DNA from: Bilabrum cf. latius
Lineage: Eukaryota
Assembly (NCBI GenBank): GCA_965178125.1
Contig: OZ237741.1
Location: forward strand, 186,001-250,000
Length of the DNA: 64,000 nt
Direction: 5' to 3'
The notes under the pieces: generated by a model
Databases searched by the model: none
What the model was told of the DNA's origin: nothing
Seen by the model: only the letters and a program-made list of their open reading frames with translations
Made by a program: the position numbers and the translations under genes
In this document: in pieces, positions 1-64,000 of the stretch
Layout of the letters: each line of letters opens with the position of its first letter
Numbering within the stretch: position 1 is the first letter of the stretch

Positions 1-1928
1 GAACAAGCCGCCAGGAGGGCAGACTTGCCCGTCCCTCCCGGCCCCACGACCACCAGGGGCTTGTTCCCTGGCACAGGAGCCGCTGCAGGAGCGCCCCACG
101 CGCAAACGCCCGGCACAAGCCCCCCTTCGCCTCGGGCCAGAGCGCCTGTCGCGCTGCGCATGAACTGCAGCAGCGCCCCTTGTTCCCTGGCTCTGCCCAC
201 CAGCACCTGCGCCCTGCCTCTGGCAAACTGGTGCGCGCCGATCACGTCAGCTGTGACCCGAGGCAGAGCTGCCTTGACTGCCGCTTGCCATGCCGATAGT
301 CGCTGGGCGGGTACTACCCTGGGCATCGATGCAGCCCCACGCTCCGCCAATGCGCTCACCGGCTGGTCCCCCTCGGACTTGGGCCCTGCCACCTGCCCGC
401 CCCCGTCCCACCACTCGCCCGCCTGTCTCCTCTGCTCTGTCCCAGTGAGGTGCCCCAGCACCCCCGGGGCCACTCCCGCCTCTCTCGCCCGCCTGCCCAC
501 CTCTTCTCGCAGAGCTCCTTCCAGGCTTACGGCCATGTCGGCGGCCAGCTGCAGCAGATACCCGGGGTGCGAGTCCACTCCCACGGTCACCGGAGGCAAG
601 TCACCTGCCCCTGCACCGGCACCTGCACCTGACCCTGACCCTGCACCTGCACTCGCCAACTCTTTGTCCTATTCCCCACTCTCTGCTTGCTTCTCCGCCT
701 GATCTTTCAGATACCGCTCGCTTCCACGCTCTGGCTGTCCAAACTGCACCTCATACCGGTAGATGCAGTCATGGTCGAACAGCCCGCCGACCCCTCGGTC
801 TGGGTACCCCTGCACGATGGCGCGCAGGACGGCCAGCCGAGCACTGGAGTCCTCTCGGTCCGCTGCCCCGTCCACGAATCCTCGGCCTGTGGCGGTGTCC
901 TTCCCCGTCAGCGTGTCACCGTTGGTCAGTGTCCTCACGAATGCGAAGCGGCGGCGGGCGTCCCCCTCGGATCCGGGGCCAGAGGCCGCATTCTCGGCCG
1001 ACTGCACCTGCGCTGCCCGTATGACCTCTTGCTCGGTCACGGAGCTCTCCCAGACGGTCTCCAGCGCCTCCAAGTCGGGCGGGATCACCCGTGCTTGTCC
1101 TGGCCGCAGGGGGTGGGGGCCGACAGCTGGGAGGGCACCGGCGGTGGGCCGGCCCTGGTGGATCCGCAGAGAGGAGCGCACGCTTGCCAGCAGCGCGCAC
1201 TGACGGTCCCACCAACGATTGCTCTCCGCGCGAAAGTGAGACACATCGGATCCAGTGGCATCTTCCTGGGCCGGTTCTGCAGCTACCAGTGCCGCGACTA
1301 GTGCCGAGTACTCCTTCATCGTGCGCAGGCGGTACCGAGCTGGAATCACGTTCGACTCCAGCACATAGCACGCGTCAAGATTTTCTAGAGCATCGGGACT
1401 GTCTCTGCACGCAGCCTTCGTACGGCGCATTTGTGGCAGCGATAGCTCTGGAGGCGGTGCTCGATACCCCGACCGCGCAGTCTAAAAGAACAGAAAGTAA
1501 GGGCCCGTGCTCGTCTACCTACACTTGTCAATCTACTCAAGGCACAAATTGATTGTTTGGTGATTCGCAGTGGCTTCATTCCGTATGCCCCAGCGCATGT
1601 CGCACAACAAAACGGTGAGACCCAGCGATCTTGCGGCTCTTGACAGGTAGGGCTCGACTAGCTCCATCATCGCGTGCCGTTCGCTTTTGGTGTCCACAAA
1701 CGTACTCGATGAGAATATTCGTACTACGTTCGTTGTCGGAGACGTAACGTTAGAGGCTCGTTTGCCCGCTAACCACTCTTGCGAAGCGACCGTGGTGTCC
1801 GATGCATCGGGACTGAGACCCGAATCCCGCGCCTATTGGCGCTTTTCTCGCAAGCGCTGACGAGCTTCTTCAATGGCGTGAACCCATAGTGGATCATCAA
1901 TACTATCTGGGATGCGAGCAACTCGCAT
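1..1928 (-). CDS. DUF4062 + NACHT/P-loop protein (NWD1/NWD2/TEP1-like), 3' end beyond the window; start uncertain
   Basis: One frame is interrupted only by TAG (1833, 1533, 1515, 1482, 669). It reads VRIFSSSTFVDTKSER...DMRWGI...LCLE*IDKCR*TSTGPYF, typical of the DUF4062 N-terminus. A Walker A motif KPLVVVGPGGTGKSALL lies near position 60-20. Confidence 0.8.
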
Positions 1929-2189
1929 GCTGCAAAGATATGCGTTGCCCTTCGGGGAAGCTTCCCCTTGTGAAACCGGAAGAACCGTCCGAAACCGCCG
2001 CCCAGCAGGTTCAGGTGTTCCCACTGCCGCAGACCATGGAGTCAGCGCCCGCTCATTGTCAAACCGCCGCGGCTGCTACGTCAAGTTGGCCGCCAGCTGG
2101 CACAATATTCTGCGCGCGGTTCGTCGCTGCGTTCCGGTTCCCGCCACACGGCCGTGGTAGCATGTGCAACTTGAACTCCGATGCGCCTC

Positions 2190-5100
2190 TCAACCTCTGT
2201 GTCCCAGGGCGCGCTGCAGTGCCATGCTAGCTCCAGCCGACAGGAACGGCCTGTCAACACCAGCAGAGCCGCCCCGACTGTTCCTTGCCCCCTCGCCTCC
2301 CCCATTCGCCCTAGCCCCAGCACCGCCGGACGGTTTCCCAACAGCCGACCCACCCAGCCGATTGTCCCCGTCCAACTCCCTCAGTCTCCGATCCGCGGCG
2401 CTCGCTGCCCGCCTCGTCGCTGCGGCCCTCTTCGCCCGCTGGCTCCGCAACATCGCCATGCCCTGCCCCACCAGCTCGCCCGCACCCACCCGCGGCCGAC
2501 TCCTCGTTGGAGCCCCCGTCCACCGCTCCAGAGTGCTGGACCAGGCCCCTGTCCCGTCCATCGTGCCGCTGCCTGACTTTGCCCCCGCACCCGCCGCCAG
2601 CAGCGCGTGTGCTCTGCCACTGCACAGGGTAGACACGAAGGGCCGCCTGGGTCCGTTTTGTCTGCCACCTGCAGCAGGTGAGCCCGTGCCAGCACCGGTG
2701 CCAGCACCGGTGCCAGAGCCGGAACTGCGGCCGACGAACGTTCCCCTCCCGACCTGTGGATGACTGCCACTATGCCCTTGCTGGCCGACCGATCCGGATC
2801 CAGTGCCTCGCATGGAGCCCGCTCTGCCCATCGAGCTCCCCATGAGGTCCGCGATCGGCCGGTCTTCATCGAGGTCTCTCGAAGCACCCGCGCGATCTTG
2901 CGCCGCGATTGCACCGCCTTGCGCTGCACCCGACATGGTCCGCCGCTTTTTCCACACGTTCTCCCTTGCCGCGCCCATCGACGGTGCAGCATGGCCGCTG
3001 CTGGCCGGCGGCACCCTGGCATTGCCGTGGCGACCTGTGGCAAAGTTGCCGGTATCTTCGTCATCGGCGTCGCTCCCGCTGCTTGACAGCTCGATCTCCA
3101 GTCCTCCAGACTTGCCCGACGCACCCCTACCGAAGGCCTTCCCGGCCCGACCTGCACCGCGCTACCCAGCGAGACCACGAAGGGGCGGAGATTCGGCATC
3201 GCTGCCCAACTCCACATCGTCGTGCTCCCCTTCCAAGTCGTCCTCTTCATCGGTGTGTCCTCCGCCTCTTCCCTTCCTACCCGTTTTGCCCCCCTTGTCC
3301 TTGCCCATCATTCGTTCGTACCAGCCCTTGCAGTTACGCATCGCCGCGGCTGCTGCACCGCTAGCTGCACCCGCCACCTCCCACAGCTTGCCGCCGCACT
3401 TCTCGGCCGTGCGCCAGCCTGCCAGACCCACGCTCGCAGCCTCTCTCGCAACCTAGCTTGCAGAACCCTCAATCACACCGAGCTGCACGAAGGAAGGCAC
3501 CGCCTCCGAGCCGCCCGTGCCGCCCAATTTCACGCCGGGCCCGTGTCCCGGTACCCCCAGCAAACGCCTTGCGCAGTTCTAGCACGTTTCACCGCAGCCC
3601 ACTCCGGCGTCCCCCGGGTCGTATTGCTACCCGAAATACCGAACCAGAGCCGCCCTCCTGCAGGTCTCTCTGTCTTCTGCGTATGCCTGCATCTTGCCCA
3701 GGAGGTCGACCGCCTGTGAGCTCTGCGTCCTGCTCTTGCGCTTTCCACGGCCCGACATGGTGATCAGGCGCTTCACACGGCCTACATCCTTCCGGGAGTA
3801 TAGCAGCACGCAGTGCGCCGGAAGGCCGTCCCTCCCGGCCCTCCCCGCCTCCTGGTAGTAGCCCTCGATGCTCTTGGGTACGGAGAAGTGCACCACGAAC
3901 CGGACTGTGGCCAAGTCGATGCCCATCCCGTACGCCACTGTCGCGCACACCACGTCAATGCGGCCGTGCTGCCACAGCGTCTGCACAAGTAACCGCTGCT
4001 TTGGAGTCATGCCCGCGTGGTAAAAGTCGGCCCGCAAGCCGCCCTCTTGCAGAGCTTTGGCTGCGCGCACGGTGTCGTCTCTCGATAGGCAGTACACGAT
4101 GCCGCTCCGAGCAGCCGAACCTGCTGATGCGGCGCTTGCAGCGGTCAGTACCGGCTCCACCTTGTCATCCGTGTTTCTCGCCCTGCTGGCCCCCATCTTG
4201 CGCCTGGATGACGCGGCTGCCCTTCCGAGTGGGTCCGAGGAGGCAGCGACCGGTGGCACTGTGGGTGGGATGCAGAGCATGCGGACCACTTCCGACAACT
4301 GGTGAAGGCCTTCTCCCGCCTTGTCTGGCTTGGGGAGCACTGAAAATATTAGATTGGGACGGTCAAAGCTCTGCTGGAACACCCGCGTAGGGGAAGAGGC
4401 AGGGGAGCTGCACCGGCGTGGGGGAAGCATATCCGGAGAAGACGGGGCCGCGCCGCCGCTGCTGCTGCTGCTACTGCTGCTGCTGCCGGCACGAGCTACT
4501 CGGCCAAGGGAGTGGGGTGCGGCCTCCGCACCGCGCGGGGCTCTGCCCTGCACCGTCTGCACGCCGATTTCCGGCCTCATCTTGAGGATGTCCATCACGT
4601 CCCTGCGTACCGTCTCGGTGGCGGTGGCGGTGAGGGCCATCAGGGGGACGCCAGGGAACGTTCGTCGCAGGTTCCTGAGGTCGAGGTATGCCTTGCGGAA
4701 GTCGTGGCCCCAGCGCGACACGCAGCTGCGGTGAAACGGCGGGGAGGTGTAGTGGGGGAGTGGGGGTGGGCCGACAGGTTGCTTGAAAGCATCTGACTGT
4801 GCAGGGCGGCGTACAGTGGACGAACGGGGCTAAGAAACGAGGACGGTAGCCGTTCATCATTAAAGGATGAAGAAAGGAGGGGCACCTGTGGGGGCGCAAG
4901 GCTCGGAGTGATTGCTTGGGCAGCCAATCGTCCTGCCACCCCAAACTCACTGGCACTCGTCTACCACGATTCGGGCGAGCAGGCCCCGAGAGTGTAGGTC
5001 CCCCAACGCCTCGGAGGCGGTGCTCTCTCTCGACGCGAGTTTTTCCGGGGTCACGTACAGCAGCTTCACCGTGGGGTCGTGCCCGTCCCTGCCCGCCCGG

Positions 5101-5681
5101 AAGAGCTCCCTGTAGACGGCCCTCACCTCCTCCTCGGTCTGCTCGCTCGAGAGATAGGACGTGGGGACTGAGACCTGCAAGTCTCGGAGCAAGGCCGATA
5201 CCTGGTCTTGGATGAGCGACAGCAGAGGCGAGACCACCACGGTGACCCCTCGGTCTAGCACGGCAGGGAGCTGATAGCACAGGCTCTTCCCACCACCTGT
5301 CGGCATGATGACCATTGTGTCCCAACCTTCGAGAGAAGCTGCGATCACATCTCTCTATAAGCCCCTGAAGGAACAGCCCGGGCCGTAGAAGAGCCTCTCC
5401 AGCGTATACTGCAGCAGGTCTGGTTCCGCTGCCGCTGCCTCGCCCCGCAGAGCAGTGCCAGTATCACCCCCATGTCCTCTTGCATCGCCTGCGGGGCGAT
5501 TGCTACTACTCTTAGCGATACGTTGGCCTGCTGAGGCTGATTGGTCTTCAACTTGGTGACCCAGCATGCTGTCCTCAGCTTCGGATACAGCGTCGTCGTC
5601 GCTCGATTCCAGAATGGCGATGCGTGGACTCTGCCTCTGCTTCCTCGCATCTCGGGAGGCGCTACCGAAAAAGGATTTCAT
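2190..5681 (-). CDS. RecQ family DNA helicase (BLM/Sgs1-like) with low-complexity C-terminal tail
   Basis: Motifs FRGL*RDVI (Q-motif), [28 protein letters not shown] across intron 4726-4950, [17 protein letters not shown] and Zn-binding CRR...C..C*NC. In-frame TAG at 5355, 3627, 3579, 3453, 3162. Ends TGA at 2190. Confidence 0.93.
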
Positions 5682-6973
5682 GTGCGCAACGTCATGCCAG
5701 CTAGGACAAAGCCATTTTAAGATTGGGGCCCATCTGAAAAAATCTGAAATCTGAAATCTGATTTAAGGTCAAGCATAACCGAACAATGGGTGCTGCGCAA
5801 AGACAGCATGACCATGACGGTGGACTTTCGTCCGCAACCGTATACAGCGAGGCAAGCCCCACTGCACCGGCCCTAACAAGATCCCACACTCCCCACTCCC
5901 TCACCTAACTCTCCGCGAGCCACGAAACACTCACCACCCCACAAACACTCTCTCTGTTCGCCATAAATGGCCTCCCCATCCATCTAGTGCCTCGCTGGTT
6001 ATAGCCCACACGCTCCTACCTGACATACCCTGTCTCCTGATATGCCTCCACATCTTCACCACTCCTCCGGAATAGGTCCCGAACAATCCTGCCCACGGGC
6101 AGAACCCCTCAGTGCTGCCGATCTCTCATAAGACAGCCCATCGACAGCCCAAATAAGACACACCCACCCAGTGCCCCTTGCTTCAGCCCACCTGGCCGTA
6201 TACCCCATCCGGCCAGGTGCCTCTCGCCCCTGTTACCCCGCACCACACTCTCCGCGGTCTCCGCGCAACCTGCAACGCATCAACCGCACGTTCCTTCTTG
6301 GTTTTCCTAGTCCCCTTGAAAACCTTCACTCGCTCACCTTTCCTCCGTTATAGGTGCTACACGAACTTCCTGTGCAGCAGTTGCTCTCTCCCTTGGACCT
6401 CCGCAAGCAACCTCAACAAGCCGTACTCTCCCCATCCAATGAGTACGCCCCGAACAGCAGACCTTCTCCCCCCGAGGCCCCTGTCCTTCTCGTTCTCGTG
6501 CCTAGTTTTCACTGGAAACAACTATTCTTGGCCCGTCCCAGGTTGTACCGCGAACATGCATCTCGCGCCAAGTCTTGTCACGGCAAGCGTTTTCGGCACA
6601 AAACTCTCACGCATGTCCGGCGCCAAACTCGCGCCTCCAAAGACATAAATTATGAGTAATTTGTGAAAATAAATGCCCACCCCGCCCGAATTCGCGCCCC
6701 AACCAAGACAAGGAGAACGGATGCACATCCAACGGCTATCAACCGATTGGCGCCAACCCTCCCACCGATCAACAGGCAGCTACTCTACTCACTTTCCCAC
6801 CACGATTACTTTGCCCCACACATCACAAGTAATAGCCGGGAATTGCAAGCCCACCTCGCATGCACCCCAGAGGCAACGAGCACGGTCCCATCTTTAGTTT
6901 TGGTTTGAATGCTGTATGTGACGAGCGGAACGAGAGCAAAAGCAACTTGCGTTTGGCTTGCATTTTGAGAGCA

Positions 6974-8798
6974 ATGCCGAAGGCAGAGAAGGGTTCTGCG
7001 AAATCTATTGCAAATAGCTGGAAGGCAAAAGGGCTGACCAAGCTCAAGTTTTATTGTCCCATCTGCTAGAAGGCCTGCAGAGATGCCAATGGCTTCAAGT
7101 GCCACAGCGAATCAGAAAGTCACCTGAAGCAGATGAAAATCTTCATGCAGAATGCTGGCGGGAAGATTTCAGGGTTTTCTAAGCAGGTAAGACTTGGTTG
7201 TCGCGTAATCATCGGCTACCTGCAACCTATATGCTGCTACCAACACACGCCGCTGCTCTGGTTGTAATATCTCTGCGCCGCAGTTTGAAGACGGTTTCTT
7301 GCGCGTGTTGAGGCGATTATTTGGCACCAGACCAGTAGATTCAAACCAAGTCTACAACGAGTACATCCGAGATCGCCACCACACGCACATGAAGGCAACC
7401 GTTTGGTCCACCTTGTCCGAGTTCATCCAGTACCTCGGCCGCACGGGCAAGTGCACGGTCGAAGAGACCGAGCGAGGCTTCACAATCCGATGGATAGAGA
7501 GAGATGCCGGCCTTTTAGCTCGGCAGGCCGCTGTAGCAGACGCGCAGAAGGAGGAAGAGGCCGCGGAAGAAGCCAGGGCCAGGGCCCTGCAGGACCTCGC
7601 ACGCATGGCGCAAGCTGCGGGCATGGAGGGCGACGGCACGGGGGTCGTGGCCGCGGCGAGGCGCAAAGCAACGGCAATCGATGCCGACGACTCGGAGCGG
7701 AAAGCTGTCAAGCTCACCAGCGCCGGGGGCAGCGGCACTGCTGCAGCAGCGTCGGGAGGTGCCAGGCTGGTACACGAACAGGACCAGGAGGCCGCTGTGG
7801 ATGGGCTGCTGGCGAGCCTTGGTGGTGGGGGTGAGGAGGAGGAGGACGATCTGCAGCGAGGATCGGTCGGTACTGGTGCTGCACCACCCCGAGGTGCACC
7901 CCAGGGAACAACGGGGGCACTGCCAGGGTTCGGGTCCATGGCGGGGGCACAGCTGCCCTCACTGCCTCCTTCTTCGTCGTCGTCCTCGTCGTCGTCAGTC
8001 GTGCATCGAGCCTCCTCATCCTCCTCTGGATCTGCAAGTGCGCCCAAGTTCCGAGTGATATCGCTGGGCACTGATGCTGCGCCGTCTGTTCCGCTAGCGG
8101 GTGCGTCCGGTTCTCGTCCTGCCGATGCAGCAGGCGAAGGGGCAGGGGCATCGGTGCTGGGCCAGAAGCGAAGCAGAGAGGAGGCCCGCAGCGGTCCTAT
8201 CAGAGGTGCCGGTGCCGGTGCTGGTGCCGGTACTGGCAGCAGCAGCGCGGCACCTCGGGTTGGCGGCATCGGCGCGGCTGGCTCGGTGATCCAGGTGGTG
8301 CCAGTACCCCCAGGGGGCGAGGCCTGGGTTCTGCGTGGGCTGGTGGTGCGAGTGGTGGACAAAGCGGCGGGAGGAGGGGTCTGGTTCCGCAAGAAGGGGA
8401 CAGTGTCTAAAGTGGACATGATGAGCGCGCCCGGAACCGGAGCCGGTGCTGCAACGGATGAAAGCGTCGACCCATTGGCTGAGGTGGAGCTGCAGCACGG
8501 CCTCGGGGTTGCGCAGCTGAGGCAATCGCAGCTGGAGACCCTGCTGGCCCGTCCCGGGGGTGCGGTTCGAGTCGTGAGGGGTGAGTGGGTGGGAGTGCGG
8601 GGGACCGTCCACGCGGTCAGCGCGGATGGCTCCAGCTTGGACGTGCTAATCACGGAAGGAGGGCCCGTTGGTGCGGTGCTGAGGGGTTTGGGCCCGGACG
8701 ATGTCTGCAAGCGGGACGTCGAGTGGGAGGCCCGGCGAGCAGAAAAAAAGAGCAAGAAGAAGAAGAAAAGTAAATCTAAAAGGGCGAGAATTGAATGA
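6974..8798 (+). CDS. KIN17: KIN17 DNA/RNA-binding protein
   Basis: MPKAEKGSAKSIANSWKAKGLTKLKFYCPIC*KACRDANGFKCH (TAG 7067-7069). Intron 7187-7283. Kin17-mid VYNEYIRDRHHTHMKATVW and C-terminal KOW-like QSQLETLL. Ends TGA. Confidence 0.95.
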
Positions 8799-8886
8799 TT
8801 GCTTTGAAAGTGGCCTCATACAAGATGGTCAAGACGCTCCTGCCGCTGGCAGGATCCAGGATCCCAATCCAATCTTCACGTCGAGG

Positions 8887-9381
8887 TCATGCTTCGTCTG
8901 CCTTGCGCTCCTCTCCATCTGCCCCTCCACCAGACTCTCCTGCAACTTTCATTGCCTTCTCGGCTTCTTCTTTGTCAACGGCATGCTCCATCAGATCCTC
9001 AAGCGATATCCCGAAGTCTGCCTCGAGCACGTGCCTGTGCGTGGACTGCAGAACAACCGGCGGCGCCTTACCCGCATCATTTGCCTCCTTCCACCGAAGC
9101 GCGCAGAGGCACCACTAATCCCCATCTTTCAAACCGGGGAAGCCATACGCTGGCATCGGCGTCATCAAGTCGTTGCCCCTCGCTTTGGAATACTCTAGAA
9201 AGGCTTGCGTTACCCGAGCGCACACAACATGCCTACCGGAGTCCAGCGGGCCAGTGTGGCAAAAACCATCTCGATAGAATCCAGTTACAGGATCCCTGCA
9301 GCAACACTGCAAAGGAGTGCCGAGCACATTCGTTGCAGATGCAGACACGTCACCCGATTCATTCGCTGCAGCGGCTGCCAT
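8887..9381 (-). CDS. DUF2237 family protein, copy 1
   Basis: NVLGTPLQCC.DPVTGFYRDGFC...HVVCA...GNDL...FPGLKDGD*WCLCALRWKEA. TAG at 9115 is inside the conserved motif. Ends TGA 8887. Confidence 0.88.
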
Positions 9382-9710
9382 AGTAGCAGATACAGTGATT
9401 CTTCTTGCTCGAGAAAAAACTCTTCTTGGTTTAAATACTGCCTGACAAGTACTCTGAACAGATCTTGTCCACCTTTGCATACGATTGTGAGCCTGCCGCC
9501 CGCCGAACCCTGCCGCCGGCGATGTTCCGCTGACCACGATTTAGGTGTGACGATTCGACCGCCACAGCGCAACAACAACACAATTGCAGGCTCAGCACAG
9601 CGTGTGAAGACCTTTTGTCTCCGGTGGTGTATGGTGAAAACGTGATAGGCCGCCAGAAGTCGTTCCAGCTATACAAGCACACACCGTGACGCCGTCCGTC
9701 AGTAGCCAGG

Positions 9711-10328
9711 TCACAGGTCCTCGCTCTTCTCCCCGCCCTACTCTGAGCCTTCGCTCGAAGCCCCCGCGCCCACCGAATGCTCCTTGAGAACTTCCATCGA
9801 AATCCCGAAGCCACCGCCGAGCACGTGCTGGTGGGTGGCGGCCAAGTCGACCGGTGGGGCCTTTCCCGATGCCAGCGCCTCCTTCCATCGCAGAGCACAG
9901 AGGCACCACCTGTCTCCGTCCTTCAGGCCAGGAAAACCATACATGGGTGACGGGGTCATCAGGTTGTTTCCTCGGTCTCGGCTGAACTCGAGGAACTCTT
10001 GCGTGACCTGCGAGCACACGACGTGGTTGCCGCTGTCGTCTGGCCTTGTCTTGCAGTATCCCGTGCGGTCATATCCCGTCACAGGGTCTTTGCTACACAG
10101 CTGCAGCTTGCCTCCCAGTACGTTCGTTCCCGCGGATTCTGCATTGATCGGTGAAGTGCTGGGTGATCTACCAAAATACTGGTGCGGGGACCTCCGATGT
10201 AGCAGCCCTGATCAGTCACTCAGCACAACCTTACTCTGGTCTCTGTTCTATCTGGCTACACCAATGGCTTTTGCGTGGACTAACAATGCCGGTAGAACCA
10301 GACACACACTTGCTGCAATGCTGCACAT
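9711..10328 (-). CDS. DUF2237 family protein, copy 2, with putative signal peptide
   Basis: Exon 1 MCSIAASVCLVLPALLVHAKAIGVAR*NRDQ, intron 10139-10234, then NVLGGKLQLCSKDPVTG...GDRWCLCALRWKEA. TAG at 10248 and 9738. Ends ...KSEDL-TGA at 9711. Confidence 0.82.
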
Positions 10329-10587
10329 ACTCTTTGTTTCTATTTGGATCGGTCTCGACCGAAAAACGCAACGTTTAAGTTGGGCGGCACCAATCCCAGA
10401 GACGAATCAATGAAACAAGTCAAAATGCAATAGGCAACCAGTGTATCGCCCAGAGACTGCTTGCCGATTGCGCTGACGTGGACGCAACGGTACAGTGCAG
10501 TGCAGTTGCAGCTGCGCAAAACGACGACCGTACGAAGCTACTGATTTAGGCTGTCGCCATCGTGAAACATACTTGCCCTCAACGCAT

Positions 10588-13500
10588 TCATCGCAGCCCA
10601 ATGCTCCCGCTCTCGCCCCCATCGGCATCCGCCCCAAGGATACTAGCCGACACGGACGAATAGCCCGTCCCAGCGCCTCCCCCTGCCCCTGCTCCCGCGC
10701 CCAGCGCCGCTGCCGCCGCCCTCTTGCCCAGCACCTGGTCCACGAAACGCCCAGTTGGCACCCCGCTCGCATGCTTGGAGGCAGACGCCTGCCCCCTCCC
10801 CCCCCTCCTCGTCCCCGTCCTCCTCCCGCTCCCGCTCCTGGACCGAGACCTGTCCCCGGCAGCGGACGCCCCTTCGTCATCCATCCCAGAGATCCGGAGC
10901 GCGGTCTGGCTCAGCTCCAGCGCCTCCTGCAGCTCCCTAATCGTCGAGTCCCGGCTCCGCAACCTCCCCGCCGCCCTGTCCACCTCTTCCTTGCTCTGGG
11001 ACAGGGCGCGCTCCGCCTCCCTCCGCTTGCCCCGCTCCTCCGCCACGGCGCGATCCGCCCTGGACGCGGTGCTCAGCAGCTCCTCCCGCAGCCTCCTCAC
11101 CTTTCCCACATATCTCTCGGCTCGTGCCTTGCTGCTGTCCAGCTGCCGCCTCAGGTCCTTGGCCTCATCCGTGCCTCCCTTGCTCGCAGACTGCATGGCT
11201 CGGGCCTGCCGCCTGGCGTTCCTCTTCTCCCTCTCCGCCTCCTCCTTGGCCAGCTCGGCGTGCTTCTTCGCCTTGTCTAGCTCTTTCCGCAGCCTCTTGC
11301 TCTCGGCCTGGAGCCGCGCCCGGTCGTCGCTCTCGCGAGAGGCTGACCGCAGCAGGTCAGCCGCCTCCGCCGCGGCATCGTTGAACTCGCGGCACACGCC
11401 CAGCACGTCTGACACGGCCCCCCCCTCCTCCTCCGTGACCCCGTCCCTGGCACCCTCGCCTGCTCCCATCTTGCTCCCCGCGGCAGCTGCGAAGCCGTGG
11501 GCCTGCAACCTCGCGAGCAGGGGCCACCTCGCAGCGGCTCGGCGGGATCGGGACATGGGACTGGCCGCCGCTCCACCCTTGCCCACTGGCGCCCCATCAC
11601 CGATGCCAGCACCGGCAGCCTCTTCCCCTCCTGACTGTCCCAGGGGCATGACGCCCACCACAGCAGCCTCCAGCACCCCCGCGGCCCGCCTCACCGCCCC
11701 CTCCAGTGCCTCTGCCCTCTCCCGCACTGCCAGCCCCGCACCGCCCGCCCTCGCCTCTGCCTCGCCAGCGGCTCTCCTCGCATCCTCCACCTCGGCTCGA
11801 GACCTCCTCGCCTGCTCCTCCGCGGCATCCGCCCGCTCCCTCTCCGCCTCAAGCCGCGCCCGCACAACCGCGAGGGCAGAGGCCCTCGCCTGTGCCCGTG
11901 CTGCTACGCGACGGACAGCATCCGCCACGGCCCGACCAGCGTCGTCAAAGCCGTCCCTAACCGCGTCCCTTGTGCCCCTGCACGCCGCCCGCACGGCCTC
12001 CAGAGGGGCCCTCAGGTCTGTTCCCACGTGCCTCACCCGCAGCCCGATGGCCCTCAGCCTCGCCTCGCCCTCCGTGGAGGCGGCCGCGGAGGCTGCGAGC
12101 GTCCTCCTCGTGGCCTCGTGCTCCCTCTGCTCCGACCTGAGTGCCTCCTGTGCCTCCTTGAGCCTGTTCTCCAGGACCCCCACGCGGTCACTCGCGTCCT
12201 ATCCGTTGACCTTCTCCGTCCCTAGCTCCGCCCTGGCTCGCCCCAGCGCGTCCTCGGTCTCCTCCAGCCGCACCCGCAGCACCTGCAGCTGCGCGTGGCC
12301 CTCCGCCCTCGCCGTCTCTCCCTCCGTCCTGGCCCTCTGCAGGGCCTCCTTGGTTGCTCGCAGCTCTGCCGCCAGCTGGTGCACCTCCTGCCCTGCGCCC
12401 GGCTTGCCTTGTGAAAGAGCCCTGGCGCCGCGCGATGCCCCGGACGGCGAAGGAGACACGCCCCCGTCCTGCACCTGGACCATCCTCGACTGCCTGTCTG
12501 CCTCCACCGACAGGGCCTTCCTCGCAGCCTGCAGCTCCTCCCTGACCGCCTTCAGGTCGGCCTAGGCATCCAGCCCCTTGCGCTCGGCGTACTCCCTGGC
12601 TCGCTCGGCCTCGCCCGCCGACTGCTGACTGCTCTCCAGCTGGGCCCCGAGCTCGCCCGCCTTGCGCTGGGCCTCCTCCGCCGCCCGCTTGGCAGCCGCC
12701 AGCTCTCCACGGAGCGACTCCTCCACGCTCCTCGCCTGCGTCAGGACGTCCTCCCTCTCCGCGTCTGCCACGGAGAGCCTGCCCTCCGCCACGGACAGCC
12801 TCTGCTGCAGGTCCCCTTTGAGCTCGTCCACCCGAGCCTCCCCCCTTGCCTCTGCCTCTCTCCGTGCGCTCTCCACAGCGGCCTTGGACTGCTGCTCTGC
12901 AAGCCTCTGCGCCCGCAGCAGGGCAGCCTCGTGCTCCTGCCGGGGAACAGTGGCGTCCTTCAGGGCATCGATCTCCTGCCGCAGCCCCTCGGCCTGTTCC
13001 CTGGCCCGTCTCGCCTCCCCCTCGGCCTCCCCCAGCCGCTCCCCCATCAGCCGCTGGTACTCCCCGTGCAGCCGCCTTGCGAGGTCCTCCTGCTGGGCCT
13101 GCGCCGCGTCCCTCTGCAAGGCAGCGGCCTGGCTGGCTGCACGCACCTGCCCCTCCAGCTCGTTGATCCGTGCAGATGCGGCCTGCTGGCCGCTCTTAAG
13201 CTCCTGCGTGGCCTGCTCCAGCGACTTGTGCGCGTCGGCAAGCCGTTCCCCGGCCAGCGCCGCCTCACCCCTCGCCCGCAATGCCTCGCTGGAGGCCTGT
13301 CTCGCATCCTCCTCTGCTTGCTCCCTGCGCTGGCGGTCCTCTTCAGACTCCCTTTCTGCCTTCTCGGCCCGCTGCTGCTCCCCCACTGCCCGCTCTGCCG
13401 CTTTCTCAGCCTCTGCCTCCGCCTGCGTGCACCCCTCGCTGGCCCGATCCAGATCCTCCCTGCACCGAGCCAGCTCAGCCTCCAGAGCGCCGACCCTCTC

Positions 13501-14685
13501 CGCCGCGGCCTGCCTCGCCTGCGCCAACTCGGTGGCGGAGGCGCGAGCTGCGTCACTGGCCGCTGACTCGGCCGCGCGCAACCCCTCCAGCGCCTTGGAG
13601 GCCTCCTCTCTTGCGTCTGCTGCCTCTTTCCTGGCCGCCTGGGCCTCCTCCTCCGCCTCCCGCGCCCGTTTCTCTGCCCGCCCCTGCATCTCCTGAGCGT
13701 CTTCCGCCTCCAGTCTCTGGGCTTCCGCCGCCTCCTCCGCGACTCGGAGCCGTTCCCTCAGCTCCCTGGCCGCCTCGACCGCCTGCTGGAAGCGAGCACC
13801 CAGGTCACGCAGGCTCGCCTGTTTCTCGTCGGAATTCTCCTGCAGCTCCCTCACGCGGCGTTCCAGGGCGTGCGCGTGCGTGGCAGCCTGCGCGCGACCA
13901 ACTCGCTCGTCGCTCGCGCGCTCCTGCGCGGACTCTGCCCTTCCCTCCGCCTCTGAGCGAGCGCGGTGCAGCGCGGACAGCTCCTCCCTGGCACGCTCTA
14001 GCTCTGCCCGCTCGTGCTACGAGGCCGCGCTGAGCTCGGCGGCTGCGGCTCTCGACTGGGACAAGCGCTCTCGCAGGCGATCTCGCTCGGTCTCGAGGGC
14101 CGCGACACGCTCCTCGGCCCGCGAGGCCTGCTCGCTCAAAGCACCTGCTCGGCCGCGCTCCACGCGGAGCACGTCTGCGAGCCGAGCTGCCTCGGCTTCC
14201 CGGGTGGCTAGGCGATACATAATCTGCTGCGTATGCTACGACTGCTCCTTGGCGATGGCATCGCGCAGCACCTCGGCCGCCCTGGCCGGCACGAAGGACG
14301 CAGTCGCGTCCGATTGTGCCAGCACCTGGGACGCCTCGTCGGAGCGAGCAGCTCCGCCCGCCACGGCCTGCTCCACAGCACCTGCAATTCTTTGTAATCG
14401 CTCTGAGTACGTGGCGCGCAACGCATCAAACTTGGACCTCGCCAATGCTTGCGCAGTCGCTGCATCCGTAGCAACCACCAGGTCGTGTGAGCGACTCGTC
14501 CCGGTCCCAGCAGAACTATGCGGTCCGAACCCAGCCGACATCCCAGATGCAGTTGGTAGCACAACTAGCTAGTGCTACAGCCCATCCCAGTTGCCAGATG
14601 CCGCATCGCGGCCTGCTGGTGCACCAACGGCGACTGCTCCTGGCCAAGCCCCTCCTGTCGCTGATCCTGCGTCGATGCCTGCCAT
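10588..14685 (-). CDS. Large Ala/Glu/Arg-rich coiled-coil protein (~1365 aa), family not recognised
   Basis: Five listed ORFs are in the same frame and separated only by TAG (14575, 14569, 14236, 14017, 12562, 12199). ATG at 14685, TGA at 10588. Confidence 0.8.
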
Positions 14686-14933
14686 ACTCAAGCGGAGCAG
14701 GTGTGATTTATACTGAGTGTTGCCTCAGCGAAGATAAAATAGCAGATATATTTTGTCCTTGGGTCAATTTTGGGCAGGAAAGTTCGGACCCGTTGGTCGG
14801 CGGTTGCAACCACCAAGGACAGCAATCGATCGCGGCAGCGCGTAGTAAATCGATGGCATGTCCCGCACCTCACGAACGTAACGCCGACACGCAACGCTCC
14901 CCATCAGGTAAGGCCACCAGTCCCCCGCCCCTC

Positions 14934-15765
14934 TCACCCCGCCACGGCGAACAGGCACGCGAAGTTGTCGGGACTGTCTGCCAGCGCCAGGTGGCCCCCC
15001 TCGCTGCCCCCGCCGCCCAGCTGCCAGTGCTGGTACACCCCGCCCGATGAGGATGAGAGCGGTGACGTGTTCTCTCCCGGGATGCCCTTGCAGGGCAGCA
15101 GCCTGACGTCGTAGCTGTACAGCAGCCCGTTCTGCTTGCTGCTGCTGCTGCTGCTGCTGATGCTGGTGCTGGTGCTGGTGCTGGTGCTGGTGCTGGTGCT
15201 GCTGGTGCTGCTCGCCCCCAGGACAACGGCCGACACGCACATGCGCTCGCCGCTGGGACCTGGGAGGTGCGATACCAAGAATGTGACGTCTCCCCATTCG
15301 ACAGCCTGCGCCTTGCCGCGGAGGCTTGCTGGTCGCGGTCCGCTCTCGGCTGGGAGCTGCAGTGGTGGCGCTGTAGGTCCGTCCCACAGCTGCCCCTGCA
15401 CCCCGCATGCGGATTGGCCGTACTCCAGGGCATTCGAGCATGTATCGGTGCTCAACGTGGCGTTGATTTTGGCGTCACAGTTTGGCACGGACAGGCACTG
15501 TCCGTTGGCTGCATTACGAACATGGTCCGGCGAAAACGTAGTCGCGTTGATGGTCCAAGTGTCCGTGTTAGGCGTATTGAAGCAATTCTACACTTCAAGA
15601 CTATATGACGCATCTGCAAGAGTCTAACTCCAAAGAAAGGTGTGGATAGTAGCAGGAATACCGGCCGAGCTGACCCATGTTACAGAGTTGCAGGTTCAAG
15701 CTGTTCTTACGTGCTCGTGCAGCGAGTGCAAGCGCTGGCAATAGCAGAGCCAGAGTGGATTGCAT
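14934..15765 (-). CDS. Secreted Cys-containing protein, possibly ricin-B lectin-like
   Basis: Signal-like MQSTLALLLPALALAARA and intron 15614-15710. Motifs NGQCLSV, GQLW, YQHWQL resemble QxW repeats. TAG at 15588, (ST)n insert, ends TGA. Confidence 0.6.
15137..15210. repeat. Compound microsatellite (gct)n/(gctggt)n within coding sequence
   Basis: Directly visible. Encodes the STSTST...SSSS run on the minus strand. Confidence 0.9.
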
Positions 15766-15977
15766 CAGAAAAGACACTGACTGTACTGAGCACGACACCG
15801 TTGTCTAGACTACTTGTCCGGGCTGATCACTCGGCACAGATCCGGATCGCACGTTACCAATTGCAGAAAGATATGACACTGGGCTCACGGAGAATATTTG
15901 CTCAGCTAGGCTATTTGTGATGTCTCGATGACTCGCCAATTTGTGTAGCAAACTGCAACTGCCTGGCTAGTCCCGTG

Positions 15978-18419
15978 ATGATGTCTGCGTCTGCAGGCAA
16001 GAGTGGCTCGAAGCTCTTTTCGCAGGTGATGGATGACTGCCTCGAAATAATTCAAAATCCGAACGAGATGCAGGTAAGGTTGAATGAATTCAAACTGGCG
16101 GACGTTCTGTCGGTGCGGGGCCTCCTCAAGACTGCGGCTCAAGTACGTCGATTGAAGGTTCAGTATGTGGACGGAGCAGATACAGAGCTGGCAAGCATGG
16201 TGCACGACGTCGCACTGAGCGTGCCGTTGATGCAGATCGACTTCTGCGGTGCAATATCATTCTTGCGTTGCCCATAGCTTCTGAGGTCCCTGGCAGAGGC
16301 TGTAGATGCGGCAAGCGGCACCTTGGAGTGCTTGGGGCTTCCCGTAGCCCAAATGATGGATGATACTAAGCTCATTGACGCGTTAAAGGCTTCAATTTCC
16401 CAGTGTAGACACTTGCGTAGTTGTGTAGTGGAGTAGCGGTCCACAGATGGGCTGGGATGGTCGTCTGGACCGGACACGATGGATCTCGCCAGCTGCATCG
16501 CAGCTGCTCCGCACTTGAAGAAGCTCACCGCCAGGTCTCATCGGGCTGATAGCCTTTTGTGTGCCGGTGTGCTGCAGTCGAATCGGTCAATCCAGGTACT
16601 CGAGGGTGTCGACCTGTCTGGAGGACAAATGCTGGAATCATCGCGACTGTGGGAGGCGGTGGGCAGCAGCCCGAGCCTGAGAGAGCTCACGTGGCTGCCA
16701 CCTGTAGCGGGCGATACAGAAGGCATCAAGGCCTTGGAAGAGGGCATGGCGAAGAACACGACCCTCACGAGTCTCAAGCTGCGGCACGGGCTGAGCTCGT
16801 CGGGGGCCTGCTTCTTGGCGATCACGCGCGGCCTCGCCCGCAACCGACGTAACCGGCTCAGAGAGGTGTGTGTTGAGGCGTTCATCGAAAATACAGACGA
16901 GGAGTATGCGGGCAAGCTTCTGAACGTGTGCCCTCGCTTGCAGCAGCTGCGCCTGCACCGTGTGGGGGAGGAGGCGGCGAGTCACCTTGCTGCCGGCATG
17001 CAGCACCGGCACTGCAGACTCAAGCAATTGTGCATTCGAAGTCTTGAGGCCTCAGCAGAGACATAGAACGCGTTTATGGAGGCCTTGCACAGCTGCTCGG
17101 ACTCGCTTGAGAAGCTGCAGGTGATCCATTCGAACTTCGACAACGACCAAGGCGTAAGATCGCTGGCCTCCTGGCTTCGGACCAACACACGACTGGAGGT
17201 GCTGCAGTTCGGGCTATGCTCCGCCAATAGCTCTCAAGATGGTGAAGCCGCTTATACGGAGCTGCTCGAGGCGCTCTCCGTCAATGACACGCTGCTGACC
17301 GCTTACGTCCCCATGTCGCTGCCCGGACCGGCCTCCCCAAAGTTGGTAAGGGCTGTAGCAGCCATGCTGGAGTCAAACCACTCGCTGACTGCATGGGTCT
17401 GTCCCGGCATGCTGCTAGATTCCTTCCCAGGGGTCTCGCACGAAGCAGGGCCTGACGCGACCATCCTGCGCGCCCTCAGCATGAACCGCAGCATCGAGAG
17501 GTTCCGCATCAATCTCCTGGAACCTCAGGCAGCGAATGCCCAACTGCTAGAAGCAGCTGTAGGCAACCCCTCACTAGATACGCTCGGTGCATTGGGTCCG
17601 GTGCTCGGCCAGGCAACCTGCTCTGCCACACTGCAGGTGCTTAGTGACAAGGTGCCTGGCATGTTGGAGTTTCCTACCAGCGCACAGACGGACGAGGCAC
17701 ACGCGAGACGAATCTGGCCACCAAGCTCCCACACCGAGGACCGGCGGGCCTTCGTCGATCGCATGTTACGAAGGACAGAGCCGCCTGCTGCTGACGAGGC
17801 GGTGCGTCTCCTCGGTGTAGCATTTCCGTGCCAAAGGTCCTCTCACGGTGGCTTGGTGCGGCACCTCACCTTATCGGATGGGCAGCTCAAGGAGGTGTTT
17901 GAATTAGTGGTCACTGCTTTCCTCCGAGCCCTGGATGAAGTCGATTTCGCCGGCTGCTCCATCCTGGCACAGCGCCTGCTCCGACTGGCTGCAGATCGCA
18001 AGTAGCAGCAGTGTGGCCGCGAGTGGGGCGGAGTCTTCGATGCGGCCCGGCGGGTGTGTCGTGCGCACGGGGGGTGCAGGAGGGGCGAGCCGGGGGGCGA
18101 GTGGGTGGGGACCGTGAAGCGGTGCATGCAGCTGGGTGAGATGGAGGCAAAGCATCGGAGCCTTCACCTGTTGCTGTGGATGCGGGCTCATCGTGTGCGT
18201 CGGGATGCGGGCATGGTGTTCAAGGCGGCATCGGAGGGCCGTCCATTGGAGCTGGGGAAGCGTCTGCGTGTGGGGGTGCTGGGCGGAGGTCATCATGCTC
18301 GGGGTATGGTGCGTGGTGCTGATGGAGTCTTGGTGGATGTGAGCGCGTTGGAGGCAGCTCAACTGGGGGGTCACGATGAGTGCGTGCGGCTGCTGGAGGA
18401 AGCACATGGACTGGCCTGA
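15978..18419 (+). CDS. RNI-like leucine-rich repeat protein with C-terminal ankyrin-like module (paralogue A)
   Basis: Four same-frame ORFs joined by TAG at 16275, 16434, 17064, 18003. LRR units such as NTTLTSLKL, NTRLEVLQF, NDTLL, NRSIERF. Ends TGA. Confidence 0.8.
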
Positions 18420-19331
18420 TCCACAAACTGAGATTTGAAATAGTCGACGATGAGTCCATCTGATCGTGATGACCTTTACGTAAGCCGCATTAATTGCCAG
18501 CTAGACTTTCACGCCTGTCTTTATTGGCCCTGGTTGCCTCCCCAAACCACCCACCATTGCAAGAGTATGCGCACTAAGTGCACCGTACCCGATAGTCTTG
18601 GCGCCACGCCGTCACTGTCCACTATGCCGGAGCCAGTGGCATCGCCGCCTAACTCACAAGGTGGGGCTGGTATAAACAGTGACCCCCGTCACTCCCGATC
18701 CTGCCAAACACGCGCTCGGCTAAAATTTGCCAAAGACTTAGATTATTGAGGAGTGCGCCCCGGCCGATCACCTGCAAGGGAGTTACAGTGTGTCTCATGA
18801 CCTCAAGCGAGCTTGCCTGTACCGGAGGCATGCAGCATCACCCCATCGCCTCTTTCAGCAGCCGCACGCACCCATCGTGACCCCCCAGTTGAGCTGCCTC
18901 CAACGCGCTCACATCCACCTAGACTCCATCAGCACCACGCACCATACCCCGAGCATGATGACCTCCGCCCAGCACCCCCACACGCAGACGCTTCCCCAGC
19001 TCCAATGGACGGCCCTCCGATGCCGCCTTGAACACCATGCCCGCATCCCGACGCACACGATGAGCCCGCATCCACAGCAACAGGTGAAGGCTCCGATGCT
19101 TTGCCTCCATCTCACCCAGCTGCATGCACCGCTTCACGGCCCCCACCCACTCGCCCCCCGGCTCGCCCCTCCTGCACCCCCTGTGCGCGCGACACACCCG
19201 CCGGGCCGCATCGAAGACTCCGCCCCACTCGCGGCCACACTGCTGCTATTGCTTGCCGTCCGCAGCCAGTCGGAGCAGGCGCTGTGCCAGGATGGAGCAG
19301 CCGGCGAAATCGACTTCATCCAGGGCTCGGG
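17923..19331. repeat. Inverted repeat: ~17923-18396 versus ~18855-19331 (near-identical 3' ends of the two LRR genes)
   Basis: Direct reverse-complement match by eye, with few substitutions and one 3-nt indel. A further matching block is ~17730-17828 versus ~19423-19520. Confidence 0.92.
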
Positions 19332-21279
19332 TGATTGCTTCGGCAACGAACCGAAATACCTTGCGAAGCTGCTCAGCCGACAGGACTAGAGCGGGGACCA
19401 ATTCAAAGCGTTTCTATGGTTGCGGAAATGCTACACCGAGGAGACGCACCGCCTCGTCAGCAGAAGGCGGCTCTGTCCTTCGCAACATGCGATCGACGAA
19501 GGCGCGGCGGTCCTCGGTGTGTACAGTGTGGTCCCACACCGGTCGAATCATACCCGTGTCGGCACATCGGACTTCCCCAGGAAATCTGAGCATGCTTGGG
19601 GCAACCTTCGACAGTGTGCCTACTACCTCTGCGGCAGTTGTCTCGTCTAGCCTTGGGTTTGCCCTACAGTGCTCAATCGCATCGAGTGACGGGTTGCTCG
19701 CCACAGCTTCAAGCAGCATCATGCCGTGCTCGTTCCACAAAGCATCGCAGACTTGCACTGAGAGACTGCATATGCTGCGATTGCTCGCGAGTGCAGCCAG
19801 CAGGGCCTATGATTCCTTGCTCTATGCTCTGGTCTACCCTCCCCCTCCCTCAGCCGTGCGGAGCGGGAGAGTCTGCGGCCAGTGCACCAACGAGTGGTTG
19901 GCACGCAGTGTGTCTGCCATCGCGAGCAAAACCTCCGAACCCTGATCACCTCCAACGAGCGATAGATCCACCGATAGCAACGTGTCATTGTGCGCAAGCG
20001 CACGCAGGATGGTGATGGCGCCATCCGACCGCATGGAGTCGCACTCGATATCGAGAGACTCCAGTTTCGTATCATCGCGTATCCAGTCGGCGATGGCAGG
20101 CGCATCGGAGTCATCGAAGTTTGACTACTGCGTCAAAAAGTTCTCAAGCGAGTCGCAGCACGGGCAACAGCGGAGAGCCTGCAGCAAGAGCCTGCGGCAT
20201 TCTTTGTTGGCAAACAAGTTAGCTACTGACAGTTTCTTGAGGTTGCAACTGGCTTCCTTGAGGCCATTGACCAAGTACTGCACGCCAGCATCATCCAGTG
20301 CGTCCAGCCATATCTCCTACAGCTGCGGGCACAGTCCTACAAGCCTGCCACCATGTGGTTGATCATCATCCTCGACTGTTGCAGGGAGATCAAGACTGCG
20401 CAATCGATTTCGGCCGTTTCGGGCCAGCCCATCGGCGAGAGCCCTGCAGCACACGACAGGCAGGAAGGGGTGGTCTCCTAGCGAAAGGCTCGTCAGGCAC
20501 GTGTTGGTGGCCATGCACTCATCCAGAGCTTTCTACCCCTCCTCGTCCGTCAACTTGGGAGAGATCCATGTCAGGTCTTCAAGGGTCCTGCTGCCCGCCA
20601 CTGCCCTCCAAAAGCGGGCATCCCGGTGCCCCGGGAGGCACTCGAGGACCGTGCACTTGAGCGTGCGGATGGTTCTGCTGTGCTGGAGTAGCCCAGAGCA
20701 GATCGGACTGTCGCTCCGTAAGTAATTTACCACCACTTCTTGCAGTACGGGTGCCGCTGCGATGCACCGGCCCAACTCGAAAGTCTCCAGCGACAAGTCT
20801 GGTTGCTCTGATTCTGCGACGTTCATCCCAAGCAATCGACACGTCTTCAATCGCAAGCAGCGAGACAGTGCACTTGGTAGCAGTCCCTGCAGCTTATGAT
20901 CGCCTAGTAGCGGTCCTAATGGCAACTCCAGTGACTCCAGCTGTTCGGCGAGACGGGACACTACCAAGAACACAGATCGAACTACGGCAGGCTCGAGCAT
21001 GCAGCCGAATGCGTCGCCCAGCTCTAAATCATTCACATGCGGGAAATTGCGAGATGTAATGCCCACGCCGGTCTCCTCGGTTGCGCCGGATATCTTTATC
21101 ACTCGCAGTTGCGGTGCCGCCCTCATAGCTTCGCATGCTCCAATTAAGTCCGCATGGGGCATGTATGCTGGTGTAAAGTGGGCCCTGCAGACATTTTGAA
21201 CGATTGAAGCGGTCGGCATGCCAGTGAATGCTGATGAGCAGGATAGCAAAACTCTGTTGTTGCCGTCTCTCAGCTGCAT
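18838..21279 (-). CDS. RNI-like leucine-rich repeat protein (paralogue B), convergent with paralogue A
   Basis: Single frame with nine TAGs (20533, 20317, 20125, 19834, 19822, 19807, 19414, 19246, 18919). Colinear with A (e.g. LGRCIAAAP vs LASCIAAAP, GLARNGRNRLR vs GLARNRRNRLR, HTEDRRAFVDRMLRR). Ends TGA 18838. Confidence 0.8.
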
Positions 21280-21605
21280 GATGAGGACTGCGAGGCCAAG
21301 CTTATATCGTAATCAAGTCCAAGTCTCAGGTTTCCGAATGAATTATTATATAGAGGCTCAGCAACCACGGAGTACTGATGAACTACTGGATCCGGACAAG
21401 CCGCCTGCTTGTACATTTATACTCCCTCTCATTTCAGCATGCCAATAGTAGATCTAGATGCATGAGGCATTCATCAGCGAGTCGTTATGGTTGGTTCCTT
21501 CATGGTAGGCCAGCCGAGTTTGCGTCACAATGCCGCGCCCCCGTCACTACGAGGGTGAGATTGAGAATGCAGTGCTTCAGTGGCCTTCCCGGACCGGCTG
21601 AGCAA

Positions 21606-22849
21606 TTAGTGGCCCAGAGCTTGTTGTAGCAGTCTTTCGCACTCGTCATGATCCCCCAGCCGAGCTGCCTCAAGCGGACTGACTTGCCTTTTGGAACCAG
21701 ATCCATCCGTAATCTCGCCCTTGATCTCCAGCCCGCCCGCCAGCTTGCCCAGCCTCAGCCTCCTGGCCAGCTCCATGGGCCTGCCCTCAGCTGCTGCCTA
21801 GAACACCATTCCCGCGTCCCTCTTGGCCTCAGCAGCACGCCGGAATCGATTCATGCGCTGCATCCGGGGGCTCAGCCAAGCCACGTCCTGCAGCCTCCCG
21901 CTCACTCTGTCCCTGCGGTGGAACAGCTCCCTCAGCGCCACCCGCGGGTCACCATGCCCCGCCGCCAGCGCCTCTGTGATGGCGACGTGGCTCCGCTCGC
22001 CTGGCAATAGGCCCGAGGCCTGGCTGAATACACTTCGCCGGTGCACATACAAGGCTTCCTCCGGCAGCTTGCCCGCGTAGTGATCCCGAGTGCCGCGGAT
22101 GTCCATGCGGGCCCCGGCGTCGAGCAGCACGGCCACGCAGCTGGCACTAGCCTGGTGCACGGCATCGTGCAGGGGCGTGGCTCCCCACTGCGACCATCAA
22201 TAGGTTGGTACCAATGCTGTACGGCTGGTGGCTGGTGGCGCAAGGGTGCGTGCGCCCTGCGGCGAGTCGTGAGCAAATCGAAATTGTTTATTCTCACCTC
22301 GTTTACGGCATTGATGTCTGCGCCGGCTTTGATCAATGCCCGGCAGATAGCAGGCTCCTTGTCATACGCGGATCTATGCAACGGTGTTACGCCAAACTGC
22401 GATGGAATCTTAAGCACAGCAAGGCTGTCACTGGTAGTGCAGCCTGCGGGCTCGAAGCGTGATGCGGTTTTAGACCACCCATAGGGGCTCACGTCACTGT
22501 CCACATTAACACAATTCCCCATTCTGCATATCTATTGCACCATTGCGATATTTTTCGACACGATCGCAGCAAAGAGTAATGTCTGGCCATCCTGCGTGCG
22601 CAGAACACAGCGAGTGTGATACATTGCATTGGACACTGGTCCGTGCAGAGATACATCGTACTGCAATACAAAATGAGTATTGTTATCACTTACACAGTGA
22701 CGGTTAATGGTTGTGACAAGGATACTCAACTGGACGTCAGACAGGGACTCTGCCATGGCTTTGGCGGTGGCTACATCCCCCCTCTTTACCACAGGCCAGA
22801 ACTCTGCCAATTTGTTGCGTATCTCAAAATGATTGTGCACACCACTCAT
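21606..22849 (-). CDS. Ankyrin repeat protein sharing its C-terminal module with the LRR paralogues
   Basis: Ankyrin motifs DGQTLLFAA, FGVTPLHRSA, LIKAGADIN, WGATPLHDAV. Probable introns 22592-22693, 22397-22492, 22188-22297. TAG at 22532 and 21798. Ends TAA 21606. Confidence 0.8.
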
Positions 22850-23000
22850 TGAAATTAGTTGTATGGAAATTAGTTGTAAACAGAGTCCAAATATGAAATC
22901 CGAACCCAAGTACTTTATTGCTGTTCGTGTAAATGTACAGTGCTGTTATTGGTATTCACAGGGCGATTGCCGCTGTGCAATCAATAACAAATTGTTGAAT

Positions 23001-24695
23001 ATGGCAGCTGTTGGCGGTGCTGCATCTGGTGGCGCTGGTAGTGGGTAGCCATCTGCACCCACTGGCGCTGCTGCGGTTATGACAAAGGCCCAAAAAGCGG
23101 AGGCAAGAGAGCGCGCTGAGCAGCTGGTGCTCCAGTTGCTGTCCACCGATGACAAGGCCAATATTGATACGTATTAGCTTGCAGCTGACAGCTCTAATTC
23201 GTGCTCTAATAAAGATCTAGAGGCTGCTGTAAAATCCTTGGAGCTCGATGGGTATGTGTCCCAAACTGCCAGCTCAGTTCCTGAGTACTTTCTCACCGAA
23301 GCTGGCCAGTAGATCGAGGCAGCTGGCCAGTCTCCTGAAGTTGAACTATATAATTTGGTACCAGTAGGAGAAGAGGGCATCCCAATGAAGGAGCTGAAGG
23401 CAGCCGCAAGCCCACTGGCGTTCAAGTCTTTGAAGGATGCCTAGAAGAAGGGGTTGCTGAAGTCTCGCAAGGGGGTCGTAGTGCGTAACGTTGCTGAGGC
23501 TGACGATCCGATTGTTGGACAGCTGCGTGCAGTCAAAGCCGACAAGTCGCACGAACCAGATGCGAACATCGTGAAGCGCAAGTTTGTCAAGGTAGTGTGA
23601 GGTGCGCCCATCTTCCATGGCTTCAAGTCCGCGCGACACCTGCATGCCATCCCCACCACCACCTCATTGTCCGCTTTCTTTTCTATTTTTCTCCGTGGAA
23701 ACCGCAGCAAGGTGCGCCGGTACGAAGTGACCAGGGGGGGCTCGTACCAGCCCGTGAGGGTCAAGCCCGTGGCCGACCTGACCAAGGAGATGATGGTCTC
23801 GGGAGACTGGGAGAAGGCCACCTTCAAGCCCTACAACTTCGACGCAGAAGGGGTGGAGCCTCGAGGCGGCCACCTGCACACGCTCCTCAAGGTACGCGCC
23901 GAGTTTAGGCGGGTGCTCATGGGCATGGGCTTCAGCGAGATGCCCACCAGCCGATACGTCGAGTCCTCGTTCTGGAACTTTGACGCGCTGTACCAGCCGC
24001 AGTCGCACCCCGCGAGGGACGCCCACGACACGTTCTTCGTGTCTGAGCCCGCGGCCACTCGCGACATCCCCAAGGAGTACATGGAGATTGTGAAGAAGAC
24101 GCATGAGAAGGGCGGGTTCGGGTCGGTTGGGTACGGCTGCGATTGGAAGGAGGAAGAGGCCAGGAAGAACATCCTGAGGACGCACACCACGGCCGTGTCC
24201 GCGCGCATGCTGTACAAGCTGGCCAACCAGGAAGGCGGCTTCAAGCCTGTCAAGTATTTCAGCATCGACAGGGTCTTCAGGAACGAGGCCCTTGATGCCA
24301 CGCACCTTGCCGAGTTCCACCAGGTGGAGGGTGTGGTGGCAGACTACAACCTGGGACTGGCAGATCTCATCGGAACCATCCGCAGCTTCTTCCACCAGAT
24401 CGGCATCACCAAGCTGCGCTTCAAGCCGGCCTACAACCCCTACACGGAGCCTAGCATGGAGATCTTCGGGTACCACCCCGACCTCAAGTCGTGGACGGAG
24501 ATCGGCAACTCGGGCGTGTTCCGACCCGAGATGCTGCGGCCGATGGGGCTGCCCAAGGACGTGCGCGTGATCGCGTGGGGCCTGTCCCTCGAGCGCCCCA
24601 CGATGATCAAGTACAGGGTGAAGAACATCCGCAAGCTGTTCGGGCACAAGGTCAGGATCGGGATGGTTCGCAAGACTCCGCTGGTGCGCTTCTGA
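23001..24695 (+). CDS. FARSA: Cytosolic phenylalanyl-tRNA synthetase alpha subunit
   Basis: [64 protein letters not shown]. Exon 1 (23001-23596) has TAG at 23046, 23175, 23310, 23442. Intron 23597-23707. Ends TGA. Confidence 0.96.
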
Positions 24696-24826
24696 GCGGT
24701 GGCGCTGGCTTATCCATCGCGAGTGGCTTGCTAGGAATTGTGCTCTGTGTCTGAAGTGATTCGCACACATTGCTCCATCTGTGTGCCTGCGACAATTCGC
24801 CTGAAGTGACTGGTACAACGTGCGGC

Positions 24827-27676
24827 TCACTCAGGGGGCTCATCGGCGGCCCCCATCATCTCGCACAGCCTGCACCACTTGCTCTTTGAGCACGCCCTTG
24901 CCACCTCCTGCCTAGCCTTCCTCAGGGGGTCGGACTCGCCGAGGCTGCACACGCCCTGCTGGTCCACCAGCTCCAGCAGTGGGGCCAGCCAGGGCACGCC
25001 GTGCCACTGGCCCTCTCGCGGGTCCTCTAGCTCCTGCATCAGGGACCCTCCTCCGCCCGCAGCCTCGCCCTCCGCAAACAGCAGTGACTTGAGATTGCTT
25101 ACGCAGGCGGCATCAGGCGAGGACAAGCCCGGCCGCACGTGTTTGGTGTCGCTGCACAGAGTCACTGCGTATCGGTGTACCTAGGATGGGTGCAAATCCT
25201 AGGAAGCTATTATCCGTCTCTGTGGATCCTCTGGTTCGGCCAGCCAAGTGGCGCCATTCGGGCCGAGGTGTCCCAGTCGCCAGCCCGCATATCTGGACAG
25301 GAACAGACCCGCGGCAGATCCGTTCCATCGGCCATGAAGCGGTACGGGCTTGCTTTCGTGTGGTTCGATGCTGGCGGCACCACCGCGAGCAGAATGCTTG
25401 GCTGACGACACGGTACCGGCTGTAGCCCCAGCCGTGGGCATGCGCAGGCCCGAGGGCCCAGCCCGGATGCTCTCGATCATGGCACCCAGGGCGCCCTCGG
25501 GATTCCAAGAGCCGCCGCTGCCTGACATATCCCTGTGTCTCTCCATGCTATCTTGCTTTGGATCCCACCACACTGCACCAAGCTCCTGCACGCTCGCGGG
25601 CAGCATGGTGGACGCAGTCGCAGCGGCGCCATGGAACAGAGGCACAGCTCCTGCTGCAACTGCGTCCAGGACCTTCTCACTGACATAGCCCTGCCTCTCG
25701 GCATCTTCAACAGCGCGCTGCATGGACTGCATCGCGGAGTTGCCTTGCAACTTGAAGGTACTGCTCGAGTCCGAGCGAGGCGGGTGTGCCGGGGTGTATC
25801 CGGTCGGAATCGGCTCGAATGCGAAGAGGTGCCTCGCCTGTCGTGCTGCCTGCAGCTTTGAGTCCCACCAAGCATCCGCATTCCTGGATATATCAGCAAG
25901 TCCGTGCAGGGAATGGGCCAGTGCCGCTGTTTGCGGCAGGTTGCTGGCTCGATTCGACCGAATTGCCCCTGCTCCTCCTGCCCTCCTGTCAGTAGCCCTT
26001 GGACACTTCCCGAGGTGCACCATCATGGACGTGGGATCGCTTCCTATCGCTGCTAGCACTGCATCACGACCCGGCCGGCAGTTGGACACCAGGCTGACAG
26101 CGGGAATGGCGCGCATGTGTGGCCTGAAGGGGTCACTCGTTGCGGCTGCCGGCGGCTGCTTCTGTGTGCTGCTGTCCCCGGTGGCACCTGACCGATGAAT
26201 CCACTCATCAGCAGAGGAAAGCTGGCCTACATATTCTACGACCTTAATCAGATTATACGATGCCATGGAACACGCTGAATCGCGTCCATCCGCTGCAAGC
26301 TAGCCTGCACCTGCATTATGGATCTCCTTGATGTAGCCCTCCAGAGCGGCCGTCACAGCGCACGCACCCACCCGCCAAGGCAAGCCTGGCATGGCCTCTG
26401 CAGCAGGCCCCGAGAACCATCGAATCCACTGCAACTTGGTGCGGTTCGAATCCTTCGTGGTGTTGGCGACACTACTGCCGGCTTGCGCGACACCACCTTG
26501 TGCCTGTACCAGTCCTCTGGCACACTGCAAGAAGGCAGCTCTCTCGGCTCGAATGGTTCGCAGCTTCCTGTTTGCGACACCACTGCCGCGGATCCCGTGC
26601 TGTCCTTCGATTGCTGTTGATGACCATCCGTGCTCTCGCACCATCGCGAGCAGCCAGGAGCGAACCGCTTGCCAGTAGAGCTCGGCATGCGAGCGGCGGC
26701 GCAGCGGCGACACGCCGAGGGAGGCCCCGAGCGACCCCAACTCACCGCGCCGGTATCCGGGCCCCGGGTGCGGCGGCAGGGAAACGACAACTGCTGTCAC
26801 ACCAACCAGTCCATTGAATCTTTGCTGCAACTCGCCCCGCATGCGCCTCCAGGCCGGGCACGCTGGTGGCAGCCACAGTCCCGCGCGAGCATCCCCAGAC
26901 AGCTCCACCAGCGCAGGGCCAGCTGGTGGGCTAACATTCGGCTAAACTGCACCGTTGCTGGCCAAAACGTTCGAAGAAGCAGCCCCGCGAGAGCCGTCGC
27001 TGCCGCTGGCGAGCTCGTTCACACGCTCTGCTTCAAGTTGCTGGAGATGATTCGAGCTGCGCTGTACCTAGTTTGAGCCCTGCGCGATGCCCGGTGAGCC
27101 CCACCGGGATCGACGCCATAATCTAGCGGTACTTCTGGCACGATTGAGGTCGCCCTCGGTCAGTAGCACGGCGACCGCGGGAGGCGGAGAATCTCGATCC
27201 ACGAATTTGCGGGCTAAGTCAAAGCCCCGATCCAAGTCTCTGCGATTCAGCTTTCCGGAGTCACCAACAGCAACTATTACCGCAGCTCTATTACTCGTTG
27301 ATATACTCCACGCATCTGGGAGCTTGTTCTGCTAAGATCGGCTCACTAGGCGTAGCGAGCACCTGCTTTGGAGATTGCAAGACTGGATCTCACTTTGGCC
27401 CTCGTGAATCCATTTGGCTCCATGCCCAGCCCCCCAAAACCTGTTAATTAGATACTCGTCGTGTAACAATAAATCGATTTCTCCACGCGACGTCTTTGGA
27501 GGTATGTCAGCAAGCGGGTGCGCTGCTAGCGGCGTATCGCGGCGGGGGATTGCTGTGATGATAGAGCCCTCCCGGAAGCTTGTCATACTCCACAAAAAAG
27601 ATCCTAGTAAGCATGCTATTATGGCCGCTATGACAAGTTGCCTTTTTGGTCTTCTCTTACGGCAACAGCACAACAT
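24827..27676 (-). CDS. Type II membrane glycosyltransferase, GT10 alpha-1,3-fucosyltransferase-like
   Basis: Basic N-terminus plus TM segment (KRQLVIAAIIACLLGSFLW). GT10-like motifs SLVSNC, HLFAFE and GYVSEKVLDAVAAGAVPLFHG. Single frame with TAG at 27332, 27068, 26942, 26300, 25199, 25181. Ends TGA. Confidence 0.72.
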
Positions 27677-27795
27677 GGCTGGTAGCCAGTGTTCAAATGT
27701 TGTTAATCACTTGGGGGGAATTTCGCGGTGGAGGGCCTATGACTCGGTCATTGCGGAAACTATATGAACATGTATATTTGCACCCTTACTGGCGA

Positions 27796-30700
27796 TTAAT
27801 CATCCAGGCCGTCGAGAAATCCATCATCCTCGTACTCATCATCTGCGTCGTCCGGAGCCGCTGGCGCTGGCGACGGTGCAGACGTGGTTGCTGCAGCAGG
27901 TGCCGGTGACGAGGCAAATTCACCCTCGGGGCCCTATCCACCACTTGTACGTCCAGCCACCGGTACCTCCGACGCCGCCGCAGCGCCCCCCGCCGCATGA
28001 CGAGCGGGCCCAGGCCCAGACCCAGACCCAGACCCAAACCCAGACCCAGACCCAGACGCCCTGGATCTATCACCGGCCGTGCTGGCAGCAGCTGCCTCCC
28101 GGGAGCTGCTGGCTGCTGCGCTTGCGCTTGATCTGGCTCCCATGCTCGACTCGATCCCAGGGAACAGCGAAGGGTCTGCCACCCACGGAACGGCACTCCC
28201 TCCGTACAGCCGCTCCCCTCCCGTTCCGATTCCGAATCCTCCACTCGAGGAGGATGGAATCTCCAGATCCGCAGGCCACTCCGCACCCTCGAGGTCGTCG
28301 TCGTCCTCCTCGTCCTAGTCTTCGCCGCCCCCAAGCCCACCCAAGCCAAACCCACCGCCTCGCCCCACAGCGCTCTCTCCCACCTCCTCTCCAATCCCGC
28401 CATCGCCCCCGGCCCCAGTACCAGCACCAGCACCAGCACCAGCACCAACACCAGCTCCTGCTTGCCCCAGCTCCCGCGCAAGCCGCTCTTCGCCGGCCTC
28501 TGCCGTGCCCAGGGCGGGAGGCAGGCGCCAGACCCGGACCCTTCCGGCAGAGTCGCACGATGCGATCAGCTTTCGGTGGGCGTGGCTGAACGCGACACCC
28601 GTCACCCGGGCCTCCTCCGCGCTGTCCGGTTCCGCAACCTTTGCGCGGCGCCGCTTCCCTCTCCGAGACCCTGCCCCATCCTCCTCCTCGTCTCCACCCT
28701 CCCCCTCCCCGTCCCCCTCCCCCTCCACTATCCCCTCCACCACTGCCAGGCTGTGCTCCGCCAGCGCAATCGCTTGCAGCCGAGGTAGCACGTCCACCGC
28801 ATTCCCGCCGAGCTGTGCCCCTGGGGGCGGCACCACGGTCTGTGCCCCCCCGTCTGCCGACACGCTCACGGTACTCCCATCTGCCAGCAGACGGCAGGCG
28901 GCCGCAGAGGGGCCCAGCCCGTACAAATCAAAGACGTGCACGGTGCCTCGCGCGCTGCCGCAGGCAACCACCAGTGGCCTGACCCTGGAAAACCCCACCG
29001 AGGGCACCGCCACCATCCTGCCCGCGCCCTCGGGCTCCAGCTCCACCAGAGCACTCCCGCCCAACACGGTGCTGATGCGGAGCGTCCCGTCCTGGCAGCC
29101 CGTCAGCACCAGTCTGCGGTCGAACGGGGAGGCATCCGATCCCGCAGTGGCGCCTCCGTGGGGCGCCATGGCCGCCTTGATGGGGCTGGGGAACAGATGC
29201 TCGGGGGCAGGGCGGGAGGCCAGCATGAGCGGCAGGGACACGACGTCTGCGCGCTCTGAAGTGGCGAGTCGCTCCGCCGCTTTGACCACCTTGGCCATGG
29301 ATCCTTCGTCCCCCGAGTTGGTCGCAACCCACGCAGCGTCCGCGTCCCACCGCATCCGGGCCCCCGCCCTGGCCTTGAGCACACGTGCCGCTTCCCCATC
29401 CGAGGCATAGGAGCGAGACCCGCGGATCCTAGCGCCCACTCCAGACATGTAGCCCTGTACCATGGCCCCACCCTCGCAGCCCAGCACCAGCGCACCACTA
29501 GGTCCCGTGCCCATCGCGCTGGCGGGCAGAGGGGCCCCCTCACAGGGCAGCGCCACAGTCGACAATCGCAGGGTCAGCTCCTGCCCCGTGTCCCTAACAA
29601 CACCGCCAATGCTCGACGCACCACCGCCGGCTGATCCAATGCCACTGGAGCTGCTGCCGCGGCCCACAGCAGCAGACCCGCCGCCAACGTCCTCGTCCTC
29701 CCCAAAGCCGCCGTCGTCCCCGAAATCGAAGCCGTCCACCTCAGCAGGGACGTCCCCAGCCGACGCGCCTGCCCCTCCCCCGCCCAAAGCGTCCACGTCT
29801 GCCCTTTTAGCACCAATATTCCCGCCTCTTTGCTCCTCCATCAGCGCTTTCCTCCTCCTCCGCTCCGTCCGAGCCACCATGCCCGAGGCGGCGCTCCTCA
29901 GCCCAAGCACAGGGACCTTCATCCCGGGCCCCTGCCGATCCATCGGCCTCCAGAGGTTGATCCTGCCGTCCGCAGACGCAGACAACAAGAGGTACTCCCG
30001 CGTTGAGGCCTCCTGGAACCACCGCAGTGCAATGATCCCGTCCCTATGGAAGTAGTCGTCCAGCTGGCTGCAGCCCACCAGGGCATCCCCAGCCCGCGAC
30101 GTGTCCCACACATACACCTCGCCGCTTCTGCCCCCAGCAGCCACCACCGCCGGCAGCGTAGGGTGCGCGGCCACGCACAGGACGGAGGTTGTTGTCTCGA
30201 GAACAGCGGAGGGTGGCAGCGCGCCCGTCAGCAGCCGCTCGTTGGCCTCTCGACGAGCCCGCATGCCCGCTGTCTCGAGGTCGCGGTCGCGGGCGGCCGG
30301 CCCTGCCTGCAGCTGGCCCAGCCGACCGCTCGATGCCTAGCTGCCATCTAGGGCGCCGCCTGAGCTGGATCTGGCGCTTGTGCTTGTGCGTGCGAATGGC
30401 TCCCAGCACACGACCCCCGCCCTCGTGGAATCGAACCCGGGATCCTCCGTCAGGCCAAAGCCTGCATATAATCTCATGCCAGTGCAGCTCCATGCGATGC
30501 TCGTGGCCGGCAGAACCAGGCACGGGCCCTCCTCCAGCTGGCCTCCCGAGCGAGCGGCCTTGGCCTGCTCCGCCTCGCTCTGGTTTTCCACGTCTAGCGG
30601 TTGCACAAAGGCGTGGGAGAGCGTGTGCAGGCATGCTGCTTGCTCATTATCATTATCAGGCGGCGGCTAAAGCCCTGCGGTGCGATGAAGCGATGGCAGC

Positions 30701-31160
30701 GGGGGAGATCTAAAAGCCCAGCTTGCCTGGAACCAGAACAGCGGATCGCATGCAAAGCAATGCCTCACCGAGAAACGCGACGCTCTTGTCACCGTCTTCC
30801 AAAGCTTTCAGCATAGATGAGCCAGCACGCTGAAATGCATCTACCTCGCTTGCTGAAGGCTTCCAGTGCCCAAAATCTAGATCTGCGAACTCGTCGGCAC
30901 CGTCGTCCAGATCCGCTTGTACCTGCGCAAAAAGCCAGGAGCTTGTATGGCAAAATCTGTACCGCGACCTTGTGGAGCTGGTGCAAAGCATGCCTTTCAC
31001 TCACCCCTACGTCCTACTTGATGTCAGTTTGCATGTCAGCATCTATCGTCTCATACGGCAAGGCATCGACTCCTGTGGATTTTTTCTCAGTTTTTTTCCT
31101 CCAGGTGGATAAAACACTTATATTCTAGCTTGTGGGTACATCATCGAATGCAACCGCCAT
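27796..31160 (-). CDS. WDR34: WD-repeat dynein-2 intermediate chain (WDR34/DYNC2I2-like)
   Basis: SIAWSCTG..LYAGFG, VLCVAAHPTLPAVVAAGGRSGEVYVWD, DDYFHRDGI, SPFDRRLVLT, FSRVRPLVVA. Introns 30923-31004 and 30594-30768. TAG at 31125, 31014, 30337, 28315, 27934. Ends TAA 27796. Confidence 0.82.
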
Positions 31161-31786
31161 GCGAATTGGCAGAAATGCGAACGGTCTTGCTTGAACGGGC
31201 ACTATCGTCACACCACCACTTGCACAGGCGTCGCGTGTTGCAGATCTAGGCCTACGAGAAAGTTTGGTGCCGCTGGTGGGTCCAACGACTGAGGCAGATC
31301 ATGCTTTGGGCCGGTGCAGGACGGGGACAAGCCGCTCACGGCGGTATCTCCACTGGTGTTAGGGTAGAGGCGCGGGGTCGGGGGGCTGACTGCCGCCCGG
31401 GGCACTGCTGGCAGAGAGCTTCAATGCGAGTGGGAGAGAAGGCGGGCCCACTGGTGGCACGATCACGAGTCCGCTACATGCGGGACAGCATTGAGAGCAG
31501 AATGGTACAAACGTAATGGGCTAGCGTTGCCAGTCCCGGGCCTGGACAGAGGGTGCTAGGGCGCTGGCAGCCTGGCAGTGGAGTGGTCATGTCGCGCATG
31601 GGGCCAGGCGGTGGTGGTGGTTGGCGTTGTATCGACCAACTTCTGCAAAGCAACTTTATCCAGCATATGCGAGACGGCTTCGAGTCCAAAGCCGCCGTGT
31701 TAATGTTGCGTGCAAGTATGGAGAATAATCAGACCGTACCACGGCTTGCTGAGGCACCAGCATACTCTCCGGCACTGCACGACAAA

Positions 31787-34365
31787 ATGCGAAAAATACT
31801 TGCTGTAATAGCCGCATTGGCTATATCATCTGCATTAGCAGCCATTGATGCCGCCGATACTCCAAGTTTTTTGGTGAGTGTCCTATGTTCGGCCAAGTAC
31901 GTCCGCGGCGAGGCGCACTACGCCTGAAATTCGCCCGACCGCAACCTCGGCTTTGCGGTCACCTTTTCCCTTACCCCCCCCCTGCTCAGATTGTGCTTGG
32001 AGATGATATTGGTTGGTGAGACTTCCTTCGAGATGATGCCAATCACACTTTGCTCTCGAACGAGGGCTTTTGTCGGTGTATCAGCGGAGCAACCTGCAGC
32101 TGTGGCACGCGGGAGTACGCTGTATTTGACAATCCTCACTTGTTTTGCAGGGCTGACTTCCGGTACAATAACGGTACCGCCGCCACACCCAACATTGATG
32201 CTTGGGCGAATCGCCAGGGCTCCATTATCCTCCAGGATTTTCACTCTGGAGGGACGGTGTGCTCGCCGACGCGTGCAACTGTGCTCACGGGACGCAATCA
32301 CTTTAGAGATTGCGTTGACTTCGTCTATGGTTGTTCCGATATGACCGAGTGCGTGCCGAAATTCGAGTTCGCTCCATAGGACACGTTCACCATCGCGGAT
32401 GCCGCCAGGGCGTCGGGTCTAGGCGTGGAGAGCTTCTTCCAGGGCAAGTAAGATAGAATACACCTTGGCTTGTGCATGGCGCTGCGTCCATTGTCTCTAG
32501 GCCGCGTGCGCGAGGCAAGCTCTCCACCAGCCCACCAGCGCCCGCCCTCTCCTTCCCTCTCCCCCCCCCCCCCCGCACAGGTGGCACTTGGGCTCGTTCT
32601 ACAACGACTCTGAGCTGTACGGGGGCATCACGTCCTCCCCAATCTCGCATGGTTTCGACCACATGAACGCCACTGTGGAGGTGGCGCCCACCGCCACCCT
32701 CAACTACCAGTGCAACGAGGAGTGGAACGAGCATGTGGACTACGGACACTACGGCAAGCCCACCCACTGCAACGGCGGCGCCAACCCCGGTGGTCCCGAC
32801 CTCCCCAAAGGCTGCTGCTTCAACTACTGGTGGAATGACGAACAGGCCGAGCACGGGGTGACAAACCTGACCAGACCCACCCCCATCGACGATTCCGAGT
32901 ACCTCACGGACAGCTTCGAGCGCTTCCTCGAGAAGAGGGACGGGGCCCCCTTCGTGGCGCAGATCTCCTTCCACAACTGCCACATCCCATTCATCGGAAC
33001 CACCCAGGCCAGGGCAGACTGCGCCGCCAACAAGACGTGCAAGCCGCCCGTCGGGGAGCCGTACACGGACACGGAGCTGGACTACTACGCCTGCATCACG
33101 GAGCTGGACGCGGCAGTGGGCAGGGTGCTCAACGCGCTCGAGACGCACGGCTACTACGAGAACACGCTCGTCACCATGACCACCGGTGAGATCGGCCCTG
33201 CGGCAAAGCTTAGAGGATGCTCAAGGCAACACGAATCGTGGTTCACGATGTGGTACCCTGCCCTAGCCCTGTAGCTGACAGTAGCTCCAGCTCTATCTCG
33301 CTTGTCCTACTCATCTATTTCCATTTGAGACCCACAGTGGTCTTAGTGCCGCATTGAACCGATACTATCCAGCGTACCGCCCTTCCTCTTTCCCCATATT
33401 ACGTGCTTTCCATTGCCGTCGCAGATAACGGCCCCGAGAAGAACTGCCCGCCGCTGGGCATCTGCAAGGGCACCGAGCACCGGCCCGAGGAGGGACCCGG
33501 CAGCGCAGGACCCCTGAGGGGCCGCAAGCGCGACATCTACGAGGGCGGGCACCGCGTGAACTCACTGCTTTCCTGGCCCAAGGTGGTCAAGGCCCCCGCC
33601 GGCACCGAGTCGTGGGACCTGCTCGTGTCCATGGACATCATGGCCACGCTCATGGAGGTGTACGGAGTAGAGCGGCCCAAGGAGCAGAGGCACTGGGCCT
33701 TTGACGGTGTCAGTATGATGCCGCTGCTCACCGGGCAGGGTATGCCGCCCAACCGCACCGTGGGCTGGATGTTCGACACGGCGACGATCGACCCGGTGCA
33801 CGGCTACGGCCTGCGCAAGGGCGACTGGAAGCTCGTGGTGGGGTCCAAGAGCTGCACGCAGGACGTGTGCAGGCAGCCGCAGCTGTACAACCTGGCGGAG
33901 GACCTGGGCGAGAGGAACGATCTGTCCAAGCAGATGCCCGAGATGCTGCAGGAGCTCATGGGGGAGTTTTAGACGTGGCACGCGTCCATCATCAACTCGA
34001 TGCAGAACGAGTCCATGTGCAGCGGCAGCCCATCTCCGGGACCCGGACCCGAGCCCTCGCCCTACGCACCTAGCAGCGCGTGCGAATGGAGGAATAGCAC
34101 TGGGCTGACCGGCAAGAGCATGGTCAGCTACCTCGTAAGCACCCAGGAGGAGTGCTGCGGCGCATGCAGTGCCACTGAGGGCTGCGCGGCCGCTGACTTC
34201 ACCTCGATGGGCCAGGCTGTGGTCAAGACGGAGAAGCAGGGGAGCACGAACGTCCAGGTGAATGTGAGGGCCCCTGAGGGGCAGCGGTACTGCCATCTTA
34301 AGAAGGACCTTGTGTTCGCGCCGAGGGCTGACGGCTCCATCGCGTGTGTGCCTTCGAAGCAGTGA
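31787..34365 (+). CDS. Secreted arylsulfatase-family sulfatase with C-terminal PAN/apple-like Cys module
   Basis: Signal peptide, DDIGW, CSPTRATVLTGR (formylglycine motif), GKWHLG, DNG, PLRGRK...YEGGHRV, LYNLAEDLGER. Exons 31787-31873, 31990-32015, 32151-32447, 32581-33185, 33425-34365. TAG at 32377 and 33970. Ends TGA. Confidence 0.92.
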
Positions 34366-34653
34366 AGGGTGTGCCATGAGCAGTGAATGGCAGATACATC
34401 GACGAGGACTGATCGGGATGTGGGTGGAGAAGGCAGAGCTGCTGCGACTAGCTACAATCCAAGGATGGACCACTGGCGCTGCAAATTGGCAGCATTGGGC
34501 GACTTGGCCCCGCGGTGACCTTCTTTGGGCCGGAACTTGAGTACCTCCGCCGATACGGCAACTGCAGGGGTCTTTGTGCGCTTGCAATCCAACTTCATGC
34601 GGATGTGCTCAAAGATGAGTGTGCCAGAAATAACAACAAATCGAGGCACGGGC

Positions 34654-37440
34654 TCACACAGGGCTCTAGCCCCCACTCCTGGCTGCAGTCTGTCCCTCGC
34701 TCCGCCCCCCCTCCATCTCCTGCAGCAGCCTCCACCCGCTCTGCAATGCTCCCTTGCCGCCTTCTCCACGTCCACGTCCACCTCCCTCCTGCCGGTGCGC
34801 ATCATGCTCCTGATTTGACTCTCGTCTCGCGCCGTCACCGGCTCGAGCACTTGCTCCGCTGCTTGCCCCACCGTGCTCGCCTCCCCTGGTACCAGCGTGC
34901 AGCTGTGCTCGCACATCGGCAAGCACTTGCCCGTCCCCACCGCGCCCCACCGCCCTCGCTTCTCCCCCAGGAACCCTCCCAGTCGACACCGCGGTGCTAC
35001 CGCCATGACCACGACTACGACTGCTGCTGCTCCCCGATTCAAACCGACGCTTGCCCTCGCCCTCCTAGCCTCCAGCACCGTCGGGGTGCTCGCCCAGATC
35101 AGCCGCCGAGAAGCTCAGCTCGAACTGGGACCCGGGGCCCAGGCCGTACGTGCGAGTGTTGCCTGCACCCACGCCATCGTGGCTGGTGCTGCCGCTCGCA
35201 CGCCCGGTACTACTGCCTTTGCTTCCCGCATGCTGACCCCTGCTCCTGTCCCTATCCGGCAGCCCGCCCCTCTGGATCTGCTCGAGCGAGGACCGCACTA
35301 GCTCGGCCGCGATCTCTGCCGCGCTGGGGCCATGGGCCCTGCTATCTCTGAGCTCGCCCCCATAGTTGTTCCCTGCACCACTGTTCCCTGGACCTCCCCG
35401 ACCCGCCCCCCACTCACCTGCTGCTCCGGAAGCCCCAGCCCCAGCACCAGCACCGCCGTCACGCCGCCCGTCGTAGGCATCGTCTGCCCTTCCGCCCTCA
35501 CCAGTGACACCACTCGTCACACCCCCTCGAATCCTCGGCACTGGCAGCAGGCCCCCCACTTGCCCCTCGATCCCCTCGTACCCCCTCACCAGCCCCTGCA
35601 GCCTGCTCCCCCGGTCCTCCGCCTCTCTCCTGCCTCTCCTCTCCCGCTCCAAGGCCCCTTTGAGGCCGGCGATCTATTCCGCCAAGGAGTTCTGCATGAG
35701 CGCGCGGGCGTGGCGGGAAGACGCCAGCTGTGACGTCAGCTCTGACACCTGCTCCTGAAGGCCGGCGCGCGCCACCTCGGCCGCTGTGGTGCGCGCCGCG
35801 CCCTCCCTCTGAGCTGCCTCCGCCCTCTCCCTCGCCCCGATAGCCGACTCCAGCTCCTTCAGGCAGCGGGAGAGCTCCCCGCGGAGCAGTTTCTCCGCGT
35901 GTGATGAGCTTTCGCGGAGGCCGGCCAGGTCCCGAGCAGCTGCTCCGTGCTCGCTCCTCGCTCGGTTGAGGGCGTCTCTCGTGTCCTGCAGGGACTCCGA
36001 CAGCGCCTTGTTTTCCGCTCCGAGTTGCTGGTTGTGTTCCCTGAGGTCCGCGAGATCGTGCGACTGTCTCGAGTTCTCCGACTCCAGGGAGCGAACCTTC
36101 TCTTCGAGTTCACCGAGCCGGCTGGTCGCGTCTGTGGCCCTCGACTTCTCCGAGGCGAGCACGCCCTCGGTGGACCGCTGCAGGGACTACATCCTGTCCA
36201 TCTGGCGCCTGGCTTCCTCCGCCTCTTCGATGGCTCGCCTCGCCTCCCTCTCTCTGTTCTCCGCCGCCTCTGCGCCCCTCCTGACCTCTTGCTAGGCGGC
36301 TGCCAGCCTCTGCTGCTGGTCCTCGATGTAGTCCAGGGCCACGTCCCGCTCCTTTTCGGCTCCGGATACCTTGTTCCTCAGCGCCTCGATCTCCCCCCGG
36401 GCACCCTGCAGCTGCTGCTGGAGCGAGGCAGCAGCTTCACTTGACGCCTAAAGTTCCTGGGACCGAGACCGGGTGCTGGACTCTGCCGCCCGCAGTGCTT
36501 CTCGCACCCTGCGGAGCTCCTCTGCAAGTGTGGTGGAAGGGGGAAGAGAAGCGGGGTGTGGTGGAAGGGGAAGAGAAGCGATGTGGGGAGGCAGGACAGT
36601 GTATGAGACGATGGGACGGCATGGGGGTGATACGGTGACTATGTGGTGCGTCGTCTACCAACTTGAGGTGCGTAAGCAGGCACTGTGCTTGGTTGCGTGT
36701 GGCTGCCTGCTTGCGGTTGTCTCACCTTCCTTCCCCGCCGCCCTTGCCGCCATCCGTTGCTCCGCATCCCTTGCCCTCCCCACCTCGAACAGCAGGCCAG
36801 CCCTCCTGGCCTGGGCCGTGGGCAGTGACGCCAGGTCGGCAACCAGAGCAGCGGTCCTGTCGCCACTGGCGCCGGCTGGGTCCGCGCCCTCGATGCCGGA
36901 GCCAGTGCCCCTTCCTTTACCGGAGCCATGAGATGGAGAAGAAGAATCTGTGATGTCTGTGTGCTTGCCGAGCACCTGCTCGGCCCTGACCTGCAGCGCC
37001 GCCACGAGCCTTCGGATCTCCGAGGCGGCATCGTCGAGCTTCGCCTCCTGCTCCTCCACGCGCTCACGAAGAGAGTCGCGGTCGGATCGGACTGCCAGAA
37101 GCTCCTGCTTTACTTGGCTGAGCCTGTCGGCCAGGGCTTTACCCTCCCTCCCCACTACGATGCGGGACTCCAGCTTTCGCAACCGGTCCATGGCTGTCCT
37201 CTTCGCTGCCTGTTCTTTGTCCTTCTCTTGCTGCAGCGCTGTCACCTACCGGCGAAATCTTGCCAGTTCCCTAATATTAACTGTTTCGGCATCTTTTGTC
37301 CCAACTAGCTGCTTCTTCGCGTCGTGGTGCTGCGCTTCGAGCTTCGACACCTTCTTTCTCAACCTTTCATTTGCGCGCTCCGAAGCAGCAAGCTGTCGCC
37401 GCAGCCGAGTCTCCTCTCGGAGTCCTTGGGAGACTGACAT
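34654..37440 (-). CDS. Coiled-coil protein, family not recognised
   Basis: Heptad-rich frame with probable intron 36522-36725. TAG at 37246, 36448, 36292, 36187, 35674, 35065, 34666. Ends TGA 34654. Confidence 0.72.
36528..36580. repeat. Two-copy ~27-bp direct repeat in an intron
   Basis: gtgtggtggaagggg(g)aagagaagcg occurs twice in tandem. Confidence 0.8.
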
Positions 37441-37593
37441 GCCTACAGAGCCTTTTTTGTAAGTTTTTTAGTTTCCAACGGTCGCCGGTTGCAACCTACA
37501 AGGGAGTTGTAACGAGTACAAATTACAAAAATCTGGAAAACTCTGGCAAGACAAATTCCAGCGTACTCGAGCTTCAGACGCATTTACAGCAAT

Positions 37594-39420
37594 ATGGCAG
37601 GTGGATTTCCATTTCATGCATTCGGAGGTATCCCGATGGGTGGAGGAACCCGCGTTTTCATGGGAGGCATGCCAGGGGGCATGCCAGGGGGCTTCGGTGG
37701 ATTCCCTGGAATGGGGGGCCACGGGCCGGACGATTCCGACGACGAGGGAGAGGTGAGGCCGTTAATCCCCGCTTATGCATCCTCAATACGCGTGCAGTAA
37801 TTGTCTTGACTGCGTGGGTGCGCTAGGGGTTCGGTTTGTTGTAGTTCCCGGTTCTCCAAGCCGAGGGTGTCCACCTGGCAGCACCGGCGTACCGCTCCAG
37901 TGCTGACTTTGATGCTCGTCAATGTCTGCGCATGGAAACAAATCATGTTGATATTTCATTATCAAATGCACTGGGACTCTCTTGTGGGTCCGGCACACTG
38001 TAATTTGCATGGGCTTGCACCCTTTGAACGTCACTCGAGGGCATTGCCGTGTTCTCAGGTATGAGCTTTCCCTCCTGATCGCAGATGGACAACGAGACCT
38101 ATTACAATGTACTTGGAGTTGAGAAGGATGCTTCTCTCTCTGAGATCAAGAAAGCCTACAGGGTTCGAATGATGAAAGTGAGCAGTGTCTTCAAGCGACG
38201 ACGTGGAACCTCATGCTTCGGCTGCCTGCGATTTCGGCTTGCTAGCAGCCCAAACACGGTCATCGTTGATGTATAAATGAACTACTTGGACTTACATACG
38301 TGCTATTTCTAGATGCAACTGTATGGCTGGGCACTGTCGAGCCTGCAATGAGCGCATGTTCGCCCAGTGCCTCCCTTCCGTGTGCTTGTGCAACCTTCAT
38401 GCTGCATGTATCCATTATTCTTGTGTATCACAGGGCGAGTATAGGCATCCTGATCGCGGCGGAGACAAGGACAAGTTTTCCCTCCTGCAGAAAGCGTACG
38501 AGGCGCTGAGCGACGCAGAGTCCAGGGCTGTCTACAACGCAAAGGGCGAGAAGGGTTTGCAGCGCATGTCAGAGGGAGCCAGCGGCGGGGGCTCCAAGCC
38601 CAAGGGCAGGTCCTCCATGGTCCGCGTGCGCTTGACGCTGGAGGAGATGTACAACGGGAAGAAGGTCGTCGTCCCCGTGGACGCCGACACCTTCGAGCCC
38701 GACCCCAGGGGGTCGGTGATGACCCCCGACGGGCGAAGGTTCCGCAAGGTGTCCACACGGAAGCGCCTCGAGGTGCACGTGCCCCCTGGGGCGCGCAACG
38801 GACAGCGCATCACCTTCGACGGGGAGGGCGACAAGATGCCCGGCATGGACCCCGGGGATGTCGTGGTGGTGCTGCAGCAGCAGAAGCACTCCGTGTTCGA
38901 GCGCAAGGGCGCCGACCTGATCTTGCAGAAGGAGATCTCTCTGTGCGAGGCACTCACAGGGGTGGACTTCACCTTCACGCACCTGGACGGTTCCAGGGTG
39001 CGCATCCGCAGCAAGCCGGGCGAGATCCTGGGCCCCAAGACCGTCAAGGAGGTGGCTGGGGAGGGCATGCCCGTCCTGGGGCACGAGCGGTACATGAAGG
39101 GGGCGCTCTTCGTGGCCTTTGAGGTTGATTTCCCCGACAAGCTGCAGCTCAGCGTGGCGCAGCGGAGGGCACTCATCAGCGTGCTGCGGGGCACGGACGC
39201 TTTCAAGGTGGGGGACGAGCAGGCGGCGGCCGGCCGCGGGGCCAAGCCCGCCCCTGGCTCGGAAAGGGAAGAGGCCGCTGGCGCTGGGGAGGCCAAGGAG
39301 GAGTTCAAGGAGCTGGTGGACGTGGACCTGGAGGCCAGAAAGGCCCGTGAGGAGCTGAGCAAGGAGACGTACGACTCGGACGAGGAGCAGGGAGGAGGCG
39401 TGCAGTGCGCCCAGGCGTGA
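37594..39420 (+). CDS. Hsp40/DnaJ chaperone, DNAJA/Ydj1-like but lacking the zinc-finger region
   Basis: Exons 37594-37752, 38085-38177, 38434-39420. J domain YYNVLGV...IKKAYR...HPDRGGD, C-domain PGDVVVVL...HSVFERKGADL...ISLCEALTG, terminal CAAX-like VQCAQA. Ends TGA. No TAG. Confidence 0.92.
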
Positions 39421-39798
39421 GTGGGTGAGTGAGTGAGTGCGACGGCTGGGCTCGGGCTCTGTGTTTTCTGTCTCTGCTTCGGTGCGGCGAGGTGGGGTTG
39501 CGGGTGTGGAGGCGGGGGAACAAGAGGTCTGGGCTGCGTGAGCGCGGATCGAGGGCTTGCCAGCTATGCTGCTCCTGCTTCAGCAGCTCCCAAAGTAGGG
39601 GTTGTTCCAGGTCGATTCTCGCTTGTCAGAATACTAATATCATCGTGTAGAATGAAGTCTTGCTGATGGGCCACTTTAAGCATTAATTTTGCAGCAACAC
39701 CCGCTTGGCTCATTTCCGGTCCGTTGGTCGCTCGCCTGCGCAATGGTCGCAACACCCAGCCTTCGCCGGCTAGGTTCCACACTAGCACGGCGTCTACG

Positions 39799-42700
39799 AT
39801 GGCTAGCTCGGCATCAGATGACCACAGTACTCCGCTTGTAGACATGACCATTGCTCTTGGAGGGGGGAAGGAGCGCTCATTGATCCTCATGAGAGGGCAA
39901 GACCCTGTGGAAGCCGTCGACAGGTTTATGGCAGAACAGAGCCTTCCAAGCGCAGCAAGGGATATCTTGATCTCAGAACTATTAACGACAATGTCAAATA
40001 TAGACACTTCTGCACTTGGTGCGACATCGTCTCCCCCAGGTCAGCGTGCTGCGGCACCAAGACCAGACGAAGTCGCATCCAGGGAGCCTCACGAAGAGGA
40101 GCAGCTGCACAACACATCTATACCGCGTTCTGGGAAGCGGTCAGCATCATCTGTACCGAATATGAAGCGAAGGTCGCCCCGATCTGGCAGACGCAGTCCG
40201 CTGGAAAGTCCGCCAGGTATGCCGGTACCTCCAGCACAGCTTCGGCGCGGTGCTCAGCACCAAGGTCCAGTTCGTGCCGCGGTTCCAGTCCATACAGGCG
40301 TTGACAGCTTCGATCTACCTGGAAGTAAGCAGCGCCGCGACCCGATCGGTGCCGGTGCCGGCACCCTTGAAGACGTCAGCCCGGGCAGGCGATCTCCCGG
40401 GTTACCCGAGGGATTTGACAGCCGCTCTCGGGCCAGCTCGCCAGCGGGCTCCGTCGACACGCACAGAACGATTGGAACGACTGAGGGTGCAAGGGCTGCT
40501 CAGTTTGAATCCCTTCAGCGGAGCGTGGCTCGGTCTCGGGGAGGTCGCAGCGGAGCCGGCCGCGGCCGGAGGCGAGGCCAGCCAAGGCGAGCCAGTGCTT
40601 CGGGCCACCGGAAGCCGCGCGACCTCACGGAACAGCAGCGGCGTGGGCGCCGCGGGAGCAATTCCGACCAGGCTAGCAGCAGGGCGGGGAGCGAGCACGA
40701 GCCCCGAGCAGCTGCTCCGCCATCGGCCGTGGGGCGTGTCCCCTCCGTGGGGCTCGAGGGGAAGCCCCACCCATGGGCGAGCAGAGAAACAGGGGCCATC
40801 CCGGTCGCTAGAGGCCACGCAGGAACGAAGCCCAGGAGCATGCCGGGGGCAAAGCCGGGCTCTGGAGCAGGACTAGGAGCAGCCACTGGCACTGCGGCTG
40901 GCGGCGCGACCAAGGGCACCGGAGCAGGTGCTCGGGCGGGCGCTCGGCTGTACGAGCAGGCGCGCAGTCGGCACCGCAGCCGGAGCGAGCAGCGTGCCGC
41001 TCGCGAGGCCGCCGCGCATAACAAGAAGAAGCAGCTGCCGGCACACGTGGACGAGCGCATCCAGCAGGCCGCCCATCGGCTGTACGAGGTGAGGAAACAA
41101 ACGAGAGCGACTCGTTGGCTGGGAGAGTATTCATGATGCACGTACAACTGCTCGCATGGCGCGTGCTTTCCAATTTGCCTGTGCGCCTCCCCCGCTATCG
41201 TGCGTGACGCCACTGCCTGCCTCTCCTTTTTTCACGCGACCAGCGCGCCCATCCCTTCCACGGCGTTCCTATGCACATACGTACACACCGCAGGACGCCG
41301 CCAAGCGGAGCACTCGTCTGCAGCAGGACATCAAGAAGCACGAGAGACAGATCAAGCAAGTGGCGCGCAATCCGTTCCAGCAGAAAGCCCTCGCCTCCAC
41401 CGAGCAGGAGGAGGAGGAGAGAAAGCGAAGAAGTGCAGCAGCAGAGGCGAGCAGGGCCAGGCACGCGCAGAAAGCCAAGGAGCTCGTCGCAGGGATGGTC
41501 CGCGCCAGGGCGGCGAGCGTGGCAGGCAGCACCGCAGGCAGCGTGGCTGGCTCCACGGCCGGCCAGCAGGAAGGAGGAGACGCGGCTAGCGTGGCGTCCG
41601 TGCAGATCCCTCCCGAGGCGGAGCAGGAGGCTGCCGCTGTCTCGGAGGCGCTCAGCCACGCGGTACTGGCTGATGATGTGGTGGCTCGCATGCGGATCGA
41701 CTCCGAGCTTCGGCTGATCGAGCGAGCAAAGAGGGAGAGGCAGCGCAAGGAGGAGCAGGAGGCCCGCGAGAAGGAGGGTCTCAGGGACAGGCCCAAGGTG
41801 TCCACTCGGTCCAGGGACATGGCCCGACGGCTGGGCGGGCACGACCTGAGGATGGCACGGGCAATGAGGAGGCAGCGCCTAGTGGAGAGCGAGGTGAGGG
41901 CCGCGCGTAAGAAGGAGGAGGAGCAGCTCACGTTCAGGCCGAGGATCAACGAGCAGTCGGAGAGGCTCGTGATGGAGAAACGAGAGTCGGCTGAGGGCAC
42001 AGGGGGCGGCGCAGCAAGCGTTGCGAGCGTGGAGCAGGGCTTGCTGCAGCGGCTGGAAGCTGACATCGAGAGGAGGAGGAAGGCCCAGCGCAGGAGAGAG
42101 AAGCAGGAGCTGCCCGAGTGCCCGTTCCGGCCGCAGGTTGGGGGTCCCTCGGGGCACTCGCCTCTGAGGAACAAGAAGAAACAGAAGAACAGAGGCAAGG
42201 GCGGCGGCTCTACCGCGGGAAGCTCCGAGGGAAAGGGCGGAGACGAGGAGGGAGAGCAGTCCGTGTTCGATCGACTGGCTCGGGAAGCCGACGTCAAGCG
42301 TCGCAAGAGGCAGGTCGTTGCAGCACTGGCAGCTCGGTTCGATCCAGAGACCGGCCGGGCGCTCTTCCAGCCCAACGCAGAGGGTGGCACCTCGGAGATC
42401 CACGAGGCGATAGCTAGGCTGACTGAGCAGCAGCAGCAGCAGCAGCAGCAGCAGTCTCGGCATGGCAGCGCGGGCGATGACTCGAACGCTTCTCCAGGCC
42501 GAAGCTCCACGGGCTCCTCGGTGAGCGGCCACCACGCGCGCGATGGGTCTGCCCTGTCCTTCGCATCCAGCATCGGCGGTCGAAGCAAGCGATCGAGTCA
42601 GGCACTCGTAGATGCACTGCATGCCGATGCGGAGCGAAGAGCCAGGCAGCGGGGCCTCCTAGGTGCATTGGAGGATGCAAGAGCAGCGGCCAACACCCGA

Positions 42701-44326
42701 CGCAAGGTCTCAAACCCAGCCTCCAGGCACCTGCTGGACCGCATGAGGAAACAGGCGTTCTCCCCGGTGTTCGTGCTGCTCAAGCGGTCCTGCGGCATGT
42801 CCAGGAAACAACTCGATGCCCGGTCTCGCATGCTCGGTTTGCTTGCGGACGCAGGCCACGCCAGCGATGGCGGTCCCAACGAGTCGCAGAACGCGCGTGA
42901 CATGGACCTCCTGGCGCCGATATACGCGGGTCTGCGACCGGGTGTCGACGTCGGGTCCGGTGCTGCATCTGGAGGGGATGGGGTGGGGGATGACCCGCGG
43001 GACGAGTTGGAGGGTCCCTTGCAGGTGGCCGAGTGCCACCTTGAGGTGCTCCACCCCGAGCTGGTGCCGCTGGTGGAGGCCGGACTCCAGGCAGCGGCGA
43101 GGCATTCAGGGCGGGCTGGTGATGCTGGTCCCAGCGCCGGTTCAAACTGTGCCGCTGGTGGTGATGATGGCGCCGTGACTCGGCTGTCGTTCGATGATTT
43201 CTGCCGGGCTCTGGGCCCCGTGTTCGAGAGGGAAGGGGGCGGCTCCAGCGTGTATCTCGCGATGAGGAAGAGCAGGCAAGGGGGAGAGGCAGGCGCTGGT
43301 GCCGGTCCTGGCAGTGGATTTGGCCCGAGCGGCACGATGCGCCAGACAGATGCCGGCAGCAAGGCCAAGGCCAAGGCCACGGCGGGCGATGAGCGCTTCC
43401 CGAACACCGTCGCGCATGAGTGGCCCCTCAAACCAGAGGAGGAAGCGGAGCTCACGTTCCGGCCGCAGCTGGATAGCGCCTCCCGTCTCATAGTGAACCA
43501 GTCGCACTCCGGTGACAGGCGGGTGTTCGATCGCCTTTACGCGTCCGCGGTGCAGCAGAGGAGGAAGCTGGATCAAACGAGGCGGGTAGCGGTGCAGCAG
43601 GAGAGCGAAGTGCCTGCCTTCAAGGCGAGGCCGGCTCCTGCCAGCGCGAGGCAGGCTGACGTCACTACTGTGGCTGACGTGGCCGCGGCTACCTCCTCAG
43701 AGGGTACCGGCAAGGACACGACCGGCTTGACCGGGAGCGCGTCGGGCAGTGGCACCCAGGGCCCGGCTCTTGCTCGCAGGTCGTACGTCCTGCCGTCCTC
43801 GGCGGCGCATGCGCTGGGAGACGATGCGATCGCGCCTCTAATGATGCAGACAGCTAGGCGACGGGCCACTGAAAGCTTGCATGGCAGGACCCGAGGCAGC
43901 TCGATTGGGCTGGACGCGGAGACCGGCCATGAGGTTGGAGGAAAGCAGGACGTGCCATCTGAAGACGTGCATGACGGTGATTGCAAGGGGGCGGATCAAG
44001 AACACGGGCAGGAAGGTGCCACCAGCGAAGCTGCTGCTGGGGCATACCAGCAGCAGGCGGGGCCCGTTGCAGGAGACACGCACCCGCTAAAGCTGCCACC
44101 ACCACCACCGCCCGCCGTGGCTGACAGAGGCCAGGCCGCGCACGCGCCCCCGGGCATGGGAGGGTCTGAAGCAGCAGCCCGCGCGAGTACTGCCGGCGGG
44201 CAGAGCCAGTCCCAGGCAGCCGCGCCGCCGTCCGAGCCCGCGGCTCCACCGTCACCGGTGCTTGCGGCAACGCGAAGAAGCCTGCGCGACAAGTTGCGGA
44301 ACATGCATCAGGGCGGAAGAAGTTGA
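39799..44326 (+). CDS. Large low-complexity protein with repeated (E/Q)(L/C)xFRP and VFDRL motifs, possibly microtubule-associated
   Basis: Two long ORFs joined in frame by intron 41089-41293. Motifs QLTFRPRIN, ECPFRPQV, ELTFRPQLD, SVFDRL, RVFDRLY. Ends TGA. Confidence 0.75.
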
Positions 44327-44477
44327 GTGTGGACCAGGACTCGAGATACACGAAATCCGATGCGTACATGACTACAATTTCCTAATCTATTCAAGCCAAG
44401 CAACACCGAAGGCGCCTGGGTCAGCTGACACTGGCCTGAACTCTGTGATCCACACCCAGCACATTAGCCTCCTTTCA

Positions 44478-47400
44478 TTATTTGAGGAACAGTTGAGCCA
44501 GTTCCTCCAGCGCAAGAGAGTCGTCCAGTCCGCAGGCCACAAGGTACCTGCACGCAGTGTCGATGCGGCGGGAGGGCCGGTGGCCCTGGGAGCTCATGGA
44601 CATTAGGGAAGGCGCCGTGGTCAGGGTCCGAGCAGTGCTGGGCGCCGACCATGAAGGACGTCTTGGTGCCCCTGAGAAAGGCTGCCTGCTCCTGGTAGTA
44701 GAGGTGCCGAACCGTCCCTGAGGGCCGGCACTGCTGTGGCTCAGCAGCCCCTACCCAGCCGCACCGCCTCCGTTGTCAGGTGCAGTCTGCATTCGCCTCG
44801 AGGCTGGTGGCAGCTGGGGCGAGTGGAGCAGTGAGCTCCCGGTGGATGCAGCCCCGTCGCCGTCAAGAGTGTTGGACCTGCGCCTGCCCCTGCTCCTCCT
44901 CCTGACCGCCTCCTCTTCCTCCCCCGAGGCATCCCCCACAGGCATCCTCTGCCTGGCATGTCCCTCGAAGCTCTCGAACGAACCCGACTTGCCCTCGGGA
45001 CCACCCCCGCTGCCGCCTCGGCTAGGCGATAGCGGTTTCCGTGGCCTCGGTGGAGGGGGTGCCCTCCCACCAGAGTCTGCGCGCTGCCTCCCTTGCGCGA
45101 ATGACACGCGATGGGGGCCGCTCTCCTCTGCGGACGGCCCGATTGGTCCTGTGCTCGGGGTGGCCGTGCTGTCCAAGTCAAGGTCTCCAGACCCGGGCTC
45201 AGATGCGTCAACTTTAGACATGGTATCCGCGGCTGGGCTGTGGTAGCCATGGCTGCGCGTGTCCAGCGCGCTGCTCGAGTCGCTGTCCCCTTCCACAGAG
45301 GACACCATATGCGCTCCCACCTCCGCGTCAAAGCTTGTCTACCGCAGGCCCATCGTACCATTCCCGAAGTACCCGTGTCCCTGTCCACTGGCTCCGCTCC
45401 GGGAATGCATGGCATCATCGCCACCACCGCCGCCGCTGCCATGCCCCGCGATCGCCTGCGAGGTCGAGCCGAGCCTCCTCCTGCTGAGTGACTCGCCCCT
45501 TCTCTCCACGACCGTGCCGAGCGCGGGCGGTCGCTTGCTGCTGCTGCCTACGTGCCCTGCGCTGCGGGAGGGGCCCTTGGGCAGCCTGCCTCCGGCGCTG
45601 CGATCGCTCAGCATGCGCTACGGGGAGGCTGTGCTGCCCGCGGAGCTGTTGCGAGAAAGCCCCGCGATGCCACTTCCCGCCGTCCCGGGCCCGAAAGACG
45701 CCGACGAGTGCGCACTTGGCAGGTCGGCGAGGTAGTTCGTCTTGGCCAACCCGTCGCTGAGCGCCCAGGCCAGGGACCCCGGACCCATGGACCCAGGCCC
45801 AACCATCGAGGAGCCGCCGTGGACGTCTCGCCTCGGCGTCACGTGGCTGAATGCCTGTGATGCCGCGTCGTCTTCAGCCGCCCTCATTTCCCTGGCCGCC
45901 CACGCCCATCTGGAGATAGCCACTTTCATCTCCAGCCTGCGGTCGATCCGGTCCAGCTTGATGATGCCCCTCGTGAAGTTGATCCTCTGCTTGTCCAGCC
46001 GCTGCGTGAACCCAGTGGCGATGATGCCGGAGGGCAGGGTGAACAGACCGATGAGGCACAGGGCGCCCAGAGTGAACAGCGTCTTCCCCACGGGAGTCAC
46101 GGGTGTCACGTCTCCGAACCCCACGGTGGAGAGCGAGATGACCGCCCAGTACCACGCGTGCCACATGTTGCGGATCTTGCTGTTCTCGTCCTTCTCGGCC
46201 AGGAACACGATGGAAGCGAGCATGGACACCGTGAGGACAGAGAGCAAGAAAGCGGTCAGGATCTCCACGTGCTTGTCCCGCACCACGCGGCCAAGCAGCT
46301 TGAGACCTGGGAAGTAGCGGACGAGCTTGAGACCCCGCAGTATGCGCGGCAGGCGGAGCCCATTCGCAGCGGAGCTTACCGCGTACAGGTCGAATAGGGC
46401 CCCGCCCGTCACGCACCACGCTATCGTCGGCGCAATGCTGATGACGTCCACCAATGTCATGGGCTGCATGGCGTACTCCAGCCTCGCCTTCCACTTGACC
46501 TCTCCAAAGCACCTGCACATGACTCCGTCGCAGCAGCACGAGCACATCTCGCTCATTTCCTGGGTCAGCCTAAGGTCCACCGTGCAGGCGTACAGCTGTG
46601 CGCAGTACTCGGCGAGAAACAGCGCCGATGTGACGAGATCGATGATCATGCACGCCAGGCGGATGCGGCTGCTGCCCAGGCTCTCCACCTCGTCCTCGTT
46701 CTGAAGTGTCTCTGTGGCCACACCGGCGCACGACAGCAGTACCAGCAGGAACATGGCCCACCAGACGCGCTTAGTCATCGTGGTGAAGGCCTTTCCCTGG
46801 GTCAGCAGAAAGTACAAGCGTCGCTTCACACGCTTGCGGCGTACGCTCGCGGTACGGGCGTCCCGCGCGCGCAGCAGTGCAATGCCCCTGGAGCCAGCAT
46901 TTCGGACTGGCACGGGCATCTCCCCGTTGGCGGCGCCGTCCAGCATCGACGCCCTCAGGGGGTTAGCATGCATGGAACCCCGCCTGCCACTGGTCGGGCC
47001 CCTGTTCCTCAATCCTACTCCCGCCTGGATGGGCACAGGGGAAATCGGCCCGTCCTCATCGCCATCACCCCCCACCCCGCCTGCTCCTGCCTGCATCGCA
47101 CCCAGCAGCAGGTTTGCCCTTCGCCTCTTGGGTGTCCTTGGCCTGGTCTTGCTGCCGTCCGACCCCGTGGCGGACCCGGTGGCGCTGGTCCCGCTCACGG
47201 ACGCGTCTGCCCTCGCATGAGACCCCCCCATCATCATCTCATCGTGCGTGTCACCATCACCATCACCATCACCATCACCGTCCCCATCGCCCATGGAACG
47301 CTCGCTGTCCACCGAAGCGAGCCGCAGTCGAGGCACAGCGGGCCTCAGCCTAGGGGCAGTGACGCTGTCGGAGCGCTCGCGGGCCCCATGCACTGCGCTG

Positions 47401-48296
47401 ACCAGCGCAGCGTTGTTCCGCACGACCTCTCCCTCGCCGCGCGCTCGCGCGGCGCCAGTTCCGCTACCCTCGCGAGGCTCCTCGCCGGGAGCCTGCCCGC
47501 TGGGTGAGCTGCGTGCGAGCGCGGCTGCAATGTCCGGGCCGATCTGCCCGGTGCCATCAGTGGGGCTGCTTCGCAACTGGGACCATCGTCTGCTCGGCGT
47601 GCGACCGTTTGTCGAGTCTTGCAGCTGCTGCACTGAGACGACTGAGTTTCGAGGCATCGATCGAGTGCTGAGCGACGCTTCCCGCCCGAAGGACTGCATT
47701 TCAAACAGGGAGGGAGGCCTGCGCATTTCACCTCCTTGCTGGTCTACTAATTCCGATCGGTCGGGCCGCGAAGGCCGCTGCGGAGGCGGCGGCCTGCCTT
47801 GCTGCGGCTGGTTGCCTGCGTCAGTGCCGTCCGGGTTCCGGTCGCCGCGTCCGAAATCTTCTCGATCCCTGATTGAAGCGACTTGTCGTCTCTTTGCAAA
47901 CTATCTTGGCAACGATCCAGCTGTGTCCTGCGTCCGGGACCGCCCCCTCTGCTCCTCGAAACTGCTATGCAAGGCGTCCGAACCTGAGCTCTCTCGATGC
48001 TCGCCAAGTCGACCGGAAGCTGCGCTCAAGCGGCCGCTCTCATGCGACAGCATTCGCCCCCCACGAGATTCCGTTGAGCCTCGCCTGCTGTCGCGTGACG
48101 ACGAACTCCCAAAGCGTCCTAAGCGCTGCTCGGGACGACCGTTTACGTCCACGAAGTCCCGCGTCCCAGCAATACGCAAGGAGCCCCGCCGTCTTCTCTC
48201 TTCCGCTGCAGATAAATAGAACAATGGAATATCAGGGGGCAGCCACTGGGCGAGTTGCAAGGGGCGCAGTGCCACGCAAATATCGCAACTACTCAC
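44478..48296 (-). CDS. Voltage-gated potassium channel (6TM) with long disordered termini; 5' end uncertain
   Basis: S4 LRLPRILRGLKLVR and pore WYWAVISLSTVGFGDVTP. Same-frame ORFs joined by TAG at 47901, 45618, 45339, 44751. Ends TAA 44478. Confidence 0.88.
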
Positions 48297-48576
48297 AGCT
48301 CATCGTTTCGCTATTTAATGCTGGTCCTCCCCAATGGAATCAGTCCAGCATAATCACTACTGGGATGATGAGTTTATGCGGCTCTACTCCAGATGGGTAA
48401 GAGTACACCTCTCGAGGACCGCGAGTGCTGGGTGCAGCCGTCCAGGCGAGATTGCCAGTGGTCGCAAAGGTGACATCCCGATGGCCCCACCAGGTGGGTC
48501 GCACAGAAGACAGATAGATACAACATACCCACTGTTTGAGTCGGAAATCAATGTCACCAATCGACAAGCAAACGTT

Positions 48577-51500
48577 TCAGTCACCCCCGACCTCTCCCTC
48601 CAGCGCCTGCAGTTCTCTTCGCATCGATTCCTCCCGCTCCAGCGCCTCGTCGCGCTCCCGCTCTGCTCGCCGCAGCGCTGCATCCCGCTTGCCCAGCGCC
48701 TCCCGCACCTCCACCTCCAGCTGCGCCACCTCTGACAAGCGCCTGCTCCTCGCCTCCTCTAGCGCCCGCTTCAGCTCCATCTCCTTCTCTTTGGCCTGCG
48801 ATGCCGCCCGCTCCATCGCCTCTCTCGCCTCCTTGGCAGCCAGCTCCACCTCCTTGACCTCCTTCCTGTGCCTCGCCCTCTGCTCCTCAAGTGCATCCCG
48901 ATGCGCCTGCTACTCGCCCTCCGTCTGCTCCCTAGCACCCGCCAGCTGCTTCTCAAGCTCCCTTCTTTCCTTCTCCCACTCGCTGCTGCCCTGCTCACCC
49001 CGGGACCGAGCCCTCTCCAGTTCGCCGCGCAGCTGAGACGCATCCCTCTCCGCGGCGATGGCTCGGTCCTCCGCGGCAGCAGCCTCGGCCCTGACAGCCT
49101 TCAGCTCCTCTTGATGCCTAGCGGCAGCCTTCCCCTTCCTCTCCTCCTCCTCGGCTCTCCAGGACGCCCGCTGCGCGTCCGCCTCAGCCTCCAGACGCCG
49201 AGCCACAGCCCTCACCTGCTCGTCCCTCTCCTGCCGAAGTTCCGCAAGCAGGGCGCCGCGCATCGCATCCCGCTCCCTCGCGACCAGCTCCCGCGCCTCT
49301 GTCCCGGCCTGCTGCCTCGCCCCCTCCAGCGCGGTTCTGAGCTCACGCTCCGCCCGGTCGTCTCTCGCCTTGGACCGCTCCAGCGCCTCCGTCACCTGCG
49401 CACGAAGCGCCGCGTTCGCCCGGTCCGCCTCCGCCCGCACGGCTGCCAGCTCCCTGGCGTGCGCCTCGGATGCCTCCCTGCGCGCCGCCGCGGCCCTCCG
49501 CTCCGTCTCCTCCAGCTCGGCGCGGGCCCTCCGCTGGGCCTGCCTCAGCTCCTCGTCCGACTCCACGCGGGCCTTGCGGATCTCCTCGTCCGCGCGGCGC
49601 CGCTCCTCCGCGGCAGCTTGTTCCCTGGCGGTCCTGAGTTCCGCAGCGTGCGCCGCCTTGGTTTCAGCGTCCCTGACTCCCTCCGCGTTGCCCACCAGCT
49701 GCCTCCGTAGCCTCTGCTCCAGCGACCGCATCTCGTCCTCTGCCGCCATGCGCAGCCTCCTCACCTCGGAGGCGTGTTTGGCCACCAGCCTGCGGACCTC
49801 TGGCTCAATGGCGCGGGCCGTGCGCTCCTCCACCCTGGACTCGTGTTCCCTGGCCCATTCCTCCTTCCTCTTCTTCTCGCCCGCGTCCCATTCCGCCCTC
49901 ACGCGCTGCAGCTCCTGCCGGTGCCTGGCCTGCGCGTCCTCCAGCGCGCGAGCGCCTTGTTCCCTGGCTGCCTTGGCCTCTTGTTCGGCGCCTGCGGCCC
50001 GCTCTTGCAGAGCTTTCTTGTCTCCCAGCAGCCGATCCACAAAGGCGAGCTAGCGGCTGGCAGCTGCCTCCAGCTCGGCCCTCTGCTGCTGCAGCCTCTG
50101 CTGCCCCTGCGCCTCCAGCTGTTCCTTTTGCCTCTCCTTCTCTTTCCGAGCTTCGGACAGCTGCTACCTGGCGATGGCCGCCTGCCGCTTGGCTGCCTTG
50201 AGCTCGTCGTTGAGCGCCCTCACCCTGGCCTTGACACCAGAGAGCAAGGAGGCCCCCGCAGCGGCGGCCCCTCGGGAGTTGTGCCCCGCCTGCCCCATTG
50301 GCGTGCTGTTGCGGCTGCTTCCACCCCTGGAGCGCGCACCTGACCCCTGTGGGGTGCCACCCCTCGACCCAACGCCCGCAGTTCCTGCACCTGCAGCCCC
50401 GCCACTAGCACCAGCTCCAGAGGAAGACGAGGCATGGGGCGCTGGTGCTGGTGAGCGTGCAGGCAGGGGGCCGGGAGCTCGAGCACTTGATAGATCGTGA
50501 CCTCTGCTTGTTCCCTGTCCCTGCAGCGCTCCCTGGGACAGAACCTCCTCCTCCTTCTCCTCCTCCTCCTCCTCCTCCTCGACTGCTCCCCCGCTTCCTG
50601 CGCCCCTGACTCCAAGCACACCCCCGGCCCTGCCACCCTACCCCAACCCCCGTGGCTTAAATCCGACCGTCTCGCTGCCTCCCTGCTCGATGCCACTTTG
50701 GCCACCCTTCTATCCCCCACCAACGGGGGCCCGCAGCAGCGCCCTCAGCCCAGCCGCTCGCTTGGAGGCGGGGGAGAGCAGGGGCGAAGGGGGCCGACGG
50801 GGGGCAGGGGCCAGCTGGGAGGGGGGCGGCGTGGTGGCCCGGGCCTTGGGCCTGGGCTTTGGGCTGTAGGTACTGGGTGGTATGGTCTTGCCGCCAGTCT
50901 CTAGCGATTCGAGAGACTTGCCGGGAGCATCGACAAGGTCAGCTCTCTCAGGTGTCCCCTCTGCCACTTGGCTAGTGCCAGCGCGACTGCGTCCGTTCGG
51001 GGACTCGTCCGTTCTTTCAGTATATGTATCGCTGGTCCGCGTGTCGCTGCTGGTGCCCTTGCCTTCCGTCGCATTTTCCCCTCCACGGGCTGCTGCTTGC
51101 TCGCCTGGGTCCATGGAGGATGCGTCGGATGCGTCTATGGGCCGCTGTCCCACTGGCGCGTCAGCTGCAGGGGCTGTTTCCGATGCAGTCGACGCGGACG
51201 CACCGCCTTGCCTGCTCGCCGGGCTGTATTCATGAGCCGATGCTCGTGCCCCGGATCTATCGGCGCTGCTCTGCGACGGGGACGGCGCTGTGGGGCTTGG
51301 CGACGCCGGAGCCATGTCGGCTGCTGCGCCGCTGCTCACTCCGCTAGAACTTTGTGGACTGGACCTTTTCATGCCAGACCCGCTTGAAAATGATGATTGC
51401 GAATGGTTCGGTCTATCGGACGACGCTGCGTTCCACCTTGACGGCGACTCATCATGCCCAGTTGAGCCGGAAGCGCCTGCGCTGCTACCAGCACCGCGGC

Positions 51501-51908
51501 TGCGCTATCCTTGAGCGGTACGATGCTGCGCTCCCTTGAGCGATCCGCGTGTTTGTGCAATACTCGTATTGGACATGTTTGGATGGTTCCCATTCTATTT
51601 CGTTCCTGGCAGCGTTGGGGGCTGTGCCTGCTTGTGTTCGTGGGTAGTAGCCTGGTCGCTACGTCGCTTAGGCTGAGAGCTGCCACTTTCCCCGCGTTTT
51701 CTACTTGGAGAAGTCCTTTTTGGGATGCTAGTATCGACATCCATTGCTAGCAGGCGCTGGATTTCTGCCCGCTTGCTGGCCTGCGTGCGATTAATCGGTA
51801 TGAGGTCACGTTGCGATGAATCGGTCGACGAATTTGAAAGAGGCGATTTATAACAGAGACTTATGAACGCACTAGAAACTACCGCCTCAAAGCAGCCTTA
51901 TCCGCCAT
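48577..51908 (-). CDS. CEP131: Centrosomal protein CEP131/AZI1-like
   Basis: R*LAFVDRLLGDKKAL...EKKRKEEW...ERTARAIEPEVRRLVAKH matches the recalled CEP131 core. Probable intron 51781-51872. TAG at 51879, 51595, 51505, 50710, 50638, 50164, 50050, 48910. Ends TGA. Confidence 0.78.
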
Positions 51909-52139
51909 CGTTACGGCGACAAGAAATGCAACGACGATAAACGAGACACGTTCGAACCAGGAGCACGCTACAATAAAACTGAGCAACATTTGGTACAACG
52001 CTGGATTGCACACGTACCAGCGCACAGTATTCGTACGAACTGCGTTTTGGTTTGGTTTTGTGTCTGTGCCATCGCTTGTGTGTCCAGTTTCTTGCCCGAC
52101 TGAGGGACAAATTCCTGTGCTTGCTGCCCAGCTCCAATC

Positions 52140-54461
52140 ATGAGCGATCCATTTGGACGAGGAAGGAAAGACGATGAGAAGTGAGTCACCCCCATCCAGA
52201 TATACTATTATTGTACCATCGTCCACGAGCAGCTGCTTCAACCGCCCGACAAAAAAGCAAGCACGCGGCTTGCCTACCTGATTCTCGCCGAGCCAACTCG
52301 CAGGAAACAAAGAGCTAAGCTTGGGGCCGGTAGTGGACAGAGGCGACGATTCATGCCGAGGCCCTAGCGCCCACCGGCTTAGGCTGCGTAGGAAGCGTCC
52401 GGTTCTTCGGGATCCGCTGGTAGGTCTGGTGCTAGGGGCCGCGGAGGCTCCCGGGATAGGGGCCGAGGCCGAGGCCGGGGCAGGGGCCGCGGGGGCGGCT
52501 TCGCGGAAGCTCGGGCACTGCTATCGCAGGCAACTCCCGCCTTTACAGCGAAGGGTGCCGGCGCCGGAGTGGGTGGCGTGGTTCCCAGCACGACAGGCAC
52601 GGCGCCGAACCCTCGGCTGGCCCCCATCGTGAGGGGCTCCTCCTCAGGTGGCAGGCAGGGGGGCTCTTCTTCCTCGTCTGCGAGCGGCGACAAGAAGGAC
52701 GGGTCCAAGGGGATGCCTTTCTCTGAGGATGCCAGCCTGGACCAGCTGGTGCGGGCGCGCAAGAGTTCCACCGCGAGTGGGGGGGGGGCCTCCCGCGGCA
52801 GCAGGGGAAGCAGCGGGGGGCGGGCGCGGGGCAAGGGCAGCAAGCGAGCGGCTGCACTCGGGATGGATGACAGCGACAGCGACGGGTCCGATCTGCGCAT
52901 GCCGGGAGAGGGCGGGGCAGGACCGGGGGCCGCCGAGATGGATGGCGAGCAGTAGGCTGCGGGGGCGGGGGCGGCGCCCAGGGAACAGCTGCCCCCCTGG
53001 CCCCCGGAGTTTGACCCCAGTGGAACCGACACGCACGTCCCCCTGTCCCTCCCGTTTTATCCAGGCAGGGACGCGCTGGAGAGGGCGAGGGTGCAAGGCC
53101 TCGCTCCCATCGGCACTGGGGGTGCGGGTGCACCGGCAGGAGCGGGTGCGGGTGCGGGTGCGGGCGCGGGCGGGCGGGCGGATTCGGGACCGCCGCTGGG
53201 CTCCAGGCCCGGGGCCGCCTTCGGGCGGACCATCTCTGCCAGCAGCGGATTCTCGGGGTCCTCCATCCCAGGCGGAGGTTCCGCATCCGGCGGTGCCGCG
53301 CAGCTGGCCCCGCCGGGCATGCGCGCCCGCAGCTCTAGCGTAAGTAGCGTGACCTCTGTGGCCTCCCACCGGGCAGAGTCGCTCAAGTCCGAGGCCGCGA
53401 GGCTGGCCATCCAAGGGAATGTCCCGGCGGCCACGGCCTTTTCCGCGGCAGCGTCAGCGGCGGCCCGCAGCGCCGGCGCGGCCCCTTCTCTGCCCGCACC
53501 CACCCACCTTGCCGACAGGCTGAGGGTGGCCGCGGGTCTGGCCAGGCGCACAGGCAAGACCCTGCACCGGGCCGAAACTGCCGCCCTCCTCAGCCAAAGA
53601 GGTTCCGCACGCGCCGCGGCGAGTGCGCGGCGCCCTGGTTCCGCGACGGACGGAACCCCTGGCCCGGAGCACCTGGACCGCAAGGTGTCGGACCCGTCGA
53701 CCTTCCCCCTTGACGAGGTCCCCTTGTTCCTCATGCAGCTGCCCACCAGGCTGCCCATGAGGTCGCCGGACTCGTCGGGGATGGGCGCGCAGGGTCAGGG
53801 GCAGGGGCAGGAAGCCTCGGCCCGGGCCGAGACCCAGGACGAGGCGCAGAAACGCGTGTCGGAGCGGCTGGCAGCGCAGCACAGCGCGCCGGGAGGGGTG
53901 GGGGATGGGCTGCGGGGCCTGGAGCCGGGGAGGGTGGGTAAGCTGCAGCTGCACCGGAGCGGCAAGGTGACCCTGAAGATCGGATCGGTTGTTCTCCAAG
54001 TGTCGGAGGGGGCTGGGATGCGGTCCGCGTGGGAGGCAGTGGTGCTGGGGCCCGAGGGAGCTGTAAAGGACGGGAAAGTGGGAAAGGGGAAGGGCAGCAG
54101 CAAGGGAAAGCACAGCCTCGAGGCGATTGCGCGGCGCCAGGCCAAGGCAGACGCGGCTGCGGAGGCCATGCTGGGAGGAGGGGGTGGTGCCATGGCCGAC
54201 TCCAGCGAGGACGAAGAGGACGAGGAAGCAGCCGCCGCAATCGCTGCGGCGCAGGATGACGAGGATGATGAGGAGGAGAAGCTCCGGTACATGCGACTTG
54301 GTGCGGTGAGCGGCCGATTGGTCGCGAGTTTGGACGTGGACAGCATGCTGCCCCAGTGGCTGAGATCCAGGGATAGGCAGGAGGAGGCCGTGGCCATGCA
54401 GGCGGCCACGCGCATCGCCGCCGCGAATTCGGCGGCGCAGGTGGCTGCCCCCTTTGTATAA
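52140..54461 (+). CDS. POLR3D: RNA polymerase III subunit RPC4
   Basis: LFLMQLPTRLP and GRVGKLQLHRSGKVTLKIGSVVLQVSEG. Intron 52181-52303. TAG at 52365, 52380, 52389, 52953. Ends TAA. Confidence 0.85.
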
Positions 54462-54594
54462 ATAAGTTAGATTCGTACGTCCCACCCAAGAATTTGATTC
54501 CTTCGTACTGGCAATGAATGAACGTTCGTAGAACCACGGATCGACTGCTCGCAGGCTTTAGCTTTACACGAATCGGAGCCAGCTCTGAGACAGC

Positions 54595-57500
54595 ATGCCG
54601 GCGACCACCCGGAAAAGGCGCCGGGAGAGTATTGATGAAGAAGCTGCGCAAGGCCAAGACATTCAAGCGGCCGGCTCGGCGTCCTCTTCTGGTGCATCCC
54701 ATGGAGGCCCCAAAGAGGACCCAGCTGCGAAGAAGCGCAGAGTAGAAAGCACCGGCAAAGGGGCCGCGGCGCTTGCTAAAGCAAAGGCAATGGCTGCCGC
54801 AAAGGCTAAGGCAGCTGCCAAGGCTAAAGCTATGGCGGCTGCCAAGGCCAAGGCCGCGGCCGCCAAGGCTGCCACAGCCAGCAAGGCAGCTGTGCCGGCA
54901 CCAGCAGCGGCAGGGCCAGGCGAAACTGCAGCTAGCCTGTCACTTGGAGGCATTTCGGCTGCGGGAGCAGCAGCAGCAGTGGCGCAGCAGCTCGGGATGT
55001 CATCCGGTGCGGCGGCCGCCGTAGAGGATGCTGCGGAGCGCCGCCGTCGGAACGCCGCGAAGCGCTCCGTTCTGCTTCCGGACGACAGCCAGCAGCGGCG
55101 TCGAAAGGGAGGCGTAGTGGAGCGCGCCGAACGAGCGGCCCGGCGGCGTGGCCCAAATCCTTACCTGGCGCACGAGGACGAGGAGGCTGGTACCCGCGGA
55201 GAGCGAGCAGCCGAGCAGAGCGAAAGCCAGGCAGCCAGCAAAGGGGACGGAGGCAAGCAAGGAGGCGGCGGTGTGCTGGATCTGATCGATTTGGGCGAGC
55301 AGGGCGAGCAGGCCGACGCGGAGCAGCTCATCCCCGGCGTGGACCCCCGGCTGCAGGGCGGAGCAGCTGCTTCGAGCAGGAGGCGAGCACGGCTGCTCGC
55401 CCGCGGGGCCTTTGGCGGCCGCAAGACGGACTGGGAGAAGGAGGGGCAGGAGCTCAGGCAGAAGCTGGCGGAAAGGGCGGACGCTCGAAGGCAGCAGGCG
55501 GCGGTTGGATCGGGCATCAACCCGGAGATGCACAGGGCGGACGACCTGGCGCTCTCCGGCGGAACCGACGGCGCCGCGCAGCGGAACACCCCGTTCGCCC
55601 GGGCCGTCGCCGAGGCGGCCGCCCGGCTTTCCGGCTCCGAGTTCTCGTGGCTGGAGGATTCGGAATCGGGTGCCGCGGGCAGGGAGCATGCCGCCGCCGT
55701 GGCAGCCGAGCTGCCGCTGGCCTCACGCCGGCTGCCGCTGGCAGGCAGGCTCGCCAAATCGGAGGGCGATCTAGCGGGCGGCAAGCCTCGGGGTGGTGAC
55801 CCCGCCGCAGGGGGTGCCGCGGGGGGTGTCCCCAGGGTGGGGGTGGAGTGGTGGGATGATGCCCTTCTTAACCCCCGCCTGAGGAAGGCCAGGACGGAGG
55901 CGAGGAAGGCGAGAGCGAGCGCGGGATCGATTCCCGGTGCGGAGTACTCGCAGGCATTTTTTGGGGAGGAGGAAGCTCCAGCTGCGGCGCTGGGCGATGG
56001 GGGTGCAGGGGCTCCCACGTGGCTGGGGGGACTGAGCCTACCCGGAGCGGCTGCTGCGGCGGCCATCTGGACGGGGCAGGCCGGGGTGGGGGTGTCGGCG
56101 CAAGAGCAGATGGGCGAGGGCGAGGGCGAGGGCGAGGGTGAGGAGGGCGAGGAGGAGGTGGATGGGACTGGCAACGGTGCCGCGCGCATGGAAGACGGCG
56201 ATGACAGCGATAGTGGGAGCGGGTCCGACTCGGAGTCAGAAAGTGGGGCCGACCCGTCCTCCGGCGAGTCGGGCGGCGGCGTCGCTCCGGAGCACCTGCT
56301 CGGTGCTCGCCTTCCCCGGCGCACCGGCGCGCTGCTGGAGCGCGCGCTGGAGTTCTGGAAGCTCCGCATGCGCACCTTTGATCTGATCCAGCACCCGCCC
56401 ATGGTCAAAGCGGCGGCCGCTGCGCAGGCCTCCGGCCTGTCAGGCGGAGTAGCAGCCCTGCAGCACCCACCCGAGTACAAGCTGCGCAAGACCAAGGAGG
56501 AGAGGCGCAAGGCCAGGAAGCAGGCAAGGGCCGCCAAGAGGGAAGAGACCCGCATGCTGCTCAAGCTGGGCGTGGTCAAGCCCCCGGATCCTAAGCTAAA
56601 GCTCTCCAACTTCATGCGTGTGCTGCAGCAGGACGCCTACCTGGACCCCACCGCGGCAGAGGCCCGGGCGAGGGCGCAGATGCAGAGCAGGCACGAAGCA
56701 CACATGGCCGCCAATGAGGCGAGGAGGGTGACCCCAGCGGAGAGGAGGGAGAAGAAGAGGAGAAAGTTCCTCGTGCTCAAGCAGGGCGACAGCCTGCAGC
56801 GGGTGGCTGTGAGGCTGCCCGCGCTGGCGCACCCAAAGCACAGGTTTAAGCTCGACGCGAGTGCCAGGCAGTGCGGCGTGGGTGGCGTCTGTCTCATGGT
56901 GCACGGGTGGGTGGGGAAGAGAGGAACCAACCAGGAATCGGAATCAGGGAGCTCGGGGCAGGCGGCCATGGAGGACGGCGATGGCGCGGATGGCGCTGCT
57001 GCTGCTACTTCCGGGGGCTAGCCACAGTCGCAGGGAACAACGGGCGAGACCCGGCCGGTGGGAGCCGCCGTGCTCGTGGTAGCAGAGGGCACCCCCCAGG
57101 GGATCACCAAGTTCGTGAACGTTCTTCGGAACCAGGTGGACTGGGCCATGGGGCTGCGGGCGCTGGAGCGATTGGGCCAGCACGCCGCCGTGCACGGCCG
57201 GCGGATCCGGCGAACAGCAGGCAGCGGCGAGGACGACGACGGTGGGGATGATAGACAAAGAGAAGGCGGTGATGAGGCAGGAGAAGGGGGCGCGGGTGAC
57301 GACGCGGCAAGGCCCGGCGATGGCCTGCTGGTGGAGCTGACCCCAGCTGCCCTCGGGGGCGGGCCAGGCTAGGCCGAGGGGAGCCTTGGGGGGGGCGGTC
57401 CCCTGGTGGGGGGCGATGCCGAGGGGATGGATCTGCTGGGCGATCTCGCGGGTCTCGGGGGGAACAGTGGGGCTGGTGGGTCGTCTTCCTCGTCGTCGTC

Positions 57501-58170
57501 GTCGCAAGGCCTCGGCGCCCGCGTGGACGTGCTGTGGCGCGGAGACGTCGCCGAGAGGGTGTTTGCGCCCCTGGCGGTGGAGACGATCGAGCTGGAGGAC
57601 GGGGAGGATGAGGAGGGAGAGGGGGGCGGTGGGCCAGGAGCTGCAGAGGGGAGAGGCACGGTGCGCAGGCGGTGGCCCGTGTACGGCATGTCGTTCCACC
57701 AGTGCCCTGGGCTGAGGGAGGCAGAGGCTCTGTCGGTCCGGCTGGGGCACCTGCACGGGGCGGGGGGGAACAGGGATCCGATGGGCTCCGCTGTGGAAGC
57801 CGCGCGGCGACAGGGTGCACTGCAAGGCGGCGCATCGGCGAAGCAGGCGGGTGGACTTGCGACCAAAGCGCAGGCCGCCAGGGAGAGGGCCACTGGCGTG
57901 GAGCTCAGGGGGTACTGGCGGCTGGCAGCCTCGGGGGCTTCGTTCGAGATCAAGGAGCGGCTGGGGATGCTGGGGTTCGGTGGCCCTGCGGTGAGCGGGG
58001 CGGGCTTGGGGGGCGGTGCGCTCGTCACACTAGAGGGGTGGGAGCTGCGGCGACCTCGGAAAGTGGCCGAGGACGGCAACTCGAAGGGGGAGGGTGGTGA
58101 AGAAGGGCGGGGCCTGACGGAGCGCGAGGCAGCGGTGCGATTTGCGCCCAGGAAGGTGGCGAGAACTTGA
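54595..58170 (+). CDS. PRPF3: U4/U6 snRNP protein Prp3
   Basis: VEWWD, LIQHP, TKEERRKAR, PPDPKLKLSNFMRVL, DPTAAE, HPKHRFKLDASARQ, VVAEGTPQGITKF...VDW, VLWRG. TAG at 57019 and 57370 lie inside the C-terminal domain. Ends TGA. Confidence 0.9.
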
Positions 58171-58457
58171 GACAGATATTCCTTGGAGCTGGATGCGTCC
58201 GGATAGAGGGAATGCCAGTGGGCACTTCGATACTTCGCGGCAATATTCTACATGACTTCTGGACACTCTGAAGCCAGCCATAGTAGTTATGCTTGCTGTA
58301 CTCAGCAGTGTGCATGCACATGCTGGATGCATGCTGCGCAGAACTACCTCGTCACACTCACCACGAATGCAGTGCCACAGTGCCGCGGTCTGACGAGCGC
58401 CATCAGCCTGCACCACTCTTCAATCGAACCACGCAGGCAACATTGACGCCTGGAAGT

Positions 58458-59378
58458 ATGGGTGCAAAATGTTGCGCTCCGATTGATCAATTGAACATAT
58501 TGGACCCGAGCCAACGATACGATATTGAAGCGGGAGCCACAATTCCTCACGATGACTCGAGTCAGCGCAAGCGGTGTGCCTCGCTGCAGGCCGGAGGACA
58601 CATCAAGCAGAAAAGTGCTAGCCTAGCCAATTACACAACAAGAACGGGGGATGCCTGTTCACAGTACCCACCGCAGAGCTTCGAAGTTGGCCGAGACGGC
58701 CGGGTCCTGCCGGCTGGCAGGGCAAGCAGGGCGTCGAAATCTCGTCAAGAGCTGCTTCAAAGGGCAGCCTCCCCTGATCTAGAAGCGTATAATGGCCGTT
58801 GTGGAAGCAGCAGGAACGCGCAAATGTCCGGGCATCGGATTGTTGCCGCAAAACGGAATCGCCGGAGTCAACGCAGTTAGTCCACGCGAACGAGGATTTG
58901 GACATCCCAGGACTTGCTCACGCACTGCAGTAAGGCATGGTAGCGGAAACGCGCCAAGTCTTGCCACGGATTTGCTCGCGCATCCCCCACTTTGACCATG
59001 TGCGCTTGCGGCCGCCTGCGCGACGGCCAGCAGTGCAACGAGTGCATCAGCGATGGTTTGCACCCGGTCAAGGAGTCGAGGCACGAAGGTGGCACCACGT
59101 TCAATCCATGCACCGATTCAGACACCAGCCAACATCCGTCGTCGTCGGTCGCCCAGTCGTGTACGCCAAGCGAGCGCCGGCGAATGCCAGCAGAAAGCTC
59201 GGTTGGTAGATCGATATCATCGCGGCGGGAGCGTGGAGCCCCCGGGGCTAGGCCGGGGCACCCGTGTTCACGCAGTGGCTCAGATTCGACAGAGTCTGCA
59301 TCGAGTACGGGTGCCAACCTTTGGGAGGCGTACATCCATGGCGGGTTGCAGAGGCCGCTGTCTTCATCCTTCGAGTGA
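58458..59378 (+). CDS. Hypothetical protein with N-terminal MGxxCC acylation-like motif
   Basis: Two same-frame ORFs joined by TAG at 58878 and 58941. Starts MGAKCC, ends TGA. No recognised domain. Confidence 0.5.
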
Positions 59379-59868
59379 AGGTGAGAGCAAGGGCACCAGA
59401 CTGGTGTGTTGGAGCTACTGGTCTAGTGGTGGGCTGGTATGTGGAAAAAGGGGGCTGCCCGGCAGATATATACACCCATCAAGCAATTTCTCTTGCCGGC
59501 AATGGCATTGACTCGGTACTACAGCCTGAGGCAGGAGCAGCCCCGGGTAGGGTAGTCTAGACTAGGGCGCTTCGTTTTTGCTTTAAGCGCGTTACTTCTG
59601 GAAAAATCCGTATTTTCGGATTGCCGGGACATGTCTGGAATTTGGTTGGCCAGGCGCTCACATTAGCGTAAACACAAAGCGAATCTCGCGTCCATCACCC
59701 GTGGATTAATTCTTAGTTGTAAGATGTATTTATTGCACTTGATGAACACGAGATTATTCTGCCGTATTTGACGTGCCGTTCAAGCTGCGTGCGTGGACGT
59801 ATTCGACCATCCTTTCGTCTACCAGCCGCGCCGCTCTGAGCCGCAGAAAGCCGAGCAAAACTAGAAAT

Positions 59869-60725
59869 ATGGACAGAATATTTGGAAGAGCCAGGCCAGC
59901 CGGCCCTGCTGCCCCAAAGGAACCGGAGCCGTCGCTGACCGACGTACTCGGGTCAAACACGGAACGTGTCAGGCTGCTGGACAAGAAGATTCAAGATTGC
60001 CAGCGAGAGGCAAGTTAGTTGGCAAAATAGGCAAAGGCTGCAGGGGCACGAAACCCTGCAGCGGCTCGATCGCTGAAAGGCAGAGCTATGCAGGCGTTGA
60101 AGCGAAGAAAGATGTACGAACAGCAAAGGAATATGATAAGCGCCACCGGGTTCAAGTTGGAAGCCACCAGCTTTGCAATTGAGAATGCGAAAGAGACGCA
60201 CAAGACCGTGCAAGCCATGAAAAGTGCCCATACCGTGAGTTGCTAGGTTCTGCTCGTACTCCCCAAGCGACAGGTCCCGACACGCTGCGAACGAATGGTG
60301 ATTGTAAAAATCCTTACATGCAAACATCGCAGACGCTCAAGACCGAGCAGGCCAAGATATCCCTGGACGACCTGGAAGACCTGCAGGACGACATGGAGGA
60401 CCTGCTCGCAGACGCCAGCGAGGTGAATGAAATCATGGGGAGGGACTTCACCCAGGTGGCGGGGCTGGACGGTGTAGACGACGCCGAGCTGGAGGCGGAG
60501 CTCGCTGGACTGGAGGACATGGACATGGGAGAGCTGGAGGGCGAGCTGGACATGGGCGGGGAAGTGGGCATGCCCACAGCGGCGGGGATGCCGGCGCCCG
60601 CCCCAGCGGCCGGGCTGCCAACCGGAGCAACGACGGGCCTGCCCGCAGCTCCTAGCGCACAGCCAGTAGCCGCCGGAGGCGGTGCTGGGGGCGTGGATGA
60701 GTACGGCGCCCCGTTGACTGTGTGA
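59869..60725 (+). CDS. CHMP5: ESCRT-III Snf7-family protein (CHMP5/Vps60-like)
   Basis: MDRIFGR...PSLTD...LDKKI...ALKRRKMYEQQR, LEDLQDDMEDLL..ASEVNEIMGR, DDAELEAEL, VDEYG. TAG at 60016 and 60028. Intron 60235-60332. Ends TGA. Confidence 0.9.
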
Positions 60726-60916
60726 CTCTAGACAGGTCTGTTGATTCGTTGGTTACACGCGCCCACACCGGAGTCGAATCCCACCGTGCAGAGCTCACAT
60801 TTGAAACTAGGATTACTTGAATTCACCACACCGCGAGCACACACCTTGGAAGCCTACCGGATTCGCTGCTGTATCCATCTACAGTCCATGCCCTCCATCA
60901 CAGCTTCAGCCGCACC

Positions 60917-61622
60917 TCACTTCCCACCTCGGCCCCGGCCCCCTCCACCACGCCCGCGCCCGCCACCACCACCACGGCCTCGCCCACGCCCCCTCCCGCG
61001 ACTGCCCTGAAACCCCTTGCGTCCCCCCTCCTCCGACGGAGGCGCTTTGGCCACCTTGGTCTGACCCTCGCCCCCCGACTCGCGGACGGCGGACCCAAGG
61101 CGAGCTGCCGCTGCACTCGTCATCTTCTTCTTGGGGATCATGCCTGCAGGCAGCGGCTATCCCGCCACAATTCCGCTGCCTTGCTGCTGCTGTCCCTGTC
61201 CTGGCCCCTGCACCTGCCCCTGCACCTGCTGGTGTTGGGCGGGCAGCGGTAGCCCCTGGGCACCCCCGGGGGGTGGCTGGAACGGCAGTGGCATGGGTCC
61301 ATGACCGGGCCCACGCGGTCCTGGGCCCATCGGCAGGCCCATGGGGGGTCCACCCATGGGGGGCCCTCCGTAGGGTCCACCGGGGTGCATCATGCCAGGG
61401 CGGGGACCAGGACCGCGGGGGCCCGGGACCATGCCAGCGTACATACCAGGGTGCATGCCTGGGCGCATGCCCATGGGATGGTGTCCCATAGGACCCCCCA
61501 TTGGGGGACCGCGCATGCCCACGGGGCCCATCGGGGGGCCATTGTTCCCTTGCGGCGGCTGTGTCCTGGTCAGCCTTGCCAGCAGAGAGGACGCAGCCGT
61601 GGGGGCTGGTGCTGGTGCTGGT

Positions 61623-61657
<35 letters not shown>

Positions 61658-64000
61658 AGCAGGAGCTGGCTCGGGTGCGGGTGCCTGGCCGGTGCCAGTC
61701 CCAGCGCCTGGTCCTGCCAGGGCCTGGTAGTACGCGTGCACGCTCGATTCCGCGGGGGCATGGCCAGGACCAGCGCCCTTGCCCTGGTCGGTCGAGCCGT
61801 GCTCGGGGCCGAGACCCAGGGCGGCTCGAAGCGCAGCAGCGGCCACTCCGCCAGTGGGCGCGGCAGAGGTGGCGGAGTGATCCGCATGGGCGCCGGGTTT
61901 CTATTCCCCTCTTCCCATGCCCTTGCTCTTGCCCTTGCTCTTGCCCTTTTCCCTGCGGGCCTCCTTAGGCTCTTTCTGCTGGTGATGCTGCCGCCCTCTA
62001 CCTCCACTTCCACCTCCGCCCCTCCCTCCGGCAGCACCACCGCGAGCTCCGCGGCGGCCCTGCCCACCAGCAGCGGGAGCCGCAGGTCGCGGCGTGGCTG
62101 CATCGCCTGCAGCCCCCAGCTCCACAGCGCCTTTGGCAGCGCCACCACCGGCCCCTGGGGCAGCTGCAGACGCGCCGCTCGCGGCAGAGTCACCGTCGAT
62201 GGCGAGCCCGCCAGAGGACTCGTCGGCTGCTTCCTTCAGGGCGGCCAGCTCCTCCTCCGCGGGCTCCTCGTCGGCCTCCAGGTCAATCACCGCAGGAAGG
62301 CAGAGCAGGACAGGCGCCTGGCCGCCGCCCGCAGTCGAAGCACCAGACTTGCCCTTGGCCCCGCCGGTCAGCGTGACCCTCGGCCCCCCCTCGCTCTCCG
62401 CGATGGTGGCACCCGACCGCACCGCGGCGGCAAACCCGCCCGTCGGCGCCGGAGCCTTGCCGTGCGGCTTCCTCCCGCCCTTGCCTCTGCCGGCCCTCCG
62501 GCCTGCCCCACCCCGGGCCTGGCCTCCTGCATCGTCAGCACCCGCCGCAGGCGGAACACCCCCGCTGTGAGTTACAGAGTCCCGGGCCGCCGTCAGGGGG
62601 AGCAGCGAGTGCCAGGGAACAAGAACTGGCTTGGGACCGGTCGCGCCGGGGATGGCCAGCCCGCCGGCCCCGGGAGACGCCGCCCCGCCGCTTTCCTCGG
62701 CCGAAGCCACGGCCTGCCCGTCGAACAGCACCTCCACGTACTTGCTCTCGGCGTGGACCGCGGTGACGATGCCTCGCTCGCCCAGCGGCCTGGCCCTGTA
62801 GGCCAGGTTGGTGACCCGGTCTCCGAGCTGGGGCCCGTCGGCCCACCACCGAGCCGCGCCCTGCGCCTTGCGGCGGCCGTCGGCCACACCATCACCACCG
62901 CCGATGTTCCCCACGGATCGCATCTCATCCCCCGCCTCGCGCCCGTACACGCCTTCCGGTGGCACGCCCTTGAGTACCATCCTGCCGGACACGGGCAGGG
63001 CACCGCCGGCGCCCGACTTGCCCTGGGCCCTGAGCTTCCCTCGCACGGATTCGGCGGCCGCCTGCGCCTTTGCCAGCATCAGGACGGCCTTGGGGGCCAG
63101 CACCTCGGACGATGCCCTGGCGAGGGGCATCTTGAAGGTGACCAGCTGCGTCAGCCAGTCCTGCGCCGCGACCATCACGCTGCCGCCGCCCATGTCCCTG
63201 ACGCCAAGCCGCCCGCGGCCCCCCGTGCGCTCGGCCAGGTCCCTGATCGAGGGGAAGGTGTTCGCGTATGCCTCCACAAGGTCGATAGCCCGCTGCGAGT
63301 ACTGCCAGCGGGTGCCTCCGTCTGGGCACTAAGAGCCGCCGTCAGACCAGTCCGGATGGAACGGCGTGCCGTTGTACATGACGGGACGGGCGTAGCCCGG
63401 AAGGAACAAGTAGTGGTTGATCTTGTGCTCCTCTTCTTCGTCGCCGCCGCGCGCCCCGTGTCCCTTGCCCCCGTGGTGCCCTCGGTGGTCCCTGCCCCCG
63501 TGGTGCCCTCGGTGGTCCCTGTCACCGCCGGTGAAGTCTTCTCTCTTGTACACCACTAGGTTCAGCCCGGCGTCGATCTTTGCATCTCCGATCCAGATGC
63601 TGCCCGACATGGCCATAAAGGCCTTCTCCGACAGACCAACCATCTTGGCTGCCACGCGCATGTCAAAGTACTGCTCGGCAAAGTGCTTCACCTGCTGCCT
63701 GCCAAACTCGGGCTCGGCGCCCGCAGCACCGACAAGGGCAACATCGAGGCCCTCCCTCGGCGCGGAAGGATCGGAAGCGGCGGGCCCGGTCTCCTGTACG
63801 GGCGAGTAGCCCACCACAACTCCGTGCGCACCTGCGAGCCTGTCCGGGGCCAGCTTGCTGAACCCCGCGCGCGCGAGCTTCTCGCTCTTGTGCCCCTCAG
63901 GACGGAGGGTCCCGCTGGTAACCTGCACGGGCCGCAACAGCACAACCCTGGACCCGACAGGCAGTCGCTGCTTGAGGGCCTTCCCCTCTGCCTCGGCAAA
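60917..64000 (-). CDS. XRN1: 5'-3' exoribonuclease XRN1, C-terminal part (5' end beyond the window)
   Basis: DAGLNL...LPGYAR...WQYSQRAIDLVEAYANTFP (D3-like) and LGDRV...PLGERGIVTAV...VEVLFD (SH3-like). TAG at 63329, 61901, 61157. RG-rich end, TGA 60917. Confidence 0.85.
63468..63521. repeat. Exact 2x27-bp tandem duplication encoding (RDHRGHHGG)2 in XRN1
   Basis: cccccgtggtgccctcggtggtccctg occurs twice. Confidence 0.9.

What the first reader, a model, noticed from the sequence alone, without database searches (positions are those of the whole stretch)
1..64000. Nuclear stop-codon reassignment: TAG is a sense codon throughout the window
Seen: about 85 in-frame TAG codons (manual count) interrupt 22 of 24 gene models. 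In each case the same frame resumes immediately, and in the recognisable genes with more of the same protein. I found no frameshift and no in-frame TAA or TGA in exons. Affected genes include normally essential ones (PheRS-alpha, PRP3, RPC4, KIN17). Inference: decay or sequencing error would not produce a single stop type, so the organism uses a variant nuclear code. Whether this lineage's code has been described cannot be judged from the window alone.
Basis: partly seen in the sequence, partly recalled or inferred. Interest (0 to 1): 0.97.

Follow-up and report, generated by a model that had tools for sequence, protein, structure and literature searches.

The report
UAG read as glutamine in alga
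This GC-rich piece of nuclear DNA from a stramenopile related to the brown-pigmented algae (ochrophytes) uses the stop codon TAG as an ordinary glutamine codon while keeping TAA and TGA as stops, a rare genetic-code change that I found no report of in this large group.

Summary
In 28 coding segments of 21 genes (16,595 codons) I count 77 in-frame TAG, 0 TAA and 0 TGA; 19 of 21 genes carry TAG. A frame caller that ignores stop codons finds 25 TAG, 1 TGA (a gene end) and 0 TAA in 5,252 called codons. The other five frames over the same DNA hold 71 TAG, 235 TGA and 23 TAA.

Spliced, polyadenylated-looking contigs from three runs of two studies keep all four PheRS TAGs unchanged.

A syntenic metagenome contig from a divergent relative (L001) also needs TAG as sense.

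TAG most likely means glutamine:
- Across orthologue alignments, TAG pairs with Gln in 8 of 25 cases, and Gln is the most likely meaning by at least 14.8 bits.
- A 94%-identical KIN17 relative has Q at the TAG site.
- One TAG sits on the RecQ Q-motif glutamine.

TAA and TGA remain stops, and orthologous C-termini swap TAA and TGA. The code therefore matches NCBI table 15.

The nearest named relatives are ochrophyte stramenopiles at 70-75% identity. Seven literature searches found no stramenopile case. The tRNA and release-factor mechanism could not be tested.

The parts
1..64000 (.). Whole window: nuclear DNA in which TAG is a sense codon. 77 in-frame TAG in 16,595 codons of 21 genes; 0 in-frame TAA or TGA.
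2193..5561 (-). RecQ/BLM-type helicase, two exon blocks (2193-4760 and 4950-5561) with 5 TAG. The codon at 5355-5357 aligns with the Q-motif glutamine of human BLM. Codons at 3627-3629 and 3579-3581 lie in the RecQ zinc-binding domain, opposite E and D of BLM.
6974..7186 (+). KIN17 first exon (zinc finger) with a TAG at 7067-7069 in the C-x-x-C-[TAG]-K-x-C-R-D motif, followed by a GT donor.
   Evidence: In 149 homologues this column is Q 78, E 48. The 94%-identical relative P0129 has Q there.
22995..23596 (+). PheRS-alpha exon 1 (N-terminal DNA-binding-fold domains) with TAG at 23046, 23175, 23310 and 23442.
   Evidence: Spliced contigs of runs X5, X6 and X7 cover 22994/22999/23004-23596 with 0 other letters.
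23597..23707 (+). GT..AG intron of PheRS-alpha (111 nt). It is removed in contigs of X5, X6 and X7 but not in X1.
   Evidence: tables 5 and 8.
23708..24695 (+). PheRS-alpha catalytic exon: GC3 0.90, no TAG, ends with TGA.
27799..30673 (-). WD40-repeat gene with 4 TAG, ending with TAA. The TAGs at 30339 and 30669 are covered by a spliced X5 contig (intron 30674-30767 removed) with 0 other letters.
34657..37440 (-). Coiled-coil gene 2 with 7 exonic TAG. The TAG at 37248 pairs with CAG in the L001 orthologue. The intron 36522-36725 (204 nt, in frame) holds one more TAG at 36657.
38434..39420 (+). DnaJ last exon: no TAG, TGA terminator. The same C-terminus ends with TAA in L001. A poly(A) loose end lies at 39652 in X5.
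44478..48296 (-). Voltage-gated-type K+/ion channel with 4 TAG. The TAG at 47903 pairs with CAG in L001. The TAA terminator (44478-44480) follows ...LAQLFLK, where L001 has TGA after the same residues.
48580..51744 (-). Coiled-coil gene 3 with 7 TAG. Its orthologue is at L001 2-1372.
59869..60231 (+). CHMP5/Vps60 first exon with TAG at 60016 and 60028.
3..1925 (-). DUF4062 plus P-loop NTPase gene with 5 TAG, three of them inside the DUF4062 domain.
10591..14685 (-). Coiled-coil gene 1 with 6 TAG.
15978..18416 (+). Leucine-rich-repeat/ankyrin-like gene LRR-A with 4 TAG.
18841..21222 (-). Paralogue LRR-B with 9 TAG. Aligned to LRR-A, its TAGs pair with TAG, CAG, TTG and other codons.
24830..27676 (-). 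Gene of unknown family with 6 TAG.
52353..54458 (+). RNA polymerase III subunit RPC4 with 4 TAG, TAA terminator.
54595..58167 (+). PRP3 splicing factor with 2 TAG, TGA terminator.
60920..64000 (-). Xrn1-type exonuclease C-terminal part, running off the window, with 3 TAG.
32152..34362 (+). Sulfatase with PAN domain, several exons, with exonic TAG at 32377 and 33970.

Best explanation
The organism reads UAG as glutamine throughout its nuclear genes, and UAA and UGA remain the only stop codons. This is the same table as NCBI code 15; the table number and name are recalled.

Shown here:
- TAG is an ordinary, fairly rare sense codon, about 0.46% of codons and 10% of presumed Gln codons.
- It is kept in spliced RNA-like contigs.
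- The trait is shared with a divergent syntenic relative.
- TAG sites turn over mainly against CAG.
- TAA and TGA end the genes.

Inferred, not shown:
- Decoding is by a tRNA-Gln whose anticodon changed from CUG to CUA, or by a Gln tRNA that reads UAG efficiently.
- The release factor eRF1 has lost UAG recognition while keeping UAA and UGA.
- The change may have been eased by the rarity of TAG as a stop in a GC-rich genome where TGA dominates (16 of 20 terminators).
For: 1. Sense use.
- 77 TAG against 0 TAA and 0 TGA in 16,595 codons of 21 genes.
- Stop-blind frame calling gives 25 TAG, 1 TGA and 0 TAA in frame, against 71, 235 and 23 out of frame.
- The flank test gives 20, 0 and 0.
- HMM and BLM alignments run through TAG in the same frame.

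2. RNA.
- Contigs of X5, X6 and X7 (studies P2 and P3) lack the intron 23597-23707 and match 22994/22999/23004-23596 with 0 other letters, so all 4 PheRS TAGs are kept.
- A spliced X5 contig also covers TAGs 30339 and 30669.
- X5 has a poly(A) loose end at 39652.
- The DNA-like run X1 shows none of the GT..AG intron joints that X5-X7 show.

3. Relative. L001 (14,141 bp, 60% G+C) holds the orthologues of five of the window's genes, in the window's order.
- Its longest frames are 1,346 and 1,181 aa with TAG as sense.
- The longest frame is 611 aa under the standard code, 611 aa with TAA as sense and 619 aa with TGA as sense.

4. Glutamine.
- Of 25 aligned TAG positions between the window and L001, the partner is Gln 8, Arg 6, Lys 2, Ala 2, Asp 2, Ser 2, His 1, Glu 1, Val 1.
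- Substitution frequencies were taken from the same alignments. Gln is best by 14.8 bits over Lys, 16.5 over His, 21.1 over Arg, 34.2 over Glu and 95.1 over Leu.
- Gln itself is conserved at 40% in these alignments.
- The KIN17 TAG column is Q in 78 and E in 48 of 149 homologues, and Q in the 94%-identical P0129.
- The RecQ TAG at 5357 aligns with the BLM Q-motif glutamine.
- Summed Pfam bits over 5 domains are Q 192.6, E 190.8, K 188.8, X 185.7 and L 184.8.
- The TAG share of Gln codons falls with GC3 (rho -0.55, p 0.0025), as expected for an A/T-richer synonymous codon.

5. TAA and TGA are stops.
- Terminators are TGA in 16 and TAA in 4 of 20 genes.
- The K-channel ends TAA in the window and TGA in L001 after the same last 8 residues. 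DnaJ ends TGA in the window and TAA in L001, also after the same last 8 residues.
- If TAA:TAG followed CAA:CAG (0.22), 17 in-frame TAA would be expected in the window and 8.6 in L001. None is seen.
Against: - No tRNA gene was found in the window or in L001, and no genome is held. The decoding tRNA and eRF1 are therefore unseen.
- Some single sites do not favour Gln.
  - The PheRS_DBD3 column is M in 58 and L in 17 of 77 homologues, and the domain scores higher with L (31.1) or K (30.3) than with Q (28.5).
  - The two RecQ zinc-domain sites score better with E (56.5 against 54.2).
  - In a nearly identical stretch of the paralogues LRR-A and LRR-B, TAG pairs with TTG.
  - In a third paralogue fragment, my reading of the translations, without an alignment, puts TAG opposite a Lys of LRR-A/B.
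- Only Q, E, L and K were tried in the Pfam score test.
- Arg is a frequent orthologue partner (6 of 25).
- The KIN17 search was run with Q at the TAG site, which biases it slightly.
- The nature of runs X5-X7 as RNA is the tool's guess. X5 is flagged 'probably DNA' and covers all bins at low depth.
- Exon limits of most genes are approximate, so a few counted TAGs may lie in in-frame introns.
- No peptide evidence.
Confidence: 0.88

Rival explanations
1. UAG is a sense codon but stands for another amino acid (Glu, Lys, Arg, His or Leu), or is decoded ambiguously.
For: - The RecQ zinc-binding sites score better with E.
- The PheRS_DBD3 site scores better with L or K.
- TAG pairs with TTG in near-identical paralogues.
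- Arg is the partner in 6 of 25 orthologue pairs.
- The KIN17 column has E in 48 of 149 homologues.
Against: - The orthologue-partner likelihood puts Lys at -14.8, His at -16.5, Arg at -21.1, Glu at -34.2 and Leu at -95.1 bits relative to Gln.
- The close relative P0129 has Q at the KIN17 site.
- The Q-motif site gains 3.6 bits with Q but 0.3 or less with E, K or L.
- 7 of the 25 partners are CAG, one transition away from TAG.
Confidence: 0.06
2. Both UAG and UAA are glutamine (the common 'ciliate/Hexamita/ulvophyte' code 6), and TAA is merely rare because the genome is GC-rich.
For: - In most known cases UAA and UAG change together (passages of PMC11687900).
- TGA is the main terminator, in 16 of 20 genes.
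- After each of the three full-length genes that end in TAA (WD40, K channel, RPC4) a TGA follows within 20 codons. After the TAA of the ankyrin fragment no stop follows within 20 codons.
Against: - There are 0 in-frame TAA where 17 (window) and 8.6 (L001) would be expected from the CAA:CAG ratio.
- TAA and TGA replace each other at the same C-terminus in two orthologue pairs, K channel and DnaJ.
- Reading TAA as sense lengthens none of the ten longest frames in the window, nor the longest in L001.
Confidence: 0.02
3. UAG has two meanings that depend on context: sense inside genes and stop at some gene ends, as in Condylostoma, karyorelicts or Blastocrithidia (for UAA).
For: - My frames were delimited by TAA and TGA, so a gene that really ends at TAG would not be noticed.
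- 8 of 20 genes have a TAG within 20 codons after their TAA or TGA terminator.
- The base after in-frame TAG is A more often than after CAG (0.26 against 0.13, p 0.03).
Against: - In the orthologue pairs whose 3' ends are present in both sequences, the proteins end together at TAA or TGA.
- TAG occurs along the whole length of genes.
- No data here require a TAG stop.
Confidence: 0.04
4. The TAGs are not translated. They would be errors of assembly, sites edited to CAG in RNA, parts of small in-frame introns, or marks of decaying pseudogenes.
For: One TAG (36657) does lie in an in-frame 204-nt intron. Exon limits of most genes are not backed by RNA.
Against: - Only one of the three stop types occurs in frame.
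- Runs of three studies hold identical letters at the sites they cover, and spliced contigs keep six TAGs.
- A divergent relative shows the same pattern at different sites.
- Essential genes are affected (PheRS-alpha, PRP3, RPC4).
Confidence: 0.01

Closest known systems
NCBI translation table 15 ('Blepharisma nuclear code'): UAG = Gln, UAA and UGA stop. The same change is reported for the fornicate Iotanema spirale and for the ciliates Protocruzia tuzeti, Hartmannula sinica and Trochilia petrani (passages of PMC11687900; table number recalled).
   Same: Only UAG is reassigned, it goes to glutamine, and UAA and UGA are kept as stops.
   Different: - The lineage differs: here a stramenopile whose nearest named relatives are ochrophytes, not a ciliate or a metamonad.
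- The genome is GC-rich (63%) with TGA as the main stop.
- The tRNA and eRF1 were not seen.
UAR = Gln codes (table 6) of many ciliates, Hexamita, Streblomastix, ulvophycean green algae and Amoeboaphelidium (passages of PMC11687900).
   Same: A stop codon is captured by glutamine. The likely route is a Gln tRNA with a changed anticodon.
   Different: UAA is not reassigned here.
UAG-only reassignments to other residues: Leu in an uncultured rhizarian and in TARA phyllopharyngean ciliates, Ser in the green alga Scotinosphaera, Glu in one oligohymenophorean ciliate (passages of PMC11687900).
   Same: UAG is uncoupled from UAA.
   Different: The amino acid differs. Leu is at -95.1, Ser at -38.1 and Glu at -34.2 bits relative to Gln in the orthologue test.
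TAG = Gln recoding in crAss-like and other phages ('code 15'; abstract of PMC9523058 as listed).
   Same: The codon table is the same.
   Different: Those are phage genomes with their own suppressor tRNA. Here it is a nuclear genome with spliceosomal introns.

Membership tests
Code with UAG = Gln only (NCBI table 15 type) | In-frame UAG inside conserved, expressed genes, with the same frame continuing | tested here: met
Code with UAG = Gln only (NCBI table 15 type) | UAG positions correspond to glutamine in relatives | tested here: met
   8 of 25 orthologue partners are Gln, and Gln is best by at least 14.8 bits. P0129 has Q. One TAG falls on the BLM Q-motif. The Pfam sum is highest for Q among Q, E, K and L. 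Some single sites disagree.
Code with UAG = Gln only (NCBI table 15 type) | UAA is still a stop | tested here: met
   0 in-frame TAA against 17 expected. TAA ends 4 of 20 genes in the window and 2 of 5 in L001. TAA and TGA are exchanged at orthologous ends.
Code with UAG = Gln only (NCBI table 15 type) | UGA is still a stop | tested here: met
   0 in-frame TGA in 16,595 codons, and TGA ends 16 of 20 genes.
Code with UAG = Gln only (NCBI table 15 type) | A tRNA-Gln able to read UAG (anticodon CUA) | not testable with these tools
   No tRNA in the window or L001; no genome is held.
Code with UAG = Gln only (NCBI table 15 type) | eRF1 altered so that UAG is no longer recognised | not testable with these tools
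   eRF1 was not met in the window or L001, and no genome is held.
UAR = Gln (table 6) | UAA used as a sense codon alongside UAG | tested here: not met
UAG = Leu (table 16 type; rhizarian, some ciliates) | UAG at conserved leucine positions | tested here: not met
   0 of 25 orthologue partners are Leu, and Leu is at -95.1 bits. Only one PheRS column (M/L) and one paralogue pair (TTG) point that way.
Ambiguous stop/sense codes (Condylostoma, karyorelicts, Blastocrithidia) | The same codon also ends genes, depending on its position | tested here: inconclusive
   Genes with orthologues end together at TAA or TGA. A TAG stop in other genes could not be excluded without 3' ends and profiling.
Ochrophyta (lineage placement) | Conserved proteins group with ochrophyte sequences | tested here: inconclusive
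   The PheRS core's best named hits are Chrysoparadoxa, diatoms, Parmales and Ectocarpus at 70-73% identity; the best unnamed hits reach 75%. In a FastTree of the top 120 hits the window sits in a clade of 10 unnamed proteins, support 0.99. The named CHMP5 hits were oomycetes in a search restricted by length. There is no rRNA, no plastid-related gene and no multigene tree.

The most novel reading that the evidence does not exclude
This is the first nuclear genetic-code change in stramenopiles. A GC-rich, ochrophyte-related lineage is known otherwise only from unnamed environmental sequences. In that lineage UAG was captured by glutamine before at least two now strongly diverged species split (45-86% protein identity between orthologues), with UAA uncoupled from UAG. 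It would be an independent origin of the rare 'UAG-only' change. It would also be a natural case in which GC pressure and TGA-dominated termination, rather than AT pressure, preceded the capture.
Probability: 0.5. Interest if true: 0.85.

Novelty: new member of a known kind. Interest (0 to 1): 0.8.

Why it matters
Nuclear code changes are rare. Cases where UAG and UAA are uncoupled are rarer still: a handful of ciliates, one fornicate, one rhizarian and one green algal genus are named in PMC11687900.

A case in a stramenopile related to ochrophytes would add an independent origin in a major, ecologically important group that is assumed to use the standard code.

It has practical consequences too:
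- Standard gene callers truncate about nine in ten genes of this organism.
- Databases would then hold only fragments. The nearest PheRS relatives in the protein collection are about 310-360 aa instead of about 500, which may be such fragments.
- Metagenome bins and phylogenomic matrices would mis-handle the lineage.

The GC-rich setting gives a test bed for codon-capture against ambiguous-intermediate models. It also offers a natural eRF1 that may discriminate UAG from UAA.

Tried and rejected
- The whole genome is not held, so there was no Codetta-type run, no tRNA survey and no eRF1.
- ARAGORN found no tRNA in the window or in L001.
- PDB sequence searches with PheRS exon 1 and the Xrn1 part gave no hits.
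- A word-index homologue search with the DUF4062 region gave nothing.
- A neighbour-residue model of TAG context was uninformative: Ile ranked best and Gln ranked 13th. It also ran on two out-of-frame segments and counted TGA as TAG, so it was dropped (corrected counts).
- My first frame-caller run used one out-of-frame training segment and was redone.
- The first row is invalid, because that gene runs off the window.
- The naive comparison of open-frame lengths in the window does not single out TAG. Reading TGA as sense also lengthens frames in this GC-rich DNA.
- The CHMP5 alignment around its two TAGs is ambiguous because of a two-residue gap. One placement puts the second TAG on a Q present in 5 of 6 homologues, but I do not count it.
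- The look-up of sequencing runs listed no holder on record as RNA; the RNA nature of X5-X7 is a guess by the tool.
- Parts of the stretch without cover in X6 and X7 are not interpreted.
- Earlier-findings look-ups gave nothing on this genome or on eukaryotic TAG recoding.
- Literature searches and term look-ups in two ochrophyte phylogenomics papers found no stramenopile nuclear code change. The look-ups were 10.1101/2024.02.03.578753 and PMC9004409; neither has an occurrence of 'genetic code' or 'UAG'.
- One search was rejected for a term format.
- Supplementary files were not consulted.

Full report
**What the window is.** The 64 kb are 63.4% G+C. They carry densely packed eukaryotic nuclear genes with few, short GT..AG introns.
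- Pfam identifies a DUF4062/NTPase gene, a RecQ/BLM-type helicase, KIN17, PheRS-alpha, a WD40 protein, a sulfatase with PAN domain, DnaJ, an ion channel, RPC4, PRP3 and the C-terminal part of Xrn1.
- The remaining genes are CHMP5 (homologues carrying PF03357), three long coiled-coil genes, two leucine-rich-repeat paralogues and genes of unknown family.
- No tRNA gene is present, and no genome is held for the window.

**Check of the observation.**
- I delimited 28 approximate coding segments of 21 genes. They hold 16,595 codons, with 77 in-frame TAG and no TAA or TGA.
- 22 of 28 segments and 19 of 21 genes carry TAG. Only DnaJ and one gene of unknown family are free of it.
Part of the difference is that some TAGs lie in stretches I could not show to be exon, and one (36657) lies in an in-frame 204-nt intron.
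- These frames were delimited by TAA and TGA, so I added two tests that do not use stops.
- Test (a): frames were called from codon usage learned on seven frames open under the standard code, with all three stops scored zero.
  - Outside the training regions, at threshold 0.15, they hold 25 TAG, 1 TGA and 0 TAA in 5,252 codons.
  - The other five frames over the same DNA hold 71 TAG, 235 TGA and 23 TAA.
  - At the loosest threshold, the six TGA in called frames lie at or beside gene ends or at an intron start.
- Test (b): stops were counted when flanked on both sides by 50 coding-like codons free of the other two stops. The result is 20 TAG, 0 TAA and 0 TGA.
- A plain comparison of open-frame lengths is not discriminating in this GC-rich DNA, because reading TGA as sense also lengthens frames.
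- An earlier version of test (a) had one mis-framed training segment and was redone.

**Are the TAGs real, and are they in mRNA?**
- Eleven public runs hold part of the stretch, but none is on record as RNA.
- I laid four runs on 22801-42800.
- Run X1 (study P1) matches the DNA without differences and may be the source. It shows none of the GT..AG intron joints that the other three runs show.
- Runs X5 and X7 (study P2) and X6 (study P3) are guessed to be RNA. They hold contigs in which introns with GT..AG ends are removed: 23597-23707, 37751-38082, 38178-38433 and, in X5, 41087-41291, 30674-30767 and 36522-36725.
- X5 has a poly(A) loose end at 39652, downstream of DnaJ, and its depth is very uneven between genes.
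- The spliced PheRS contigs of all three runs cover 22994/22999/23004-23596 with 0 other letters. All four TAGs of that exon are therefore kept.
- A spliced X5 contig also covers TAGs 30339 and 30669.
- This speaks against assembly error, U-to-C editing and removal by splicing.
- Caveats: these are assembled contigs, the tool flags X5 as 'probably DNA', and contigs drop rare variants.

**A relative with the same habit.**
- A scan of metagenome contigs with the TAG-free channel core returned one locus, L001 (14,141 bp, 60% G+C, 77% identity over the core).
- L001 is syntenic with the window. It holds, in the same order, orthologues of coiled-coil gene 3, the channel, the unknown gene with its upstream exon, DnaJ and coiled-coil gene 2.
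- Its longest frames are 1,346 and 1,181 aa when TAG is sense. The longest frame is 611 aa under the standard code, 611 aa with TAA as sense and 619 aa with TGA as sense.
- Its frames hold 24 TAG in 4,107 codons, with no TAA or TGA.
- Orthologue identities are 45-86%. The two organisms are well diverged, and the trait belongs to a lineage, not to one strain.
- None of the 25 aligned TAG positions is TAG in both sequences, so TAG codons turn over quickly.

**Which amino acid?** The orthologue test is the strongest evidence.
- Across the six alignments, the 25 TAG positions pair with Gln 8 (7 CAG, 1 CAA), Arg 6, Lys 2, Ala 2, Asp 2, Ser 2, His 1, Glu 1 and Val 1.
- I used substitution frequencies from the same alignments, in which Gln is conserved at 40% and exchanges most with Arg. 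Gln is the most likely meaning by 14.8 bits over Lys, 16.5 over His, 21.1 over Arg, 34.2 over Glu and 95.1 over Leu.

Conserved-site evidence agrees on balance.
- The TAG at 5357 aligns with the Q-motif glutamine of human BLM. The DEAD-domain score rises from 52.5 (X) to 56.1 with Q, but only to 52.7, 52.8 and 52.3 with E, K and L.
- The TAG at 7067 lies in the KIN17 zinc finger, in a column that is Q in 78 and E in 48 of 149 homologues. The closest homologue, P0129 (94% identity over 52 residues), has Q there.
- Summed over five Pfam domains holding eight TAGs, the scores are Q 192.6, E 190.8, K 188.8, X 185.7 and L 184.8. Only these four residues were tried.

Some results point against Gln.
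- The two RecQ zinc-domain sites align with E and D of BLM and score better with E.
- The PheRS_DBD3 site is M or L in 75 of 77 homologues.
- In a near-identical stretch of the two LRR paralogues, TAG pairs with TTG.

These are single non-synonymous-looking sites and do not outweigh the rest.

TAG also behaves like an A/T-richer synonymous Gln codon. It makes up 10% of presumed Gln codons, and its share falls with GC3 (rho -0.55, p 0.0025).

**TAA and TGA.**
- Of 20 genes whose 3' end is in the window, 16 end with TGA and 4 with TAA.
- The channel ends ...LAQLFLK-TAA in the window and ...LAQLFLK-TGA in L001. DnaJ ends ...VQCAQA-TGA in the window and ...VQCAQA-TAA in L001.
- If TAA were Gln with the CAA:CAG ratio, 17 in-frame TAA would be expected in the window and 8.6 in L001. 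None occurs.
- The table is thus UAG = Gln with UAA and UGA as stops, the same as NCBI table 15 (number recalled).
- Whether UAG also ends some genes could not be excluded for genes without an orthologue.

**Lineage.**
- The PheRS catalytic exon finds nothing closer than 75% identity among 5.8 billion proteins.
- The best named hits are Chrysoparadoxa, diatoms, Parmales and Ectocarpus at 70-73%.
- One KIN17 exon hit at 70% identity carries a name, from a diatom; the two best hits are unnamed.
- In a quick tree of the top 120 PheRS hits, the window falls in a clade of 10 unnamed proteins (support 0.99).
- I therefore call it a stramenopile, probably ochrophyte-related, of a lineage not represented by a named genome in these collections. 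This rests on single genes.

**Mechanism.** Shown: sense decoding of UAG as (most likely) Gln, UAA and UGA as stops, a lineage-level trait, and rapid TAG/CAG turnover. Inferred from what is known of other UAG or UAR-to-Gln organisms: a tRNA-Gln with anticodon CUA and an eRF1 that no longer recognises UAG. The dominance of TGA among terminators fits a route in which TAG stops first became rare. Neither the tRNA nor eRF1 could be looked for.

**Comparison with what is known.**
- Passages of PMC11687900 list UAG-only changes.
  - To Gln: Iotanema spirale, Protocruzia tuzeti, Hartmannula sinica and Trochilia petrani.
  - To Leu: an uncultured rhizarian and TARA ciliates.
  - To Ser: Scotinosphaera.
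  - To Glu: one ciliate.
- The same paper lists UAR = Gln in ciliates, Hexamita, Streblomastix, ulvophytes and Amoeboaphelidium.
- No stramenopile is named there.
- Seven full-text searches (listings and abstracts only) and term look-ups in two ochrophyte phylogenomics papers gave no stramenopile nuclear case.
- The library holds only open-licence papers and preprints. Supplements were not seen, and the runs date from 2025, so a report may exist elsewhere.

**Verdict.** The kind of change is known; the lineage appears to be new. Confidence in 'UAG = Gln sense codon, UAA and UGA stops' is about 0.88. I put the chance that this is an undescribed, first stramenopile case at about 0.5.

Noticed in passing
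window 15978-18416 (+), 18841-21222 (-), 21609-22196 (-): Two convergently oriented paralogues (leucine-rich repeats plus an ankyrin-like tail) are 389 of 851 columns identical overall. Their last ~190 residues are almost identical, which suggests recent gene conversion. A third, shorter copy of the tail lies next to them.
   Followed up: partly
window 36522-36725: A 204-nt intron of coiled-coil gene 2 keeps the reading frame and contains a TAG but no TAA or TGA. Without RNA it reads as coding. In-frame introns can therefore inflate counts of 'sense' TAG.
   Followed up: partly
window 32727-33507: Over the sulfatase gene, a deep X5 contig differs from the window at many sites and carries odd joints (33127>33427, 33558>33693); the two joints are also seen in X1. 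It looks like a paralogue or a second haplotype of the sulfatase.
   Followed up: no
L001 6195-9737 versus window 41294-44323: The orthologue of the window's TAG-free unknown gene carries 9 TAG in L001, and none of the 25 aligned TAG positions is shared between the two organisms. Turnover of TAG codons is fast.
   Followed up: partly
window, all coding segments: The base after in-frame TAG is A in 26% of cases, against 13% after CAG (chi-square p 0.03, n = 77 and 553). The meaning is unknown.
   Followed up: no
They lack the N-terminal domains. They may be gene calls of the same lineage cut short by TAG or by the intron.
   Followed up: no
window 9714-10211 (-): A small intron-less frame looks to me, from recall only, like a bacterial-type DUF2237 protein, with one TAG near its end. 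It was not searched against Pfam.
   Followed up: no
window 23709-24692, 38434-39417, 33427-34362: Exons with the highest GC3 (0.88-0.90) also have the deepest RNA-like cover and hold almost no TAG or CAA. This suggests selection on codon use in highly expressed genes.
   Followed up: partly

Follow-up and report, generated by a model that had tools for sequence, protein, structure and literature searches.

In-frame UAG codons in a 64-kb stretch of the Bilabrum cf. latius genome very probably specify glutamine

Conserved protein-coding genes in a 64-kb stretch of the Bilabrum cf. latius genome (hereafter the window, meaning the whole stretch that was analysed) are repeatedly broken by in-frame TAG, raising the question of whether UAG is a sense codon in this organism and, if so, which amino acid it specifies. 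An earlier note on this DNA had proposed glutamine, with glutamate as a weaker alternative, and had pointed to TAG codons at 5355, 7067, 60028, 19246, 3627 and 3579; all six proved to be in frame and to lie within a gene. When TAG is read through, the window contains 22 ORF segments of about 16,500 codons with 77 in-frame TAGs, and with TAG taken as sense these segments are terminated by TGA or TAA. Every one of the 77 breaks is a TAG, with no TGA or TAA, the ORFs being defined as free of the latter two; the two alternative frames of these segments contain 239 and 256 TGA triplets and 32 and 51 TAA triplets (this count includes one frame slip, in RecQ exon 2). Most of the 22 segments have Pfam support, and the TAG-bearing genes supported in this manner encode a RecQ helicase, KIN17, a DUF2237 protein, the alpha subunit of phenylalanyl-tRNA synthetase (PheRS), PRP3, RPC4, an ion channel, a WD40 protein, a Snf7 protein, XRN1 and a sulfatase (Table 1). 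Counted as Gln, TAG accounts for roughly one in ten of the window's Gln codons, and the base 3' of it is C in 26 cases, G in 24, A in 21 and T in 6, with no clear read-through signature at this position in the window when compared with CAG. The window has a GC content of about 63% and spliceosomal GT..AG introns, and its best protein matches are from stramenopiles, with ciliates not among them.

Table 1. Coordinates of genes, gene parts and in-frame TAG codons in the window
Feature	Position	Strand	Details
NWD1-like DUF4062-NTPase gene, N-terminal 729 codons	3..2189	-	Runs off window; Pfam DUF4062; 6 in-frame TAG, three in DUF4062 (1533, 1515, 1482)
RecQ-family helicase gene, DEAD/RecQ	2190..5681	-	Pfam DEAD, Helicase_C, RecQ_Zn_bind
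RecQ exon 1	5681..4951	-	
RecQ intron	4950..4726	-	
RecQ exon 2	4725..2193	-	
RecQ stop	2192..2190	-	TGA
RecQ in-frame TAG, n=5	5355, 3627, 3579, 3453, 3162	-	
TAG, RecQ motif-0 (Q-motif) Gln position	5355..5357	-	F-R-G-L-TAG-R-D-V-I
TAG, Y-F-G-x of RecQ zinc-binding domain	3627..3629	-	Homologue columns
TAG, C-x-N-C of RecQ zinc-binding domain	3579..3581	-	Homologue columns
KIN17 gene	6974..8798	+	PDB human KIN17 match, E 1.3e-15; Pfam WH_KIN17
KIN17 exon 1	6974-7186	+	
KIN17 intron	7187-7283	+	
KIN17 exon 2	7284-8795	+	Then TGA
TAG, KIN17 zinc finger, exon 1	7067..7069	+	C-P-I-C-TAG-K-A-C-R-D
DUF2237 gene TAG	9115..9117	-	G-D-TAG-W-C-L-C; Pfam DUF2237, E 4.7e-52
LRR paralogue A TAG	18003..18005	+	AAG TAG CAG CAG
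LRR paralogue B TAG	19246..19248	-	AAG CAA TAG CAG CAG
PheRS-alpha gene	23001..24695	+	Pfam tRNA-synt_2d, PheRS_DBD3; TGA stop
PheRS-alpha TAG, n=4	23046, 23175, 23310, 23442	+	All in N-terminal part (to 23597)
Snf7/CHMP5-like gene exon 1, two TAG (60016, 60028)	60016..60030	+	Pfam Snf7

Termination in the window falls mainly to TGA, which follows most ORFs and closes all four genes with C-termini checked by homology, namely those for PheRS, DnaJ (with its C-A-Q-A tail), KIN17 and the Snf7-like protein. TAA ends three ORFs, with no TAA-ending C-terminus among the four homology-checked ones, and in-frame TAA is absent from the ORFs that represent whole conserved genes, these being TAA/TGA-free by definition. 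In eRF1 the third base of the stop codon is read by the GTS, NIKS and YxCxxxF motifs; no eRF1 gene and no tRNA gene was found in the window or on L081, a contig from a relative that is described below.

The identity of the encoded residue can be approached through the alignment columns in which the TAGs fall. In the RecQ-family helicase, whose ORF extends 323 codons beyond its last TAG, the codon at 5355 occupies the Gln position of motif 0, as the earlier note had recognized: all 115 of the 115 homologues that align here have Q (5 of 120 are gapped) and none has E. The zinc-finger TAG of KIN17, likewise proposed to be at a Gln position, is matched by Q in human KIN17, Q in the protein P0123 and N in P0122, i.e. 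by an amide in all three sequences that make up this column; the word-based search with exon 2 yielded three proteins, of which one is a near-identical copy. Two further RecQ sites, both in the zinc-binding domain, had been listed as caveats pointing away from Gln. At Y-F-G-x the column (n=120) comprises E103, Q13, D2, Y1 and V1, and since the 13 Q carriers include the five best-scoring matches (Cafeteria among them), as well as named oomycetes, this caveat dissolves. The caveat at C-x-N-C is weakened as well: the family as a whole has D116, S2, G1 and one gap in 120 homologues, but S is found in P0004 and P0005, which both rank among the five best-scoring matches, and hence the column is not fixed in the lineage.

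Other genes offer a more varied picture. The three DUF4062 columns of the NWD1-like protein (148 homologues) are E141/148 at C-L-E-x, R35/K35/E28/Q17 and L119/148; the DUF2237 column, from 73 bacterial homologues, has R41, K16, C7, Q4, S2, G2 and N1, with E entirely absent. The TAG columns of PheRS-alpha (83 full-length homologues) contain P31/A18/T13 and others, S26/D17/G13/E9/Q4 and M63/L18/K1/V1, and the core of this enzyme (23601-24692) is devoid of TAG. In the LRR paralogues A and B a TAG occurs at the same place inside a run of Gln codons, the run being one residue longer in B, where it had originally been noticed. Across the LRR paralogue pairs TAG is opposite GCC, GGG, ATC, CAG, CGC, CAT, GCG, TCC, TAG and TTG, the last of these (Leu) in near-identical tails; these pairs are too divergent for a choice of residue, except for the Gln-run TAG and the TTG pair in the tails. 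Two family assignments of the earlier note found less support: a PDB search with the Snf7/CHMP5-like exon recovered no CHMP5 chain and one CHMP4B alignment, set aside as weak (E 0.14), and the ORF at 48580-51897, which had been called CEP131, has no Pfam match at E <= 0.01.

A metagenome scan with a single protein (P0244) recovered the contig L081, of 14,041 bp, which encodes an NWD1-like protein 57-70% identical to that of the window. Under the standard code its longest ORF has 417 aa; once TAG is translated, two ORFs open up, of 2652 and 1250 codons, with 20 and 17 TAGs respectively and a TGA at the end of each. L081, too, needs TAG to be sense. In this contig the TAG at residue 844 is in a column of Q28 and N1 (29 homologues) and that at residue 973 in one of Q27 and R1 (28 homologues), with E in neither; in its histidine kinase the F-box TAG is matched by Q, Q, Q, T and H in the five PDB chains shown, and the residue before MGG by L, Q, L, A and L. 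TAG and CAG are paired in both directions between the orthologues: the window TAGs at 1533, 1515 and 1482 correspond to CAG, CGC and AAC on L081, and L081 TAGs correspond to CAG, GAG and CAC in the window. In addition, two seemingly acidic window sites, Y-F-G-x of RecQ and C-L-E-x of DUF4062, have Q in close relatives. The evidence from L081 counts for the window only if both relatives share one code; in both (63% GC in the window and 56% on L081) UAG is sense and TGA follows most ORFs.

Column likelihoods placed Gln at the top in all 12 settings. Its lead over Glu, which varies with the site set and the pseudocount, is 2.7-5.6 log10 units for the 11 window sites, 5.5-8.2 for the eight L081 sites and 8.6-13.8 for all sites. 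Whenever the site set includes the window, Glu comes second; Gln outscores Leu, Lys, Arg and Ser by far in every setting, and Leu never enters the top six. In a control, 11 sites were drawn at random 2000 times from those of a known residue: true-E sets were mistaken for Q 31 times, R sets 14 times, K sets 3 times, S sets once, and L, D, A, M and N sets never; furthermore, of the 54 true-E sites that these alignments contain, none lies in a Q-majority column. Together with the RecQ and KIN17 columns, this bears out the earlier preference for Gln over Glu. Across the 11 window TAG columns, RecQ motif 0 is all Q, but Q is the commonest residue in only one of the 11, as against 13/29 for CAG/CAA columns (Fisher p = 0.06), and several conserved columns are dominated by E, D, L or M, namely those at RecQ C-x-N-C, two in DUF4062 (one of them the only column of the 11 with L as commonest residue) and one in PheRS-alpha, where M and L prevail. 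The window TAG columns have on average a larger share of E (0.20) than of Q (0.13), and for Q the TAG set scores -2.6, where the 5th percentile for randomly drawn true-Q sets is 2.4. The window TAG sites thus look less Gln-like than ordinary Gln codons in the same genes, a deficit that is marginally significant.

Could the TAGs be absent from what is translated? Contigs with the RecQ joint 4725->4951 (GT..AG, minus strand) were found in the runs X5, X6 and X7, and one with the KIN17 joint 7182->7280 (GT..AG with the cut placed +4) in X5. These three runs come from two studies, and their RNA status is a guess, with X5 flagged as probably DNA; no RNA runs are listed among the sequencing runs searched, and the deep DNA run X2 reads through the RecQ intron. 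Over the TAGs at 5355, 7067, 3627 and 3579 the spliced contigs have no other letter, the RecQ codon at 5355 being kept in X5 record 11 and X6 record 19 and the KIN17 codon at 7067 in X5 record 13, and no alternative letter was seen at any coding TAG within 1-10000 in four runs from three studies. With both the RecQ and the KIN17 TAGs kept in intron-less contigs, neither RNA editing nor sequencing error is a likely cause, and we rejected RNA editing, pseudogenes and assembly error on the basis of these spliced contigs and of run contigs without other letters. That the TAGs are untranslated for any such reason, be it assembly error, pseudogene lesions, RNA editing to CAG or small unrecognised introns, is extremely improbable also in view of the composition of the breaks, as gene decay would generate all three stops whereas only TAG is found; moreover, essential genes such as that for PheRS-alpha are hit and the independent contig L081 has the same pattern.

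Among the readings in which UAG is translated, glutamate, to which UAR is assigned in the peritrich and Blastocrithidia codes, draws on the acidic family majorities at RecQ Y-F-G-x and C-x-N-C and at DUF4062 C-L-E-x, on the higher share of E in the window columns and its second rank in the likelihoods, on the one L081 TAG that is opposite GAG in the window, and on a TAG set in an acidic stretch of the WD40 gene. It is nevertheless very unlikely, given that E is missing from RecQ motif 0, from the amide column of KIN17, from the two Q-rich L081 columns and from the DUF2237 column, that close relatives have Q at two of the acidic sites, that none of the 54 true-E sites lies in a Q-majority column, and that the likelihoods for E trail those for Q throughout. 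An ambiguous or context-dependent reading (Gln along with, for instance, Leu, or partial termination), or a single residue such as Leu, Lys, Arg or Ser, has in its favour the shortage of Q in the TAG columns, the hydrophobic columns in PheRS, DUF4062 and the L081 kinase, and the TAG opposite TTG in the LRR tails. Also compatible with it are the gene at 34657-37467, in which a TAG (34666) precedes TGA by three codons and could be a true stop, and the ORF at 41093-44323, which has no TAG in 1077 codons (Poisson P = 0.006, uncorrected for the 22 segments). We regard this reading too as very unlikely: the Q deficit is marginal, the four other residues score far under Q in all settings, and true-L sets were not once called Q. 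In the case of Leu, the Asn of the L081 orthologue indicates that the DUF4062 'L' site is polar in the lineage, and termination is at odds with the long conserved sequence that follows nearly every TAG, as in RecQ.

We therefore hold it to be very probable that UAG is an ordinary glutamine sense codon in the nuclear code of this organism, with UGA, and probably UAA, still serving in termination. The likely mechanism follows the model discussed for Iotanema (PMC5304391): a tRNA-Gln in which the anticodon CUG had become CUA would decode UAG but not UAA, provided that eRF1 recognised UAG less well. Transitions between CAG and TAG would afterwards be synonymous, and TAG would be expected to spread into Gln positions and other tolerant ones. 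The scarcity of TAG at Q-majority positions could mean that the new meaning has yet to spread fully, or that decoding is less accurate at UAG than at CAG/CAA.

A code in which UAG is Gln and UAA and UGA are stops (the Iotanema/Protocruzia type) corresponds to NCBI table 15. Reassignment of UAG alone to Gln is an already known, rare type of change, here apparently in a new, stramenopile-like lineage. In the fornicate Iotanema spirale UAG is Gln, UAA is kept as the primary stop, and eRF1 has a T32G change in the GTS motif, according to Panek et al. 2017 (PMC5304391). To judge by that account the two cases agree in that only UAG became Gln, very probably so in the window, with UAA and UGA apparently not used as sense here, and in that the assignment is derived from conserved columns; they differ in that the lineages are unrelated, the best matches here being stramenopiles, and in that TGA ends most ORFs here, whereas UAA is primary there. 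UAG alone is also Gln in Protocruzia tuzeti and two phyllopharyngean ciliate lineages, according to PMC11687900; codon and amino acid are the same as here and UAA does not share the change, as seems to hold for the window too, but the window, with its GC content, its GT..AG introns and its non-ciliate best matches, is unlike these ciliates. The same paper lists UAR as Gln (the NCBI table 6 type) in many ciliates, Ulvophyceae, hexamitin diplomonads, Streblomastix and Amoeboaphelidium. These codes resemble the present one in converting a stop to Gln, presumably by an anticodon-mutant tRNA-Gln, but they read UAA as Gln too, whereas in the window three ORFs end with TAA and none has it in frame, TAA/TGA-free as these ORFs are by definition. 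Other UAG-only changes that PMC11687900 mentions are found in the rhizarian exLh (Leu), Scotinosphaera (Ser) and Oligohymenophorea sp. PL0344 (UAG = Glu, UAA = Lys); UAG is uncoupled from UAA in them as it appears to be here, but it stands for another residue, and in our columns Gln outscores Leu, Ser and Glu alike. Nuclear codes with UAG changed without UAA are, in this 2024 account, those of an uncultured rhizarian, Iotanema, Scotinosphaera, Protocruzia and a few other ciliates (PMC11687900).

A literature search on stramenopile code changes, covering main texts outside subscription journals, found no published report of this reassignment. It may be, though we consider it somewhat less probable than its opposite, that this is the first recorded nuclear code change in a stramenopile-affiliated lineage and that it marks a clade rather than a single species. 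In practical terms, gene callers that apply the standard code truncate this organism's genes at each TAG; in public protein collections its proteins and those of the relative appear only as fragments, with ends exactly where the window has CAG, and a translation table with TAG as Gln is advisable for annotating the genome. Nuclear changes of UAG without UAA are rare, and another independent, GC-rich, non-ciliate lineage would provide a further test case for how eRF1 discriminates UAG from UAA and for the origin of tRNA-Gln(CUA).

With TAG read through and translated as X, the window, whose GC content is about 63%, yields long ORFs with clear family matches, and its genes are eukaryotic with few GT..AG introns. 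In-frame TAGs number 77 in about 16,500 codons across 22 ORF segments (4.7 per 1000), and those cited in the earlier note, which read UAG as a glutamine codon (5355, 7067, 60028, 19246, 3627 and 3579), were all confirmed in frame in the sequence. The segments that reach a stop are mostly terminated by TGA, with TAA in three, and TGA ends all four C-termini checked against homologues, namely those of PheRS-alpha, KIN17, the Snf7-like gene and DnaJ, whose last residues read C-A-Q-A. A coiled-coil gene carries a TAG three codons upstream of its terminal TGA, and this could be the one place in the window where TAG is a true stop. One ORF lacks TAG where about 5 would be expected (Poisson P = 0.006, with no adjustment for the 22 segments). 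The nuclear DUF2237 gene shares 46-68% identity with its bacterial homologues, the best match being from a cyanobacterial MAG (61%), a similarity that suggests a bacterial or plastid-derived origin.

Features of the window and of L081, a metagenome contig from a relative (family match: match of an ORF with TAG translated as X)
Feature	Coordinates (strand)	Remarks
NWD1-like DUF4062-NTPase protein	3-2189 (-)	family match
RecQ helicase	(-)	family match; domains DEAD, Helicase_C, RecQ_Zn_bind
Spacer between divergent RecQ and KIN17	5745-6880
KIN17	(+)	family match
KIN17 repeat insertion	8205-8235	36 additional bases
DUF2237 protein	8890-9384 (-)	family match
LRR paralogue A	15921-18416 (+)	4 TAG
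LRR paralogue B	18841-21312 (-)	9 TAG
Coiled-coil gene	34657-37467 (-)	TAG at 34666
TAG-free ORF	41093-44323 (+)	1077 codons, no Pfam match
Phenylalanyl-tRNA synthetase alpha (PheRS-alpha)		family match
DnaJ		family match
PRP3		family match
RPC4		family match
Ion channel		family match
WD40 protein		family match
Sulfatase		family match
Snf7/CHMP5-like protein		family match
XRN1, C-terminal part		family match
L081 NWD1-like DUF4062-AAA-HTH-WD40 gene	within 1178-12900	2652 codons, 20 TAG, ends TGA; orthologue of window 3-2189
L081 hybrid histidine kinase	within 1178-12900	1250 codons, 17 TAG, ends TGA

In RecQ, positions 4725 and 4951 are adjacent in contigs of the public sequencing runs X5, X6 and X7 (two studies), which omit an intron of 225 bases with GT..AG borders on the minus strand; in KIN17, a contig of X5 connects 7182 directly with 7280, leaving out a 97-base intron. 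The deep DNA run X2 is continuous across the RecQ intron. Because the joints are canonical we infer that the intron-less contigs represent spliced mRNA, the RNA status of their runs being itself a guess, with X5 flagged 'probably DNA'. They cover the TAGs at 5355, 7067, 3627 and 3579 without any other letter, and at coding positions within 1-10000 no difference is listed in the four runs. Whether or not these contigs derive from RNA, TAG-to-CAG editing, sequencing error or the decay of pseudogenes would explain the TAGs poorly; under decay, TGA and TAA would have arisen too. Within 1-10000 the runs deviate from the window solely in the RecQ-KIN17 spacer, where about 19 substitutions and 2 indels are listed; contig depth there is much raised, reaching 914 in X2, and this points to an element that is repeated or variable. 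KIN17 shows a coding-sequence length polymorphism: the insertion, found in X2, X5 and X6 contigs, is a GCTGG-type repeat within a Gly/Ala-rich low-complexity part.

Homologues were collected using translations with X at TAG. Among 120 RecQ homologues, the motif-0 column (5355) is Q in all 115 aligned, the YFGx column (3627) reads E103, Q13, D2, Y1, V1, and the CxNC column (3579) D116, S2, G1. The earlier note had taken the latter two as pointing to Glu; the family-wide majority is indeed acidic, but the Q at YFGx occurs in 13 sequences that include the five best-scoring matches (one being Cafeteria) and the named oomycetes, and two of these five have S at CxNC. The KIN17 column (7067) rests on three sequences, the word-based search having yielded little, with Q in human (PDB) and in the homologue P0123 and N in P0122. 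Other columns are more varied: R41, K16, C7, Q4, S2, G2, N1 in 73 bacterial DUF2237 homologues; P31/A18/T13 and others, S26/D17/G13/E9/Q4, and M63/L18/K1/V1 at three N-terminal columns of 83 full-length PheRS-alpha homologues (of 120 found, sequences under 480 aa being dropped); and E in 141, R35/K35/E28/Q17 and others, and L in 119 at three DUF4062 columns of 148 homologues.

The majority residues at the 11 window sites are Q, E, D, R, P, S, M, R, E, R and L. Q is the column majority at 1/11 TAG sites versus 13/29 CAG/CAA sites (Fisher p = 0.06), and the Q score of the TAG set, -2.6, is lower than 2.4, the 5th percentile for sets of true Gln sites. Where the two LRR paralogues have near-identical tails, TAG lies opposite TTG once. 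For this lower Gln-likeness the favoured reading is that TAG-coded Gln may be younger, having arisen partly by single-base changes of GAG, AAG, TTG, TCG or AGG at tolerant positions; less faithful or mixed decoding of UAG is a less favoured possibility. In a simple column likelihood (weights raw or Henikoff, pseudocounts 2 or 10) Q ranked first in 12/12 settings, exceeding E by 2.7-5.6 log10 units at the 11 window sites, 5.5-8.2 at 8 L081 sites and 8.6-13.8 at both together. When random 11-site sets from the same alignments were passed through the same classifier (2000 draws), Q was miscalled for 31 sets of true Glu sites, 14 of Arg, 3 of Lys and 1 of Ser, but for none made up of Leu, Asp, Ala, Met or Asn sites. 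The tail-to-tail LRR paralogues share 389/866 identical columns, with the final ~230 residues almost identical and the remainder diverged; judged from this pattern, their 3' ends look like the product of recent gene conversion.

A search of representatives recovered three short proteins closely related to the NWD1-like gene, and two of them stop exactly ahead of a window CAG; as their contigs far exceed them in length, the protein ends reflect stop calls and not the limits of the contigs. One contig of this kind, L081 (14,041 bp, 55.6% GC), has a longest standard-code ORF of 417 aa, and because reading TAG as sense opens two large ORFs, both terminated by TGA, this relative shares the habit of in-frame TAG. 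A GH39 fragment follows them. Together they contain 37 TAG, 67 CAG and 56 CAA, such that TAG would make up about 23% of Gln codons, roughly twice the window's share. In well-aligned orthologue pairs, window TAGs face CAG, CGC and AAC, and L081 TAGs face CAG, GAG and CAC; by these pairs the nearest relative has Q and N at the window DUF4062 sites that look like E and L family-wide. L081 TAG residue 844, in the L-D-S-L-D-Q-L motif of the NWD1-like family, is Q28, N1 in the 29 homologues passing a local filter (at least one HSP failing it shows R), and residue 973 is Q27, R1 of 28. The kinase F-box TAG corresponds to Q, Q, Q, T and H in the five PDB chains listed, and four further kinase sites are mixed in residue.

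In PMC11687900, UAG-only reassignment to Gln is described for Iotanema spirale, Protocruzia tuzeti and two phyllopharyngean ciliate lineages, and to Leu, Ser or Glu in other lineages. As the Gln type is already known from these organisms, the window organism would be a further case of a known kind of code. Its best named matches belong to the stramenopiles (Cafeteria and oomycetes for RecQ; diatoms, Chrysoparadoxa, Parmales and Ectocarpus for PheRS-alpha); best hits of two genes, as distinct from a phylogeny, would accord with a stramenopile affinity. Full-text searches, covering mainly the main text of articles outside subscription journals, turned up no account of an altered nuclear code among stramenopiles. 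Reading UAG without UAA would be possible only with an anticodon-CUA tRNA, which would lie one mutation away from tRNA-Gln(CUG). By analogy with Iotanema, eRF1 would also need to lose UAG affinity; PMC5304391 proposes that an eRF1 T32G change lowers it there.

Public protein collections carry the genes of the organism and its relative solely as TAG-cut fragments (proteins P0121, P0245, P0244 and P0246). Standard-code gene calling has broken the proteomes of both.

What the first reader, a model, noticed from the sequence alone, without database searches (positions are those of the whole stretch)
21606..21800. UAA stays a stop while UAG is reassigned (uncoupled UAR codons)
Seen: the ankyrin gene has TAG at 21798 inside the shared module, then ends in TAA at 21606, within two codons of where the homologous LRR modules end in TGA. 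TAA also ends RPC4 (54459), WDR34 (27796) and the K+ channel (44478), and is never internal. Established: most eukaryotic reassignments (many ciliates, diplomonads, some ulvophytes) change UAA and UAG together. UAG=Gln alone corresponds to translation table 15 and is known from few nuclei, such as the fornicate Iotanema spirale and some ciliates. Inference: this needs an eRF1 that discriminates UAG from UAA/UGA plus a tRNA-Gln(CUA).
Basis: partly seen in the sequence, partly recalled or inferred. Interest (0 to 1): 0.88.

Follow-up and report, generated by a model that had tools for sequence, protein, structure and literature searches.

The report
UAG reads glutamine, UAA still stops
This GC-rich protist genome, whose closest matches are golden-brown algae, uses the stop codon UAG as an ordinary glutamine codon while UAA and UGA still end its genes, a rare genetic-code variant that I could not find reported for this group.

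Summary
TAG at 21798-21800 lies in frame in the last exon of the ankyrin gene. The gene ends in TAA at 21606-21608, one codon away from where the two paralogous LRR genes end in TGA.

In 15,769 codons of 19 genes I count 75 in-frame TAG, 0 internal TAA and 0 internal TGA. The terminators are 14 TGA and 4 TAA. In spans bounded only by homology or RNA splice sites (2,856 codons) the counts are 21 TAG, 0 TAA, 0 TGA, against about 21, 10 and 62 per off-frame.

Spliced transcript contigs from three runs carry the four TAGs of PheRS exon 1 unchanged.

TAG sits at the invariant glutamine of RecQ motif 0 (114 of 114 homologues). In 78 copies of a shared C-terminal module, mostly from metagenome relatives, 43 TAG positions favour Gln by 58 bits. 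Of the relatives' copies, 61 end in TGA (42) or TAA (19).

This is an NCBI table 15-type code. It is known from a few protists, and four literature searches found no stramenopile case. The tRNA and eRF1 could not be examined. Earlier scan notes report the same code in giant viruses and phages, on other DNA.

The parts
21798..21800 (-). In-frame TAG in the last exon of the ankyrin gene, inside the shared C-terminal module (GMVF[TAG]AAAEGRP)
   Evidence: At this column LRR_A and LRR_B have AAG (Lys). The 56 family representatives have R 20, Q 15, K 10, N 4, A 3, and E, H, D, T 1 each.
21606..21608 (-). TAA terminator of the ankyrin gene
   Evidence: The protein ends 10 residues after the conserved Cys. 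LRR_B ends after 9 and LRR_A after 11, both in TGA; the family mode is 9. GC is 0.60 in the 150 bases upstream and 0.57 downstream. The next in-frame stop is 25 codons on.
21606..22187 (-). Last exon of the ankyrin gene (194 codons including the stop)
   Evidence: The splice joint 22187/22298 (CT..AC on the + strand) is seen in a contig of run X5. There is a Pfam Ank hit at the exon start.
22493..22590 (-). Ankyrin-repeat exon with an in-frame TAG at 22532-22534
   Evidence: Joints 22396/22493 and 22590/22693. The translation is GQTLLFAAIVSKNIAMVQ[TAG]ICRMGNCVNVDSD, with an Ank_3 hit.
18838..21312 (-). LRR_B paralogue. It is an 824-codon frame with 9 in-frame TAG, no TAA or TGA, and it ends in TGA at 18838-18840.
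15921..18419 (+). LRR_A paralogue. It has 4 in-frame TAG and ends in TGA at 18417-18419.
   Evidence: The alignment to LRR_B covers 785 positions, 389 identical.
23001..24695 (+). Phenylalanyl-tRNA synthetase alpha gene. The intron is 23597-23707. In-frame TAGs lie at 23046, 23175, 23310 and 23442. The stop is TGA at 24693.
   Evidence: Pfam hits. tblastn of 8 of 8 homologues aligns in one frame. Spliced contigs of X5, X6 and X7 cover all four TAGs with 0 other letters.
2190..5681 (-). RecQ/BLM-like helicase gene. The exons are 4951-5681 and 2190-4725. Conserved-column TAGs lie at 5355-5357 (motif 0 Gln), 3627-3629 (YFG[x]) and 3579-3581 (C[x]NC). The stop is TGA.
27796..27798 (-). TAA terminator of the WD40 (WDR34-like) gene
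   Evidence: GC falls from 0.61 to 0.47 after it, and the next in-frame stop is 15 codons on.
44475..44480 (-). TAA terminator of the K+ channel gene, followed at once by TGA (tandem stops)
54459..54461 (+). TAA terminator of the RPC4 gene
   Evidence: GC falls from 0.68 to 0.51, and the next in-frame stop is 11 codons on.
39418..39420 (+). TGA terminator of the DnaJ gene, directly after a C-terminal CAQA that looks like a CaaX box (motif name recalled)

Best explanation
The window is nuclear DNA of a GC-rich eukaryote whose PheRS is closest to ochrophyte stramenopiles. It uses a table 15-type genetic code. UAG is translated as glutamine throughout its genes, at about 10% of glutamine codons. 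UAA and UGA remain the only terminators.

Shown here:
- TAG is in frame in expressed, spliced, homology-supported coding sequence.
- TAA and TGA are excluded from reading frames and sit at gene ends.
- Glutamine is the residue that fits the TAG positions best.
- Relatives in metagenomes share the pattern.

Inferred, not shown:
- A tRNA-Gln with anticodon CUA decodes the codon. That anticodon pairs with UAG but not with UAA.
- The eRF1 N-domain has lost affinity for UAG while keeping UAA and UGA.
For: (1) In-frame stop triplets. In 21 coding segments of 19 genes (15,769 codons) there are 75 in-frame TAG, 0 internal TAA and 0 internal TGA. The terminal codons are 14 TGA and 4 TAA. The off-frames of the same sequence hold TAG 94 and 77, TAA 27 and 45, TGA 234 and 246.

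(2) Non-circular spans, bounded by homology or RNA splice sites (2,856 codons). These hold TAG 21, TAA 0, TGA 0, against off-frame sums over two frames of 42, 20 and 125.

(3) RNA. Contigs of runs X5, X6 and X7 skip the GT..AG intron 23597-23707. They cover the four TAGs of PheRS exon 1 with 0 other letters. The ankyrin introns are spliced as well.

(4) Paralogues. Homology continues past every aligned TAG of LRR_A, LRR_B and the ankyrin gene. The pairings include TAG-CAG, TAG-TAG, TAG-AAG and TAG-TTG.

(5) Amino acid. TAG stands at RecQ motif 0, where 114 of 114 non-gap homologues have Gln. At YFG[x] the homologues have E 91 and Q 22 of 120. At the module column of the ankyrin TAG, Q is 15 of 56. 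A Codetta-like log-odds over 43 TAG positions in 78 unique module copies gives Q +41.0 bits, with R next at -16.8. The same procedure recovered the right residue for 8 of the 9 control codons it reached.

(6) TAA as a stop. After all 18 terminators GC is lower, and further stops follow. The K+ channel has TAA directly followed by TGA. In the relatives, 61 unique module copies end in TGA (42) or TAA (19), with a modal distance of 9 residues from the conserved Cys, as in the window. Their 63 module cores (4,871 codons) hold TAG 20, TAA 0 and TGA 1.

(7) TAG is not depleted near gene ends: 3 lie within 50 codons of a stop against 4.1 expected.
Against: - One strongly conserved column disagrees with Gln. 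At RecQ C[x]NC the homologues have D in 116 of 119 and Q in 0.
- At one PheRS column the homologues have M 64 and L 19 of 85.
- Swapping the residue at TAG barely changes the Pfam scores. For DUF4062: Y 34.0, L 32.6, W 32.2, Q 31.9, E 31.3, K and S 30.8. For Ank_3: L 17.6, E 16.8, Q 16.7, only these three tested.
- Most of the 43 positions behind the 58-bit margin come from relatives at 52% GC, not from the window's organism, and the copies are paralogues, so they are not independent.
- One gene (the coiled-coil gene at 34654-37467) has a TAG 4 codons before its TGA and could end there.
- 2 of the 61 relatives' copies carry TAG at the modal end position, and one relative's core has an in-frame TGA.
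- The window gives only 18 gene ends.
- ORFs were first defined as free of TAA and TGA, which is circular for the large count.
- No tRNA gene, eRF1 or peptide evidence was available.
Confidence: 0.85

Rival explanations
1. Both UAR codons are reassigned, as in table 6. In-frame TAA is merely rare because the genome is 64% GC, and TAA doubles as a context-dependent stop, as in Blastocrithidia.
For: TAA is the rarest stop triplet (328 on both strands, against TAG 713 and TGA 1,370). A-ending codons are disfavoured (CAA 117 against CAG 526).
Against: Scaling 75 TAG by the A-ending to G-ending ratios of other codon pairs predicts 8 to 28 in-frame TAA, and 0 are seen (P 4e-4 or less). 4 of 18 genes end in TAA, with a GC drop and nearby further stops. 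In the relatives at 52% GC, the cores hold 0 TAA against 20 TAG in 4,871 codons, and 19 of 61 ends are TAA. Treating TAA as sense lengthens the relatives' upstream open frames by only 10%, against 78% for TAG.
Confidence: 0.04
2. UAG is a sense codon but encodes another residue (Glu, Asp, Lys, Leu or Tyr), or a mixture inserted by near-cognate tRNAs.
For: - RecQ C[x]NC has D in 116 of 119 homologues, and YFG[x] has E in 91 of 120.
- A PheRS column has M or L in 83 of 85.
- Paralogue pairings include TAG-AAG and TAG-TTG.
- Pfam scores are slightly higher with Y or L.
- Two near-identical metagenome loci (L028, L035) pair TAG with Tyr (output).
Against: The invariant Gln of RecQ motif 0 (114 of 114) aligns with TAG. 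Over 43 positions Q scores +41 bits, against R -16.8, K -27.2, D -43.7, E -55.7, Y -66.7 and L -93.3. By my count from the contexts printed, 13 of about 75 TAG codons sit next to a CAG or CAA codon, which is more than the Gln frequency alone would give.
Confidence: 0.06
3. The code is ambiguous. UAG is read as sense inside genes but also terminates at gene ends, depending on context, as in Condylostoma.
For: The coiled-coil gene at 34654-37467 has a TAG 4 codons before its TGA. 2 of 61 relatives' module copies have TAG at the modal end position.
Against: TAG is not depleted near stops: 3 observed against 4.1 expected within 50 codons. In LRR_B, homology to LRR_A runs on for 26 residues past a TAG 27 codons from the end. 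21 of 61 relatives' copies carry TAG between the conserved Cys and a TGA or TAA, at varied sense positions. At most 1 of the 18 window genes could end in TAG.
Confidence: 0.04
4. There is no code change. The in-frame TAGs lie in introns or pseudogenes, or are removed by RNA editing or are assembly errors.
For: Some TAGs in my first ORF list did turn out to be intronic or antisense. Examples are the first TAG of the RecQ ORF and the 13 TAGs of the frame antisense to the sulfatase gene.
Against: Spliced contigs keep the PheRS TAGs with 0 other letters in three runs, and no differences were listed at any TAG between 15900 and 35899. Pseudogenes would also accumulate TGA and TAA, which are 0 in frame against 125 and 20 in the two off-frames of the same spans. 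Essential genes (PheRS, RecQ motif 0) are affected.
Confidence: 0.01

Closest known systems
Iotanema spirale (Fornicata): UAG = Gln, with UAA and UGA as stops (PMC5304391, passages read)
   Same: The codon table is the same: UAG is sense, UAA and UGA are kept as terminators, and UAG is not used as a bona fide stop. The kind of evidence is also the same, namely in-frame UAG at conserved Gln positions and orthologue-defined ends.
   Different: It is an unrelated lineage, a metamonad and anaerobic endobiont. Here PheRS is closest to ochrophyte stramenopiles and the genome is 64% GC. For Iotanema an eRF1 change (T32G in the GTS motif) was reported. Here eRF1 could not be seen.
Ciliates with UAG = Gln only: Hartmannula sinica, Trochilia petrani, Protocruzia tuzeti (PMC11687900, passages read)
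   Same: [quoted passage not shown] Here 16 of 19 genes do.
   Different: In those ciliates UAA is by far the main stop. Here TGA dominates (14 of 18) and TAA is the minority stop (4 of 18). The phylum is different.
Other uncoupled UAG codes: rhizarian exLh (UAG = Leu), Scotinosphaera (UAG = Ser), phyllopharyngean MAGs (UAG = Leu) (PMC5304391; PMC11687900)
   Same: UAG is reassigned alone while UAA stays a stop. The expected logic is a tRNA with anticodon CUA.
   Different: The amino acid differs. Leu scores -93 bits and Ser -28 bits, against +41 for Gln.
Table 6 codes (UAA and UAG = Gln) in many ciliates, Hexamita, some ulvophytes, Streblomastix and Amoeboaphelidium (as listed in PMC11687900)
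   Same: UAG is read as Gln.
   Different: TAA is not a sense codon here: 0 in-frame TAA in 15,769 codons, and 4 TAA terminators.
Giant viruses and phages reading TAG as Gln with TAA and TGA as stops
   Same: The codon table is the same.
   Different: Those are viral genomes whose hosts are unknown. This is a cellular nuclear genome with introns. A scan of viral contigs for the window's module family found no relative, so no link is shown.

Membership tests
Table 15-type nuclear code (UAG = Gln; UAA and UGA stops) | UAG occurs in frame inside expressed, conserved coding sequence | tested here: met
   There are 75 in-frame TAG in 15,769 codons and 21 in 2,856 homology- or RNA-bounded codons. 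Spliced contigs carry 4 TAGs of PheRS unchanged.
Table 15-type nuclear code (UAG = Gln; UAA and UGA stops) | UAG positions correspond to glutamine in homologues | tested here: met
   RecQ motif 0 has Q in 114 of 114 homologues. Q scores +41 bits against -16.8 for the next residue, over 43 positions in 78 module copies, with controls right in 8 of 9. Against it: the C[x]NC column has D in 116 of 119. Most positions come from relatives, not from the window.
Table 15-type nuclear code (UAG = Gln; UAA and UGA stops) | UAA terminates genes and is absent from reading frames | tested here: met
   4 of 18 terminators are TAA, including one at a paralogue-defined end and one TAA-TGA tandem. Internal TAA is 0, against 8 to 28 expected. 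In the relatives 19 of 61 ends are TAA, and the cores hold 0 TAA.
Table 15-type nuclear code (UAG = Gln; UAA and UGA stops) | UGA terminates genes and is absent from reading frames | tested here: met
   14 of 18 terminators are TGA. These include PheRS at the homologues' C-terminus and DnaJ after its terminal CAQA. Internal TGA is 0, against 234 and 246 in the off-frames.
Table 15-type nuclear code (UAG = Gln; UAA and UGA stops) | UAG no longer serves as a terminator | tested here: inconclusive
   At most 1 of 18 window genes and 2 of 61 relatives' module copies could end at TAG. There is no depletion near the 3' ends. The sample is too small to exclude rare use.
Table 15-type nuclear code (UAG = Gln; UAA and UGA stops) | A tRNA-Gln with anticodon CUA, and none with UUA | not testable with these tools
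   No tRNA gene lies in the window or in the 80 related loci. No whole genome is held.
Table 15-type nuclear code (UAG = Gln; UAA and UGA stops) | eRF1 N-domain changes that weaken UAG recognition | not testable with these tools
Table 6-type code (UAA and UAG = Gln) | UAA occurs in frame at sense positions | tested here: not met
   There are 0 in-frame TAA in 15,769 codons, 0 in 2,856 non-circular codons and 0 in 4,871 codons of the relatives.
Ambiguous stop/sense codes (Condylostoma, Blastocrithidia types) | The reassigned codon also terminates at gene ends and is depleted just upstream of true stops | tested here: not met
   3 TAG lie within 50 codons of a stop, against 4.1 expected. Homology continues past late TAGs. 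The sample is small.

The most novel reading that the evidence does not exclude
A clade of stramenopile protists uses UAG = Gln with UAA and UGA as stops. The clade comprises the 64% GC organism of this window and at least one relative at 52% GC, seen in several metagenomes. This would be the first nuclear stop-codon reassignment in stramenopiles. It would also be an independent origin of the uncoupled UAG code in a GC-rich genome, where UAG should once have been a commonly used stop. Such organisms would be candidate hosts for the giant viruses that read TAG as glutamine.
Probability: 0.5. Interest if true: 0.78.

Novelty: new member of a known kind. Interest (0 to 1): 0.7.

Why it matters
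Nuclear code changes are rare, and those that separate UAG from UAA are rarer still. The passages read from PMC11687900 and PMC5304391 list one rhizarian, one fornicate, one green-algal genus and a few ciliates.

A new, independent case would matter for four reasons:
- It adds a test of how eRF1 can drop UAG while keeping UAA and UGA.
- It sits in a GC-rich genome, which argues against simple AT-driven codon capture.
- Public DNA and transcript data exist, so tRNA, eRF1, proteomic and ribosome-profiling tests look feasible.
- Standard gene callers will truncate most of this organism's proteins. Here 16 of 19 genes contain a TAG.

It also gives a cellular counterpart to the giant viruses that use the same code and whose hosts are unknown (scan notes; PMC13524828 states that all confirmed giant-virus isolates came from hosts using the standard code).

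Tried and rejected
- Whole-genome search: none is held. The scan's notes for this genome: none.
- tRNA and Rfam scans of the window found nothing. tRNA scans of the 80 loci found nothing.
- A codon-usage log-likelihood classifier of stop triplets was too weak to be useful. It labelled only 6 TAG as 'internal-like', so I dropped it in favour of homology- and RNA-bounded spans.
- Swapping the residue at TAG and comparing Pfam scores did not discriminate. I did not extend it to the sulfatase segments as first planned.
- PheRS N-terminal columns: 3 of the 4 TAG columns are unconserved or mostly gaps.
- The scan of viral contigs for the module family found 123 pattern matches but no confirmed relative.
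- No listed holder run is on record as RNA. Runs X5 to X7 were only guessed to be RNA, and their spliced contigs are what I rely on.
- Parts of the laid stretch had no transcript cover. I could not see whether transcript contigs reach the TAA at 21606 or the TAG at 21798. Contigs break there because the 21712-21785 core is repeated.
- I dropped from the counts the frame at 31729-33342 (-) with 13 TAG, because it is antisense to the sulfatase gene. I also dropped TAGs upstream of the first Met or inside introns.
- Four literature searches found no report of a nuclear UAG reassignment in stramenopiles.
Full report
**What the window is.** It is 64,000 bases at about 63-64% GC, with spliceosomal introns and eukaryotic genes (Pfam). 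The genes are:
- a DUF4062/NACHT-like gene;
- a RecQ/BLM-like helicase;
- KIN17;
- three long coiled-coil genes;
- two paralogous LRR-type genes (no Pfam hit);
- an ankyrin gene;
- phenylalanyl-tRNA synthetase alpha (PheRS);
- a WD40 (WDR34-like) gene;
- a sulfatase;
- DnaJ;
- a voltage-gated-type K+ channel;
- RPC4;
- PRP3;
- the C-terminal part of XRN1.

No whole genome is held. The PheRS core is 68-75% identical to its best database hits. Apart from the top row (an insect record at 51% identity), every named hit among the 120 listed is an ochrophyte stramenopile: diatoms, Parmales, Ectocarpus, Chrysoparadoxa. RecQ hits are led by a EukProt transcript, Cafeteria and oomycetes. I therefore call the organism an ochrophyte-like stramenopile and go no further.

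**The observation.** On the minus strand TAG lies at 21798-21800 and TAA at 21606-21608. A transcript contig joins 22187 to 22298 (CT..AC, that is GT..AG on the gene's strand). The last ankyrin exon is therefore 21606-22187, and it is open from the splice site through the TAG to the TAA.

Its last 76 residues align with the C-termini of both LRR genes (42 and 43 identical). The TAG faces AAG (Lys) in both, and homology continues for 62 residues after it.

This C-terminal piece is a widespread module. A search of 1.84 billion representatives with LRR_B gave 526 hits at E 0.001 or better. I picked out 56 of the 150 listed hits that match only this module. Counted from a conserved Cys, the proteins end after 9 (LRR_B, TGA), 10 (ankyrin, TAA) and 11 (LRR_A, TGA) residues. 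The modal end among 53 family members with that Cys is 9.

**Is TAG a sense codon?** I built approximate coding sequences for 19 genes in 21 segments. Each ORF was trimmed to the first Met or to the start of homology. Introns were removed where RNA contigs or splice motifs defined them. I dropped a frame antisense to the sulfatase gene (13 TAG) and TAGs lying in introns or upstream of the first Met.

In 15,769 codons there are 75 in-frame TAG, no internal TAA and no internal TGA. The two off-frames of the same sequence hold TAG 94 and 77, TAA 27 and 45, TGA 234 and 246.

The ORFs had been defined as free of TAA and TGA, so I repeated the count on spans bounded only by homology or RNA evidence:
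- PheRS from the start of the tblastn alignments to its stop;
- RecQ from motif 0 to the zinc-binding motif;
- the aligned parts of LRR_A and LRR_B;
- the two RNA-defined ankyrin exons.

These 2,856 codons hold 21 TAG, 0 TAA and 0 TGA in frame. The off-frames average 21, 10 and 62 per frame. TAG is thus as common in frame as out of frame, while the other two are excluded.

16 of 19 genes carry at least one TAG. KIN17, DnaJ and a 1,057-codon gene of unknown function carry none.

**RNA.** One call laid four coded runs on 15900-35899. Contigs of X5, X6 and X7 skip 23597-23707 (GT..AG) at depths 165.6, 15.2 and 41.7. They cover 22994/23004/22999-23596 plus the next exon with 0 other letters. All four TAGs of PheRS exon 1 (23046, 23175, 23310, 23442) are therefore present, unedited, in spliced transcripts upstream of the catalytic core of an essential enzyme.

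With this intron removed the coding sequence is in frame. The ankyrin, WD40 and sulfatase introns are also seen as joints. No differing letter was listed at any TAG in the laid stretch.

An in-frame TAA at 32449 that follows an open sulfatase frame lies inside the intron 32448-32580, which is removed in X5.

The runs are only guessed to be RNA by the tool. I rely on the splicing.

**Which amino acid?** Evidence from the window itself:
- RecQ (120 homologues):
  - motif 0, TAG at 5355-5357: Q in 114 of 114 non-gap rows;
  - YFG[x]: E 91, Q 22;
  - C[x]NC: D 116 of 119, Q 0. This column speaks against Gln.
- PheRS (85 homologues): one column has M 64 and L 19. The other three are unconserved or mostly gaps.
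- Paralogue pairings: one each of TAG-CAG, TAG-TAG and TAG-TTG, plus eight other codons. The ankyrin TAG faces AAG.
- Module column of the ankyrin TAG: R 20, Q 15, K 10, N 4, A 3, and E, H, D, T 1 each. L, S, Y and W are absent.
- Pfam scores with TAG read as Q, E, L, K, S, Y or W differ by 3 bits or less.

On its own the window favours Gln only moderately.

**Relatives.** A scan of metagenome contigs with the module alignment gave 333 pattern matches. Of these, 111 were confirmed and 80 kept (193 kb, mean GC 52%, 39-66% identical to the query by best segment). They come from another organism or organisms of the same gene family.

TAG is in frame there as well. The open frames upstream of the module sum to 4,227 codons under the standard code. 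They sum to 7,505 if TAG is sense, but only 4,643 if TAA is sense and 4,592 if TGA is sense.

I aligned 78 unique module copies. There were 83 in all; one was dropped for an early TGA or TAA and four as duplicates. Three of the 78 are from the window. I then scored the 43 TAG positions that fall in columns at least 60% occupied. Gln scores +41.0 bits, followed by R -16.8, K -27.2, S -27.7, D -43.7, E -55.7, Y -66.7 and L -93.3.

The signal comes above all from one column with Q in 69 of 74 rows (4 TAG) and two columns where Q is the commonest residue (3 TAG each).

Applied to ordinary codons, the same procedure gave the right residue for CAA, CAG, GAA, AAA, AGA, TTG and TAC. For TCG it put Ala narrowly ahead of Ser. 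The script then crashed before the last three controls. The copies are paralogues, so the bits overstate independent evidence, but the ranking is clear.

**Is TAA really a stop?**
- In the window 14 genes end in TGA and 4 in TAA.
- After each of the 18 terminators GC is lower than before it. It falls from 0.55-0.75 upstream (150 bases) to 0.47-0.65 downstream; the KIN17 gene is level at 0.55, and the ankyrin drop is small (0.60 to 0.57). Further in-frame stops follow.
- Scaling the 75 TAG by CAA/CAG (117/526) predicts 16.7 in-frame TAA. Other A-ending to G-ending ratios predict 7.7 to 28.3. None is seen.
- Of 328 TAA triplets on both strands, 22 have at least 80 open codons on each side. By my inspection all are off-frame, antisense or in untranslated sequence relative to the annotated genes.
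- In the relatives, my pattern for the conserved Cys failed in 14 of 80 loci. After removing duplicates and copies running off their contig, 61 copies remain, and they end in TGA (42) or TAA (19). The commonest distance from the Cys is 9 residues (19 copies), as in the window. 54 end within 25 residues, 39 in TGA and 15 in TAA.
- Their 63 unique module cores (4,871 codons) contain TAG 20, TAA 0 and TGA 1. From CAA/CAG, 4.4 TAA would be expected (P of zero 0.012).

**Is TAG also a stop?** TAG codons are spread evenly along the genes (19, 12, 14, 11, 12 per fifth). They are not depleted near ends: 3 lie within 50 codons of a stop against 4.1 expected. LRR_B keeps near-identity to LRR_A for 26 residues past a TAG 27 codons from its end.

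One coiled-coil gene has a TAG four codons before its TGA and could end there. In the relatives, 21 of 61 copies have a TAG between the conserved Cys and the terminator, at varied sense positions, and 2 have it at the modal end position. Rare terminator use cannot be excluded from this sample.

**Mechanism.** Shown here: the codon usage, and the presence of TAG in spliced transcripts. Inferred from established knowledge (passages of PMC5304391 and PMC11687900):
- A tRNA with anticodon CUA reads UAG but not UAA, which allows UAG to change alone.
- A tRNA with anticodon UUA would drag both codons along.
- eRF1 must lose UAG recognition while keeping UAA and UGA. A T32G change in the GTS motif was reported for Iotanema.

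Neither molecule could be examined here.

**Comparison and novelty.** The codon table equals NCBI table 15. According to the passages read, UAG = Gln with UAA kept as a stop is known from Iotanema spirale, Protocruzia tuzeti, Hartmannula sinica and Trochilia petrani. Other UAG-only codes give Leu (rhizarian exLh, some phyllopharyngean MAGs) or Ser (Scotinosphaera).

Four full-text searches found no report of a nuclear stop-codon reassignment in stramenopiles. The library is incomplete and supplements are closed, and public runs of this organism date from 2025, so a description may exist or be in preparation. I file it as a new member of a known kind.

Two features differ from the known cases. 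The genome is GC-rich, and TGA rather than TAA is the main stop.

Earlier notes of this scan describe giant viruses and phages with the same table on other DNA. The viral notes postulate an unknown host with this code. I found no link to them.

Noticed in passing
window 21712-21785 (and 18841-19140, 18108-18416): The C-terminal module shared by the ankyrin and LRR genes (consensus RDAgmVFxAAaEGRPlELxKRLRLGkLAGG ... lEAArlGGHdeCv) is a large family with no Pfam model. Word depth over the bin holding its 74-base core is about 14 times the neighbouring depth in DNA run X1 (712 against about 50) and is also high in X5. At least 56 protein-cluster representatives and 111 confirmed metagenome stretches carry it. 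Its second half looks like an ankyrin-repeat remnant (my reading).
   Followed up: partly
window 41093-44326 (+), 7209-8798 (+), 38281-39420 (+): Three genes have no TAG at all: an unknown gene of 1,057 codons, KIN17 and DnaJ. At the average rate the unknown gene alone should have about 5. TAG use seems uneven between genes, perhaps with expression level.
   Followed up: no
window 3579-3581 (-): The RecQ zinc-binding motif reads C-[TAG]-N-C where 116 of 119 homologues have C-D-N-C. If TAG is Gln, this helicase has an unusual Gln at a nearly invariant Asp.
   Followed up: partly
window 31873-32150 (+): A contig of X5 joins 31873 to 32150 with 25 other letters in between and GT..CA ends. This may be a micro-exon or an alternative 5' exon of the sulfatase gene.
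   Followed up: no
L028 and L035 (metagenome loci): Two near-identical module copies differ by TAG against a Tyr codon at one position (…LLLRQW[TAG]DGTGG… against …LLLRQWYDGTGG…). Both continue open for more than 140 codons past the usual module end.
   Followed up: no
window 24827-27706 (-): A 950-codon gene has no Pfam hit and 6 in-frame TAG. Its C-terminal part resembles, from memory only, the motif region of alpha-1,3-fucosyltransferases.
   Followed up: no
window 2190-2192 (-): The RecQ gene's TGA and the start of the next gene's open frame (DUF4062/NACHT-like) lie in the same reading frame. The first Met of the downstream gene is 88 codons further on.
   Followed up: no
run X5: The tool labels X5 'RNA? 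(probably DNA)'. Yet X5 holds contigs spliced at seven GT..AG introns, plus the odd joint noted above, while also covering all 30 bins. It is probably a transcript library with some genomic carry-over.
   Followed up: no
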